NCBI RefSeq assembly: GCF_006345805.1
Contig: NC_043011.1
Coordinates: forward strand, 28,470,464 to 28,534,463
Direction of reading: 5' to 3'
Length of the DNA: 64,000 nt
Source of the DNA: Octopus sinensis
Lineage: Eukaryota
In this document: positions 1-64,000 of the stretch, one piece after another
Numbering within the stretch: position 1 is the stretch's first letter
Layout: every line of letters begins with the position of its first letter
Made by a program: the position numbers and the translations under genes
The notes under the pieces: model-generated
What the model saw: only the letters and a program-made list of their open reading frames with translations
What the model was told of the DNA's origin: nothing
Database searches by the model: none

Positions 1-231
1 ATGGGTTTGGGGATCTTTCTGGAAATTAATCTTAAGTAATTAACAGCAGCTATAAGAAGATCATCAATTGTGCATAAATATTTGATTATTGATGTGTAAG
101 CAAGATACATGTGGATTTTGAAGGCAGTTGGTGCATTCTTTAAAAAGTTACAACAGTTTAAAGTGAAAATCTACGATTGGGTACCCTGATTGTGCTAAAT
201 ATAATCTCTGTTTATCTGCGTATACATTCCA

Positions 232-234
232 ATC

Positions 235-317
<83 letters not shown>

Positions 318-396
318 CTATCTATTTATCTATTCATTTATCTATATATATATATATTATATATATATATATATAATATATATATATATATTATAT

Positions 397-427
<31 letters not shown>

Positions 428-497
428 TATATTAAATTAGAGACTTAACAATTATTAAAATCCACAATTTAGAAATTTAATTCCCTAATACTTATTA

Positions 498-551
<54 letters not shown>
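232..551. repeat. (TATC)n and (TA)n microsatellites
   Basis: Direct tandem repeats; they generate the spurious SIYL/IY ORF 177..440. Confidence 0.95.
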
Positions 552-556
<5 letters not shown>

Positions 557-1451
557 TTATCTCTCTACGTATCAACTTGCTTACATATTTAGGCATATCT
601 GTTAACATTTATTTATCTGTCTATCTGCCTATTTACTTATTCATCTATCTATTTGTATATACCGGCCTTTCTGTCTACCTGTCTTTCTAGCTATGACACA
701 TAGTGTAGTGAGAGTTCTAGTGACAAAATGGCTTCACGTAAGATTCCACTGATTGGTTGAATCTGTTGACAACTGTCACCTGTAATCTCTTCATAATCTG
801 ACATTAAAATCCTTTTATTTTTCAATCTTTTATGGTTTGTTGGCTTATTATTTTTTTCTATATTGTATGATCCCCAACTATTGTTAAAATGAATACCTAA
901 ACGAGAAAATTCAGATATCATTACGCTGAATAGTGACACATTGACTGATAATACGATGATGTTGAAAATTAAGACCAATTACAAGAAAACTTTCCCTAGC
1001 TATGAGGCTAGTTAGCGTTAGATACTTGAGATCTTAACAAAAAGAATATCTTTTGAATTGATACTGAGAATAATGACCATACTTGATCTCGGAAAACTTT
1101 AGTGCGTGTTTTATACAAGATCGCGTTATGTGAATTATTAGTTATCGCTTTGTGGTTTAGAAGCTTGTTTTGCATCCAATGTTTCTGGGTTCAAACCGCT
1201 TCGTGGGCACCTAGCGTAAGTGTCTCCTACAGTATATTTGGTGTGTATATATAAGTTTGCGAGTGTGTGTATGTGAGTGCTGTCTCTTTGTAAATACAGA
1301 TAAGAATGCCGAAATAGCAGTATATGGCAACTCCAAGTTTGTTCTATGTATTACAGCAGTCGTCTTACATCAAGCTATTCAAATTTCATGTTCACCATCA
1401 TCAGATTTGGCTATGAAATGTGTAGTACATTATATATATATATATATATAT

Positions 1452-1602
1452 CGAGGCTATAGTAGCAAACACTTGCCCAAGGTGCCACGCAGCGGGTTCA
1501 GTCCCACTGCGTGGCACCTTCGGCAATTGTCTTCTACTATAGCCTCGGGCCGACCAAAGCTTTGCTAGTGAATTTGGTAAACGGAAACTGAAAGAAGCCC
1601 GT

Positions 1603-1644
<42 letters not shown>

Positions 1645-1920
1645 GTGTGTGTGTGTGTGTGTGTATGTGTGTGTGTGTCTGTGTGTGTCTGTGTGTGTGT
1701 GTATGTTTGTGTGTCTATGTTTGTCCCCCTCCCAACATCGGTTGACAACCAATGCTGGTGTGTTTACGTCCCCGTAACTTAGCGGTTCGGTATAAGAGAC
1801 CGATAAAATAATTACTAGGCTTAGGAACAATAACTCCTATGGTCGCTTTGCTCGACTAAAGGCTGTGCCCCAGCATGACCACAGGCAAATGACCGAAACA
1901 ATTAAAAGAGTAAAAGAGTA
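1452..1920 (+). mobile_element. tRNA-derived SINE, family 1, with 5' fold-back inversion
   Basis: Matches the copy at 44101 from the B-box GGTTCAGTCCC onward, with internal (TA)/(TG)n and a (TAAAAGAG)n tail; the head is replaced by an inverted copy of 1503-1547. Confidence 0.85.
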
Positions 1921-2121
1921 TACATATATGTGTGTGTATGCATGTATGTATGAATGTGTGTATGTGTATGTATATGTATACGTATGTGTGTGTATGTGTG
2001 TATATGTGTATATATATTATATATTTAAGTGTGTGTATGCATGTATGTATATGTCTCTATATATATGTGTGTGTATGCATGTATATATGTGTGTGTATGT
2101 AGGTATGTATGTACATGTACT

Positions 2122-2152
<31 letters not shown>

Positions 2153-2159
2153 CACCAAT

Positions 2160-2730
2160 GAGATCCAGAGATTCTCAGTATAGAAAACAGTAGTTCTCAA
2201 AAGATTTAAACTTAGACTCCGATGTCTTTAGAGGATATCGATTCTACAAGATAAAGAATGGCTATAAAAGGGATCAAATTGACCGGATATAGAAGCAATT
2301 ATGTGAATAAACAAATTAGACACATCAACTATATAGATATAAATATATAGATATATTATTAGGTCCAACTTACAAAGTACAAAAGACAGACAAAATTAAA
2401 GGGGTAGAAGAAAGGTGTTATAAGTCCAACAGCTATTTCTAGGGACTTGGAGAGCCATAATGATGTTGTTGGGTGTAGTTCATCACAATAAGCGGCCGCA
2501 GGAAATACAATCAACATTCAATAAGACGAGTTTCCGTCATCAGAGTAGAGAAGATCGTACATTTCAGATCTTAATGCGGAGAAGTTCAAAGATGGAATGC
2601 TTAAGTTTGGAGAGCTCGTATCTCCGAGCTCCCTAGAAAAAGGTGTTGGACTTATAACACCTTTCTTCAACCCCTTTAATATTCTCTGCCGTTTGTACAC
2701 TGTGTTAGTTGGATCTATTAATATAAATAT
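2160..2730. mobile_element. Penelope-like element remnant with inverted pseudo-LTRs
   Basis: About 100-bp inverted arms at ~2350-2455 and ~2620-2730; hammerhead motif on the minus strand; GIY-YIG C-terminal-like EAIM*INKLDT near 2293-2325 (+). Confidence 0.6.
2424..2547 (-). ncRNA. Degenerate type I hammerhead ribozyme with long stem II
   Basis: Minus strand CTGATGA-CGGAAACTCG...CAAGTCCCTA-GAAATAGCTGTT (near-palindromic stem III, GUU triplet); stem I weak. Confidence 0.45.
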
Positions 2731-2967
2731 ATATATATAGTCATACTTAAAATGTCAATTTGAAAGTCTCTGCCTTTCGCTTTCTCACGTTTTGCATGCA
2801 TGCATATATACATATTTTTAATTTAATAATCAAACTATTATAACTAATATATTTAATACAATTAATGTTTCTAATTAGTTTATCCACATAATTGCCTCTC
2901 TCACTTTCCCTCTCTCTTTCTCTCTCTCTCTCCTTCCCTTTCTCTCTGTATATATATATATATATAT

Positions 2968-3358
2968 ACTCTTTACTCTTTTATTTGTTTCAGTCATTTG
3001 ACTGCGGCCATGTTGGAGCACCACCTTTTAATCGAGCAACTCAACCCCGGGACTTATTCTTTTGTAAGCCCAGTACTTATTCTATCGGTCTCTTTTGCCG
3101 AACCGCTAAGTAACGGGGACATAAACATACCAGCATCGGTTGTCAAGCAATGCTAGGGGGACAAACACAGACACACAAACACACACACGCATATATATAC
3201 GACGGGCTTCTTTTAGTTTCCGTCTACCAAATCCACTCACAAGGCTTTGGTTGGCCCGAGGCTATAGTAGAAGACACTTGTCCAAGGTGCCACGCAGTGG
3301 GACTGAACCCGGAACCATGTGGTTGGTAAACAAGCTACTTACCACACAGCCACTCCTG
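2968..3358 (-). mobile_element. tRNA-derived SINE, family 1
   Basis: Reverse complement has A-box TGGCTGTGTGG, B-box GGTTCAGTCCC and the family body and tail. Confidence 0.9.
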
Positions 3359-3380
3359 TATATATATATATATGTATATA

Positions 3381-3411
<31 letters not shown>

Positions 3412-3416
3412 TATAT

Positions 3417-3803
3417 ACTCTTTACTCTTTTATTTGTTTCAGTCATTTGACTGCGGCCATGTTGGAGCACCACCTTTTAATCGAGCAACTCAACCCCGGG
3501 ACTTATTCTTTTGTAAGCCCAGTACTTATTCTATCGGTCTCTTTTGCCGAACCGCTAAGTAACGGGGACATAAACATACCAGCATCGGTTGTCAAGCAAT
3601 GCTAGGGGGACAAACACAGACACACAAACACACACACGCATATATATACGACGGGCTTCTTTTAGTTTCCGTCTACCAATCCACTCACAAGGCTTTGGTT
3701 GGCCCGAGGCTATAGTAGAAGACACTTGTCCAAGTGCCACGCATGGGACTGAACCCGGAACCATGTGGTTGGTAAACAAGCTACTTACCACACAGCCACT
3801 CCT
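3417..3803 (-). mobile_element. tRNA-derived SINE, family 1 (tandem duplicate of 2968-3358)
   Basis: Identical to the preceding copy except for three 1-bp deletions. Confidence 0.9.
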
Positions 3804-3827
3804 GTATATATATATTATATGTATATA

Positions 3828-3889
<62 letters not shown>

Positions 3890-4105
3890 GTATATATATA
3901 TATATACATATATATGTATGTATGTATATGTATGTATGTATGTGCATGTGTGTGTGTTTGTGCGTAGTATGTACGATTTTCGATTTCGTAATAGATGTAG
4001 AGCGAAAAAGTTGTGAATGGACATCAAAGTAACCGTTGTAAAATCTTACAACTCTGCGACATCTTCCGGCTCCACAAATCATCGGAAAATGGAAAAGGTG
4101 GGGGG

Positions 4106-4469
4106 AAAACGACTCTACTTATTTATTAGCTTTTTCTTCGGGTAATTTTTAAATGACCGATAAAATTATTCCAAAATACAATTTAAACATTTTTTTCCTA
4201 TGACTGCAAATTCTGCTTCCACAAAAGCCTCAAAATATGCAAAAAAAAAAATATAAATATTGTAATTTATAGAAATCAGAAAATTTTTCATATAGATGTA
4301 AATTACAGTACACCCAAACCCCTCCTTGAAGAGACAGAAGATGAAGTCACAGAAAAAACATGTTTAAGCCGCATTTGGGGGGTAATTTCATCATAGTCAT
4401 TTAAAAGCTACCCGAACAAAATGCAATGAAAAATGTATTTTGTAGCCAATAAATAAGTAGAGGCGTTTT
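4106..4469. mobile_element. MITE-like inverted-repeat element
   Basis: AAAACGACTCTACTTATTTATTAGCT at the left end and AGCCAATAAATAAGTAGAGGCGTTTT at the right end are imperfect inverted repeats; inner GGTAATTTTTAAATGAC / GTCATTTAAAAGCTACC also pair. Confidence 0.55.
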
Positions 4470-4559
4470 TTTTTTCAGATAATGAAGAATACACTCAATA
4501 CATAATTTAGAGTATATTATGCAGAATTCAATTTGTATGCATACGCATACACAAATATG

Positions 4560-6725
4560 CGATTCTCTGGTTTAAACAATAGGGGCTTAACCAAAATCAT
4601 TTTTACAATTGAAGATTCTAACTTCCCCTGTCACCATAAATACAATTCGATATTCAAAAGATCTAATCTAAAATTATTCTACTCCTCTCCGTCCAATATA
4701 GAAGCAATTGTTGCCTCATCTAATATGCGTAAACTTAATTCACACTGCCTAAATAACGCCAATAAGCAGACCAGTCAAAGTACGTATATATAGCCATAAC
4801 GTATGTGAATGCACCGACAACAATAACACCGAGCATGATAGCATACACCACAGCTGTAACCCAAGCACCATAACTAGCATAAACCAGGATACAAATGCCC
4901 TCACTTCCGAGGATGGTCGAACTGCGGCTAAAACGAATGATAATACTAATAGTACTACTACTACTATTGCTGCTGCTGCTGCTACTACTACTACAACTAC
5001 TACTATCGCCACCACCACTACCACTATCACCATCACTGCTACTACTACTACTACTACTAATAATAATAATAATAATCATAATAATAACAATAATAATAAT
5101 AAACCCGCTAAAACCTGTGACACAGAGAAATAATTAATATTAATGATAATATAAGCCAATCCCCAAATACTGCCTTAAACTTTAACTCGCCCATAAATAG
5201 TACATCATCATTCCTATCCACAGCTAACCCACGTAGGATAGATAGATCCAGCTGCAACTGCCGGTCTGGGATCGAATGCCCGCTGCAAGCGCATTGCAGA
5301 AGTTTAAACGTTGTGTATAGATGCTTTGCCCACAACACAGTGCACAAGTCTACTAGCCATTACATCAGGTCTACAATTAATTTTAAGCATAGATATTCCG
5401 CTGATCTGAACTCATTTACATATGAAGAGCATAGAAAGAGCACATAACAAGCCACCCACATACACCATCTGATAAGTAAGAAAATACCAAATAGGATAAC
5501 CTGTGCCTTAATAGATTCTGGTGTTCCATACCAAGGTTAGTACTCTGCATATGGACTCTGCCTGAAAGATACCCTCCAAATATTAATTTATGGTTCACCA
5601 CAATTACTTAATAGACAGCATGAAGATGAAGCATTAGCTTCATGCAAACATAAGTTCTATTGTTCTTTTAGGTTCATCTACAGGTCCAAATGCAAGCAAA
5701 ATCAACAAGCATGACAAGTGCCTATCTACATTCACAGCCGTTGCAATACACATACGTTTTACCTTCATCTATTAATACTTTTACTTCAACATAAGTATCT
5801 TAGAAGTTTGATAGCTGCAATTATTTTCTTAATTGTTTCTTTTTTAATTTTTAAATTTAATTTTAACTTTTAATTATATTTATTCCCTTTAGTTAGGCAT
5901 CTGTTTCTAGCATTTTAGCTCTCCTTACCGACCGCTAAGCTAATGTTAAATATTCTTTCTGACCACGCTGAACCTAGAACTCATCTAATTATTTAATTAT
6001 TCTTTAATAGCCATAAATGCCTTCCTCGTCCACTTTACCAAAACTTTAACGCTTGACCTCTCAACCCGAACCTACCCTGATGAATAATAATACCAGCCTC
6101 TTATCTTTTATTTTTCGCTTCATTTTCATTTTTACTTTCGCTCTCAATCTTTCTATTTCCTTCCTTTCTTTCTTTTATCTCTTCTATTCACTCACTCACA
6201 ACCACCCCCTTTCTCGCTGATTTATCTTTCTATCATAATCTCTCTCTCACATTATACACCCACGTGGACCATTTTTCTTACCAGCTACTACTTAATCTAT
6301 TCCTTCAATCTGAACGCAACATTCAAAATCCTGCCTGGATTAACCTGTGATTATAACGAAGAAGCTATACCTTCACAGTAGTACGGACTAACTTCCATAA
6401 CCTCTGGGACAAGATTAGCTGTGAACTTCATTTTCCTGTCTTTATTCTTCTAGTTACTGTTTTACTCTTTTATATACTGGTAATTCGCTGTCTGGAACTT
6501 TGCTACATACACACCTCGTATCTGATGACGGAATACCCAGTGTATGAAGATGAGGGAAAACCCTGTGTATGGGATATTCCCTCACCTGGGATATCATCCC
6601 AGAAACAGCTGTTAAACATTAATTACTTCTAAGTTTCCATTTTTGTTTCACTTTACTATAATAAAATATTTTAAATCACGAGATACTCGCCCTGTATTGG
6701 CTTTATTCTCCATTCTCCTTTAATA
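4560..6725 (+). mobile_element. Decayed Penelope-like retroelement (RT-thumb linker, GIY-YIG endonuclease, pLTR)
   Basis: FPCHHKYNSIFKRSNLKLFYSSPSNIEAIVASSN (PLE linker; ORF 4533..4793), then CNCRSGIECPLQAHCRSLNVVYRC...HYIRSTINFKHRY...GLCLKDTLQIL...LLNR...SCKHK at ~5250-5690 (Zn motif plus GIY-YIG, with stops), then a hammerhead at 6522. Confidence 0.8.
6517..6618 (+). ncRNA. Type I hammerhead ribozyme in PLE pLTR, extended stem II
   Basis: CTGATGA (6522), long hairpin including TGAGGGAA..CCC/GGG..TTCCCTCA and CCCAG/CTGGG, then GAAACAGCTGTT (palindromic ACAGCTGT stem III, GUU triplet). Confidence 0.7.
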
Positions 6726-6779
6726 TACGTAAATGTATACATACACACGCACACGCGCACGCACACACACACACACACA

Positions 6780-6823
<44 letters not shown>

Positions 6824-6882
6824 GCTAGGCTACTGGTTTTAAATTGATATTAATTAAATTAATATTAAATTTATCTCCCTCA

Positions 6883-6921
<39 letters not shown>

Positions 6922-7456
6922 CAGGGTGTCCCAAAAAAATGTATACACTTGCTGCAACAGTCTGTCATGCCAAGCATTAGAGAGGACTTTGAACAGGAAG
7001 AGATTTATTTCCAGCAAGATGGGGCACTTCCACACTACCATCGCGATGTTAGATCCTTTCTTGATGGGATCTTGCCAAACAGGTGGATTGGACGGAGAGG
7101 TTTTGTCGAATACCCTCCACGTTCACCAGACCTCACACCACTAGACTTCTTTTTATGGGGATACCTAAAGGACAAAGTCTACGCACAGAAACCTGCAACA
7201 GTCGTTCAATTGAGGGCAACCATTGAACATGAATGTACGAATATCCCAAGGGAATTGTTCCATGATGTGTGCCATTCCACCGCTTCGCGTTGTCAGCAGT
7301 GTCTGGAGCAGAACGAACATCAGTTTGAGAACATGCGATAACAAGACAATAGAATGATATTTGTAAATTCTTTTACATGTTGAAAATTATTCGAATTATA
7401 ATAAACCCCAAATTTACAATTATTTAAGGTGTGTATACATTTTTGGGGACACCCTG
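6922..7456 (+). mobile_element. Internally deleted Tc1/mariner-superfamily transposon, DD41D (rosa-type)
   Basis: TIRs CAGGGTGTCCCAAAAAAATGTATACAC / GTGTATACATTTTTGGGGACACCCTG flanked by TA; open C-terminal transposase FQQDGA...PPRSPDLTPLDFFLWG with 41 residues between the last two Asp. Confidence 0.92.
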
Positions 7457-7479
7457 TATATATATATATATATATATAT

Positions 7480-7765
7480 AATGGACTCTCCCGTCGAACA
7501 CGAGCGTTCAGCGTTTGGCGAATGACATGCACAAATGATTGGTTTATAGTGAGTAAATGTTCGTGCTGCACGTTATTTCACTCTATCAATTCGACGTTTT
7601 CTGAACAGGTGCACAGGGTACAACGTGTCAAAGTGATCGCAGAGCAAAGTGATCGCAGATGAAGTATTTTGCTCAAGAACACAACGCACAAGCCTGTCTA
7701 GGAAGTGAAATCACAATTGTTAGATCATTAGCACGACACCCTAACCACTAAGCCATGCGCCCTCA
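7480..7765 (-). mobile_element. Degenerate tRNA-derived SINE
   Basis: CCCTAACCACTAAGCCATGCGCC is the reverse complement of an A-box head (GGCGCATGGCTTAGTGGTTAGGG); TTGCTCAAGAACACAACGC core-like motif. Confidence 0.55.
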
Positions 7766-8041
7766 CGCACATACAGACATGCAAATGCATACACGAACAC
7801 ACAAACACACACACACATACACATATATCATATCCTTCTTCATTTAAAATGAACTGTATATAAAATTATCGTCTTAATATAAATTGTAATTTATTCATTT
7901 TTTTTCTACATGTGAGTGTATTTTTGTACTTATATATGTGCATATGAAAATATAGTCAAGTTTGTGTCTGTCTATGATTATACATACATGTATTTATGTA
8001 TGTGTCTATGTATGTTATATATATATATATATATATATATC

Positions 8042-8392
8042 GTGGCACTCCATCGGTTACAGCGACAAAGGGGTCCAGTTCCTGAAATTAACATGCAAGT
8101 GGCTGAGTACTCCACAGGCACGTGTACCCTTAACGTAGTTCTCGGGGAGATTCAGCGTGATTCAGAATGCAACAAGGCTGGACCTTTGAAATACAGGTAC
8201 AACAGAAATAGGAAGAGTGAGAGAAAGTTGTTGTGAAAGAGTGCAGCAGGATTCGCCGGAGCCTCGTAGAGCTTTAGGTGTTTTCGCACAATAAACACTC
8301 ACAACGCCCGGCTACACATCGCTGGCCACAATCCGCTTCGCATTGTTTTAGCCTTCAAATGACGCCACCCCGCAGGCTAAGCGAGCAGGCCA
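8042..8392 (-). mobile_element. SINE fragment sharing modules with 42478-42790 and 37870-38170
   Basis: GGAGCCTCGTAGAGCTTTAGGTGTTTTCGC is the reverse complement of the 42.6-kb SINE body; the 3' module is also found at 37870-38050. Confidence 0.6.
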
Positions 8393-8404
8393 ATATATAT
8401 ATAC

Positions 8405-8470
<66 letters not shown>

Positions 8471-8522
8471 TGTGTATGTGTGTATACATATTACATCGCT
8501 TCTTTTATTCTATCTTTTACTA

Positions 8523-9024
8523 TTGGGTTATTCGGAAAGTTCGCGCCGATTTTTAAAGGAAAGAAAAAGGTCAATAAATACTTGCCATTACATTTTTAAT
8601 CAACCAACTATGAACCATTTTGTTGCACAATGCCTCTCCATCTTTCCTTTTGCTTGAAAATACCCTCTTCCCGGAACTGAGGTGGTTCCATGGCAAAGAA
8701 TTCATCAAGGTATCTTTTTACGTCAACCAAGGAATTGAAATTTTTACGATTAAGAGGTAACACATCCCATCCGAGCTGCAGCAATTTTTGTCTGGTTCCC
8801 AACGCATCAAGTGCCGAAAATAAACTTTCTTATCTTCCATTTTAAAGGGTTACAGAATTAAACACAGGTTAAAGGAACATAAACCTTCTTCCACGAAAAG
8901 ATAGCTTAAACTGTGTTCTAAATGGAGGTGTAGTCAAATCCTATTTTATGGACACAGCCATGTTCAACAATAAGTCGAAGATGTAATCTACTATAAATCG
9001 ACATGAACTTTCCGGACAATCCAA
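8523..9024 (-). mobile_element. Non-autonomous mariner element
   Basis: TIRs TTGGGTTATTCGGAAAGTTC / GAACTTTCCGGACAATCCAA with TA flanks; residual mariner C-terminus QKLLQLGWDVLP...FNSLVDVKRYLDEFF...ERWRGIVQQNG. Confidence 0.85.
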
Positions 9025-9074
9025 TATATTAGTTTCATTCTCTAGTCTCTTTCCAGCTCTCTATAGGATTTCTG

Positions 9075-9212
9075 ATTACTGACGAAGGGCTTCACCCAAA
9101 TGTAGAGTTCATATTATCTGCCAGAAGAATTGCCAATAGGAGTATCTTACATGCTTCCCTTATATATACAATTTGTAACACCTCTTGACAAATGAAATAC
9201 CTGTAACAGTAA
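9075..9212 (+). ncRNA. Possible degenerate hammerhead in a PLE pLTR fragment
   Basis: CTGACGA (9079) ... GAAATACCTGTA-ACAG; stems poorly conserved. Confidence 0.3.
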
Positions 9213-9291
9213 ATGAATAAAGCCAAAGTTCTTCCCAATCTCCTATTTTGGGCGCCCCCTCTCTGTCATATATATATATATTCATTTTTGT

Positions 9292-9667
9292 TTTATTCTT
9301 TTATTTGTTTCAGTTATTTGACTGCGGCCATATTAGAGCACCGCCTTTAGGCGAACAAATCGACCCCAGACCTTATTCTTTGTAAACCTAGTACTTATTC
9401 TATCGTTATTTTTGCCGAATGCCTAAGTTACAGAGACGTACACACATCTACATCTGTTGTCAAGCGATGGTGGAGACAGAGACAAAAAATATTCACATAT
9501 ATATATATATATATATAATATATATATATATATATAATATATATATATATATATACGACGGGGTTCGTTCAGTTTCCATTTACCAAATACACTAACAAGG
9601 CTTGGGTCGGGTGCTACACAGTAGGACTGGAGCCAGAACCATGTGCTTTAGAAGCTTCTTACCACAC
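9292..9667 (-). mobile_element. tRNA-derived SINE, family 1 (diverged)
   Basis: Similarity to the other family 1 copies (GACTGCGGCCAT...GACCCCAG...TTGTAAACCTAGTACTTATTCTATCG). Confidence 0.85.
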
Positions 9668-9686
9668 GGCAACATCTGTACCGATA

Positions 9687-9729
<43 letters not shown>

Positions 9730-10556
9730 CATACATACATACATACATACATACATACATACATACATACATACATACATACATGCATAAGACCGCTATA
9801 TTCCTATAACAATATTGGCTTGTATTTCTTGGAGCATTTCACAAACGTTCTTTCATCTTACTTCCAACTCTTTGATCAAAACATCATGTGCTTGAAAGGT
9901 ATGAATGTCCTTTAGAAAGACAAGTATACTACAATGCAAATATTCGCTCGTAATTAAATAAATATGTAGGTGCAGCCTCATAATGAAACAAGCGTCAAAT
10001 GAAAAATTAATATTCAATGATGAGGAAATTATTAAAAATGTATTATCTGAAAAAACTGTGATGGGAATAATGAATATTTTCATGAAAAATCCATAAGGAA
10101 ATAAATATATGTGACTACATATTAAGGAAATAATATAAAATGTAACTGTTCATTATTTCTTTACCAGAATTTTTCTATAGTGTTTACATGAAAGAAATAT
10201 TTTTAGATAGGTCTAATACACTATATTTTCGAACACCAGACTTTACATGTAGATTTAAATCTGTCTTTAGATAAGATGTAATTTTCGCTCAGTAATTTTA
10301 AGCGAACTGTGAACAACTTCATAATAAACAAATTCTATGTGTGTTTTTTGAGAAGAAGGAAGATTTTAGAAGATTTGATCAATTAAGTAAACTTTAATAT
10401 TAATATTTCATATACGTAGAACAAATTACACTGTTGGAAAGGAAAAATTCCTAGCATAAGGATTACAACTTGTAGAGCTTCGAGGCCAAGAACCATCCTA
10501 AGTTTACTAACTGTCCCTCAGAACACAGTTTTCTGAAGATGCACTAATTATTATTA

Positions 10557-10611
<55 letters not shown>

Positions 10612-10613
<2 letters not shown>

Positions 10614-10700
10614 TATGTTTGACTTTTGCTTTATATTTGTACAAGTTGGCTCCAAGTCTCACCCAGAGTCCTCAAGAGACAACAGGGTTGGAAGTTCATG
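10612..10700 (-). mobile_element. Short non-LTR 3'-end fragment inside (TAA)n (R4/Dong-like)
   Basis: Unique 90-bp segment flanked on both sides by (TTA)n; family assignment inferred from the target only. Confidence 0.35.
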
Positions 10701-10736
10701 TTGTTGTTATTATCATTATCATTATTATTATTATTA

Positions 10737-10767
<31 letters not shown>

Positions 10768-11210
10768 GATAAATTCCAGAAATCCCTTGGCTGGCAGTGC
10801 TACCGTTGGGCGCTGTCTGTTCGAGATAAACTTGACAGGCACGGAAGTGCCGTCAGCCGGGCTTGCCACAGGTGCGCCTAGAACGATAAAACCGTTCTGC
10901 ACGCCCTAGTCCAGTGCCCGAGTATTGCTGACCTGTGGGCTTATGTCGAACACTTACTTTCGCGTGTAGGACGGATCCGTCTAAGAGCTGAATCTATTGC
11001 CGCGCTACCCTATTTTGGCCGGGAGAGGAGGGCAATTTTTACTCGTCTAGTGGCTGTAGCAAAAGATGTAGTATGGTGGACTCGTCTAAAAGGTTTAACG
11101 ACAGGCACGTTCCTCTTTGGCCAAGCCCCCATCAACTTTTTCAAGTTTCACTTGAAAAGGGAGTTGAGGGTGGAGATGGAAGTGTTGCTTGTAGCAAATA
11201 TTAAAAGAAC
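10768..11210 (+). mobile_element. Tx1-type LINE ORF2 C-terminal fragment (zf-RVT region)
   Basis: DKFQKSLGWQCYRWALSVRDKL...ACHRCA*NDKTVLHALVQCPSIADLW...AKDVVWWTRLKG; homologous to 32553-33427. Confidence 0.8.
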
Positions 11211-11501
11211 TTTTTTTTTTCTCCTATGCTCATAGCAAGAAGTTCTCCATCTTCAGTAATTTCTTGTTTTACTAAATTCCGGTAGTAGTCGAGTAGTATA
11301 TTTATCGGCTCCGAAACGATGAAAATCAAACTCAATCTCGGCGACGACGAGATCTGAACTCATAACGTGGGAGAGAGCCGGAAAAGATACCGCAAGACGT
11401 TCTTCTTACGATCTAACGACTCTGCCACTACCATAATCAAGTGTCTGTGCGAGTGTGTGTGGGTGCGCGTGAGCGTACATGCGTGTGTGTGTGTGTGTGT
11501 G

Positions 11502-11533
<32 letters not shown>

Positions 11534-12373
11534 GCATGCGTACGTGCGAGGTGTGTATATGTTGGTGAACAAGCGACAAGGAATCACAGTTCATTACTTT
11601 TCAAAAATAGGATTGACTAAAGAATCATATAAAGTCATATAACAAGAATCAAATCAAAAAGAATGAGTCATTTTATGTGTGCGTGTGTGTATATATATAT
11701 ATGTGTGTATACATATATATATATAGGTATGTATGTATGCGTGCATGTATGTATGTGGTGTGTGTGTGTGCGCGCTTGTGCGTGTGTGTATGTAGTGCGG
11801 TTTCATAGACTTTGTTCTCTTCATGCGAGACGTGGTTACTATTAGTTTGAAACCAAATTATACTTTTTCTTTCCTTTGCTTTCCTTTCCTTTTCTTTACT
11901 CTTAATTCTATAAGATATCCTTTCTACAATAACCAGCAGCTATTTGAGAGAGTTAAGGCTGAAGATTACAAACAATAAAAGTAATGGTATTTCTTCGTTT
12001 CAAACGAAGAAGAAGGTAAGAAACGGATGAAAAATGGAACTGTTTATTTGTACATTGTTTTTCTTTCTCTCTGTATGCTTGCGTGCTGTCATGTGTTCTT
12101 ATATTTGGGAGTTCTCTAAATAAAGGACTGTGTACGCAAGTATCTTTGTGTGTTTGTACGCACGTACATCCGCTTATGTGAGTGCGTCTGGATAAGCATC
12201 GGCGTAACATATGTTGTATACATTTGTATCTGAAAGCATTTTTCAACATTTTCCGGTCAAACATACTACTTCAAAATTTCTCTGTTTTTGTTTTCTTTCA
12301 CATTAATGCAATCCCCTTTTATACAATACAGAGTTGTGTGGGAGGAAGTGACATAAAAAAAGATAGAGACATG

Positions 12374-12386
12374 TAGACAGACAGAC

Positions 12387-12484
<98 letters not shown>

Positions 12485-12550
12485 ATTAAACAGACAGACA
12501 GATGACAGACAGAAAGATATGTAGATAGGTATACAGACAGACAGACAGAC

Positions 12551-12622
<72 letters not shown>

Positions 12623-12727
12623 TAAACAGACAGACAGACAGATGACAAACAGACAAACAGATGACAAACAGACAGAAAGATAGATAGATAGGTATACAGA
12701 CAGATTCACAGATAGATAGATAGATAA

Positions 12728-12797
<70 letters not shown>

Positions 12798-12852
12798 TAA
12801 ACAGACAGACAGACAGATGACAAACAGACAGAAAGATAGATAGATAGATAGG
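12374..12852. repeat. (GATA)n/(GACA)n compound microsatellite
   Basis: Direct tandem repeats. Confidence 0.95.
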
Positions 12853-13150
12853 AAGTTAACTTCGTGAGTTTAAGCGCATGTATAATACATAATATATGCG
12901 TTCGTATGTGTATGCTTGCGTGTAGGGAGCATATCATTCATTACATACACATATGTATTCGTAAGTCTATTGGTGCACACGCTTATTACACATAATTATG
13001 CGTATCCAATATGTAGGAGGAAAAATTTTCGACATTTATTAAACATGTATAAGTACTCGGTTATTTGTGACAATGGAAGTCACATTAAAATACATTCATG
13101 CACTCATATATAACTACTTCATAACTTTCTCTCTCTCTCTCTCTTTCTCT

Positions 13151-13193
<43 letters not shown>

Positions 13194-13638
13194 ATACTCA
13201 CACATATATTTACGCATATGTACCCACTTTTACAGGCATGACATAGAAAGCCGTTATTTTTTATGTTGATTGTAAAAATGAGAGGAAAAAAACAAACAAA
13301 TGACGCTTTTGTTTCTTTTAAATATTTGGAGGGTTTTTTTTTACGTATTTTCTTTTATTATTGACGTAATTTACTTCCTGCTGGACTTCTTTCTACTCGT
13401 ATGTGGGGTTTTTTAAGAACGTACGTATTGTCCATTAAATATTGTTAGAATATCTTATACAAAACCATTAAGAGTTGACGCTGGAAATGCATATGTTTCT
13501 AGCAGAGAAGCATTGAAAGTTATCCTCTATGTAAGTAAATGACAGCGTCGAAATATAGGGAAATAAAGGGATGATGGTGAATCCTGACGATGGGAGATCA
13601 AGCTTTCGTTTAATTTCTCTTATGATGCTAAAATAATA

Positions 13639-13779
13639 TTAGGTTATCCCAAAAGTTCGTAAACACTTGCGAAAATTGAATTTTTACTCGCCAAGTACTA
13701 ACAAAAACAACAAAAATTATTCCTCAAAATAAAGACCATTATTTTCCAAGACTTTCTACGAACTTTTGGGACAACCTTA
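13639..13779. mobile_element. mariner-type MITE
   Basis: TIRs TTAGGTTATCCCAAAAGTTCGTA / TACGAACTTTTGGGACAACCTTA, TA on both flanks. Confidence 0.85.
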
Positions 13780-14218
13780 TAGTTACTAATAATTTATCAA
13801 TGCTTTTAAGGAAGATCTAACATTAGAGTACAGCTTTGGTTTCAATTCTCAGGATTTATGTTATTTATTGCCGTTATATTTTTGTTGTTCTTGTTATTGC
13901 TGCCGTGTTTATTTAGGTTTTTGTTTGGTGGTGATCGTGGTGGTCGTCATTGTAGCGGTGGTAGCAGCGACGTTGAGCTCACAAACAAAGACGCTGCAAT
14001 GAAATCATCATTAAAATAATCAGCAGAACTGTCTTGTTGACTATCAGAATAACACCGATGTCGAATCCCAAAAGAGACTTATTTCAATTGATTAAAGTCT
14101 GCCGAAGTACCGACCATTTTTCACAAAAGTGCAAGTAATATTTGATGTGATATATTGATATCTCCAGTAGAATTTGAGGATACTACATTTACTCATTGAT
14201 ATAGCCCTCTTCATGTTA

Positions 14219-14739
14219 CCGTAAATCCTCGAGTATAGTCCGCCCTTGAGTATAATACGCAGGGGATTTTTAGGGGACTGTACCTCTGAAATATCTAAAC
14301 CTTGTGTATAATACGCACCACTTCTCTAACTTAAGTCGTGCGTAATTAAGCCAGCAGCACCTAGTCGAACAAACACTTCCACGCATGCGTGATACAATAA
14401 TAGTGATGTTCTTAACTGTTATATGGGAATGTAAATATGTTTGCAAATTGTTTTTGTTACATGTTATTCTGTGTTCTGAATACTTTTATTTTGATATATG
14501 TTGCTTACTTCAAGTTATGGATGATTCTTTTATGACTTCATTGCTTCAGGCTTGGCTTAAGGTATTTTCGAGTCCGACATCACAAAATACGTCTGAATAA
14601 ACATTGCCGGACAGTAAATAGAGACTCGGACATTGTTTAGAAAATATTTTTCATTTTTAACCTCGTATATAGTACGCACTAGGGATTTTGACCTTTAAAT
14701 TTTAGGGGAAAAGTACGGACTATACTCGAGGATTTACGG
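14219..14739. mobile_element. pogo/Tc2-type MITE
   Basis: Perfect 24-bp TIRs CCGTAAATCCTCGAGTATAGTCCG / CGGACTATACTCGAGGATTTACGG with TA TSD. Confidence 0.92.
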
Positions 14740-14815
14740 TAACTATTTCCTTCTAAATCTTAACAATCTTCATTGTTTGAGAGGGTTTGTTGTTTCATTG
14801 CTGTATATATTAATA

Positions 14816-16033
14816 CAGGTTGTCCCGAAAATATTATACGCATAGTGTATGATTATAAGCTAAGTGTTTATTAAAATACCTATAATTTTCAGAATTGAAT
14901 AGAATCTATAACTAGAAGGTATATTTTTTTAACTAATGACCGTCTTGGTTCAGGCCTTATCGCTAAAGCGAAGCAATGGAATTACACCTTTCAACAAACA
15001 TCTTGTTCCGTATATGTGCGCGTTCATGTTCAACGGCTGCCCTCACTTCGTCGACAGTTGCTTATTTAGTACTGTAAATTTCATCTTTTCTGTATCCTCA
15101 TGAGCGTCTAGTGGTGTTCGGTTCGGTGAATGCAGAGGGTATTTTACTGAACCTCTTCATCCAATACACCTGTTTGGCAACATCTGTGTAATCTCTTAAG
15201 TTACTATGGTAGTGTGGGGTACCCCATTACGCTCTAAAAACATTCCATAATTTCAAAGTCCGTTTGGCAGCTTGCTTTCAAAGATTGTCGCAGCAGGTTC
15301 AAGGAAACGGAACCAGTTATTGTACCACCAAAACAAGAATGGTTCAATGAATCATTTTGATGATAAACCACACGCTACTGTAATTCCTTGTAAATTAACA
15401 TATTGTTCCTACGTAAAATGGGGATTTTCAGTTCCCCAAGGTGAGTTACTGTGACAGTTGATTGAGCCGTTTAATTTTAATTTAGCTTTAAACTCTAAAT
15501 AATATTTGCTGGAGACTGTGCCTCTTCAGCACATCTCGCCAGGTGCATCTTGCAAAACTCCACTCTTCGCTGGGGATCATCTTCATTGGAGACATGGACT
15601 ATTCTTGGAGTGTAGCATTTTCAATGACAGCTGGATGCTTCATTTTGAAATTCCTTCCTCGCGACTCGCCGCATAACTCTTCTTGAACTCTGACAATACG
15701 TTTCTAGTGTTCTTTCTTGGTTTTGTGGAGCTTGACGATGTCCGTGGTCTTTAAGCATCTCTCTTGTGGACATTCTGAACAGTTCCACCTACTTCAGACT
15801 TATCTTAATTCATCTGAATGTTAGTCACGGATCTATATCTGTTTGATAGTTCCTTCTAAATCGTCTGTGCATTTCAACTGATTTCAAATTTCCGGTCGCA
15901 CTTTAGATCAAATTTATTTTCATCAAAGCTTAGCCTGGTTCCCTTCATTTCTAAATAGTTACATTTAAAAGAAAATGAAAATTCAATGAAGTATTATCTA
16001 TCAAAGTGTATGTACAGTTTTTGAGGATACTTG
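14816..16033 (-). mobile_element. Highly decayed Tc1/rosa-like transposon
   Basis: Termini CAGGTTGTCCCGAAAAT / GTTTTTGAGGATACTTG resemble the 6922 TIR; minus-strand remnant of the PPRSPDLTPLD..WGY motif near 15090-15135. Confidence 0.55.
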
Positions 16034-16039
16034 ATATTA

Positions 16040-16860
16040 TTATCATCGTAATGGACTGACAGAAGTGTTCGAGAGTTGGAAAAAATACCGTGTGTTATTT
16101 GTTCCCATTGTTCACTCTCTAAATTAAAATCTAACAGAGATCGGCTTTGCCTTTCAGCACCTCTAAGTTGTTGGTATTTTGCCTAAACTAAAAACTATTT
16201 TATTATCGAAGTAAGAGAAGCGGATGCCAATATCTTTAGAGAGTCAGAAAAAATTATTCCGTGCAGTATTTATTCAGGCATTTTACGCTTCCAATTCAGA
16301 TCTGACTGAGGTCAACCTTGCCTTTCAAGCACCAGTCAAGTACTGGTACAGCACAATAAACAAGCGCCACCCACTTGCTCTATATTGCTGGTGTTTTCAC
16401 TAAATCAGAAACATTTGTATCTATTATTATCGTAATTGTAGTGAACTGATAGAATTGTTAAAGCATCAGAAGAAATTATTTGTAGTTAATTTTGATATTA
16501 ACGCCCTATGCTTTTAATTCAAATCCTCTCGATGTCAACTTTTCCTGTCAACGCTCTGGGGACAATAAAATTAAGTACTAGTTAAATATTGGGGTCGATG
16601 TAATTGACTAACTCCTCTCCAAAAACTCCTGGACATGTACGTAAATTATAAAATATTAATATTATTGTTACTATCAAGGCGTCGAGCCGGCCTAATCCTT
16701 AGCACGCCGGGGAAAATGCTTAACAGCATTTTATCTATCTTCACGACTTTGCCTTTCATCCTTTCAGGATCGATAAAATGAGTACCAGCTGAACATTGGG
16801 GTCGATGTAATCGATTTAACCTCATCTCCCATCTTTGTGTCATAATTCGAAACCAATATT
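16040..16860 (+). mobile_element. Tandem array of degenerate SINE family 2 units
   Basis: Repeated GACTTTGCCTTTCATCCTTTC..GGTCGATAAAATGAGTACC and GGGGTCGATGTAATCGA modules at roughly 190-bp spacing. Confidence 0.65.
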
Positions 16861-17291
16861 GTTATTACCATCGTTTTGACAACAGTTCCATAGGATATTT
16901 TAATCCATCGCCAAATGCACCCAAGGTCACTCAGGGGAGCGGGTTCAGTATTGTCTTTCGGATATGTAGATTTGTATTTATATATCAGCTTTGCTTTTGT
17001 TGTGGATATTTTCTGTTGTTTCGGCTGTTATTTTCATGTTTACTTTGTTAAACGATGATCTTACTGGGGGGGGGGTCTATCTACAATTATCATACTTGGT
17101 TTTCTTACTTCAATAGTATGATTAGTCCCTAATGATCCATAACGATCATTCACCATGACTGCCTCTGGCATGTCTTATGGCACACCACTGTTGCGACTCT
17201 CCAAATACACAAACTTAGTTAAAACACCAGCAACTTTTTTTACTAACTCACTCATGACTCCATGAATACTATTTTCTTAAAAGCTTGTGGG

Positions 17292-17503
17292 AGGTGGGGT
17301 GCTGAAAAGTTCCTGGCTGCAAGGTATCACGAAAGGCCTGGCTGAATTCCCCACTTACCCACTTCTTTTACAGGGCTTAGAAAGCTGAAGAACTGTTGTA
17401 ATAAGTGTGTGATTCTGAGAGAAGAATATGTTGAATAAAATCATTAACTGATCCTCCTCTATTTTCTTTTACCCAAGGCCAAAATCTTTTCCGCACCCCC
17501 TCG
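17292..17503 (+). mobile_element. mariner-derived MITE (~215 bp)
   Basis: TIRs GGGGTGCTGAAAAGTTCCTGGC / GCCAAAATCTTTTCCGCACCCCCTCG-TA; interior encodes a mariner C-terminus (NKCVILREEYVE*); further copies at 28207 and 32280. Confidence 0.85.
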
Positions 17504-19516
17504 TAATGTACTTTCTTCGCAGATACTTAATACATTTGTCTCTTTTATAATTAACTGAGTTTTATCGATCACCCTCTGAATAAATTTCTTCTTACCTACT
17601 CCTAACCACAATGAGAGTGTTTCAGTTCTCAATTCCATTCCCAATGTGTCTAGATTTTGAAAGTGATGAACTGAAAGGAACTCATATTAAAATAGTAATG
17701 AAAAATAATTTATAAAAATCATCTACTCGAGAAAGGTAGGGTTTCCAAAATAATACAATGTGCGTGAATTTTTTTTTCTGATATATTTACCATAAAGCTT
17801 CCAACTATATCCATTATTAATACTTTTCATTAAAATCCCATCAATTGGTGTATGTACTTGAAAAATGATATTTTGAAAGAATAAATCGTGATGAAATTTC
17901 CTACTGAGTCTGTCTAAAGATCTATTAATGTCCGGCGAAATGCGACAGCTGTTTAACATTCAAGATAAATCGGCATTCATTTACATACGTTTTTGTTCTT
18001 TTCTTTTCTTTTATTCCTTTCCCATTTTCAACTCGAAAGATGCTGCCATGCTGGGGCTAAGCTTCTAAGCAAATTTTGTAAATAATATATTTATGTTTCG
18101 TATATATTAGATATCCGACTGATTGTTACGCAGAGAAAAGTATAATTTCTTTTTATTAACGTGAGAAAACACGGTGTGTTCTGCGCAAAGTGCAATAAAC
18201 ACGCTGGACAAACTAGATAGAGAGTATTATTTCAATTCAAATCGACAATAGCTTTGTAATTTCTAACTTTTGAATGCTTACTTTCATAAGATGAATATCA
18301 AATCAATATGAATGAATCAACAGAATTAAACTTGTCATCGAATTGGAGTGTTATAGGTTGGATATCACACAGACACTTGTGCACATGATGTACATCTTGT
18401 ATCACGGATGCAGAATCAACGCAAGAGTGTGTGGCCAGGCTCAATCATAAAGGACTTCCGTTCAGTAGCTGTCTTCCCAGTTTCAGAAGCCCTGACTTGT
18501 CTCAAATGAAGTGCAGAAACACTTATCCATTGTGCCAAATCGATCGTGAAATCACCGCCATAGACAAATATATTTCTGTGCTTAACCACACTTATATGGG
18601 GTGGGGGGTAGTGGGGCCACAACTAGTAATATTTACTGCATTTTTTTTTTACTTTCAGGAAAACTTTTACTTTCAGAAAAAACAATTGTTTTGAAAATGT
18701 TCACTACCTTACAAAATCTATAGAGTAAAACAAAATGAAATAAATTTGCTTCTTCAGTTCTTTAGAATTACATTGGATAAAGATTCATACACATCAACAT
18801 CAACCTGTGGACATCAGAAAGTTCAGAAATGCGACAAAAAATTAAAATGTCTAAAGAAAATGAAAGAATCCCAATGGTAAAATGGTACATGATATGAGAT
18901 TAACTAAAATCCAGTAAATCTATAGACCCGACATAAAATATTCCGTATAGCGCCTTCACAATCTGCTGGAGTGGCTCTCTTTCTGATATATTGATGTCCC
19001 GTGTAGTTAAAGAAAAGTCATTATTTGAAATTAGCCATTACTCATTTTGCCCCAATTTAGACATCATGCTATGAAAACTCAAAGTTGTCAAAATAGACAT
19101 TAGTAAGGGGGAGGGGAAATTAACTGGGAATTCAGTCACATTTGTTGATCCTCTATATTATGACACCTGACAGCGTAAGGGAAACACAAAGCCACACATT
19201 TACACCTCTACATATACTCACACACACGTACACATACATATTTATGTACATTTATAGATTGTTTGTAGTGGTGTACACATTTTATATATTAATAAGATGA
19301 TAAGGTAGTCAGAATCTCAATAAATACTATTTATTCAGCACTTATATCGCGTTTGGGAATTCGTCATGAACTGCGGCAGTTGATTGGTTTCTCCTTTCTT
19401 ACATTTGACAGTTGAAAAAAGCTCACGAATTGAATTTATTCTTCGGGTTTGGGGAAAATAGTGTTTCTGGTGTTGTTATTTTTTGTTATTTTCAAGCCTA
19501 TATATATATGTGTATG

Positions 19517-19547
<31 letters not shown>

Positions 19548-19559
19548 TATATATATATA

Positions 19560-20020
19560 GGGAGAGTTTACGAAAAAAACAAAAGACGAAGACAGGTGGT
19601 GTACAAAACAAACAGATGTATTGGTATAACGCTCAGGAATAGAAAAAGTCTTTTACGTTTCGAGCCTACGCTCTTCTACAGAAAGGGACACAGAAAAAAC
19701 AAGGAGAGAAAAAAGGACAGAAAAAACAAGGTGAGAAAAATATCTGTGCGTGTTTGTGTGTGTATGTGTGTGGTAAATTTTGAAAACATATAGAACATAT
19801 TTGAAGGCTTAGGGAAGGAAGATAAAAACGGAAAAAGAAAGGGTCAGGCGTTTTCTAGGATGACTGATTTAATGCCTGGTCAAAAGTGGTCAAACATTTT
19901 ATCAATTGCAGTAAATTGTTGTTTTTGTAATTAGACGACCGATAGGATTCTTTTGGTCACCTGTTCAGTAAGTGCTTAGCTATAGAATTCGCCAAATTAT
20001 TTGCGAAGGCATTTAAGTGT
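19560..20020 (-). mobile_element. PLE 3' fragment (GIY-YIG remnant plus pLTR) in (TA)n
   Basis: [19 protein letters not shown] on the minus strand followed by a pLTR homologous to 50418-50605 and 58895-59110. Confidence 0.65.
19650..19685 (-). ncRNA. Minimal type I hammerhead ribozyme, A6U core variant
   Basis: CTTT-CTGTAGA-A-GAGC-GTAG-GCTC-GAAA-CGT-A-AAAG: stem I, 4-bp stem II, palindromic ACGT stem III, GUA triplet. Confidence 0.75.
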
Positions 20021-20027
20021 GTGTGTG

Positions 20028-20138
<111 letters not shown>

Positions 20139-20163
20139 ATGTATGTATGTATGTTTGCATATG

Positions 20164-20207
<44 letters not shown>

Positions 20208-21194
20208 GAGAGAGGGATTGAGTGAGAGTGTCTGAGAGAGTTTCTAAGTGTGTAGTGCGTTGATTATTTGAGTTATTATATCTTGTAATTATTGTAACCG
20301 TAGCAAAAGCATCAGCATTTATAATATTTAGTAATTATATAGTTTGGTACATCTGGAAAATTAATTTTTTTTTTTTTTAATTCTCATATTTTTATAAATG
20401 TACTCGGTGAATTATTTTTCTTTTCATAAGATACATTTCAGCTTCCTTCCGGTATTTAGAATCATACCTTGAGCTGGAGGTGTAAAAAACATATTTCTAA
20501 TAACAATTTTTTAATTTAGATAAAGTTACTTTTCCAGGGAACCAAATCATAAAATTACTGGATATCGTAAATGATGTTCTTATAACAGTTTTACTAAAGT
20601 TGCAGGAAAATTTTACTCTTAAACAATCTACACACAGCACGCACACAGATACACACACTATTTCTGTCTGACTCTCTCTCTCTTTCTCTCTCTCTCTCTC
20701 CCTCTCATACACGCACACACACACGCACACATACACACACGCACACACACACTGACACACACACTCACACGCGGAAACATTTAAAATTCTTCACTAACAA
20801 TTTGGGGAATTCTAAAGCGAAGTAACCACTGATCATATATAACTCAAAGAATCGTATCGGCCACATAATCATAAAAAAATGAATTTCTTGTAATTAATAA
20901 AAAGGTAACAGAAAGCATCTTATTTTTCTTCTTTCTCCTCTAAGCAAGCCTTCAAAAACATCATATATGATTTATTTAAAAGTTCACCAACCACTCCTAA
21001 TTGTCCTTCGTTTTTCCAGATCCAAGAAACAAATTGAACCCTTGACTTTTTCCCACTAACTCACATATGCGTGAGAAAGAAAAATTTTTAACAGCTCACA
21101 ATCCATGATGAATCACCGAAACGAATTTAAGCTCTACGTAACTAGCATTCATCCTAATTCTGACTTTCTTCTCTTCTTAATATATATGGGATGA

Positions 21195-21690
21195 ATGAGA
21201 CAGCGAGTTAGAAGAATCGTTGACATACCGGACAAAATGATTAGCAGCATTTTATCCGTCTGGGGTCGATGCAATCGACTTAGCCCCTCACCCGAAATAG
21301 CTGGTACTATGCCAATACTTGAAACTAATATATTATATATACAAAACCTTTTCACAGTGGTTCTCAACCCTTTTTATTTAAATATGATTTCCCACGGTGT
21401 CCTTTTAATCCCTATATCACATTTGCGGAACACCAGGGGTCAGCGAAACAAATTTTGGGAACCACTGATATATAAGTTGAATAAAGCGGTGAGCTGGCAG
21501 AATCGTTACCACGCCGGATGCAGTACTTAATAGAATTTCGTCCGCCTTCACGTTCTGAGTTCAAATTCTGTCGAGATGGACTTTGCCTTACATCCTTTCG
21601 GGGTCGATAAAATGAGTGCCAGTTGAGTAGTGGGGTTGATGTAATCAAATTACACCCCCCCCCCGAAATAGCTGGTCCTGTGCCAAAATT
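21195..21690 (+). mobile_element. SINE family 2 copies
   Basis: GCGGTGAGCTGGCAGAATCGTT head, GAGTTCAAATTC B-box-like motif, GCCTTACATCCTTTCGGGGTCGATAAAATGAG body. Confidence 0.75.
21355..21467. mobile_element. hAT (Charlie-like) MITE
   Basis: TIRs CAGTGGTTCTCAA / TTGGGAACCACTG; no recognisable 8-bp TSD. Confidence 0.65.
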
Positions 21691-21700
21691 TTAAATCAAC

Positions 21701-21781
<81 letters not shown>

Positions 21782-21890
21782 CATATATATATATTATATA
21801 TATATATATACACATAATATATATACACATATATATATATATAATATATATATATACATATATAATATATATATATACATATATATATAC

Positions 21891-21950
<60 letters not shown>

Positions 21951-22122
21951 CAAGAAAGCAAGAGCTTGTGAATCCAACCAATTAAGGGATAATATCTATC
22001 CAATATACTGCTGGTAGAATACCCAATTATTAATACACAACGTGTTTTTTTATTGCGTTGCCATTACATTACCGAGTGTACTAAATGGGTGAGGGTAAAG
22101 AGTTATTTTACCATTAATTTAT

Positions 22123-22275
22123 AGAGCAATAAGTAAATAGATGGGATCAATAGGTAGTATTCATCAACTTTTAGACATTATATTATGTCGTTTTAGTAAA
22201 TAAACAAATAAATTGACATATGTCTAAAAGTTGATGAATACCACCTGTTGATCCCCTCCATTTTCTTATTGCTCT
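22123..22275. repeat. Inverted repeat (probable inverted PLE pLTR)
   Basis: About 55-bp arms AGAGCAATAAG...TTTTAGACAT / ATGTCTAAAAG...CTTATTGCTCT; the right arm starts in ACATATGTC (hammerhead stem III plus GUC-like). Confidence 0.65.
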
Positions 22276-22296
22276 CTCTCTCTCTCTTTCTCTCGC

Positions 22297-22332
<36 letters not shown>

Positions 22333-22334
22333 AT

Positions 22335-22700
22335 GAAAGAAGTGGGAAGCTGGCACAGTCGTTTGCACACCGGGCAAAATGCCTAGCAACATTTCATCCG
22401 TCTTGGGTCGATGTAAACGATTTAGCCCCTTCCCCCCGAAATAGCTGGCATTATACCAAAATTTGAAATCAGTATATGTATACGTTGAATGAGATGGCGA
22501 GCTTGCAGAATCGTTAGCGCGCTGAGCAAGTGACTTACTGGTATTTCATCCGTCTTTACCTCCTGAGTTCAAATGTTGCGGTAGTCGACTTTGCCTTTCA
22601 TCCTTTCGAAGTCGATAAAATGAACACAAGGGTCGATCTAATCAACTGAAACCCTCCTCCGGAATTGCTGTCCTCCTGCCAAAGTTTGAAACCAATATAT
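22335..22700 (+). mobile_element. SINE family 2 tandem copies
   Basis: GGCGAGCTTGCAGAATCGTTAGCG head and GTCGACTTTGCCTTTCATCCTTTCG body. Confidence 0.75.
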
Positions 22701-22987
22701 ACATGATGAACTTTCACAGTTTCCGACCACCAAGTTCACTCACGAGGAGTTAATCAACCCAGGACAATAAAAGACAGGTTCCAAGGTGCTGTTCAAAGGA
22801 ACTGAACCCGAAACAACGTGGTTGGGAAGTGAATAAAACCACATAGCCTGAGTCAATAGATACGGGTGTATGTGTGTGTGTGTGTGTATTTTGTGTATAT
22901 GATGTGCGTTGTTATGTGTATAGATAAATAGATAGATAAATGCATGCGTTTATGTATGTAAGTCTATATATTATATATATATATAAA

Positions 22988-23044
<57 letters not shown>

Positions 23045-23189
23045 TATAAATGTTAAGTTAACATCTGAATGTTAAGTTAGCAAACAATTATATAAAAAAA
23101 GATAATGAAAATGAAGCTAAAATGATATTTTATAATTTAAGGTTTATTAACATCCTATCTTACAAAAACTTGAAAATCCCAATTAAAGA

Positions 23190-23644
23190 GCATAAAATCT
23201 ACAGAGTTGTCTCCTCTTACTCACAGGAACTGGATAACTCCTACCCCATTTCCTGTTTTGACATTCATTTAACAAACATTCTAAATTAAACACCACATGG
23301 ATTTAATCACATGGATCTCAATCCTCCAAGGTCATTTTTCCAAGAACTATCATTGAACTCGAGATACACAAAGACTTTACAATGTATCGGTGTACCTATT
23401 TTTTAATTTTTGTATATGTTTATTATTTTTTGGCAAAAAACAATGTAATTTTCTTTTTTCCCCCTCCTCAATTATAAAACAAAATATTTCTTCTCACCTT
23501 ACAACTCTTGAAAAGTCGCATTGCGACGAAAACCGGTTAGGATTAATAAATATTAAAAAAAAATTTTTTTTAATTTTCCATACACCCATTTTCCTTAAAA
23601 TTTACCTTCAATTTAGCATTCTGCCTTTTTATAATTTTTCCTTG

Positions 23645-23645
<1 letters not shown>
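23190..23645 (+). mobile_element. PLE 3' fragment (GIY-YIG end plus pLTR)
   Basis: LN*TPHGFN (GIY-YIG C-terminal LxTxxPxGLN-like) at ~23281-23307 followed by a hammerhead; ends in (TA)n. Confidence 0.55.
23503..23544 (+). ncRNA. Minimal hammerhead ribozyme with U3-A8 core
   Basis: AACTC-TTGAAAA-GTCGC-ATT-GCGAC-GAA-AACCGGTT-A-GGATT: perfect 5-bp stem II, 8-nt palindromic stem III, UUA triplet. Confidence 0.6.
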
Positions 23646-23694
<49 letters not shown>

Positions 23695-24549
23695 TGTATA
23701 TATATATATATGCGTATATAAACAATCAACAACGAATAAGAACGTGGCTGCATACACGGAATCAACTAGAAAAAAATTCTATAGGGAATAACTTATGAAG
23801 ACTCTAGTGTATTTGTCATTTGCTCGTTAAACACACGCGCACACACACACTCACACACGTGCGCGTGCCCACGCACACATGCATACAGTTTTATGTTACC
23901 ATTACAGTATTTTCTCAGATTAGTTTCGAAGAGAAACCTGTAATTAAATGATAGTTTTATTACCTTAGAATAATATTTCTTTGAATTGGCACGAAACCGC
24001 AAATTAGGTAGGGAAACAAATAAAGGTATATTGTTCATTCATTCAACCCACTTTATTATATTACAGATGTGTGAACTGGGAGAACCGAAAGAGCATTAGA
24101 ATTTCTTCCGGCTCTTTACGTTCAGAGTTCAAATTCCGCAAAGTCAACAGTGTCTCTCATCATTCTGGACTCAACAAAATAATAACTAGTCAAGTACTGC
24201 GGTTGATTTAATCGAGTAAGCCTTTAATTCCAAATCTCTGGCCTTATGTCAAAGTAAGGAATAATTATATTACAGCTATACAAAAACGTACGTTTAAAAT
24301 GGAGAGTGAGATATTTTAAACTCCAGTATATAACGTGAGCCAACTCTGGAAACTGAAGATAGATGCTGTAAGTATTAGCTCGACTTGCTGTATATAGCAG
24401 TGAAATATCTTTGGAATAACGCCGTTTTAGAAAGGGACACATTATGTTAAAATGCAATCTTAGATTTACTATATTCTGCTTATCAAGGAAGACCAACTCC
24501 TACGAGTTTACTGTTTTTATTGGGAAGGAAAGAGTATCATTAGGAGATA

Positions 24550-25650
24550 AATCAAAATATTTTACACAAAATCTGGTCAATTGTAGGAACCCATGACAGT
24601 GCAAAAATATTGAAAACATTGCAAAACACATACATCTGGAATGCACTAAGACATGATAAGACACCAAATTTCTACTTAAAATATTCATCACTACCACATA
24701 CAGAGATACTTAATACTGATGGAGCTGAAAACAACACTAATCTATCTCAGTGAGGTGAAAAACCCAATTTAATTCCGTTAATTGAAGAAGCACAAAATGT
24801 TATAGGTTCATAATCTACATTTCATAGTCTTGCGTCCCCAAAGTCCATCCCCTCCTCACCGTGGTGGGGACGCTGGCAACGGGTAGTGTCAGAGCTATGC
24901 CGTTGGGAACTTCGGTTCCTGGTTGGGCCACCCAAGGCGGATTGGTCCGACACCGAGTGGTATTAGGGCCACAACCCGGCAGACGGGGCTCAGTGAAAAT
25001 CCTCGGAGTGTCTGTTTCGGCAACCGGCGACTCCTCGATCGTTCTGTCCCTGCGTCTGCGGACGATCTGCGGCAAGCAGGATGTCTTTACATGCGGGATT
25101 GTTGGGGACCGCTTGTGAAATCCACATATTCCTACGAAACATCTTCCAAAGACTCAACCCACCCAGGGTGAATGTCGCTACAAGTACAAGTACAAGTAAG
25201 TATTTCATAGTCTTGAAAGCATTAACTGAAGCTATATCATAGATTATAAAGACTTAGAACAATCTGTCAAGAACACAATGAATGCAACATGTATTTGTCA
25301 AGGTCAAGTTTTGAACAATAAAATTATTATTGAACATTGTAGACGGAGAAAAAAGAATCTGAATATAGTATGGGTTGATTTCCAGAATGCCTTTACAGTG
25401 TTCCCTATATGAGGGTTCTGTAAACATTAACCGTAAGCAGCGTTGCACCAATAATGAGTTATATACCACATATGTATTAATGATAAACATTTCTGCATAT
25501 GCAGGTAAAAGGAGAAAATCATATAACCTAACGCTATCTTTACATAAAGTGAATTATTTAAAAAGCAATTCCTCTATTTTGTTTTTCGTCCTGCGCTAAT
25601 CTTTTGAGCAGTATGTTAAATGGGACCGAACTTGAAGACAAAAGCTATGG
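24550..25650 (+). pseudogene. Decayed R4/NeSL-like non-LTR reverse transcriptase fragment, interrupted by an RTE-derived insertion
   Basis: NKIIIEHCRRRKKNLNIVWVDFQNAF/(frameshift)SVP at ~25317-25415 matches the RT motif ILExCKRRKKNLxMAWIDYKKAFDSVPH; outer limits approximate. Confidence 0.6.
24833..25201 (+). mobile_element. Short non-autonomous RTE-derived retroelement (5'UTR plus 3' tail)
   Basis: 14-bp TSD ATTTCATAGTCTTG (24819-24832 and 25202-25215); (CAAGTA)n tail; GAGCTATGCCGT...GGGCCACCCAAGGCGGA resembles the conserved RTE/BovB 5'UTR motif; GC-rich. Confidence 0.85.
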
Positions 25651-26184
25651 CTGGACCAACAAGCATCATTTTGTATAGGGGCGATCTCAAATTGCATACT
25701 GTAGACTATAAACAACTAAAAAAATTGCTGTAGATTGTTGAAGAGTAATTCAGGTGAGATTTGTGTAAGTAAAATGCGCCCAGGTAACATTAAGGAAAGT
25801 AATATTATATTTAGGTTTACTAATATCATGTTAGTGAAAGAAACGGAAAAACAGAATTACACTGTTCACAAACATACAAATAATTTTATTTTTTAAATCG
25901 ATGAAGCAGACAGTAAACAGTACCAGTACACGCAAACGAAAGAAAGTGTCACTAAGGAATAATATAGACACATTAGAATAATGCTCAAGTCGATGTTGAA
26001 TGTAAAAGGTATGATAATATATTGGAAACAATAAACGAGATGTATTAGAAATAAGTGCCCAGGTGGACGCAAAATAAAATAACAAATAGAAAATGGTGTG
26101 TAGAATATATTATATGAATTCTGAGATTTGAAGATTTCATTTACCATGAATATAGACAGAGAGGAACATTACGAAATTAGAAAT

Positions 26185-26588
26185 ATTGGCTTCAAATTTT
26201 GGCACAAGGCCAGCATCTTTTTGTGAAGGTGGGAAGGTGCTCGACTGGTATTTTTCTTATGGACCCCGAAGGGATGAAAGGCAAAGTATAGCTTGGCCGA
26301 ATTTGAACTCAGGATATTACGACGGACGAAATTGAGCTATACGTTTTATCCGGCGGGCTAACGATTCTGCCATTTCGTCGCCTTCATTTCAAATTTTGCC
26401 ACAAGGCCAGTAAGTTTCTGCGAAGGAGTAAGTTGACGAGATTGACCCTAGTGTTCAACTGGTACTTATTTTATTGACCCCGAAAGGATGACGGAGTCGA
26501 TGAAATGAACTTAGAATGTAAAAAGGAATGAAATGCCGCTAAGCAATTTGCCTGGCAGGCTAATGATTCTACCAGTTCACTGCCTTAA
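26185..26588 (-). mobile_element. SINE family 2, two tandem copies
   Basis: GACCCCGAAGGGATGAAAGGCAAAG and CTAACGATTCTGCC (reverse-complement head), each present twice. Confidence 0.75.
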
Positions 26589-26608
26589 TAATAATAATAA
26601 TAATAATA

Positions 26609-26666
<58 letters not shown>

Positions 26667-26667
<1 letters not shown>

Positions 26668-27223
26668 CGTCATGATGCAGAACCAGGCAGTGACTCTCAT
26701 GGCTTCTGACCTTTATTGATTGGAAGTGTTATCATGTACATTGTTCTGTCTTGGTATAAAAGATGCGTTACAGCAAATATTCGGCTCAATACCACAGATT
26801 TGCTTGTCAGTTGTTTGACCTTAATCAGTTGAGCATGTCCCTCAGTGGCTGACAATATGTGCATCTCCGATCACGAGCAGAAGTAGTGGGGGAGCATCAT
26901 AGCCATGTGTTGAGAGGGATTTTTTGGAGTTTGAATAATTCCCCTCTGGAAACATGGGTGTTACGTTCAACATTTTTAAACAGCCCTTATTCAGGGACCT
27001 TTTGAGCGGGATGGGTTACTCGACCAGAAGAAAATTCTAACTGGGCCCCACCTGCAAGGTCATGTGCTGTTTGGTCTTGATATGAGATCCCCATGTTGCA
27101 CACATATGGTTGTGATGCTTGTGCCTTGTGTACCCTTATCAGACGGATAGTCATGATGGGTATACTAGGTTTCGTATATTTTACCCCAGTGTCACTTTCA
27201 TGACATGCACTGCTCTCTCACTC
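26667..27223 (+). mobile_element. Non-LTR retrotransposon 3' region inserted in (TAA)n (R4/Dong-like)
   Basis: 560-bp higher-GC block bounded on both sides by (TAA)n; Dong elements are known to target TAA repeats (assignment by inference). Confidence 0.55.
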
Positions 27224-28206
27224 AATAATAATAATAATAATGTTTTCTTTGATCACTACTATGGCTATGGCTGAAGGACATTAGAACAACTTACACATAG
27301 GAAGAGCAAAAAATATATGTATAATTTATACGTTGTGTATATGTGCCAATAACATCACTGTCGTTCATGATCGATCAGAGAACTTCACACAATTCCTTGA
27401 CTTCCTTGTCAACCGAAGGCAAGTGCCCAAGGTCAAACTTCTGACAACACTACAGCTTGTAGAGGGATGTTTAAAGTAAACTCATCTACCTAGTAAATAT
27501 ATATCACACAAATCTTCCTTTTAGTAAATTTCCTGAAAAGAGCCCTTTTTCCTAAAGTTTCATTCTCACTTCTCTCCTCAAGCGATACTAGATTAATTTG
27601 ATGAAAACTTGGTGGAATAGAAAAATGTTTGCCCGCAATCCTTTCAATTTAGTTCACCGAAGTCATATGACAGAAGAAAACTGTCAGATTCTGCTTGCAA
27701 AATGAAAGCAACTGAATGATTATCTCAATAGCCTCCGCTGATAACCAGATCCGTGCTACATTGTTGTTCGACAAATCATCACAAATCAGCAGCGTGCCGA
27801 CAATGAATGAAAAGTTAATATCAATAAGTGATGTGTGCGAAACCGAGTGTTAATATGCCATATTGACTGGAGCATATGGAAATTAATTAACACTGCTATC
27901 AAATTCTTCGCAATTTACCTTAGGAGAAATTTGTCAGCTCCTCTGCCGCTCTGACATTTAAAGATTATTTACCAACTTGAACTGACAATTAACTAAGCAT
28001 ACATACGTCTATCAGTCGATGCGACTGTGATGATGTGGTTGTTTCGCTATCATTTGAAGCTACTGTGTAGCTGTATGTATGTGTATTATAATACTGTTGT
28101 GTAGCTATGAATATTTAGTTATATGACCGTGTGAGTTTGTGTTTGTTTGACTATGTACGTGTGTGACTTTGAGAATATGTGACATGTGACTGTGACTGTG
28201 TAACTA

Positions 28207-28424
28207 TGAGGGGATACTGAAAAGTTCTTGGCTTTGGATAAAAAAAAGATATAGGAGGATAAGTTAATTACGATTTTATTCAGCATATTCCCCTCTCAGA
28301 TTCACACACTTACTCTAGCGGCCCATCAGTTTTTCTATGTCCTGTAAAAGAACTCCAGAAGGTTGGGTCTCCTACCAGGCCTTTCACGACACCCTTCAAA
28401 CCTGGAACTTTTCAGCACCCACTT
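28207..28424 (-). mobile_element. mariner-derived MITE (same family as 17292)
   Basis: TIRs GAGGGGATACTGAAAAGTTCTTGGC / CCTGGAACTTTTCAGCACCC. Confidence 0.85.
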
Positions 28425-28580
28425 TATATGACTGTGTATGCCTGTGCAGTTACGTCACTGGGATTCTCTGGCTGTATAATCGTGCCACTGAGTGACTATG
28501 TATTTATCTTCATGGTTGCGTGACGATGTACGTATTTAAATATATGACTGTGAATGTGTGTTATACGGTGCTATACACTG

Positions 28581-28640
<60 letters not shown>

Positions 28641-28644
28641 AAAT

Positions 28645-28940
28645 AAGCAACAAGTATATCTTAGGTAATTTGGTACAATCGTATCATGCTACTTCATTTT
28701 ATTAAACATTGTAAGTATTACATCAGTTTTAAAATATTGAGCAATCTTCAGCCATTTACAGAAGTCTTCCATTGCTCAACATTTTAAAACTGATGTAATA
28801 CTTACAATGGAGTAGCATGAAACGATTGTACCAAATGACCTAAGATATACTTGTTGCTTCTTCTGATTATAATCACCCTATCGATTTATATGGATAATAC
28901 CATATAAAATTCTGGTGCCTCTGACTTAAGTACCATATTC
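28645..28940. mobile_element. Inverted PLE pLTR pair
   Basis: Arms 28645-28745 and 28771-28859 are near-perfect reverse complements and carry hammerhead motifs; (TA)n on both sides. Confidence 0.75.
28668..28757 (-). ncRNA. Type I hammerhead ribozyme with long stem II
   Basis: TGG-CTGAAGA-TTGCT...AGCAT-GATAC-GATT-GTA-CCA; the inverted copy keeps an intact GAAAC but lacks CTGAAGA. Confidence 0.6.
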
Positions 28941-28963
28941 ATCTGAATCTAAATTTTGCTGAA

Positions 28964-29010
<47 letters not shown>

Positions 29011-29013
<3 letters not shown>

Positions 29014-29447
29014 AGTGACTGTGTGTCGTCCCCTCTTTGTAAGGCCGTTATGGCAAATTTGATTAAATAAAGTAGGTTGCTTACCAACCACATGGCATCT
29101 TGGGCAAGTGTCTTCTACTATAGCCTCGGGCCGACCAAAGCCTTGTGAGTGGATTTGGTAGACGGAAACTGAAAGAAACCCGTCGTATATATGTATATTT
29201 ATGTATATATATATGTGCGTGTGTGTGTATGTGTGTGGCTGTGTTTGTCCCTCCAACATCGCTTGACAACCGGTGCTGGTGTGTTCACCTCCCCGTAACT
29301 TAGCGGTTCGGATAAGAGACCGATAGAATAAGTACTAGGCTTACAAAGAAAAAGTCCTGGGGGTCGATTTGCTCGACTAAAGGCGGTGCTCCAGCATGGC
29401 CGCAGTCAAATGATTGAAACAAATAAAAGATAAAAAGAATTAAAGAA
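29011..29447 (+). mobile_element. SINE family 1 with a 45-bp LINE-tail insertion in its head (duplicated at 30443-30875)
   Basis: Family consensus interrupted between GTGTG and AAGTAGGTTGC by TCGTCCCCTCTTTGTAAGGCCGTTATGGCAAATTTGATTAAAT. Confidence 0.85.
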
Positions 29448-31814
29448 TATATATCTACAGCTGAGTTTGTGACTGTGAGTATATTATTTGAGTATGTTTC
29501 TTATGTAGTTGTGTGACTTCATGACTGTGACTACTTAGTTGTGAGATTTTGTATTTGTACAATAGTGATCGTTTGAATTCATGATTGTGACAGTGTGTGA
29601 CTATCATTCTATATAATTCAGCAACTTTACGGACGCTTGACTCTGAGATGTATAGCTGTTGGACAGTGTATCACTATTCCTAATAACTTCATGAATACGT
29701 AAATATATATATATTCGAGTTTGTATTTTCACAACTATGTAACTAGGTGTCTGTGAAACTTCGTAGTTATGTGTCAGAGTTGCTAGATAGTTGAGAATCA
29801 TTTGTAAATAGTTTAGACATCAACAGGCTACACGAAACTCGTAGTATTCTTAAAAGTGTCTGTTTAACAAGAGTAGAGGAGTGGTTCAATAAAATGATAG
29901 TGACAGCTTCATCTGCAATTCGTTCTATATGAAATCATATCATGCATATAAAATATCGGGTGATGGAGAGATAAAAGACAAAGAAAGACGAAAGAAAAGA
30001 GAGGAAAGAGAGAAATATAGATTGGGAGAAAAAACAGATGTACTGAGAGAGAAGCGTGTTGAATAAAAGATTAAGGTAGAAATATTAGAAATATTTATAG
30101 ATGGATGACTAAATAAAAAGTAAATAAACATCTGTTTTATTTATATATATGTGTGGGGGGGTGTATCTGTGTCTGTGTGTGTATACACATATATATATAT
30201 ATATATGGATGAATATATATATATTTATATAAATATATATGTAAACATACATATATATAAGTATATATACATATATATATATGAGTATACATATATATAT
30301 ACATAAATATATAGACATATACGTACTTACATATATATATATATATACATGTATATGTATGCAAATATATATACATGAACATATGTATGTGTATATATAT
30401 ATATATATAATATATATATATATATATAATATATATATATATAGGAGTGACTGTGTGTCGTCCCCTCTTTGTAAGGCCGTTATGGCAATTTGATTAAATA
30501 AAGTAGTTGCTTACCAACCACATGGCATCTTGGGCAAGTGTCTTCTACTATAGCCTCGGCCGACCAAAGCCTTGTGAGTGGATTTGGTAGACGGAAACTG
30601 AAAGAAACCCGTCGTATATATGTATATTTATGTATATATATATGTGCGTGTGTGTGTATGTGTGTGGCTGTGTTTGTCCCTCCAACATCGCTTGACAACC
30701 GTGCTGGTGTGTTCACCTCCCCGTAACTTAGCGGTTCGGATAAGAGACCGATAGAATAAGTACTAGGCTTACAAAGAAAAAGTCCTGGGGGTCGATTTGC
30801 TCGACTAAAGGCGGTGCTCCAGCATGGCCGCAGTCAAATGATTGAAACAAATAAAAGATAAAAGAATTAAAGAATATATATCTACAGCTGAGTTTGTGAC
30901 TGTGAGTATATTATTTGAGTATGTTTCTTATGTAGTTGTGTGACTTCATGACTGTGACTACTTAGTTGTGAGATTTTGTATTTGTACAATAGTGATCGTT
31001 TGAATTCATGATTGTGACAGTGTGTGACTATCATTCTATATAATTCAGCAACTTTACGGACGCTTGACTCTGAGATGGTATAGCTGTTGGACAGTGTATC
31101 ACTATTCCTAATAACTTCATGAATACGTAAATATATATATATATTCGAGTTTGTATTTTCACAACTATGTAACTAGGTGTCTGTGAAACTTCGTAGTTAT
31201 GTGTCAGAGTTGCTAGATAGTTGAGAATCATTTGTAAATAGTTTAGACATCAACAGGCTACACGAAACTCGTAGTATTCTTAAAAGTGTCTGTTTAACAA
31301 GAGTAGAGGAGTGGTTCAATAAAATGATAGTGACAGCTTCATCTGCAATTCGTTCTATATGAAATCATATCATGCATATAAAATATCGGGTGATGGAGAG
31401 ATAAAAGACAAAGAAAGACGAAAGAAAAGAGAGGAAAGAGAGAAATATAGATTGGGAGAAAAAACAGATGTACTGAGAGAGAAGCGTGTTGAATAAAAGA
31501 TTAAGGTAGAAATATTAGAAATATTTATAGATGGATGACTAAATAAAAAGTAAATAAACATCTGTTTTATTTATATATATGTGTGGGGGGGTGTATCTGT
31601 GTCTGTGTGTGTATACACATATATATATATATATATGGATGAATATATATATATTATATAAATATATATGTAAACATACATATATATAAGTATATATACA
31701 TATATATATATGAGTATACATATATATATACATAAATATATAGACATATACGTACTTACATATATATATATATATACATGTATATGTATGCAAATATATA
31801 TACATGAACATATG

Positions 31815-31830
<16 letters not shown>
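29011..31830. repeat. Near-identical 1.43-kb tandem duplication (29011-30400 and 30443-31830)
   Basis: Period about 1432 bp; differences I can see are 1-2-bp indels; junction and ends are (TA)n. Confidence 0.95.
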
Positions 31831-31869
<39 letters not shown>

Positions 31870-32279
31870 GTATGTATTTATGTATGTATATATATGTACA
31901 TATATATATATGTGTATATATATATAAGTATATATATATGTATATATGTATATATATGTATATAAGGAGGGAGGGATGGTGGGACGAAGGGAGTGAGGGA
32001 GAAAGATGGAGGGAGGTAGTAGCACATATTGTATATAATAATACATAAACATGCATAAATATAGTTGGTAGAAAATTTTGTTCAAAGCATATATTTTCAC
32101 TGCGATAACATCTTTAAAAATAAATGGTAAATAGGTTTTTTTTTATTTCCAGTAGGAATCAATTTCCTCACAAGAAAACTAGAGTACAGAAGCTGGTGCA
32201 CATTAAATAAGATAAATACTTATTAAGCAAACGGTAAACAATGATTTTCTTAGTTATTTCTGGTTTTTTCGTAAATGTA

Positions 32280-32490
32280 TGTGTGGGTGCTGAGAAGTTC
32301 CTGGCTTTGATAAAAGAAAATGCAAGAGGATCAGTAATAATGATTGCATTAAACAAATTCTCCTCTCAGAACCTCACACTTATTGTAGCGGTCCTTCGGT
32401 TTTTGTAAGCCCCGTAAAAGAACTCAGAAGGTTTGGTCTCCAGCGAGGTCTTTCGCTATACCCTTAAAGTCAGGAACATTTCAACCATCG
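32280..32490 (-). mobile_element. mariner-derived MITE (same family as 17292)
   Basis: GGGTGCTGAGAAGTTCCTGGC / GTCAGGAACATTTCAACC termini and shared interior. Confidence 0.8.
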
Positions 32491-32552
32491 TACATACATA
32501 GAGACAGACAGACAAACATAGGAAGACAGACAAACAAACAGACATATAGATA

Positions 32553-33426
32553 TGTTTCTTTATTAGCACACAGATAGAACAAATTACAAGGTAGAGCTTT
32601 TCTTTTGGGGGTAAAAAAAAGAGAGTGGTGGTTTTCGATCAAAAGGGATCGTAAAAGGAAAGTAAAAGGACAAAAAAAAGGGAGGGGTTAAAAAAAAGGG
32701 GGGGAAGAAAGAATAATAGGGATCGTTATCACAGAAATGTCAATATGAAGTGTAAAGGGGAGGACCTGGTGAGGTTTACCCGTGGGAAGAAAAGCCTACG
32801 GAAAAGACCACGGTACGCCTCGGTCAATGGAGTCAATGTTATATTTCTTTTTTTTTTTTGCAAATAAGCAACTCTCTGTATTAATTTTTATGGTTCATAG
32901 AATCATAGTCAAGGTGGCTTCGTCATTCATACGTGCCATCCTTGCTACATTCCCCATCTTTTTTTAAAACATTCACTAGACAAAACTTGCCTCTCTACTC
33001 TCACTTTCCTCTTCAAGTGATACTTGAAGAAGTTGATGAGAGATTGACCAGAGAGGAAAGTGTTTGTCTCTAATCCTTTCAGGCGCGTCCACCAGATACA
33101 TTCTTTCGCCATACCACAAGTATGATAAAAATAGCTCTTCCTTCCCGTTGAAGGAAGGAGGCGTGACGATATTAACGATAGACTCGGCTGATAAACCGAC
33201 ACGTCCCACACGTGACAGCAGTCGTTCGACATAAGCCACAGGTCGGAAATTGCTGGACACTGCACGATTGCGTGCAGAGCGGTTTCGTCGCTCTGCCCGC
33301 ATCTCGGGCAGGTCGGCCCCGTGTTCTCGAGCCATGCCTATAGAGCTTATCCCGAACGGGTAGCGCTTCTCGGTAGCACCGCCAGGCCAGGGATCTCTGG
33401 AAGTTGTCCATAGGTCCCGGGCCGAA

Positions 33427-33427
<1 letters not shown>
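32553..33427 (-). mobile_element. 5'-truncated Tx1-type LINE (ORF2 C-terminus plus 3'UTR) in a (GATA)n tract
   Basis: FGPGPMDNFQRSLAWRCYREALPVRDKLYRHG...TCPRC...QCPAISDLW...AKECIWWTRLKG; 3' AATAAAGAAA end; GATA/GACA repeats on both sides. Confidence 0.85.
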
Positions 33428-33504
<77 letters not shown>

Positions 33505-33716
33505 GTAGATACACGCATACACATACAACCATATATATGTGTATATATACGCACATACACACATATATATAAAGTTATATAAATCTACGCATATATATAC
33601 ACACATTCATATCTATGTCTGTATATATGTATGTATGTGTGTGTACCTGTATTCATATAAGCACTACAAGCACATATGCATATATATATATACACACACA
33701 TTTATATATATATATA

Positions 33717-33757
<41 letters not shown>

Positions 33758-34019
33758 TTATATAAATATATACATATTTGCACTTATATATATGTGTGTG
33801 TGTGTATTTACACATACATATATATATATATACATATATATATACACTATGTGCGTGTGAGTGTGTGCATGTGTGCGTGTGCGCGTGTGTGTGTGTGTTG
33901 TGTACATGTACATGTTTAGTTAAGGTGTTTCTTGCAGGCATACGGACATCGGCGACTCAGCGGAAGCACAGATTCTTCACATTGAAATTCCTTAGAAAAT
34001 GTGTTCTGACTCTTGTTCT

Positions 34020-34400
34020 GACATCCCGTTTTACTCTTACATCTAGTAACGTCATGAATTGGAACGTTCGGAAAATTTTACAGCCCGAGTTCAAATTCTA
34101 CCGAAGTCCACTTCGACTTTCATCCCTTCGGAGTTGACAAAATAAGAACCAGTCGAAGACTGACACCGTTAAAATCGATTTAGAAGCTTCCCTGAAATTG
34201 CTGGCCTTGTGAAAAAATTTGAAACTTATATACATACAAGGCCTGAAATTTGGGCCAGTGAGAAGCCGATTACAACGACACATGTCGTGGACTGGTACTT
34301 ATTCTATTGATAACGAATGGGTTGAAAGGTGAATTTGACCTCGGTGAGATTTCAATTCAGAACGTAAAGATCCGGAAATAGACAATTTGTCCGATGCGCT
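34020..34400. mobile_element. SINE family 2 copies in opposite orientation
   Basis: GAGTTCAAATTC...CTTTCATCCCTTCGGAGTTGACAAAATAAG (+) followed by reverse-complement modules. Confidence 0.6.
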
Positions 34401-34719
34401 ATCGGAATATTCTGATATGTATTAACAGTAGAATATTTTGCGTAAGAAATGAAATCCCTCTTTATCTATATGGAACACAATTATCTGAGACATACGTATT
34501 AAATGCGTTCATAATTGTGTTGCATGGCTTGCCTTCACTTTTATAGATTAGGCGACTCTATGTGCTGTACAAGCTACAGGACATATATTCATTCACACGG
34601 TTGCCATGATTACGATCTGGAGTAGTTAGACGTATTCGAGTCGTGTCGGAGTTTCTTATAACATGTAGCGTTTCTAAGCATAACAGGAAATATACATACA
34701 TAATATATATATATATATA

Positions 34720-34982
34720 TATCAATGGATGAATGAATTATCCTTTGTTTACCGTTAACATGGAAAATTTAATAAACAGTTACCATGGTAGCAAAATTCA
34801 CGCAAGTAACAGGGATGCAGCGACCTATTCAAAGGTAGAAACACCGAGTTAATGTGCAGTAATTTGTGTAGTATAAGTAAATAAATGGAGTTGAACGTAG
34901 ATGCTATTGAAATTCTTTTACTTTCGACATATGTTTCGAAGACAACATTGGATTTAATCCGAAGTAATAAACGGTGTCAAAT
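34720..34982 (-). mobile_element. PLE pLTR fragment with the 3' half of a hammerhead
   Basis: Minus strand GTTGTCTTC-GAAACATATGTC-GAAAG (palindromic ACATATGT plus GUC); CUGANGA half lost; (TA)n flanks. Confidence 0.5.
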
Positions 34983-35000
34983 ATATTACTTATATATATA

Positions 35001-35065
<65 letters not shown>

Positions 35066-35096
35066 ATATATATATATAACATATATATATGTATAT

Positions 35097-35285
35097 GCCC
35101 TTTTAAAGCCTAGCCAGGCTCATGGACCCGGTCTCCCGTTTTCTATGGCGTATGTGTTCCCCAGCTGGACGCGACGCCAGTCCATCGCAGCGTTACTCAT
35201 TTTTGCCAGCTGATTGGACTGGAGCAACGATCATGATGCTGACACACTAACCACTAACCACTTTCCACTAAGCCACGCGCCTCCA
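35097..35285 (-). mobile_element. SINE related to 42478-42790
   Basis: Reverse complement of GCTGCGATGGACTGGCGTC..GTCCAGCTGGGGAACACATACGCC...ATGAGCCTGGC tail; head CCACTAAGCCACGCGCCTCC. Confidence 0.75.
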
Positions 35286-35654
35286 CTATATATATATATA
35301 TATATTTAGTCAATTTAGGGTAGCAAATTCTGGTGGATGAATGACCTGTTAGGGTCACTCCTAAATTGTTATATATATATATTATATATATTATATATAT
35401 ATAATAGATATATATATATATATATATGTACTCTTTATTTTTATAAACTTTTAATACTTTTGATATATATTTAAAATAATATATATTAAATTATTTTATG
35501 TATTGGCTTATGTTTTTCATTGTTTGATTTGGCTAATAGTGGTTTTATCTCTAATTTAATATAATATAATATAATATATTTATACTTTAAAATTGGATTT
35601 AATCCTAAATCTGATTTTTCCCTGTAAGTTTGGATTTATTCCCTAATATTTTAT

Positions 35655-35695
<41 letters not shown>

Positions 35696-36134
35696 TATAT
35701 ATGCATATATATATATATATATATATACATGCATACACATATATTTATGCATGTACATATGTTGTGAGTGTGTCTGTCTGTGTGCGCGCGTGTGTATGTA
35801 TGTATATATGTGCGAACATAACTTTCAATCTAACACTACCCTATGAATCATTTATTAATTTCGTCCTTATATCAAGATGAATTATTATAATTCTATCGTT
35901 TCTCCCATTCCTGCATTGCATTTATGTTGCTTTATATATTCTAGCATATCACATATGCATGAGATGATCTTTTTTCTCAGCCCCAATGTGTTTGACTTTA
36001 TGTCATTAATTGACTCCGTCTTTTTTTTTTTTTATCATACGCACTTTTTCTGTATAATTTATAATATAATTATAAGGCATGTATTTCCAATCTATTTAGA
36101 TGAAAATTCATCGATGTGAACCTACCTATGTGTG

Positions 36135-36173
<39 letters not shown>

Positions 36174-36280
36174 TATCTATATATATATATATTATATACA
36201 CTATATATATACATATATATATATATATATACAACACATATATATATTATACATATATATATATACATATATATATATAT

Positions 36281-36325
<45 letters not shown>

Positions 36326-37033
36326 ATATATATATGCATATATATCTATAGATATAAGTACATTTATGTAATCATACATGTATGAACATATATGATATAT
36401 GTATATACATAGGTAGACAAATATCTATAGGTTTATACATAATACATTAGATTATATCATATTGCATATTTTTCATAATTGCATGATATTTACTCTATTA
36501 TCAATATATAATTTTACTGTTTATTTATCCTGTGTTTTTTATTCGAACATTAATCCTTATTTTTTTAGTTTCTATTCAATTAGCGAATATTACTTTCTCA
36601 TAATTTATGATTCAACAGAATTTTTTTGTTCTCTTCTGTGTGCATATATATGAATGCATATATATAAATATGAATGAATGCCCATGTGTGCGTGCATAAG
36701 TCTTATGTATTATACATAAAGAAATATATACGTCGTCATCATCATCATATATATATATATATATATGGTCCGTAAGTAATAGTTTTTTTATTTCGTATAT
36801 TTTCATTTGTCTTGCTCATTATTACATTCTGGTGTTTACTGAATTTTTTCTTAAGAACACACTCTTCGTGGTAAGGGTGATTTGACGCCTATCTTTAGCA
36901 TATTAGGATTCCACTTTGGTGGTCATTCCTCTTAATTTGTATGTAATATAATTTTTAATCTTCGGATTTTTTAAATATGCTAAGCCGCTGGTTTAAATTG
37001 ATGGTTAATATCAATTTCTACCTTCATTATTTC

Positions 37034-37069
<36 letters not shown>

Positions 37070-37124
37070 ATATATATATATATATATATAAATAATATAT
37101 TATATATATATATATATATATATA

Positions 37125-37209
<85 letters not shown>

Positions 37210-37243
37210 TATATATATATATATGTATATGTATATGTATATA

Positions 37244-37338
<95 letters not shown>

Positions 37339-38184
37339 GTATGTATGTATGTATGTATGTATGTATGTATGTATGTATGTATGTATGTATGTATGTATAT
37401 GTGTATTATTATGTTGTCTACATTTAGAAAATAACGTACAGAAAAATATTTTATACAAATATATTCCATTTAGTTTTGTAGTCCTAACTATAGCGCTATT
37501 ATTCCACTTTTAAAGCTTAGATCCACTACAATGATTGAATTTTACTCCTCCCTCTTCGAACAATACCTTTTTATTTATTTTTTTTTTACCTTACTGCTAA
37601 AAAAATATCAATTTGTAGATTTCATCTATAAATTGAAAAAGAAAATTAGTTTCTTTTTACTTTAAATATGTTAGTACTTCTCATACTAACGGCTAATGCT
37701 TTTAGAATGAAGTTGTCGGATTAATTATAGAAATACATCCAGTTAAAACGAATAGAATAATATCATCATAACTGATACAAGAAGAATGATCAAATCGTTA
37801 CTCGAAATGAAGGGAACAATATTCAGTGCTCTAATATGTGTGGTTATTTCTCCTATATCGTCTTATTAACTGACACTCCGTCCGCTACGACGAAGCTTTT
37901 TTCAGCTGACCCGGTCATGAAATTAATGTGCAAATGCTTGAACACTCCACTGACACGAGTACCTTTACCATAGTTCCTGGAAAAATTCAGCTTGCCATAG
38001 TACGTGACAAGGCTAGTAATTTGAATTGCAGGTAAAACTCATTTTTGCAGCTGAATGGGTTGGTGCAACGTGAATAAAAATGTCTTGTTCAAGGACACAA
38101 CACGCTGCCTGGAATGGAACTTCTGACCTTATGAACGTGAACCGGATGGCCTAACCAATAAGCCAGGCGTTTTCGTTCGCGTCA

Positions 38185-38592
38185 TCTCCATATATATAAA
38201 CGGCAGTTTGTCTGTCTGTGTGTCTGTGTGGCTGTCAGGTTGTACCCTCACCCTGACCACGGCTTTCAACCGATTCTGATGAAACTTGACACACACATAG
38301 CCCAATGTCATAATTCAAAACTAACGCAGCGAAAATTTTGAAAAGTTCCCCCAGTTCTGAAAAAAATCGATAAATTCGACATGGGGTCGAGAATCTAAGC
38401 TTTTTATATGCAACACATTTTCTGTCTGGAGACAGCTAGGAACATCGTATACATAGAAGTATTCGAGTGAAGAGAAGACATTGCAACCTACACATGCGCC
38501 TTCGTTCCCTGGAGGGAAAGAACTAGATTGGGATTAGTCGTTGCCTACTAGGGGCTCTTACATACTCGGACAACGCCGGGCTATGCTGCTAG
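38185..38592 (+). mobile_element. Non-autonomous Helitron
   Basis: A|TC 5' end (TCTCCATATATATAAA), subterminal hairpin CTCGGACAACGCCGGG, 3' CTAG|T, no TSD. Confidence 0.8.
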
Positions 38593-38820
38593 TTTTATAC
38601 TAAGTTAGAAAACAAATCTGCTTCTTTAAATAATGGCAATATTTGCTTAGTCAGAAGATTAAGAATAAATTAAATCAATTATTCCAAGCAACATTTTAAG
38701 TGGAAGTGTCAACACATTCGCTGTTCTTATTCAGCACCATCTTTCTCATACATATTCCTCTTTTCTCCTTTTGCAGACACAATGAGACTAAATCATTGTT
38801 TTAAAATTTTTGAAAAGATA

Positions 38821-38913
38821 TGGGCAAGTGTCTTCTGCTATAGCCCCGGGCCGACCAATGCCTTGTGAGTGGATTTGGTAGACGGAAACTGAAAGAAGCC
38901 TGTCGTGTATATG

Positions 38914-38968
<55 letters not shown>

Positions 38969-39175
38969 TGTGTTTGTGTGTCTGTGCTTGTCCCCCTAGC
39001 ATTGCTTGACAACCGATGCTGGTGTGTTTGCGTCCCCGTCGCTTATCGGTTCGGCAAAAGAGACAGATAGAATAAGTACTGGGCTTACAAAGAATAAGTC
39101 CCGGGGTCGATTTGCTCGACTAAAGGCGGTGCTCCAGCATGGCCGCGGTCAAATGACTGAAACAAGTGAAAAAGT
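38821..39175 (+). mobile_element. SINE family 1, 5'-truncated
   Basis: Starts at TGGGCAAGTGTCTTCT and matches the family body and tail. Confidence 0.9.
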
Positions 39176-40139
39176 ATATGAAAATCGTTAAACTAAACTG
39201 CAGCCCGCAAACTCGTAACAACAGAATAAATTTCACTCAGCCAATACAGCATGCGTACGTCGCTGATATACTGGACACACATTTTCGTGTCGGTTGACAA
39301 TGTACGTACAATTTGGAGATATCACAACACGCTATAACTCATAACACAAAATAGAACTAGATAAAAAAGATATTAGTTAGAATTTTATATAGAATTTTCC
39401 TAGTCCATTAAAACGAGAACAATAACAATGTAAGCCGATCTACCAGCAAAATACAAGCCTAAATTGAAAACACAGATGCATTATACGAAAAAGAAATCTA
39501 TCACAATACCACGATACCTATAAGATCTTAGAGTAACATAATTTTAAATCGGTGCTGAGGATTCTATCGGTTTAAATATTTATTCCCAACTCTCTTTGCA
39601 AGTTATCGCAGGAAGCATGAACTATATGCCTTTGAAACAGGCTAATTTAAAAATAAAAATGTGAAATTCTCAAACCGTCAACCGAATGAATATAGAAGCG
39701 TTACTTTTTCAAACCAACCATGTAGGACTAGGAAGGAAACATGGCAAAGCGTTATAAAAGTAGTCGTAAGGGAATATCTTCATATTTATTTTAAAGTCAG
39801 TGGACTTTTATCGCAACGAAACTATGCAGATTTTAGTCACCACGGCTGACGAGCGGTGCTCTGTGATTAATTTGAACATTTTGGATGTTTCTTTCTTACA
39901 TATTCATTTTTAACTATATATTTGTGTGTATGTATACACACGGGGCCACGCACCCGCACGCGCACACATAGACACAACCCCCCCCCCCCACACACACACA
40001 CACACACACAAACACATATAAATTATATGTGTTAATAACGAACAGGGAGAATGAGTGCTTAAAACCGCATTTGTTGATAAATATATTCTTTATTCGTGGG
40101 TTAACCAGGCTACCATTGATTTCATGTTGAGAGAGATAT

Positions 40140-41130
40140 GGGTGTTGGCAGCAAATGGATCGCCTGACCATTGGAACGCATCCTTTCCACAAGAAGCGGA
40201 AGAGAATGTGTTCTAGTTTGGTGATGGTAGAGTCGGGACAAGGCACGACGGTCAGGCGGTAGTAGATGATGGAAGCGATGTACATGTTCGCCACCTCCGC
40301 TTGACCTTTTAGAGACAGCTTCCTCTCGGCCCATTGCCGGGCGAGAGTGACCAGCCTGCTTGTTATCTCCATTTGGAGGTCCGGACCAAACCAGGCCCCG
40401 AACAGCTCGAACGGGCCGTCGCTCCAGCGTCCTACGACGGAGGCGCTAGTGGACGACATGGGCTTGCGTTTCAAGATGCCGAGCCGCAAGCCCACTGACT
40501 TTTCCCGGTTGATTTTCGCTCCTGTTACCGCTTAGTAGTCTTTCAGTGTCTCGCCGACCAGCTCGGTGTGCTTCTAGCTACACACTGTAACGATGACGTC
40601 GTCCGCATATGCAGACACGCTCGTCCCGCATCCCAATTCTCGCGGGATGCCCCGCAGTAGTGGCTCGAGAGTCAATACGTATAGAAGCGACGAGAGGGGG
40701 CATCCCTGACGGACCGAACGTGTAATATCGAAGGGTCTCGTTAGATATCCATTTACGCGAATTACCGAACGGATGCCTCTGTACAAAGCAGTTGTCCAGC
40801 TGCGAAAACTGGGACCGAAACCAGCCGCTATGAGGACAGCCTCCAAGTATCGAAGGTCTACCCTATCGAAAGCTTTGGATTCATCCAAATTGATCAGGGC
40901 CCCACCCATGCCAGGTTCCTGATGTAGCACATCAGATGGAGGTTGGCATGGATGCTCCGGCACGGGGCACGTTTGCGCTTTGTCGACCAGTTTCTCGATG
41001 ACAAGCGCAAACCTCCATTTGTTGGTGGTGATGGCTCCCGTCAAAGCCCTCTTTTCTAGCGTGCTAATCCGGTCTATGAAAACCTGTCATGATGGGAAAG
41101 ACGTGTTTAGTTTCCAGTACCCGAGACGCA
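40140..41130 (-). mobile_element. Tx1-type LINE reverse transcriptase fragment (disrupted)
   Basis: INLDESKAFDRVD...VNGYLTRPF...VRQGCPLSSLLYVLTLEPLL...YADD, then WAERKLSLKGQAEVAN...LFRFLWKG; stops and frameshifts; 5' end abuts (GATA)n. Confidence 0.92.
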
Positions 41131-41143
41131 GATAGGCAGAAAA

Positions 41144-41218
<75 letters not shown>

Positions 41219-41337
41219 TGCGGGTAGGTGGGTAGGTAGGTTAGTAGATATTTAGATATGTGGGTAGACGAACAGACAGGTAGATATATAGATAGACAGA
41301 CAAACAGACAGACATTTAGATAGACAGACAGACAGAC

Positions 41338-41416
<79 letters not shown>

Positions 41417-42477
41417 TATATAGGAATGTTGATCGGTACGTAGGTAGGTAGGTAGGTTGGTAGATATATAAATAGATACATACATACATACAAACATAGG
41501 TACATAGAGAAGCAGATAAAAGTATTGTAGACAGATACATGCACATATACGTGTACTTATCTATACATATACGTGTATATATATAGATATATATATATAG
41601 GTAAGTACACATATCTTACATATACGTGTACTTATCTATATATTTTTCTATATACGTACTCATTCAGACATGTGTGTGTGTGCATGTGAGTGCGTATTTG
41701 TGTGTGTGCGCGTGCGTGTGTGTGTATATACAGATATATGTGCATATACATAAACCTGTATACCTGTTGCTATTGTCGCATAGATAAAATAGGCTTGAAT
41801 ATTCCCCTTAAACAAAATCCCAAAAACATCATACAAGCCGAAAAAAAATGCAGTTTCCAAACATAAGAAAATGCTTTTTGAATGGAAAATGTCAATGAAA
41901 AGAGCTGCTTTACAGGATTGGTGCTCAAAAAATACAATACATTCTAATGAAATAGCTTCTATAGAACAGGCTTCAAATTTTGTAAACAGAGAATTCATTC
42001 ATAACCAGGAATAAAATCAACTCGGCATCATTGTCCTAATATCCATAGAAACGTAAGGATATATATGTCTGTGACGTTATTATAAAACAGAGCTTTGTCT
42101 AGAAAGCAAAGCCATACATGGCAAAATAATAGCTGCAATTTATGCATAACAGATGTGTATATAATATGAAATACACAAAGCAACGTAAAGAACAAAAGAG
42201 ACGAGATATTCACTTCATGTTTACATTAAAGAAAAATTTAGACTTTCATCTTTCAGTACTTGAAATACAGAGGATAAAGTATAAAACTCAAATTGGTATA
42301 TGACAGGATTTGAAGAAAACTTGACTTCCATTTCTGACAAATTTAGCAACCATGTAGGCGCTACCATGTTAGCTCAGCATGTGTGCGTGATGTCCTAATA
42401 TGATAAGCTTGTGAAATGGAATTTCTGTTGCTGTCTTCAAAACATATTCAAATAGCATATTACCATGACGATCTATA

Positions 42478-42790
42478 TGGAGGCGCAATGGCCCAGTGGT
42501 TAGGGCAGCGGACTCGCGGTCGGAAGATCGCGGTTTCGATTCCCAGACCGGACGTTATGCGTGTTTATTGAGCGAAAACACCTAAAGCTCCACGAGGCTC
42601 CGGCAGGGGGTGGTGACGACCCCTGTTGCACTATTTCGCCCCAACTTTCTCTCACTCTTTCTTTCTGTCTCTTAAGTAACGCTGCGAGGGACTGGCGTTC
42701 CGTCCAGCTGGGGGGAACACATACGCCACAGAAACTGGGAAACCGGGCCCATGAGCCTGGCAAGGCTTGAAAAGGGCGCATACATCCATA
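42478..42790 (+). mobile_element. Full-length tRNA-derived SINE (family 3, V-domain-like module)
   Basis: A-box TGGCCCAGTGG, B-box GGTTTCGATTCCC, CTGCGAGGGACTGGCGTTCCGTCCAG module, (CATA)n tail, 14-bp TSD CATGA(C/T)GATCTATA. Confidence 0.9.
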
Positions 42791-43200
42791 CATGATGATC
42801 TATAGAGTGACGAGAAACTAATTTGGATCAAAACAGCATGAGTTTTACGATAGATAATAATGAACTTCGTCTAATCATAAGCTGCAAACAAACGATTGAA
42901 CTTTTTGACCCCAAACTTGTAAAACTTAGTCTACTGAGCAAAGATTCGTCCATTGGAAAGAACCACAACGAAGTCATCCGATCTGCTGGAAATTCTAGAA
43001 CTATCACCTGAAAATCAATTCACTATTGTGTTAAATAACGGCAGAACGCGTTGAGCTATTTCTTTATTAATTAGCGAATGCTACATGACTGCAATAAACA
43101 AATAATTATCTCGCTGAATAAGTAGAGGAATTATACATATAATTAAGCGAGTATGATTGAATGAATCTCTGTAGTATTGCATTTATATTGATGTAATTGA

Positions 43201-43285
43201 TATCCTGTTGCTTATTTTGATATTATTCACCTTACTTGGAGCTCTACAGGTAATACCGGATAAAATCAAAATAAGCAACAGGATA
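43201..43285. repeat. Small fold-back element
   Basis: Perfect 21-bp inverted arms TATCCTGTTGCTTATTTTGAT / ATCAAAATAAGCAACAGGATA. Confidence 0.7.
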
Positions 43286-43584
43286 GTGATGCAGTACGAC
43301 CGTTTCAACTGATGTAATGATTGCATTGTTCAATTAAATGGTGCCGCTTGAAACGTCTCGATAAATATGTAGTTGGTAGCTAAGTAGGTAGGTAGGTAGG
43401 TAGGTAAGTAGGTAGGTATGTATGTATGTATGTATGTATGTATGTATGTAGGTAGGTAGGTAGGTAGGTAGGTAGGTAGGTAGGTAGGTAGGTAGGTAGG
43501 TAGGTAGGTAAACAGACGGAGAGATATATAGATAGACAGACAATCAGACACACAGACAGATAGATAGATAGATAGATAGATAGG

Positions 43585-43670
<86 letters not shown>

Positions 43671-43672
<2 letters not shown>

Positions 43673-43890
43673 TTTTTCTTTATTGGCCACAAAGGGCTGA
43701 ACACAGATGGAACAAAATACAACGTAGAGCTTTTCTTTTTGAGAAGAAGAAGAGAAAAAAGGTGGGTCGAATTTCGACCAAAAGGGATCTTGAAAAGAAG
43801 AAAAAAAGGCCGATCAATTGGATCGTGTATCACAGAAATGTAATATAAAAAGGGGAAACAGATTAGGTTTATCCGTGGAAAGAAAAGTCT
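43671..43890 (-). mobile_element. Tx1-type LINE 3'UTR abutting (GATA)n
   Basis: Homologous to 32553-32800 (GTAGAGCTTTTCTTTT, AAAAGGGATC, TATCACAGAAATGT). Confidence 0.8.
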
Positions 43891-43902
43891 CACTCTCTCA
43901 CT

Positions 43903-43991
<89 letters not shown>

Positions 43992-44100
43992 CGCTTGTAT
44001 GTTTTTATGCATGCATTTTTAAATATGTATATATTGTCCCAGAATCTCAGAAAGCCGAATGAATCAGAAGTTCGTTTCATAATCATGAAAGTTATCTAGA

Positions 44101-44309
44101 GCGTAGGAGTGGCTGTGTGGTAAGTAGCTTACTTACGAACCATATGGTTCCGGGTTAAGTCCCACTGCGTGGCACCTTGGGCAAGTGTCTTCTACTATAG
44201 CCTCGGGTCGACCATAACCTTGTGAATGGAATTGGTAGACGCAAACTGAAAGAAGCCCGTCGTATATATATGTATATATATATATATGTATATATGTATA
44301 TGTATATAA

Positions 44310-44353
<44 letters not shown>

Positions 44354-44578
44354 TTGTGTGTCTGTGTTTGCACCCCCCCCCCAACATCGCTTAACAAACG
44401 ATGCTAGTGTGGTTACGTCCCCGTAACTTAGCGGTTCGGCAAAAGATACCGGTAGAATAAGTACTAGGCTTACAAAGAATAAGTCCTGGGATCGATTTGC
44501 TTGACTAAAGGCGGTTGCTCCAGCATGGCCACAGTCAACTGACTGAAACAAGTAAAAGAGTAAAAGAGTAAAAGAGAG
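44101..44578 (+). mobile_element. Full-length tRNA-derived SINE, family 1
   Basis: A-box TGGCTGTGTGG, B-box GGTTAAGTCCC, CCTTGGGCAAGT core-like motif, internal microsatellite, (TAAAAGAG)n tail. Confidence 0.92.
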
Positions 44579-45953
44579 CAAGAGAGCTTTACTTGAGTCT
44601 CTGAGCAAACAAATCTACACTTATATTGAGTAGAATCTCATCGGATAAGAATTGTAATTATTGAAGTCTAGCATTAACACCCACTGTGTGAAACGAATTC
44701 TACCTGGAAATTATTTAGAGCTCACATTTGTCTATGAAATATCGTATTCCCCAGCATAAAGTCGAACATTTCTAATCAAATTGCACTGACAAATAAAAAG
44801 AAGTTAATCGACTTATACAACAAGACGACTTTTGGGGCCAAAATTTTCCCTTTGAAAAATAGCATGACTTCGAAATATAGTGACGATGTTTTAATGTTTA
44901 GGCTATACTCTTTCCACTATATATTACTTCGATTTGCACGCCGGAAGATAGCAATAATCTGAAATTTATACAGTAATTTATTGAGTGGATCACTTCAGTT
45001 GTCCGAACAACTAAATAAACATCTTTGAAAGTAACGGATATCCATTCACTTTTTCTTTTTCTAAATATATGTATTTATGTGTATAAATATGCATGTATGC
45101 AGTCATGCAGGTATATATGTATATATATGCTTGTATGTATACATTCTCGTATGTATGTATATAAAGTTCCTTTGAATTAGTAAAACGTTCTCTTCGAACG
45201 TCCTCCTCCACATGTTATTTGCGCATGCTTGTGTTTCTGTGGAATCTCGTCTATGCTTTGACGATATATGAGATAATTTGAAGGCGGTGATCTTTATAAC
45301 TGATATTATCGACATATTGTCTTTGTGTGTTTTAAATAAAAATCTAAAACAAAAGTCAACGATCAAAGACAAGTCCGAATTACTGATGCATTGATGTATG
45401 TGATTTCGATGCTATCAAAAGATTTTCCGGTTTTTCGAACCCATCTTCTCTATTCTTCTAAACTAGTGGTTTGAATACTATGATGTAAAGAAGAAGAAAA
45501 AAACGGGAAAAAAGAACTGAAACAAATCGTTCACACATTTTAATTAGCATTATCTTCCCATTTACAACCAGATATTAAACATTCATTTATCGAATTTATA
45601 GAAGCAAAAATATCTTTATTCGATGTTTCTTCGTCTGTACATTAAGGCAAGAAAGAGATCATATGTTAGCGTGTTTCAATTAAACTGCATACGAATTTAC
45701 ACTATAATAATGACACACAGACATTTTGAAAGAATATGACTAAAGCTAATAAAGAAACTATTCGTCATTAAAACAAAATCAAAGAGGAAATATATTCGTG
45801 ATCATTATTTGAATGTTAAATATTAATTGTGTAAAGCAAATATAGTATTGAGAAGCCATGTCGCACTATTTATCACATGTAACTATTAGGAATAATTCCA
45901 TGTAAATTTATTGCAACTGAGGCATATAAACACGAAGGATTTTCTTTCTCTCT

Positions 45954-46005
<52 letters not shown>

Positions 46006-48727
46006 TCTCTTTTAAAATTCGTTTGTTTCCGTTATTTAATTCTATATAAGATTTTAAATGTTTTTTTCTCTTTTAATGCTAAAAGCGATCTCACATAACG
46101 TCCATTTATCATTCAGTTGAAGTTAGAAGAAAAATCATTTCTTTCGAAAAGAGATGTTGATGACAAGTGGGTTAGACTATTAACTAATGATCCAGTGACG
46201 TATTAAACTAATCCGTATTCGAATCTTGTTAAAGCTGAGCTTGTACTTTATTCTCTCAATTCAGAGGAATCACTGTACATTAATATATCTCAAATGTGAT
46301 ACCGCAAGTCAAAAATATCAGTCAAATAAGCCTGCTAGAAACAGCAGTTAAATCTTCCGAAAAACCTCAAACCTATTGCTTTTAAAAAAGAAAAGAGGTA
46401 TTCCATACAATAATCTTATATACATTAAGTCAGATAAAAGATATATTACGATTATTACCAGCACTATGTTTAGACAAGAGTTCAACTAGTTACTGACCTT
46501 GTATGTATGTATGTATGTATGTATGTATGTATGTATGTATGTATGTATGTATGTATGTATGTATGTATGTATGTATGTATATATATGTATGTATGTATGT
46601 AATTACCTTTCATTTCTAAAACGGCAATGAGAAATCTCTCCAGACATAATTCCCTTTTCTAGAATGAAGCCCACTTCGTGACTTCTATCAAGTTCTTCAA
46701 TGATTCTTTTTCAACTTTTATTCAGAAGCAAAGGTAGCTCCCATGATCTCTGAAAGGACGCACAACACTGGTGAAAGGGAGGTGAGAGAAGAATATCCCC
46801 TAATCAGAAACCTGACCCAGGTACAGGCAGCAGAATGGACTCTACCAAGAGAATCCAAATTACCAGCTGGTGGTTTGATATCTGGTGATGGGATAAGTTA
46901 CCACTGTTAGACCACGGCAGGATTTGAACTTAGAAGCAAAAAAAAAAAAAAACTGAAATAAATACCATGATGTATCCGGTCCGACGTTCATACAGTTCCG
47001 TTAATCAATGGACTTGGATTCGTGCATTTTATCGACCATAAAAGGACGAATAGTAAAGTTAATCCTGCGAGATTTGAACTCAGAGCGTATAGTCGAAAAA
47101 AAGTAGTGAGAACCCTTCTTTCCACGCATTAATGATTCCCTCAATTCCCTGCCTGTATGTACGTTCTGTATGCCATAATTCAGTATTCTGGATTGTTCCA
47201 AATAGATTGATATTGTGAAGAGTTTACATTATATCACGTTTCCATATCTTTTAAGTTATCTGTGATAGTCCTAACGTTTATTTATTACCCAAGTTTGAAA
47301 AGTTATGAATTTGATTGAAGTGGGAGATTCAGAACTTGAATATTAAAACGGAAGCATTCCATAGCCCTTAAAGTTCTCTATGATTTTATGTCATGTGTCA
47401 ACAAGTCATCTTTCTGAACCCGTCTAACTACGCCCCGAAAACTTAGAAACGAATTAGATTAAAACCACCCTGGAATCGAATTTAAGATTGCATATTCGGC
47501 TTACCGAGAGATGTTCATACACAAAATGGGTTCTTTTGTAGTTGAAAGCATTAAAAAATTCTTTTAGGTTGTTAAGCTTCTATAATTTGTCCGAGCAAAT
47601 GAAAACTCTTTTCGATAACTCAAACTGTAGGAATAGCAAACAAATCTTCCTCAGATCATATCATTCTGCCTCAATAAATCAAGGATACTTTAGATAATGC
47701 GATCATAAATACAATATGCCTGGAAAGAAACGGTGAAATGGTAACGGAGAGGAAAATTTAGATTCTAGATCTCTGTCCAATAGAGTATGACCTGAAGTTA
47801 TTTATTAAACAACGAACAGAAATATAAATATAACTTAATTCTGTGTTTTTTAAAATGGGTTCCCAGATACCACTGAATCCCGTAAAATATTGTTTTCCAT
47901 GAGATAAGTTATCTTTTAATAGAACTTTATAAAAATTTAATATAGTGTTTTGAAAAAAAAAAACATTTGAACAATTCAGGTGAGAATTCAGGCAAAATAT
48001 TTAACGTGACTTCAATAAATGAAACCAAAGAGAAAAGAGATAGCATTACTTTGTACAGGTTGTTTAATGATTTCCCATTTCAAATTGAACGAAGAAAATA
48101 ATCAACAATCCGGAGAAACGCGTTGTTATCAGCAGAACATTATTTTATCAAAAAAATTAATATTCACTATTTCAAAGTAATATTATTGCTGTTGTTTTTA
48201 TAGGAATGAATTCTCTCTGAAAAACCTATATACAATTGAAGTTGTAGTAACATATATGGTTAATTCACATAAATATATAGACGTATATAGATATATATAT
48301 ATATATATATATTCATACACACACATCATACACATGTATGTGAGCACGTGTTTCATTTGATGTCTTCCAAATACTAGAGCAGTGGGATTTGTCCGTAAAA
48401 TATGAATGTAGCTTTTTCGATTTTTGTAAAACTATGTAAGCGTGCGAGTTTAAAAAATACATTTTCGGTCCCACTGATGTAAGTTATCGCGCTTAGAATA
48501 GAAAATGACATAATCAACATTATATCTACCATTCTATCATTTCTGTCGTCCATATCTTTCTTTTATCACTTATTCTGGGACCACAGAATTCACGGATCGA
48601 AACTAATTCAAGGGTACCAGAAACTCTGGATTTCTTTCATAGATAAATTCCCGGTATAATGGGAGACCACTTATCTAAAGATGAGAAATATCTAGTCGTC
48701 GATATCGGAGACAAATCTTTCTTCACA

Positions 48728-48845
48728 GCTCAGTATGCTCAGAGTCTACTGCTCAGTATGCTCAGAGTCTACTGCCTACTGATAGGATATATAAGCGCTG
48801 CGGTTTCGCTATCACTTGATGGCATCAGGTCCGAACACGGTAAGT
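48728..48845 (+). promoter_or_regulatory. Candidate Pol II core promoter with short first exon
   Basis: 23-bp tandem duplication, TATATAAG at 48788, Inr-like TCACTT 26 bp downstream, consensus donor G|GTAAGT at 48839/48840, in non-repetitive sequence. Confidence 0.4.
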
Positions 48846-49749
48846 TCCGTTGCTCTACAGTTCTCTTGTTAGCAACAATGATATTCCTGAATCGATACAT
48901 ATTCGACCACTTGACTATGACTGATCAATCGCAACTGACTAACAAATCTGGTGCTCTGAAATTACGCCGATTTATTCTTCAAATGTTGCATGAACGATCA
49001 CGCAAGTGAAACTCAAAATAACAACAGAATCATCAACGAATTCTAAATGAATAGAAACGCTGAACTGTGTCACGGATACGTTTTTTTCTTCAACTGTTAT
49101 GGAACAAAAACACACACACTCACATATACATACAAACACACAAACACAAACCTGCACACATATGACAGTGAAACTGCATATATGTGTGTGTGTGTGTGTG
49201 TGTGCGTGTGTGTATGCATGAATATACGTATATGTGTACGTATTTACGCATGTACGCGTGCCCATATTTATATGAGTGAGTGCTGCAAAATGTCCATACA
49301 CAATACATCATTGCAATCTGAGTAGTTACTTTCATTGATGCTGTAATGAAATCATCTCTCTGCTTGCATGGAGGATGAAAAGCTAATCATGTTAATTTGT
49401 TAAAGGAAATTGGAGGGAAATAAAAGGGAGAAAGAAGCCATCTTAAGGAGAAAATCAAAACGAGGCTCGTCTTTTATCCTGTTTTAAAGGAATTACTGTA
49501 CGAATCTTATCCTTTTAACAATTGCAATCTGTAAGCTGCCGCATATATTTCTATTAGAAATATTCTATGTATGTACGTATCAATATTCTATGTATGTACG
49601 TATCAATGGAAGTATGTAAGCATGTATGTTTGTGCATATGCACGTACCCACACACATTTACATATACGTATTTATTTATATGTGTGTATTAACATACATA
49701 TCGCTTCATACGTTACATACATAGATACATACATATATATATATATGTC

Positions 49750-49809
<60 letters not shown>

Positions 49810-50060
49810 TATAGATATAAAAACGTATCTATAGAAGTGTATGTATTATATATATATATATATATATACATATATATACACGGGCGCGCTCGCGCGCTTA
49901 CACGCGCTAGATGCAAGTATATACTAGTATAATTCTAATAGAAATATGTGTTTATATATATGCAGATATATATAGACAAATATATAGAAGTATATATATC
50001 GTTATAAATACATACAATACACAAACACATGTATAATATTATATCAAGGCTTTTATATAT

Positions 50061-50092
<32 letters not shown>

Positions 50093-50292
50093 CTTTATTT
50101 TAAGCAGCAGAAAATTCAACAAAATCTGTTACTCTGAGTTTCTCGTTGCCGTTCATCATGAACGGCAACGAGAAACTCAGAGTAACAGATTTTGTTGAAT
50201 TTTCTGCTGCTTAAAATAAAGCATATTACTCTACCACTGGTATTTGAGTACTCTTTTTTCCACCTTGTTTCACATTTATGTGTTTACTCCGG
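50093..50292. mobile_element. Perfect 64-bp palindrome formed by inverted PLE pLTRs at a truncated hammerhead
   Basis: Arms 50093-50156 and 50158-50221 are exact reverse complements; each reads ATGA-ACG-GCAA-CGA-GAAACTCAGAGTA-ACAG. Confidence 0.8.
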
Positions 50293-50304
50293 TATATATA
50301 TATA

Positions 50305-50383
<79 letters not shown>

Positions 50384-50515
50384 TATATATATGTACATAT
50401 ATATATACATATATATAACGGGAAGCTTTATGAAAATAAACAAAAGACGAAGGCAGGTGGAAAACAAACGAACAATTGTATTAGTATGGCGCTCAGGAAA
50501 TATAAATAAAACAAG

Positions 50516-50553
50516 TCTTTAACGTTTCGAGCCTACGCTCTTCAACAGAAAGA
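50516..50553 (-). ncRNA. Minimal type I hammerhead ribozyme, A6U core variant
   Basis: TCTTT-CTGTTGA-A-GAGC-GTAG-GCTC-GAAA-CGT-T-AAAGA within a pLTR fragment (50418-50605). Confidence 0.78.
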
Positions 50554-50923
50554 TACACAGAGAGAGAAAAACACAGAAAGAAGGAGAGAAAAAAAAATGC
50601 GTGCAACATATATATATACATATATATATATACACATATATATATACATATATCGTTATAAATCCATACAATACACAAACACATATAATATTTTATCAAG
50701 GCTTATATATATACATATATATATACATATATATACATATATATACAATATATATATACATATATATACATATATATACATATATATATATCACATATAT
50801 ATATACATATATCGTTATAAATCCATACAATACACAAACACATATAATATTGTATCAAGGCTTATATATATATACATATATATATATACGTATATATATA
50901 CATATATATATATACATATATAT

Positions 50924-51004
<81 letters not shown>

Positions 51005-51069
51005 TAATATATATATCGTCTAAATCCATACAATACATACACACACATGTATAATACTCTATCAGGCCT

Positions 51070-51100
<31 letters not shown>

Positions 51101-51276
51101 ATATATATAATATATATATATATATATAAGCTTTGATACAATAGTATACATGTTTGTGTATTGTATGTATATATATATGCATGTACATATATCTACATAT
51201 GTGTGTAGGTGTTTGTGTGCGTGTGTATGTGTATGTATATTCACATGTACACACACACACACACACACATACATAC

Positions 51277-51311
<35 letters not shown>

Positions 51312-51579
51312 TGTATGTATGTATGTATGTATGTATGTATGTATGTATGTATGTATGTATTTATGGTTTTTCAGAATGTGGACATGTAATGAAACTATTC
51401 AACTGATTAATAGATTCAAGATTTGCCATTAGAAAATTATTCCACGTATGAATATGATGTTTCAAGAATGGTAATTATTTCGCCAACGGTGCGAAAGGTG
51501 TCGTTCTCATGCTGTCCATATCAACAGTGCGCACCTTTTGTCTACAGTGCATGCCCTTTACGACTAAGCGAAAAGGCAC

Positions 51580-51810
51580 CTCCTCCTTCTTCTTCTTCTT
51601 CTTCTTCTTTTTCTTCTTCTTCTACTTCTTCTTCTTCCTTTTCTTCTTCTTCTTCTTTTTCTTTTTCTTCTTCTTCTTCTCCCTCTTCTTCTTCTTCTTC
51701 TCCTTCTTCTTCTTCTTCTCCTCCTCCTCCTCTTCTGCTTCGTCATCGTCGTCGTCGTCGTCGCCTTTGTCATTGTTGCTGTTGTTGCTGTTGCTGTTGA
51801 CGACGATGCT
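51580..51810. repeat. (TTC)n/(CTC)n/(GTC)n/(GTT)n trinucleotide tract
   Basis: Direct tandem repeats. Confidence 0.95.
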
Positions 51811-52302
51811 ATTGACTATTTGACTATTTCGTCGTTCATGTTTTATTCTTTATTCTTGTTCAGATCTTGTCCAGATCTTTCCATGTGATCTGTGGCAACA
51901 GAATTTTTTTTTTTTTTCCTTTTTTCTTGCTTTAATTCAATATGAATTTTATTATTATTAATCATATTTATATGTTTTACATTATATTCTATTCATATTT
52001 TATTTATTTATTTATTTATTTATTTATTCATCTCTTACTGGAGATGAAACAGGGAAACCTGTATATGTTCATGATATGACTGCGATTCCCAGGCCAAAAC
52101 ATTTCACTCTTCTGCGTCTAATATCTATTTTTCTTATTCTTGTTGTTGGTTTAGTCGTTGCTGTTATTGTTACTGTTGTTCTTGTAGCTGTTGATGATAA
52201 ATATGTCGTTATGGTTGTTAACGGCGGTTTTTTTTTACCCAGGTTAGCCTTAACTATTCAGATGTCTAATCATGAGTATTTCGGTCATCAGCATACTGTC
52301 TG

Positions 52303-52349
<47 letters not shown>

Positions 52350-52651
52350 GGCGCACGCAGACGCACACGCCTCATGCACACACGCATACACACACGCACA
52401 TACTCACATATATACATATATGCATATACATATATATATATACATATATATATATAGACAGAGAGATAAATAGGCACACAGACAGACTGACTGACAGACA
52501 GACACACACACAGTCAGTCAGACACACAGACAGACACACTGACACACAGACAGACACACAGACAGACACACAGACAGACAGACACACACATTGACACACA
52601 GACAGACAGATAGACACACAGACAGACAGACAGGCACACAGATAGACAGAC

Positions 52652-52741
<90 letters not shown>

Positions 52742-52749
52742 TGTAAAGA

Positions 52750-53800
52750 AGTTTGCTTCAAGATGAATTAGCTTGATGTCATTAATATACCTGTTAGATT
52801 GCTGTTGATCGCACCAGCAGAAAAGGCATCAGGGGGGAAGTAAATTCCAGTATCTGAGTAGAGGGGTACGAGAAAATCGGATTTCGGGTAAGGACACCTG
52901 TGGACCTGAGGTGGAAGAGGGTTTGTACGAGATTTAATGCTATTTAGTCAAATGTCCTGTTTTATGGATGCGTTCGAGGATGTCTATGTGCATAGCAATC
53001 GTGTCGTTTCAGAAGTTGGATCAGTAGTCTATTATGATCCACATTAGACCAGCAATTAATATTCAGCTTCCACCCCAACCCTCGCTGCGAAAGCAGAAAT
53101 ATGTGTGGGGCCTGAAGAGAAAAGCCGGCGTTGAATATGTAGCCCTATCATTGTTTAGGTATACTTTCAGCAGGTGAGAAAAATTTCTGACTTACTTCCT
53201 TCAAGCAATCAAGACAGTAAAATTTAGCAATGTGGAACATGATTTTAGGCTCCGGGCTCGGAGTTTTACTGATAATTCAAGAGGGTTAGATGACGTTTTT
53301 TTCCCTGCTTTTTAGGCATAAGCATGTTGTATATTCATGACCCCTCCGTTCGATGTACGGGCTGACACCGACTTTTCTACACCCTAATCATTAGATACCT
53401 TTCTCCTCTGATCAAGCCTATAAGAAACAGGGAGAAAACAGTGTAGATGGAACAAGTTTATGGAAACGTATGGGTGGAGGAACCTCAAAGGTAATTGTGC
53501 ACTCAAGTCTGTGTGAAAGTTGCTAGTTTCGTTTATCATCTTGCCTCCAGCACCATGTCTTTCCCCATTGCCGGGCCCCCTTGTCTTAAAGTAGGCGCAA
53601 TTGGCTTCCTTAAATTGTGGTATGACTGAGGAATTAACCTAAATTTCGTTCTTTTCCAAATGTTAGTATAAATTCCTCCCATGTGAAGAGCTACCCACGA
53701 TAGAACAACTCATGTTCAGTGAGAAAAGTCTTTCATCTGCTACGCCATTCAGAAACTCAATTTAAGCTTCTGCATCATATATCTTAGCTATTAAATGCAA
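52750..53800 (-). mobile_element. Old CR1/L2-like LINE remnant
   Basis: Minus strand FSRTPLLRYWNLLPPDAF resembles the FxxRxxxxWNxLP ORF2 C-terminus; extent uncertain. Confidence 0.4.
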
Positions 53801-54483
53801 TAACATCTGATAGAAATAAATCAATCTTATCCGTTAGGATTTCTTTGTGTTATAAGTTCTACTTTTGTTTGTTTTTAATCACCGAGTTTGAAATGTGAAA
53901 AGAAGTTTGTCTCCTTTTAAGATAACCATGCGTCCAATGACCATAAAAATGCCATTGGAGATTAAAACTTAATTATAGGATTAATCTGGAATATCAATAC
54001 CAATTGCAGATATTCGATCAAGTATAACTTTTCAGGTGTTACAATCTGAAATTATTGAAAAATATCAATAACAGAAACTTTTATTTTCAAGATGAAATAT
54101 TAATTACTCCGTTGATGTGTTGTTTCGATGTAGGACGAGGTTACAAACACATAATACGAAAGTGGTGAAATTCTAGCATTAGTTGATCGATTACATGCAG
54201 AGGTCACCTTCACCACTTGAGCTGCTCGTACATTTACAGAAGAAGAAATTAAATTTCACAACATCGCGTCACGCAATAAACACCTCCATCAAGTACACCT
54301 GGTCACATAAAATCTGCCATCCACATATTTGGTTTTTGATGACGTTCTACCGCTTCTTCTCTCCACTGGTTATTGTTGCCCATAAGTTGTAGTTCGCTGG
54401 ATTAAATTCTTAAGAGTATTTAGTTAAAATTCTTTACGTCTTCAGGTCAAATCTCCACCGAAACCATCATACCAAGTAAAGTC

Positions 54484-55336
54484 AGGTATGATCAATAAGT
54501 ATACGGACTGTTGCCATAGTAACGAAGCTAAAGCGTGCAGAGTAAAGCCGTTTGGCATATATTGACCTTGAACTCTGAAATCTGCTGTGCATGCGCACTA
54601 AGATTTAACATTCTAGCTCACTTCCGCTGTTTACAGCAGTGCTTGGAAGAAACGTGTGTAGCGTGTGATCGTCGCATTGACAATGACAAAGTTGAACAGA
54701 GAATCTACATCAAATTTTGCCAAAAGCTTGGCAATACCTGCTCAAAGGCTTACGCAAAGTTTTCAAAAAATTTTCATCGTTCTTGACAAAATCAAGAAGA
54801 TCTTGTGCAAGTGAAACCCGAATGTCTTTTTCGTCAGCTGAAAGCAAGTTTGATGCAAACTTGGCAGACATGCGTCTCATATCCAAATCTTCTGTGATAA
54901 TGGACTGAACTGAACCGTACCTAATCTGCACATGCTCTGATAACTCACCGATAGGGATTCGACGACTTCCCCTCACAGATGCACGCACATCGATGTTTTT
55001 CTCAGTCCTGCTAGTTGCGGGTCTCCCAGAACGTTCGTCAATATCGACATCCTGAACTACTTGTACACTTGTGTGTGGCTCATACACTTTCTGCAACTAT
55101 GCGCAGGCCTCTGAGCAGATATCTCCATCACAACCTTATCATGGTTAATGAGATAATCACACGCTACACCTCTTCCTTCCAAGCACTGTTGTAAACAGCA
55201 GAAATGAGCTAGAACGCTAAAACTTAGTGTGCATGCACAGCAACGTTCAAGGTCAAACTTTACCTAGCTGCCTTACTCTGCGTATTTTAGCTTCGTTACT
55301 ATGGCAACACTTCGGATACTTATTGACTAGACCTCG
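54484..55336 (-). mobile_element. mariner derivative with two inverted 5' ends (~260-bp IRs)
   Basis: TCAATAAGTAT..GTTGCCATAGTAACGAAGCTAAA at both ends; internal mariner N-terminus DERSGRPATSRTEKNI...MRRMSAKF; left arm carries VEQRIYIKFCQKLG. Confidence 0.85.
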
Positions 55337-56542
55337 TATGTCGATATAATGCAATAAAGCAGTGTTTATCATCAGAGGGGAAAGAGAGAGAGAGAAACAG
55401 ACAGAGAGAGACAGACAGAGAGAGAGACAGAGAGACAGAGAGACAGACAGAGAGACAGACAGAGAGACAGACAGAGAGACAGACAGAGAGACAGACAGAC
55501 AGAGAGAGACACAGAGAGAGCGCGGAAGAGAGAGAGAGAGCATAAGAGAGAGAGAGAGAGCGTGAGAGAGAGAGAAAGATATAAGGATTGATAAAAAGTG
55601 AAGGTATACCATTTACCATGTTTAATAGAATTAATAAAATGTTTCCAGTGTTTAAAACTTGAATAGAGAATTATATGGATGCAGATTCTCTATTTTCATT
55701 TCATTATTAGAAAGTGATGGGGAGGTTTAACAAAACATTTCTCTTATATTCTGGTGGGGAGGGGAGATTAGTGTTCGTTATTTTGACAACTACTTGACTA
55801 CAGCATCGGAGATGAGGTCCTAATGTAACGGCAAGTCCAGTTATTACTCGCAATAAAACACAAAATAATAGTTTATTATTTATTCCTGGCTTGTAGTTGA
55901 GTTTGTTTCAAGAGCGCGGATAACTGGAGCCAATAGTGTAACAATTATAAAATTCTTCCACGTATGAATATGATATTTCAAGAAAGGTAATTAATTATTC
56001 GGCATCGTGGCGAATGTTAATGTTATTACAGTCTGTCCATATCAATAGTATACAGTTATCGTTTACAATATGCGCTCGTTTTAACAGTGTAGGATTCAGA
56101 GAATCTTTAGAACATCGGACTAAATGCCATGCAGTATTATTTGTTGTTCTGAGTTCAAGTCCCACCGAGTTCATCTTTGCTTTCCATTTTTTCGGAAACC
56201 GACAACATAAAGTTTCATCCAAGTACCAGTATCGATATAATCGATTTAGATATGAGACATTTGTGCCTCAGTAACCGAAATTATCAGTAAGTAAACCAGC
56301 TTCTGCTTTGGTTATTTATAGATGTCTCCGTTTGATCTCTGAGATCTATCATGTGGCTAACACCCTAGAAAATATAAATCATTGTTGCTGCTCAGATATT
56401 GAAAACCCATTTCGATATGTCAAAATTAGTTTGCGATTCCCAGCCCGAAATAGTTCAATCGTCTACATCAAAGATTTGTTTGATATTCTCCTTGGTTTTT
56501 TTTTGTTTTGTTTTTTTTTGTTTTTATATTTCGCGTACGCAG

Positions 56543-56646
56543 ATAATCGAACGGGCGTTGTACAAGTGACCGAGATGGCTGTGTACCGGATGACCTAATC
56601 AGCAGCGTACACGATGAGTAAGCTGAGCGTGTACCAGCTAACCTAT
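56543..56646 (+). other. Candidate host-gene exon (5'UTR plus start codon)
   Basis: Long poly-T tract then CAG| acceptor at 56542; ATG at 56614; donors A|GTAAGC (56617/8) or TAT|GTGAGC (56646/7, giving MSKLSVYQLTY). Confidence 0.35.
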
Positions 56647-57138
56647 GTGAGCATGTTAATGGATATCTTAGTTCAGAGCGCACTGACTATCAACGCCAGT
56701 ACTACACCAAATCACCCAACCTTCTTTGTTACTCTTTCTTTTAGTCTCTTTTACTCTTTTACTTGTTTCAGTCATTTGACTGCGGCCATGCTGGAGCACT
56801 GCCTTTAGTCGAGCACATCGACCCCAGGACTTATTCTTTGTAAACCTAGTACTTATGCAATCGGTCTCTTTTGCCGAACCGCTATGTCACGGGGACGTAA
56901 ACACACGAGCATCGGTTGTGAAGCGATGTTTGGGGAACAAACACAGACACACAAACATATACACACACATACATATATATATACATATATATACATACGA
57001 CAGGCTTCTTTCAGTTTCCATCTACCAAATCCACTCACAAGGCTTTGGTTGGCCCGAGGCTATAGTAGAAGACACTTACGCAAGGTGTCACGCAGTGGGA
57101 CTGAACCCGGAACCATGTAGTTCGTAAGCAAGCTACTT

Positions 57139-58569
57139 TATTTCAATTATTTTGCCATAAAGGCATTACATAGAGGGGACACTACAAAACATGTGGAGAC
57201 ATATAACAATTAAGAATAAAAATAAAATGATACTGTGAGTGACATGAAAATGAACGTGAGAAAATAAATTAAGTTTATGATAACATGCATGATATCTGAA
57301 AATGAAATATGACGAGTGTGCTACTCACCCCACTCTGAGCAACACCACTCGCTGCCTTTGAGTCTGAATTCTTCTCTAATCTCTGGTCTAGTCCTTCTTT
57401 TTCCACTCTCACTATCGCTTAAAGACAACATTCTTTCGCAACCTTTTTCTTTTTTTCTTGTGGGGAAAGGGAGTGGGTGGGTCTGGTGTCTGTATGGGGC
57501 GGGTGGGTCTGAGTGGTCTTGGGTGGGATGGAGTTGGACTGGGGTACCATTTCACACTCAGTGTTCTTTCTTTTCTTCCTCTTCTTACTTCTGCTCTCTG
57601 CTACTATCCATTCTTCCTCATTTCGTCCGTCTTTGTCTTCGTCCTCTTTTTTCTTCTTTGTCTCCGCAACTGGTTCATCTATTTTTTCCTCTATCTTTTT
57701 CTTCTGTAGGGGACAGTGTGCTCTAATGTGGCCTTTTTGGCCACATTTAAAGCACCGCGGGGTTCTGCCTTCTACCCATACTCTCAATACTATTTCTCCC
57801 ATTGTCACCGTTTCCGCCAAATTTTCCAGCTCCTTCGCCTCCGCTTGTATGATCATTTCCAGTAATTTTCCTTTGTAGCTTCCTTCCTCTGTCTCTGTGG
57901 CTTGGAGGACAGTCACCTCTTCACTTCCAACGAGGACGGCTGCCGCAAACCAAGCCACTTTTATGTCAGGTGGAATTCCTTCTACCCTCACCTTAGAATT
58001 CTTTCTTCCAAGATAGGAGGGTAGAAGTACTAGTTCCTCAGTTTTTACGGTTGTACTTGCCAGCCTCTTTGCCTCCTCTTCTGTTTTAAACTGGACAACC
58101 ACCGTCCCATATCCGCTTCCTTTTGCTATATATGTTACTTCCTTCGAAAGCCCCTTGAGAGCTTTTTCTACTTTTTCCATCTTCATCTGCTCCACCCTCC
58201 TACTCTCCACTGAGTGCACCTTGTAGGTAATTGTCTTCTTTTCCATATTTGCCATAACCGTTTTCGGGGGTAATAACTTCACATCACTTCCCACCTTCTG
58301 TGTCATCTTATACAGCTCCTTCAGTCCAGTTAGGTCTACTTCCTTTTTCTTTACCTCTGCCGCGTCAGCAAAACTTTTTATTTTTTCCAAATGCTGGTCC
58401 ATTCTGTTCACCGCCTTAACGAGCTCCTCCTCTGATGTGGACAGTTCGTACTCGCTAAGGTCCGAATACATTATTTTCCACTCGCCAACAAACCGCTGGC
58501 GAGCAGCTCAAAGGATTCTGTCCGCCTTGTCAAAACTCGACACAGTAAACAACTCGACGCATGCGCGTT
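57139..58569 (-). mobile_element. ORF1-only (HAL1-like) non-LTR retroelement of Tx1/L1 type
   Basis: 12-bp TSD AGCAAGCTACTT (57127-57138 and 58570-58581); ~100-nt 5'UTR, single ORF, ~280-nt 3'UTR, A-rich tail; no ORF2. Confidence 0.85.
57419..58471 (-). CDS. Gag-like ORF1 nucleic-acid-binding protein with CCHC zinc knuckle (350 aa)
   Basis: Uninterrupted ORF; CFKCGQKGHIRAHC = CX2CX4HX4C; RRM-like VVVQFKTEEEA and KVRVEGIPPDI segments; K/E-rich tail typical of Tx1/L1 ORF1. Confidence 0.85.
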   Translation of the reverse strand: MYSDLSEYELSTSEEELVKAVNRMDQHLEKIKSFADAAEVKKKEVDLTGLKELYKMTQKVGSDVKLLPPKTVMANMEKKTITYKVHSVESRRVEQMKMEKVEKALKGLSKEVTYIAKGSGYGTVVVQFKTEEEAKRLASTTVKTEELVLLPSYLGRKNSKVRVEGIPPDIKVAWFAAAVLVGSEEVTVLQATETEEGSYKGKLLEMIIQAEAKELENLAETVTMGEIVLRVWVEGRTPRCFKCGQKGHIRAHCPLQKKKIEEKIDEPVAETKKKKEDEDKDGRNEEEWIVAESRSKKRKKRKNTECEMVPQSNSIPPKTTQTHPPHTDTRPTHSLSPQEKKKKVAKECCL

Positions 58570-58968
58570 AGCAAGCTACTTACCGCATAGCCACTCCTCC
58601 GCCTGTTCCGATTAACTGAGGCGGGAGCCTACTGGAATCGAACTGTTGAAATCATGTTAGTTGTAGATAAAATGATTGTTGCTTATAGATCAATAGATCA
58701 AGTCATGACATATCATCCGCACTGAGCGCCTCGTGCTCTTCCGCCTGTATCAGCTTGCGGCAATGTATTTTGTATGGGACTTTTGCAGCACGTACGCACA
58801 CATGCGTACATACGTACAAAAATACGTATATACACACATGCACACATGCACACACGCTCACACACACACACATGTATATAAATATATATGCACATGTGAT
58901 CTCTTGAGCACCACCAGCTCATATATTTTTTCCTCTGTCTTCCCTTTTTGGGATCTTTCCTTCTCCTT

Positions 58969-59003
58969 GTTTCCGACGAAGAGCTCCGCTCGAAACGTTA
59001 AAC
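58969..59003 (+). ncRNA. Minimal type I hammerhead ribozyme, U4C core variant
   Basis: GTTT-CCGACGA-A-GAGC-TCC-GCTC-GAAA-CGT-T-AAAC within a pLTR fragment (58895-59110). Confidence 0.78.
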
Positions 59004-59239
59004 CCTCCTTCCCTTCTTTCCTGAGCGTCAATAATACTTTAATTGTTCCACGTCCTGCGTTGCTGTGTTTTTTTTTCTTTTTTTCTGTGTTTTCTTGTTT
59101 GGATTAACTTTATATATGCACATACATGCATACACACATACACACACACACACACACTTCAGCTATTGTCCAACAAAGGAGAATAATCGGCTTTCCATCG
59201 AATAAACCCTTACACAATAAAAAAGAAATGAAAGAAAAC

Positions 59240-59520
59240 CCTGGATAATGATGTGCTGAATATACATGACACGGCGGCGCTGGAGAGAATAGAGTTTCAA
59301 GGCTATACGGCGGTCCCGGTAATCGAGATCAGTCATGCCTTCAATTCGTTTAGTGAGTGCCCTTTGGGGTGATTCAATTTTGGGGATGTTTTGTTTTGTA
59401 TGGGGAGACCACAAGGGGCAGCTGTATTCGAGGTGTGGTTGTACAAAGGAGGTGAAAATTGGAATGACGGCACCTTGTTATCTGGACCGGAAGGTTCTTA
59501 AGATCCAGGAGCCCATCCAA
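59240..59520 (-). mobile_element. CR1-type LINE ORF2 fragment
   Basis: WILRTFRSR*...FVQPHLEYSCPLWSPHTKQNIPKIESPQRALTKRIEGMTDLDYRDRRIALKLYSLQRRR, the typical CR1 post-RT region. Confidence 0.85.
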
Positions 59521-59547
59521 TGCATGTATGTATATATATATATATAT

Positions 59548-59758
59548 TACTCTTTTACTCTTTTACTTATTTCAGTCATTTGACTGTGGCTATGCTGGAG
59601 CACCGCCTTTAGTCGAGCAAATCGACCCCGGGACTTATTCTTTGTAAACCCAGTACTTATTCTATTGGTCTCTTTTGCCGAACCGCTAGTTGACGGGGAC
59701 GTAAACACACCAGCATCGGTTGTCAAGCAATGCTAGGGGGACAAACACAGACACACAA

Positions 59759-59791
<33 letters not shown>

Positions 59792-59962
59792 CATATATAC
59801 GACGGGCTTCTTTCAGTTTCCGTCTACCAAATCCACTCACAAGGCATTGGTCGGCCCGGGGCTATAGCAGAAGACACTTGCCCAAGATGCCACGCAGTGG
59901 GACTGAACCCGGAACTACGTGGCTGGTTAGCAAGCTACTTGCCACACAGCCACTCCCGCGCC
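59548..59962 (-). mobile_element. SINE family 1, full length
   Basis: Matches the family from tail to A-box. Confidence 0.92.
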
Positions 59963-60431
59963 TATATATATTTATAAGTATGCATGTATGTAATAAATCG
60001 ATGCTCGTGTGTTGTGTCTACGTAACGAGCTTTGACTTTCGACAAAGGACCGATAGAATAAGCGCCAAGCTTTAAAACCGAATTAAGTTCTGGGGTCAAT
60101 TCCTTCGAAGGTGTAATCTTTATAGTGTTCCCCAGTTCCAGCAAATCTCTGACGCAAGTCGTCATTCGTCGAATCGTACAGACGATATAATGATTTCGTC
60201 TGCAACAGAAAATAGCGCAGATATATCAAATGTAAAAGGACGATAATTAAATCGAAATTTTATCTATAATATATGTGTTGCGGTATCTCTGAATGCATTG
60301 ATTCAAACGATGATGGATGGCGTGGACTACAATTAATCCAAAGCTTTGTATTTACAAGAAGAAAGCTCTTAATTATATTCATAGGTGCCGAACGAGGCTT
60401 ACGTATCATATGTATATATGATATATTTATG

Positions 60432-60470
<39 letters not shown>

Positions 60471-60471
60471 C

Positions 60472-60516
<45 letters not shown>

Positions 60517-60814
60517 GATAGAGAGAGAGAGAGAGAGAGAGATACCTGCATACATACGTATATATCTGTGTATATATATTTACCTGTATACGCATGCATA
60601 CATCTATATATTCTTATATATACATATACATATGTATATATATATATGAGTGCATGTGTGTATGTATACATATACGCACATATATTTATATACATGCATT
60701 GTGTGTATATGTACATCCCTATCTATGCATGTATGTGTGTGTAGTATTATGTGTGTATGTATACACGCATATACATATATGTGTGTGTGTGTGTGTTTGT
60801 GTGTATATATATAG

Positions 60815-60876
<62 letters not shown>

Positions 60877-61297
60877 GAATAGATATAGATATATAGATAT
60901 ATATACATATATATATACACACACGCTTATGTACGTATGCATGTATGCCTGCATGCATACATTACTGTGTGGATCATTTTCACTACTGTTATAATTGCTA
61001 ACATATATGTTGTTAACCTGCACTGGTTTGTTTTGTTGTGGTTGTTGTTGTTGGTGGTGGTGGTGGTGGTGGTGTTGGTGGTGGTGGTGGTGATGGTGGT
61101 GGTGGTGGTTGTGATGGTGGTGGTGGTGGTCGCTGCTGCTGCTGCTGGTAGTAGTAGTCGTGGTGTTTCGTGTGATATGTTTAAACGTACGGATAACTGA
61201 TCTGCCAATGAAGCGGGCAGCAGATCGTACAATGAAATCGCTGTGTACTCAGCAACTGAAGCTCATTCGTTAATTCTCATTATTATACTACGAAAAT

Positions 61298-63850
61298 GGC
61301 GGCGAGCTGGCTGAATCGTTAGCACGCCGGGCGAATTTCTTAGCAATGTTTCCGCCGAGGTCGACTTCGCCTTTCATCCTTTCGTGGTCGATAAATTCAG
61401 TACCTGTCACGCACTGGGGTCGATGTAATCGACTTAATCTCTTTGTCTGTCCTTGTTAGTCCTTTCTATGTTTAGCCCCTTGTGGGCAATAAAGAAATAA
61501 GAAACGTTAGCACACTGGGCGAAATTCTTAGCAGTATTTCGTCTGTCTTTACATTCTGAGTTCAAATTCCGCCGAGGTCGAATTTGCCTTTCATCCTTTT
61601 GTGTCTAAATTAGAAGTTAATACATTACACCGCTAGGCGGCGAGCTGACAGAAGAGTTACCACGCCGGGCAAAGTGCTTAGCGGCATTTCGTCCGTCTTT
61701 ACCTTCTGAATTGAAATTTCGCTGAGGTCGACTTTGCCTTTTATTCTTCGGGGGTTGATAAATTAAATACCAGTCAATTACTGTAGTCCATGTGATGGAC
61801 TTATCCACTCACCCAAAATTGCTGGCTTTTTGCCAAAATCTGAAACCAATATATTACATCTCAAAGTGGACAATTTTCAAAATACTTTGAGTGTGAGAGA
61901 AAAAGTCTTGCGCTATTTCTTCCAAGTTTTTACATTCTGATTTCAAACCCATCCGAGTTTTAACTTTCCCTTTCAGATTCTATAAATTAAAATACAATTC
62001 AAGTAGTGTGGGCGATTCAATTGTCCCTCCAAAATAATCGAGCTTTGGTCGAAAAGAAATAGAAATTAATATTAAGAGCGGTAGCCTGGCACTTTACATT
62101 GTGTGTTCAAATACGCCCAAGTCAAATTTTTCTGTCATTCTACAGGAGTTGATATAATGAACTACCAATAAGTAGCTTATATCGATGGTATCGACTAAGC
62201 CCATCTCCGCAAAACTGCTGGTCTTCTGCCTAACTTAGAAACCATTCATCGCGGCGGTGGGGAGGCGAGCCGGCAGAATCGTTAGCGTATCGGATAAATT
62301 GCTTAACAGCATTTTCTCCGTCTTTACGTTCTGAGTTCAAATTCCACCGTGGCCAAATTTACCTATCATCATTTCAGGCTTAACGAAATAAGTACTAGTT
62401 TATTTTATTAAATTTGCCATAAAGGCAGTACATAGAGTAAGGTAGCTTGCGGGCTGGACACGGACATTAATGAGATGAATGATAATGATACAAGGATGAT
62501 AGGGATGGGAGAAGACAAAAAGCGCCCGCCGACTTTTGCTTCTCTAAAACATTCTTTTTAAAAAACACCGAATGGGGTCTTAGCCCTCTTACCAATTTTA
62601 CAATTATTCCAATTTATGGACTAAAAAGTCCATTACAAATTAAAGCAATTTAACACACATAATGAGGCGATAAACCTGTTACACAAATGAGTCTCCATCC
62701 CCAATCAACTTTCTTGCCTCCTGCAGGCATTCCTACAACCCCTAGTTGGGGGCCCATAAACAAAATCTATACTCCTCCTTTGAGAAGGGGTCCCTTATAC
62801 AGTAGAAGTTCCTTTCTTCTAGTACCAGAGCAGCCACCTGCGGAGGCCACTTTGGAATACAAGTCGAGTCTTTCAAGTCCCGACTATTAAAGGAACTTTG
62901 TATAAAATTATCTCTAATCCCTCCCCTGAAATAGATCACATATTCTTCAACATTTCCACTGGGAGGGGGCTTTCTTCTACACACCCACCCATCCCGCTCA
63001 GGTGGCAAACGTCCCACCGAAGGGGTTTCGGGACATGCCGCCAGTGCACCAGCAACCGCCGGCAATGTCCCGTTTTTCTTCTTTCTGTTTTTTTCTTTCC
63101 CTTTTACGTACTAGAAATAAGTACTAATTGAGTTCAAAGCTCGATATAATCGTCTAACCCCTCCCGCAATATTTCAAGTCTTGTGACTATACTAGAAAGG
63201 ATTAATAACAGCGGTGGCGGGACAGAATCGGTAGAGCGCTGGGGAAATACTTCCACCTATTAGTTCTGGCTCTTCCCCTGTCCCGAAATTTTTGATAGAA
63301 TCTTATTATGCTGCGCCCAAAGGGATTGCACCCTGAGTTCAAATTCCATCAAGGTCGACTTTGCCGTTCATACATTCTGGGTCGATAAAATAAAGTAGCA
63401 GTCAAGTATTGGGGTTGATTACATCGACTTCCTCTCTCCTTAAGATTGCTGGCCTTGTGCCCAAAGCTAGAAAGAATATAATGCCCAAAGAGCCTTAAGC
63501 AAGATTCTTAGTTGTATTGCTTTCCACCGAGATCAACTTTGCCTTTCAACTTTCCAAAGATCATATAATAAAGTATCATTCAAGTACTAGAGTCGAGTAG
63601 CATCTTCCTTAAAAATTTTTTGGTCCTGTACTTGTACTGATTTCAAATTTTGGCACAATTCCAGCAGTTTCGGAGGAGGGAGTAAGTCGATTACATGGAT
63701 ACCAGTGATCAACTTATTTTATCGAGCCCCAAAGGAGGAAAGGCAAAGTTGATCTCCGTCGTATTTGAATTCAGAACGTAAGGAAGGAGGAAATACCACT
63801 TAGTAGTTTGCCCAGCGTGCTAACGATTGTGCTAGTTTGCCACCTTTGGC
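61298..63850 (+). mobile_element. Array of SINE family 2 units (about ten; last one inverted)
   Basis: Repeating GGCGAGCTGGCAGAATCGTTAGC...GAGTTCAAAT...GTCGACTTTGCCTTTCATCC...GCTGGCCTTGTGCCAAAA. Confidence 0.8.
62401..63113 (-). mobile_element. 5'-truncated relative of the ORF1-only element
   Basis: TSD GAAATAAGTACTA (62385-62397 and 63114-63126); 3' end CTCTATGTACTGCCTTTATGGCAAA nearly identical to that of the 57.1-kb element; ORF end VKGKEKNRKKKNG...CLWAPN* followed by a 3'UTR. Confidence 0.75.
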
Positions 63851-63886
63851 CTTATACCTATGTTGTTGTTGTTGTTGTTGTCGTCG

Positions 63887-63929
<43 letters not shown>

Positions 63930-64000
63930 CGTTTGTTTGTTTGTTTGTTCCTTCTCGAGCCATGCATGAAGATAAAGTGGCGATGAAGATAAAGTGGCGA

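Follow-up and report, generated by a model that had tools for sequence, protein, structure and literature searches.

The locus studied here raises the question of why two different retroelement tails are joined, in the same orientation, to exactly the same base of a SINE head within one window, the 64,000-nucleotide stretch of Octopus sinensis DNA that was analysed as a whole. The longer of the two insertions and its surroundings comprise the following features:

57139..58569, minus strand: full-length ORF1-only (half-LINE-like) non-LTR element of 1431 bp without poly(A), recognised by its tail and ORF1 relatives
57419..58471, minus strand: ORF1 of about 350 codons with a zinc knuckle (PF00098) and a weak RRM, from the ORF and profile matches
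58570..58581, minus strand: 5' target copy AAGTAGCTTGCT (12-mer), from sequence identity to the 3' copy
57127..57138, minus strand: 3' target copy AAGTAGCTTGCT (12-mer), from sequence identity to the 5' copy
58582..58603, minus strand: first 22 bases of the host SINE head, with the A-box-like TGGCTATGCGG at 58593-58583
56746..57126, minus strand: remainder of the host SINE, with the B-box-like GGTTCAGTCCC at 57107-57097, the body and a AGTAAAAG-repeat tail
59521..59962, minus strand: uninterrupted target SINE, the empty-site reference, with the A-box-like motif at +11, the site at +23 and the B-box-like motif at +54

ORF1 is the sole ORF of this element, with no ORF2 in the 1431 bp between the duplicates, and its 1.45-1.5 kb relatives are alike in this respect; 40 relatives were scored by tail, and 120 matches were obtained by ORF1. 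Since sister copies stay open for 412-420 codons, a frameshift close to the end of ORF1 is likely in the window copy. Judged by dN/dS values of 0.13-0.29 between subfamilies, ORF1 of the ORF1-only elements shows purifying selection over a dS of up to 1.6. The insertion point lies between the A-box-like and B-box-like motifs of the tRNA-derived SINE, and the 3' joint reads ...GGCAAAATAATTGAAATA followed directly by AAGTAGCTTGCT (57138-57127) and then by the SINE body. Directly behind the 12-mer, the element opens with AAC, a target-like tag; its last bases are TGCCTTTATGGCAAAATAATTGAAATA, and the AATAAA at its 3' joint is made of its own last four bases and the first two A's of the target.

The remaining copies of the lineage in the window are:

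29028..29069, plus strand: 42-bp tail fragment of the lineage, truncated at its 5' side and more similar to the RT-bearing type (GTCCCCTCTTTGTAA)
29070..29081, plus strand: target AAGTAGGTTGCT in a second SINE copy, independent of the host of the 57139 element
30443..30874, plus strand: second copy of the 29011 unit within a local tandem duplication, no separate insertion
62401..63113, minus strand: 5'-truncated 713-bp copy, off-target and antisense in SINE family 2, from an ORF1-only subfamily of about 2 kb
62385..62400, minus strand: target-site repeat AACTAGTACTTATTTC on the 3' side of the 62401 copy
63114..63129, minus strand: target-site repeat AATTAGTACTTATTTC on the 5' side of the 62401 copy

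The host SINE at 29011 consists of a head (29011-29025) and a body to about 29445 with a 25-bp deletion across the B-box region, and in it the tail of 42-44 bp meets AAGTAGGTTGCT in the same orientation as in the 57139 element; no second copy of the site (5' duplicate) is present at its 5' joint. An earlier note had proposed two independent insertions at one SINE-head site, and this view is borne out by the different flanks and host variants and by the 29011 tail, which genome-wide was found in its two window copies only. The note had also rightly taken 30443 for a duplicate of 29011, as both tails sit in one tandem duplication (28966-30442 / 30396-31869; 98.9% identity, 13 gaps, 3 mismatches) and thus represent one event. 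The differences between the arms are mostly single-base indels in runs, and the duplication may be genuine or an assembly artefact. The tails had further been assigned to one family, which proved incorrect, since they represent three subfamilies of one lineage, namely a 1.45-kb ORF1-only subfamily, the RT-bearing type and an about 2-kb ORF1-only subfamily. The 62401 copy does lie in a SINE at a different sequence, as had been stated, between 16-bp repeats (62385-62400 / 63114-63129) with one mismatch between them. Its interpretation as the end of an ORF2 was rejected, as it is the 3' part of the about 2-kb ORF1-only subfamily.

Genome-wide, 133 of 150 copies that were chosen by tail motif alone, with queries free of SINE bases, end at AAGWAGCTTGCT in the SINE sense orientation, and the other 17 are off-site by rule. 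On-site copies account for 75 of the 80 RT-type copies read (from 90 exact tail matches), for 58 of 70 copies with a second tail motif (the first 70 of 348 matches) and, by rule, for 18 of 30 copies of the about 2-kb subfamily (11 off, 1 unreadable), and all 28 relatives of the window element with a readable tail fall within 3 mismatches of the site. Exact joints of tail and site number 923 in the genome, versus 0 in the reversed control. With 105,608 exact intact SINE heads in 2.72 Gb, the chance of landing on the site is 1.9e-5 per position and strand, or 1.9e-4 if heads are ten times more numerous. Set against this expectation from SINE abundance, about 2e-5 per insertion, the 133 of 150 copies confirm that the SINE head is targeted genome-wide and beyond chance, as had been suspected from the window, and the flank of on-site copies is one 12-16-mer rather than the generic AT-rich sequence considered as the alternative. 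The head may also offer the elements a safe harbour, as the earlier note had proposed. The specificity is strong, not strict: off-target sites retain an AAGT(A) core in both duplicate copies, and 9 of 15 off-target joints start with AAGT (chance 0.6%).

The copies bear the signature of TPRT, that is, target-site duplications together with 5' truncation at a fixed 3' end. The duplications span about 12-18 bp (13-18 bp in truncated and off-target copies) and copy private host variants, which in L086 (AAGAAGTTTGCT) and L235 (AAGTAGCTTGTTAACC) are present at both ends and thus mark true duplications. Full length is reached by 29 of 36 on-target versus 0 of 4 off-target copies (p 0.004; by eye one of the 4 is a degenerate SINE site). 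Most of the 80 RT-type copies are 97-99% alike, no A-run of more than 6 stands behind any of the 150 tails, and AATAAA spans the joint. Moreover, elements are stacked head-to-tail: after the window family comes one recurring element at L034, L040 and L050, and the RT-bearing family at L032, L035 and L041. In RNA contigs (four runs, four studies), stretches of both the element and the SINE are represented, with no start, strand or locus-specific empty allele in them, the last because any intact SINE yields joints across the element.

The RT-bearing family is exemplified by L171 (G000:C8, 5435 bp), which combines a CCHC-containing ORF1 with a 1130-aa APE-RT-zf-RVT frame and occupies the same SINE site as the ORF1-only elements. 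Its ORF2 matches PF03372, PF00078 and PF13966 and no other family at E 0.01, and has human L1 ORF2p as its closest solved relative (E 3e-65; R2 6e-20). In L171 itself, a short stretch near residues 347-362 is out of register relative to its relatives. The architecture is that of the L1 group (L1/Tx1), with an N-terminal APE, an RT, a C-terminal cysteine-rich zinc domain and no RNase H. Both ORF1s match PF00098, weakly and under the cut-off RRM_3, and no L1 ORF1 family. In the Tx1 clade, a zinc knuckle and an RRM stand in ORF1 in place of the domain typical of vertebrate L1 ORF1. A sister lineage (ORF2 64% identical, endonuclease domain 55%) sits in (TC)n at 8 of 8 3' ends and 6 of 6 5' ends. 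Target preference in Tx1 has been defined by one repeat in over 20% of flanks (PMC4494074), a share that is exceeded by the 133 of 150 and 18 of 30 copies in the SINE site and by the sister lineage in (TC)n. Named Tx1 proteins were absent from the matches listed, and the architecture indicates that the lineage likely belongs to the Tx1 clade. Since the ORF1 of the ORF1-only families is only 33% and 23% identical to that of L171, the L171 family is a candidate helper, and parent LINEs of the ORF1-only families were not found. The ORF1-only elements may move in trans by the ORF2 of a partner; they share tail, site and stacks with the RT-bearing family.

Very probably, then, APE-type LINEs, likely of the Tx1 clade, and several ORF1-only derivatives insert in sense at GGT^AAGWAGCTTGCT in the tRNA-derived SINE head, likely by TPRT after a sequence-preferring nick and with target-like RNA ends likely sharpening the choice, the steps being read from the joints. 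One exact SINE base would be hit because the cutting enzyme and RNA-borne pieces of the landing site likely pick it. The first step would be a bottom-strand nick by the ORF2 endonuclease at a short core, (A)AGWA(G), predicted at 5'-AGCAAGCTWCTT^ACC-3'. Transcription is predicted to continue past the AATAAA made jointly by element and target, so that the 3' end of the transcript would carry target sequence and pair with the nicked primer. After a top-strand cut 14-17 nt downstream, the cDNA end with a 7-8 nt tag from an earlier host, e.g. TGCTAACC, would anneal to the overhang and yield a full-length insertion. ORF1-only elements would use ORF2 in trans and bring their own ORF1, and every insertion would leave a fresh site and separate the promoter boxes of the host SINE.

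At positions 13-16, the 5' joint matches the element and not the host in 31 of 33 cases, which suggests that target tags are borne on the RNA; among the 33 full-length copies, TAACC ends the 5' joint in 31 and the 3' target in 18. The tags of the families vary with the SINE variant (TAACC, TTACC, TTCCC, CGCTAAC, TCTTACC). An extra base at the 5' joint, present in 13 of the 33 full-length copies, occurs in 9 of 12 where the host has TT at 12-13 versus 4 of 21 elsewhere (p 0.003) and is scattered (11 changes versus a shuffled mean of 10.7) on a tree that is weakly resolved, with 7 of 31 branches starred, and includes one long row. Folding of a tail hairpin was no better than in shuffles (z -0.6 to 0.2). 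As a tentative extension, target choice might in part be inherited via the RNA, in that each family would keep part of the site where it last landed on the two ends of its transcript (the 3' read-through through a poly(A) signal completed only by the target, and the 7-8 nt 5' tag). Because the transcript ends would carry the last landing site, the lineage could re-tune to each new SINE subfamily, and matching ends could let the RT jump between RNAs, writing mixed stacks of LINEs and ORF1-only elements into one SINE in single events.

It is conceivable, if rather doubtful, that recognition of the whole 12-16 bp site is due to the endonuclease alone, that the RNA ends are uninvolved and that the 5' tag represents the element's first bases beside a 12-bp duplication. 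Targeting set by the endonuclease is the standard account for Tx1 (PMC4494074), the endonuclease domain has diverged more from the (TC)n sister than ORF2 as a whole, and the core is kept in both duplicate copies at off-target sites. However, the tag differs with the SINE variant that each family once met, the extra 5' base tracks host mismatch, the duplications of truncated copies exceed 12 bp and none of the 4 off-target copies is full length.

That the lineage targets tRNA genes and hits the SINE as a by-product is improbable. Although the SINE head aligns best to tRNA-Lys(TTT) among 27 sampled tRNA sequences, and tRNA-Leu spacers are the target of the Tx1-type Dewa (PMC3706591), the homologous position in tRNAs has 0 tail joints, by a pattern that fits 21 of the 27 sequences, versus 923 in the SINE. 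Moreover, the sampled tRNAs (9 anticodon types) are 3-6 mismatches off the site, and 118 of 122 on-site copies having a SINE body run into SINE-specific sequence beyond the B-box. The insertions in real tRNA genes that the earlier note had envisaged did not appear, and in this sample, at least 3 mismatches from the site throughout, there is no sign of tRNA-gene targeting. ARAGORN called no tRNA gene anywhere in the window, and comparison of the SINE with Rfam gave no tRNA match.

Even less credence is due to the proposal that the joints derive from one or few composite SINE-LINE masters amplified as a unit, the other outcome that had been allowed for. Because neighbour pairs recur in the stacks, some co-copying of stacked units is possible. 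However, near-identical elements occur in differing host variants (set A, 75 copies: TAACC 35, TACC 18, TACG 4, others), private host mutations are found in both duplicates, 5'-truncated copies of many lengths each have their own duplication, and many distinct tails are joined to the same base. Such a master is thus contradicted already for the bulk of copies, and the differing flanks and host SINE variants together with the 29011 tail, confined to the window, argue against it at this locus as well. Least credible is weakly specific insertion (AAGTA core) with a SINE excess due to SINE abundance or selective removal elsewhere: off-target copies with the short core do exist, but intact heads predict 2e-5 to 2e-4 per position, the 6-bp core is by base composition an estimated ~10 times commoner outside heads than inside, yet 94% of young, 97-99% identical copies are on site, and selection would not single out one base since repeats make up two thirds of an octopus genome (PMC13282606).

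Site-preferring insertion of LINEs and ORF1-only derivatives, the reading that we favor, resembles several known systems in part. Tx1L in Tx1D (Xenopus) and Tx1-Mar, Tx1-8_Crp, Tx1-4_AMi and Tx1-9_AMi (crocodilians) prefer another transposon as target, and tandem insertions around a target duplication have been reported for SINEU-3 (Kojima, 2015; PMC4494074). The octopus elements likewise favor another transposon and sandwich the target duplication in tandem insertions; however, the targets described in that source for the Tx1L/Tx1-Mar group are DNA transposons or LTR elements, whereas the octopus target is a tRNA-derived SINE head with >100,000 intact copies, in which the insertion point lies between the promoter boxes, and ORF1-only elements act as passengers. 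Multicopy sequences are also targeted specifically by Kibi and Koshi ((TC)n, (TTC)n), Keno (U2), Dewa (tRNA-Leu spacer) and Mutsu (5S) (PMC4494074, PMC3706591), and the octopus sister lineage sits in (TC)n as does Kibi. In contrast to the targets given there, that of the octopus lineage is a SINE and no RNA gene, spacer or microsatellite, with no tRNA-gene insertions seen. Similar to HAL1 (half-L1), which is described as non-autonomous, with ORF1 only, and as having arisen more than once (PMC5753468), the octopus ORF1-only elements are non-autonomous derivatives of more than one origin encoding ORF1 alone, but they have a zinc knuckle and no poly(A), are site-specific and form stacks among themselves and with members of the RT-bearing family. 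Judged by coding content they work like HAL1 and, since their zinc-knuckle ORF1 is related to the local lineage (33-35%), are not HAL1 in the strict, mammalian L1-derived sense. For R1Bm and SART1Bm, pairing of target-like sequence at the RNA 3' end with the nicked DNA has been proposed, with a gain in accuracy (PMC7265360). A similar pairing is suggested by the octopus joints, although R1Bm and SART1Bm are of another clade and are described from 28S rDNA and telomere repeats, and in octopus a 5' tag is indicated too.

A system of this kind was not found in the literature searched. With it the SINE joins the known targets of site-specific LINEs, in a three-level parasite system of SINE host, LINE and ORF1-only passenger with young, mostly full-length copies. 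The two close lineages in one genome, in the SINE site and in (TC)n, make LINE target switching by endonuclease or RNA testable, and for tools of site-specific gene insertion it is of interest that a LINE without poly(A) goes in at full length at a site of 16 bp.

The target SINE itself has GACTGAAACA(AGTAAAAG)n as its 3' end and contains CTTGGGCAAGT, which we take to be CORE-like in look. That it is a passenger of this LINE was not supported, as 0 of 151 distinct SINE tails join the site. Among the named octopus SINEs (OK, OR1 and OR2), OR1 is listed as CORE in PMC4824008 and OR2 in PMC4758252. As just about 1% of SINE heads are occupied at the site, the effect on the spread of the SINE is likely small.

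The system of insertion into one site of the SINE head is real, general and strong. Within the window (G000:C15:28470464-28534463), our analysis bears out what the earlier note had described, namely that the tails at 57139 and at 29011 both meet the site in different host SINEs, that the 29011 unit is duplicated at 30443, and that the third copy (62401) also lies within a SINE, at another sequence:

57139-58569, minus strand: ORF1-only window element, splitting its SINE after the SINE's first 22 bases
58581-58570 and 57138-57127, minus strand: AAGTAGCTTGCT, flanking the window element at both ends
29028-29069: 42-bp tail joined to AAGTAGGTTGCT, in a SINE copy other than that of the 57139 element
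from 30443: repeat of the 29011 tail-site unit, inside a tandem duplication
62401-63113: 5'-truncated relative, antisense in SINE family 2, between 16-bp repeats

In an intact SINE copy, A-box-like and B-box-like motifs, judged by box consensus, start at +11 and +54, respectively, and the site starts at +23, so that insertion of the window element parts one motif from the other. The single ORF of the element (~350 codons) bears a zinc knuckle and a weak RRM; ORF and domain analysis found no RT in the element. The tandem duplication (28966-31869; ~1.43 kb, 98.9% identical, differences mostly single-base indels in runs) is either genuine or an assembly artefact. A degenerate fragment at 59163-59477 (minus strand), with a similar one in locus L095, resembles a CR1/L2-type ORF2 end, as judged from a motif.

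Copies were picked genome-wide with tail motifs that contained no SINE bases. The motif ATGCCTAAATGGCAAATT has 90 exact matches in the genome (2.72 Gb), of which 80 were sampled, the other 10 being on small contigs; 69 led into the site and SINE body, six into the site and other sequence, and five were off-site by rule. For ATGCCTTTATGGCAA, the corresponding numbers among the first 70 of 348 genome matches in genome order were 53, 5 and 12. With both motifs pooled, 133 of 150 copies were on the site, as against 1.9e-5 exact intact SINE heads per position and strand (105,608 in the genome), and the proposed targeting of the SINE head therefore holds genome-wide. Exact tail-site joints numbered 923 (control: 0), an occupancy of ~1% relative to the intact heads. 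Relatives of the window element lay within three mismatches of the site in all 28 cases with a readable tail; a 29th relative lacked the tail motif. The 62401 subfamily is looser in site choice, since 11 of its copy's 30 best relatives were off-site (15 site plus SINE body, 3 site plus other sequence, 1 unreadable). For one tail subtype the host was an AAGA-type head in 14 of 16 cases, the other subtypes being mostly in AAGT-type heads; of 75 young RT-type copies, just one was in an AAGA head. Successive waves of SINEs may have left this pairing.

An ORF2 remnant upstream of one copy (L098) led, through 143 scored matches, to an RT-bearing family using the same SINE site. It is represented by L171 (G000:C8:54.10 Mb; 5435 bp), which encodes an ORF1 of 467 aa and an APE-RT-zf-RVT frame of 1130 aa; a short stretch of L171 near residues 347-362 is out of register relative to its relatives. 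Most copies are 97-99% identical to L171, and 29 of 40 copies read over 6 kb reached the 5' end. Internally deleted copies of 2.0-3.8 kb with both ends intact also occur (L230, L236, L226, L243 and L151 of G000). The nearest solved structure to ORF2 is human L1 ORF2p, and named matches came from Argonauta and a cuttlefish, so that the genome is likely that of an octopod. No named Tx1 sequence was among the ORF2 matches listed, and the putative assignment to Tx1 draws on architecture and behaviour. Further ORF2 relatives of 38-43% identity are many, in clusters of hundreds (ENA/JGI records P0002-P0120). A sister lineage, 64% identical in ORF2 and 55% in the endonuclease, sits in (TC)n (8/8 3' ends, 6/6 5' ends) and provides a natural control for target switching. 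Its copies (L181-L187, L190, e.g. G000:C6:112.87 Mb) are young, have ORF2 frames of 1117-1138 aa with (TC)n at both ends, and are sometimes in tandem (L184/L185). A (TC)n target is likewise reported for Kibi (PMC4494074).

At least two ORF1-only groups (1.45-1.5 kb and ~1.7-2.3 kb) share the common tail and site. Their ORF1s share 23-35% identity, both with one another and with those of the RT-bearing families, so that no parent LINE was found for them. Across nine copies of 1.45 kb, dN/dS of ORF1 ranged from 0.13 to 0.29 when subfamilies were compared (with dS reaching 1.6) and from 0.36 to 1.13 among close sisters, so that ORF1 was kept under selection in source copies, as described for HAL1 (PMC5753468). 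Elements also stack head-to-tail; in one stack (G000:C7:10.446-10.463 Mb; L153, L067, L154), at least eight units drawn from several subfamilies occupy a single SINE head, and junction variants shift along it. Non-SINE sequence resembling another element's start followed 14 of 28 window-element relatives (by eye), and among the 150 tail-picked copies an apparent start followed 7-9 (binomial p of 8e-4 if occupancy is 1%, of 0.03 if it is 2%). The stacks would fit template jumping from one RNA to another with a matching end, and they would fit serial insertion too.

The insertions are independent, as had been proposed: a single composite SINE master is rejected for the bulk of copies because flanking sequence varies between loci, near-identical elements occupy different SINE variants, private host mutations are present in both target duplicates (L086, L235), and the 29011 tail, whose host SINE is distinct from that of the 57139 element, occurs only twice with one mismatch allowed, both times in the window.

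Of 33 full-length copies (the site of a further one was unreadable), 31 have a 5' joint ending in TAACC, although the host itself has TAACC in only 18. An additional base was present in 13 of 33, without clustering on the tree and mostly at a host mismatch (9/12 vs 4/21, p 0.003). The window element has the same pattern (5' GCT-AAC, 3' GCT-TAC), and other families bear other 5' tags. Just after the tag, at the 5' ends of L061, L077, L083 and L154, stand GCGCATGCG, CTTCCGG or TGACGT, which resemble NRF1, ETS and CRE motifs and are possibly internal promoters varying by family. Full-length copies made up 29 of 36 on-target and 0 of 4 off-target copies. Off-target joints started with AAGT in 9 of 15 cases, the repeats of these copies (12-17 bp) include this core, and the 62401 repeat starts AA(C/T)TAG, which suggests that a short core motif is nicked and that a second cut falls 14-17 nt further. 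Poly(A) is absent from all copies and AATAAA is formed across the element-target joint, so that the transcript is predicted to terminate within the target, similar to the proposal for R1Bm and SART1 (PMC7265360). We infer that the RNA would start within the upstream duplicate and that the resulting 5' tag would anneal to the target to complete insertion.

The system represents a new target class for site-specific LINEs of an already known kind, with ORF1-only passengers and with joints that give evidence for putative RNA-borne target tags. The literature searched held no description of a LINE targeting a SINE or of this octopus system, and earlier annotation is possible, e.g. in Repbase, subscription papers or supplements; for O. 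vulgaris, PMC13282606 gives 13 L1-Tx1 families with recent activity, and the words 'target' and 'nested' are absent from it.

Targeting of genuine tRNA genes was not supported in the sample examined: among 27 distinct tRNA sequences (9 anticodon types, 30 loci), none was within two mismatches of the site, and a pattern fitting 21 of the 27 returned no tail joint at the homologous position. The SINE head aligned best, within this small sample, to tRNA-Lys(TTT). The target SINE looks like a host rather than a passenger, since it has its own repeat tail and none of 151 of its tails joins the site. The tails of SINE family 2 resemble the LINE tail, ending in GGCCTTGTGCCAAAATTTGAAACCA or containing TGTCTGTCCTTGTTAGTCC followed by AATAAAGAAATAA (61309-61560, plus strand; 26573-26180, minus strand), and these same copies run into another copy's head.
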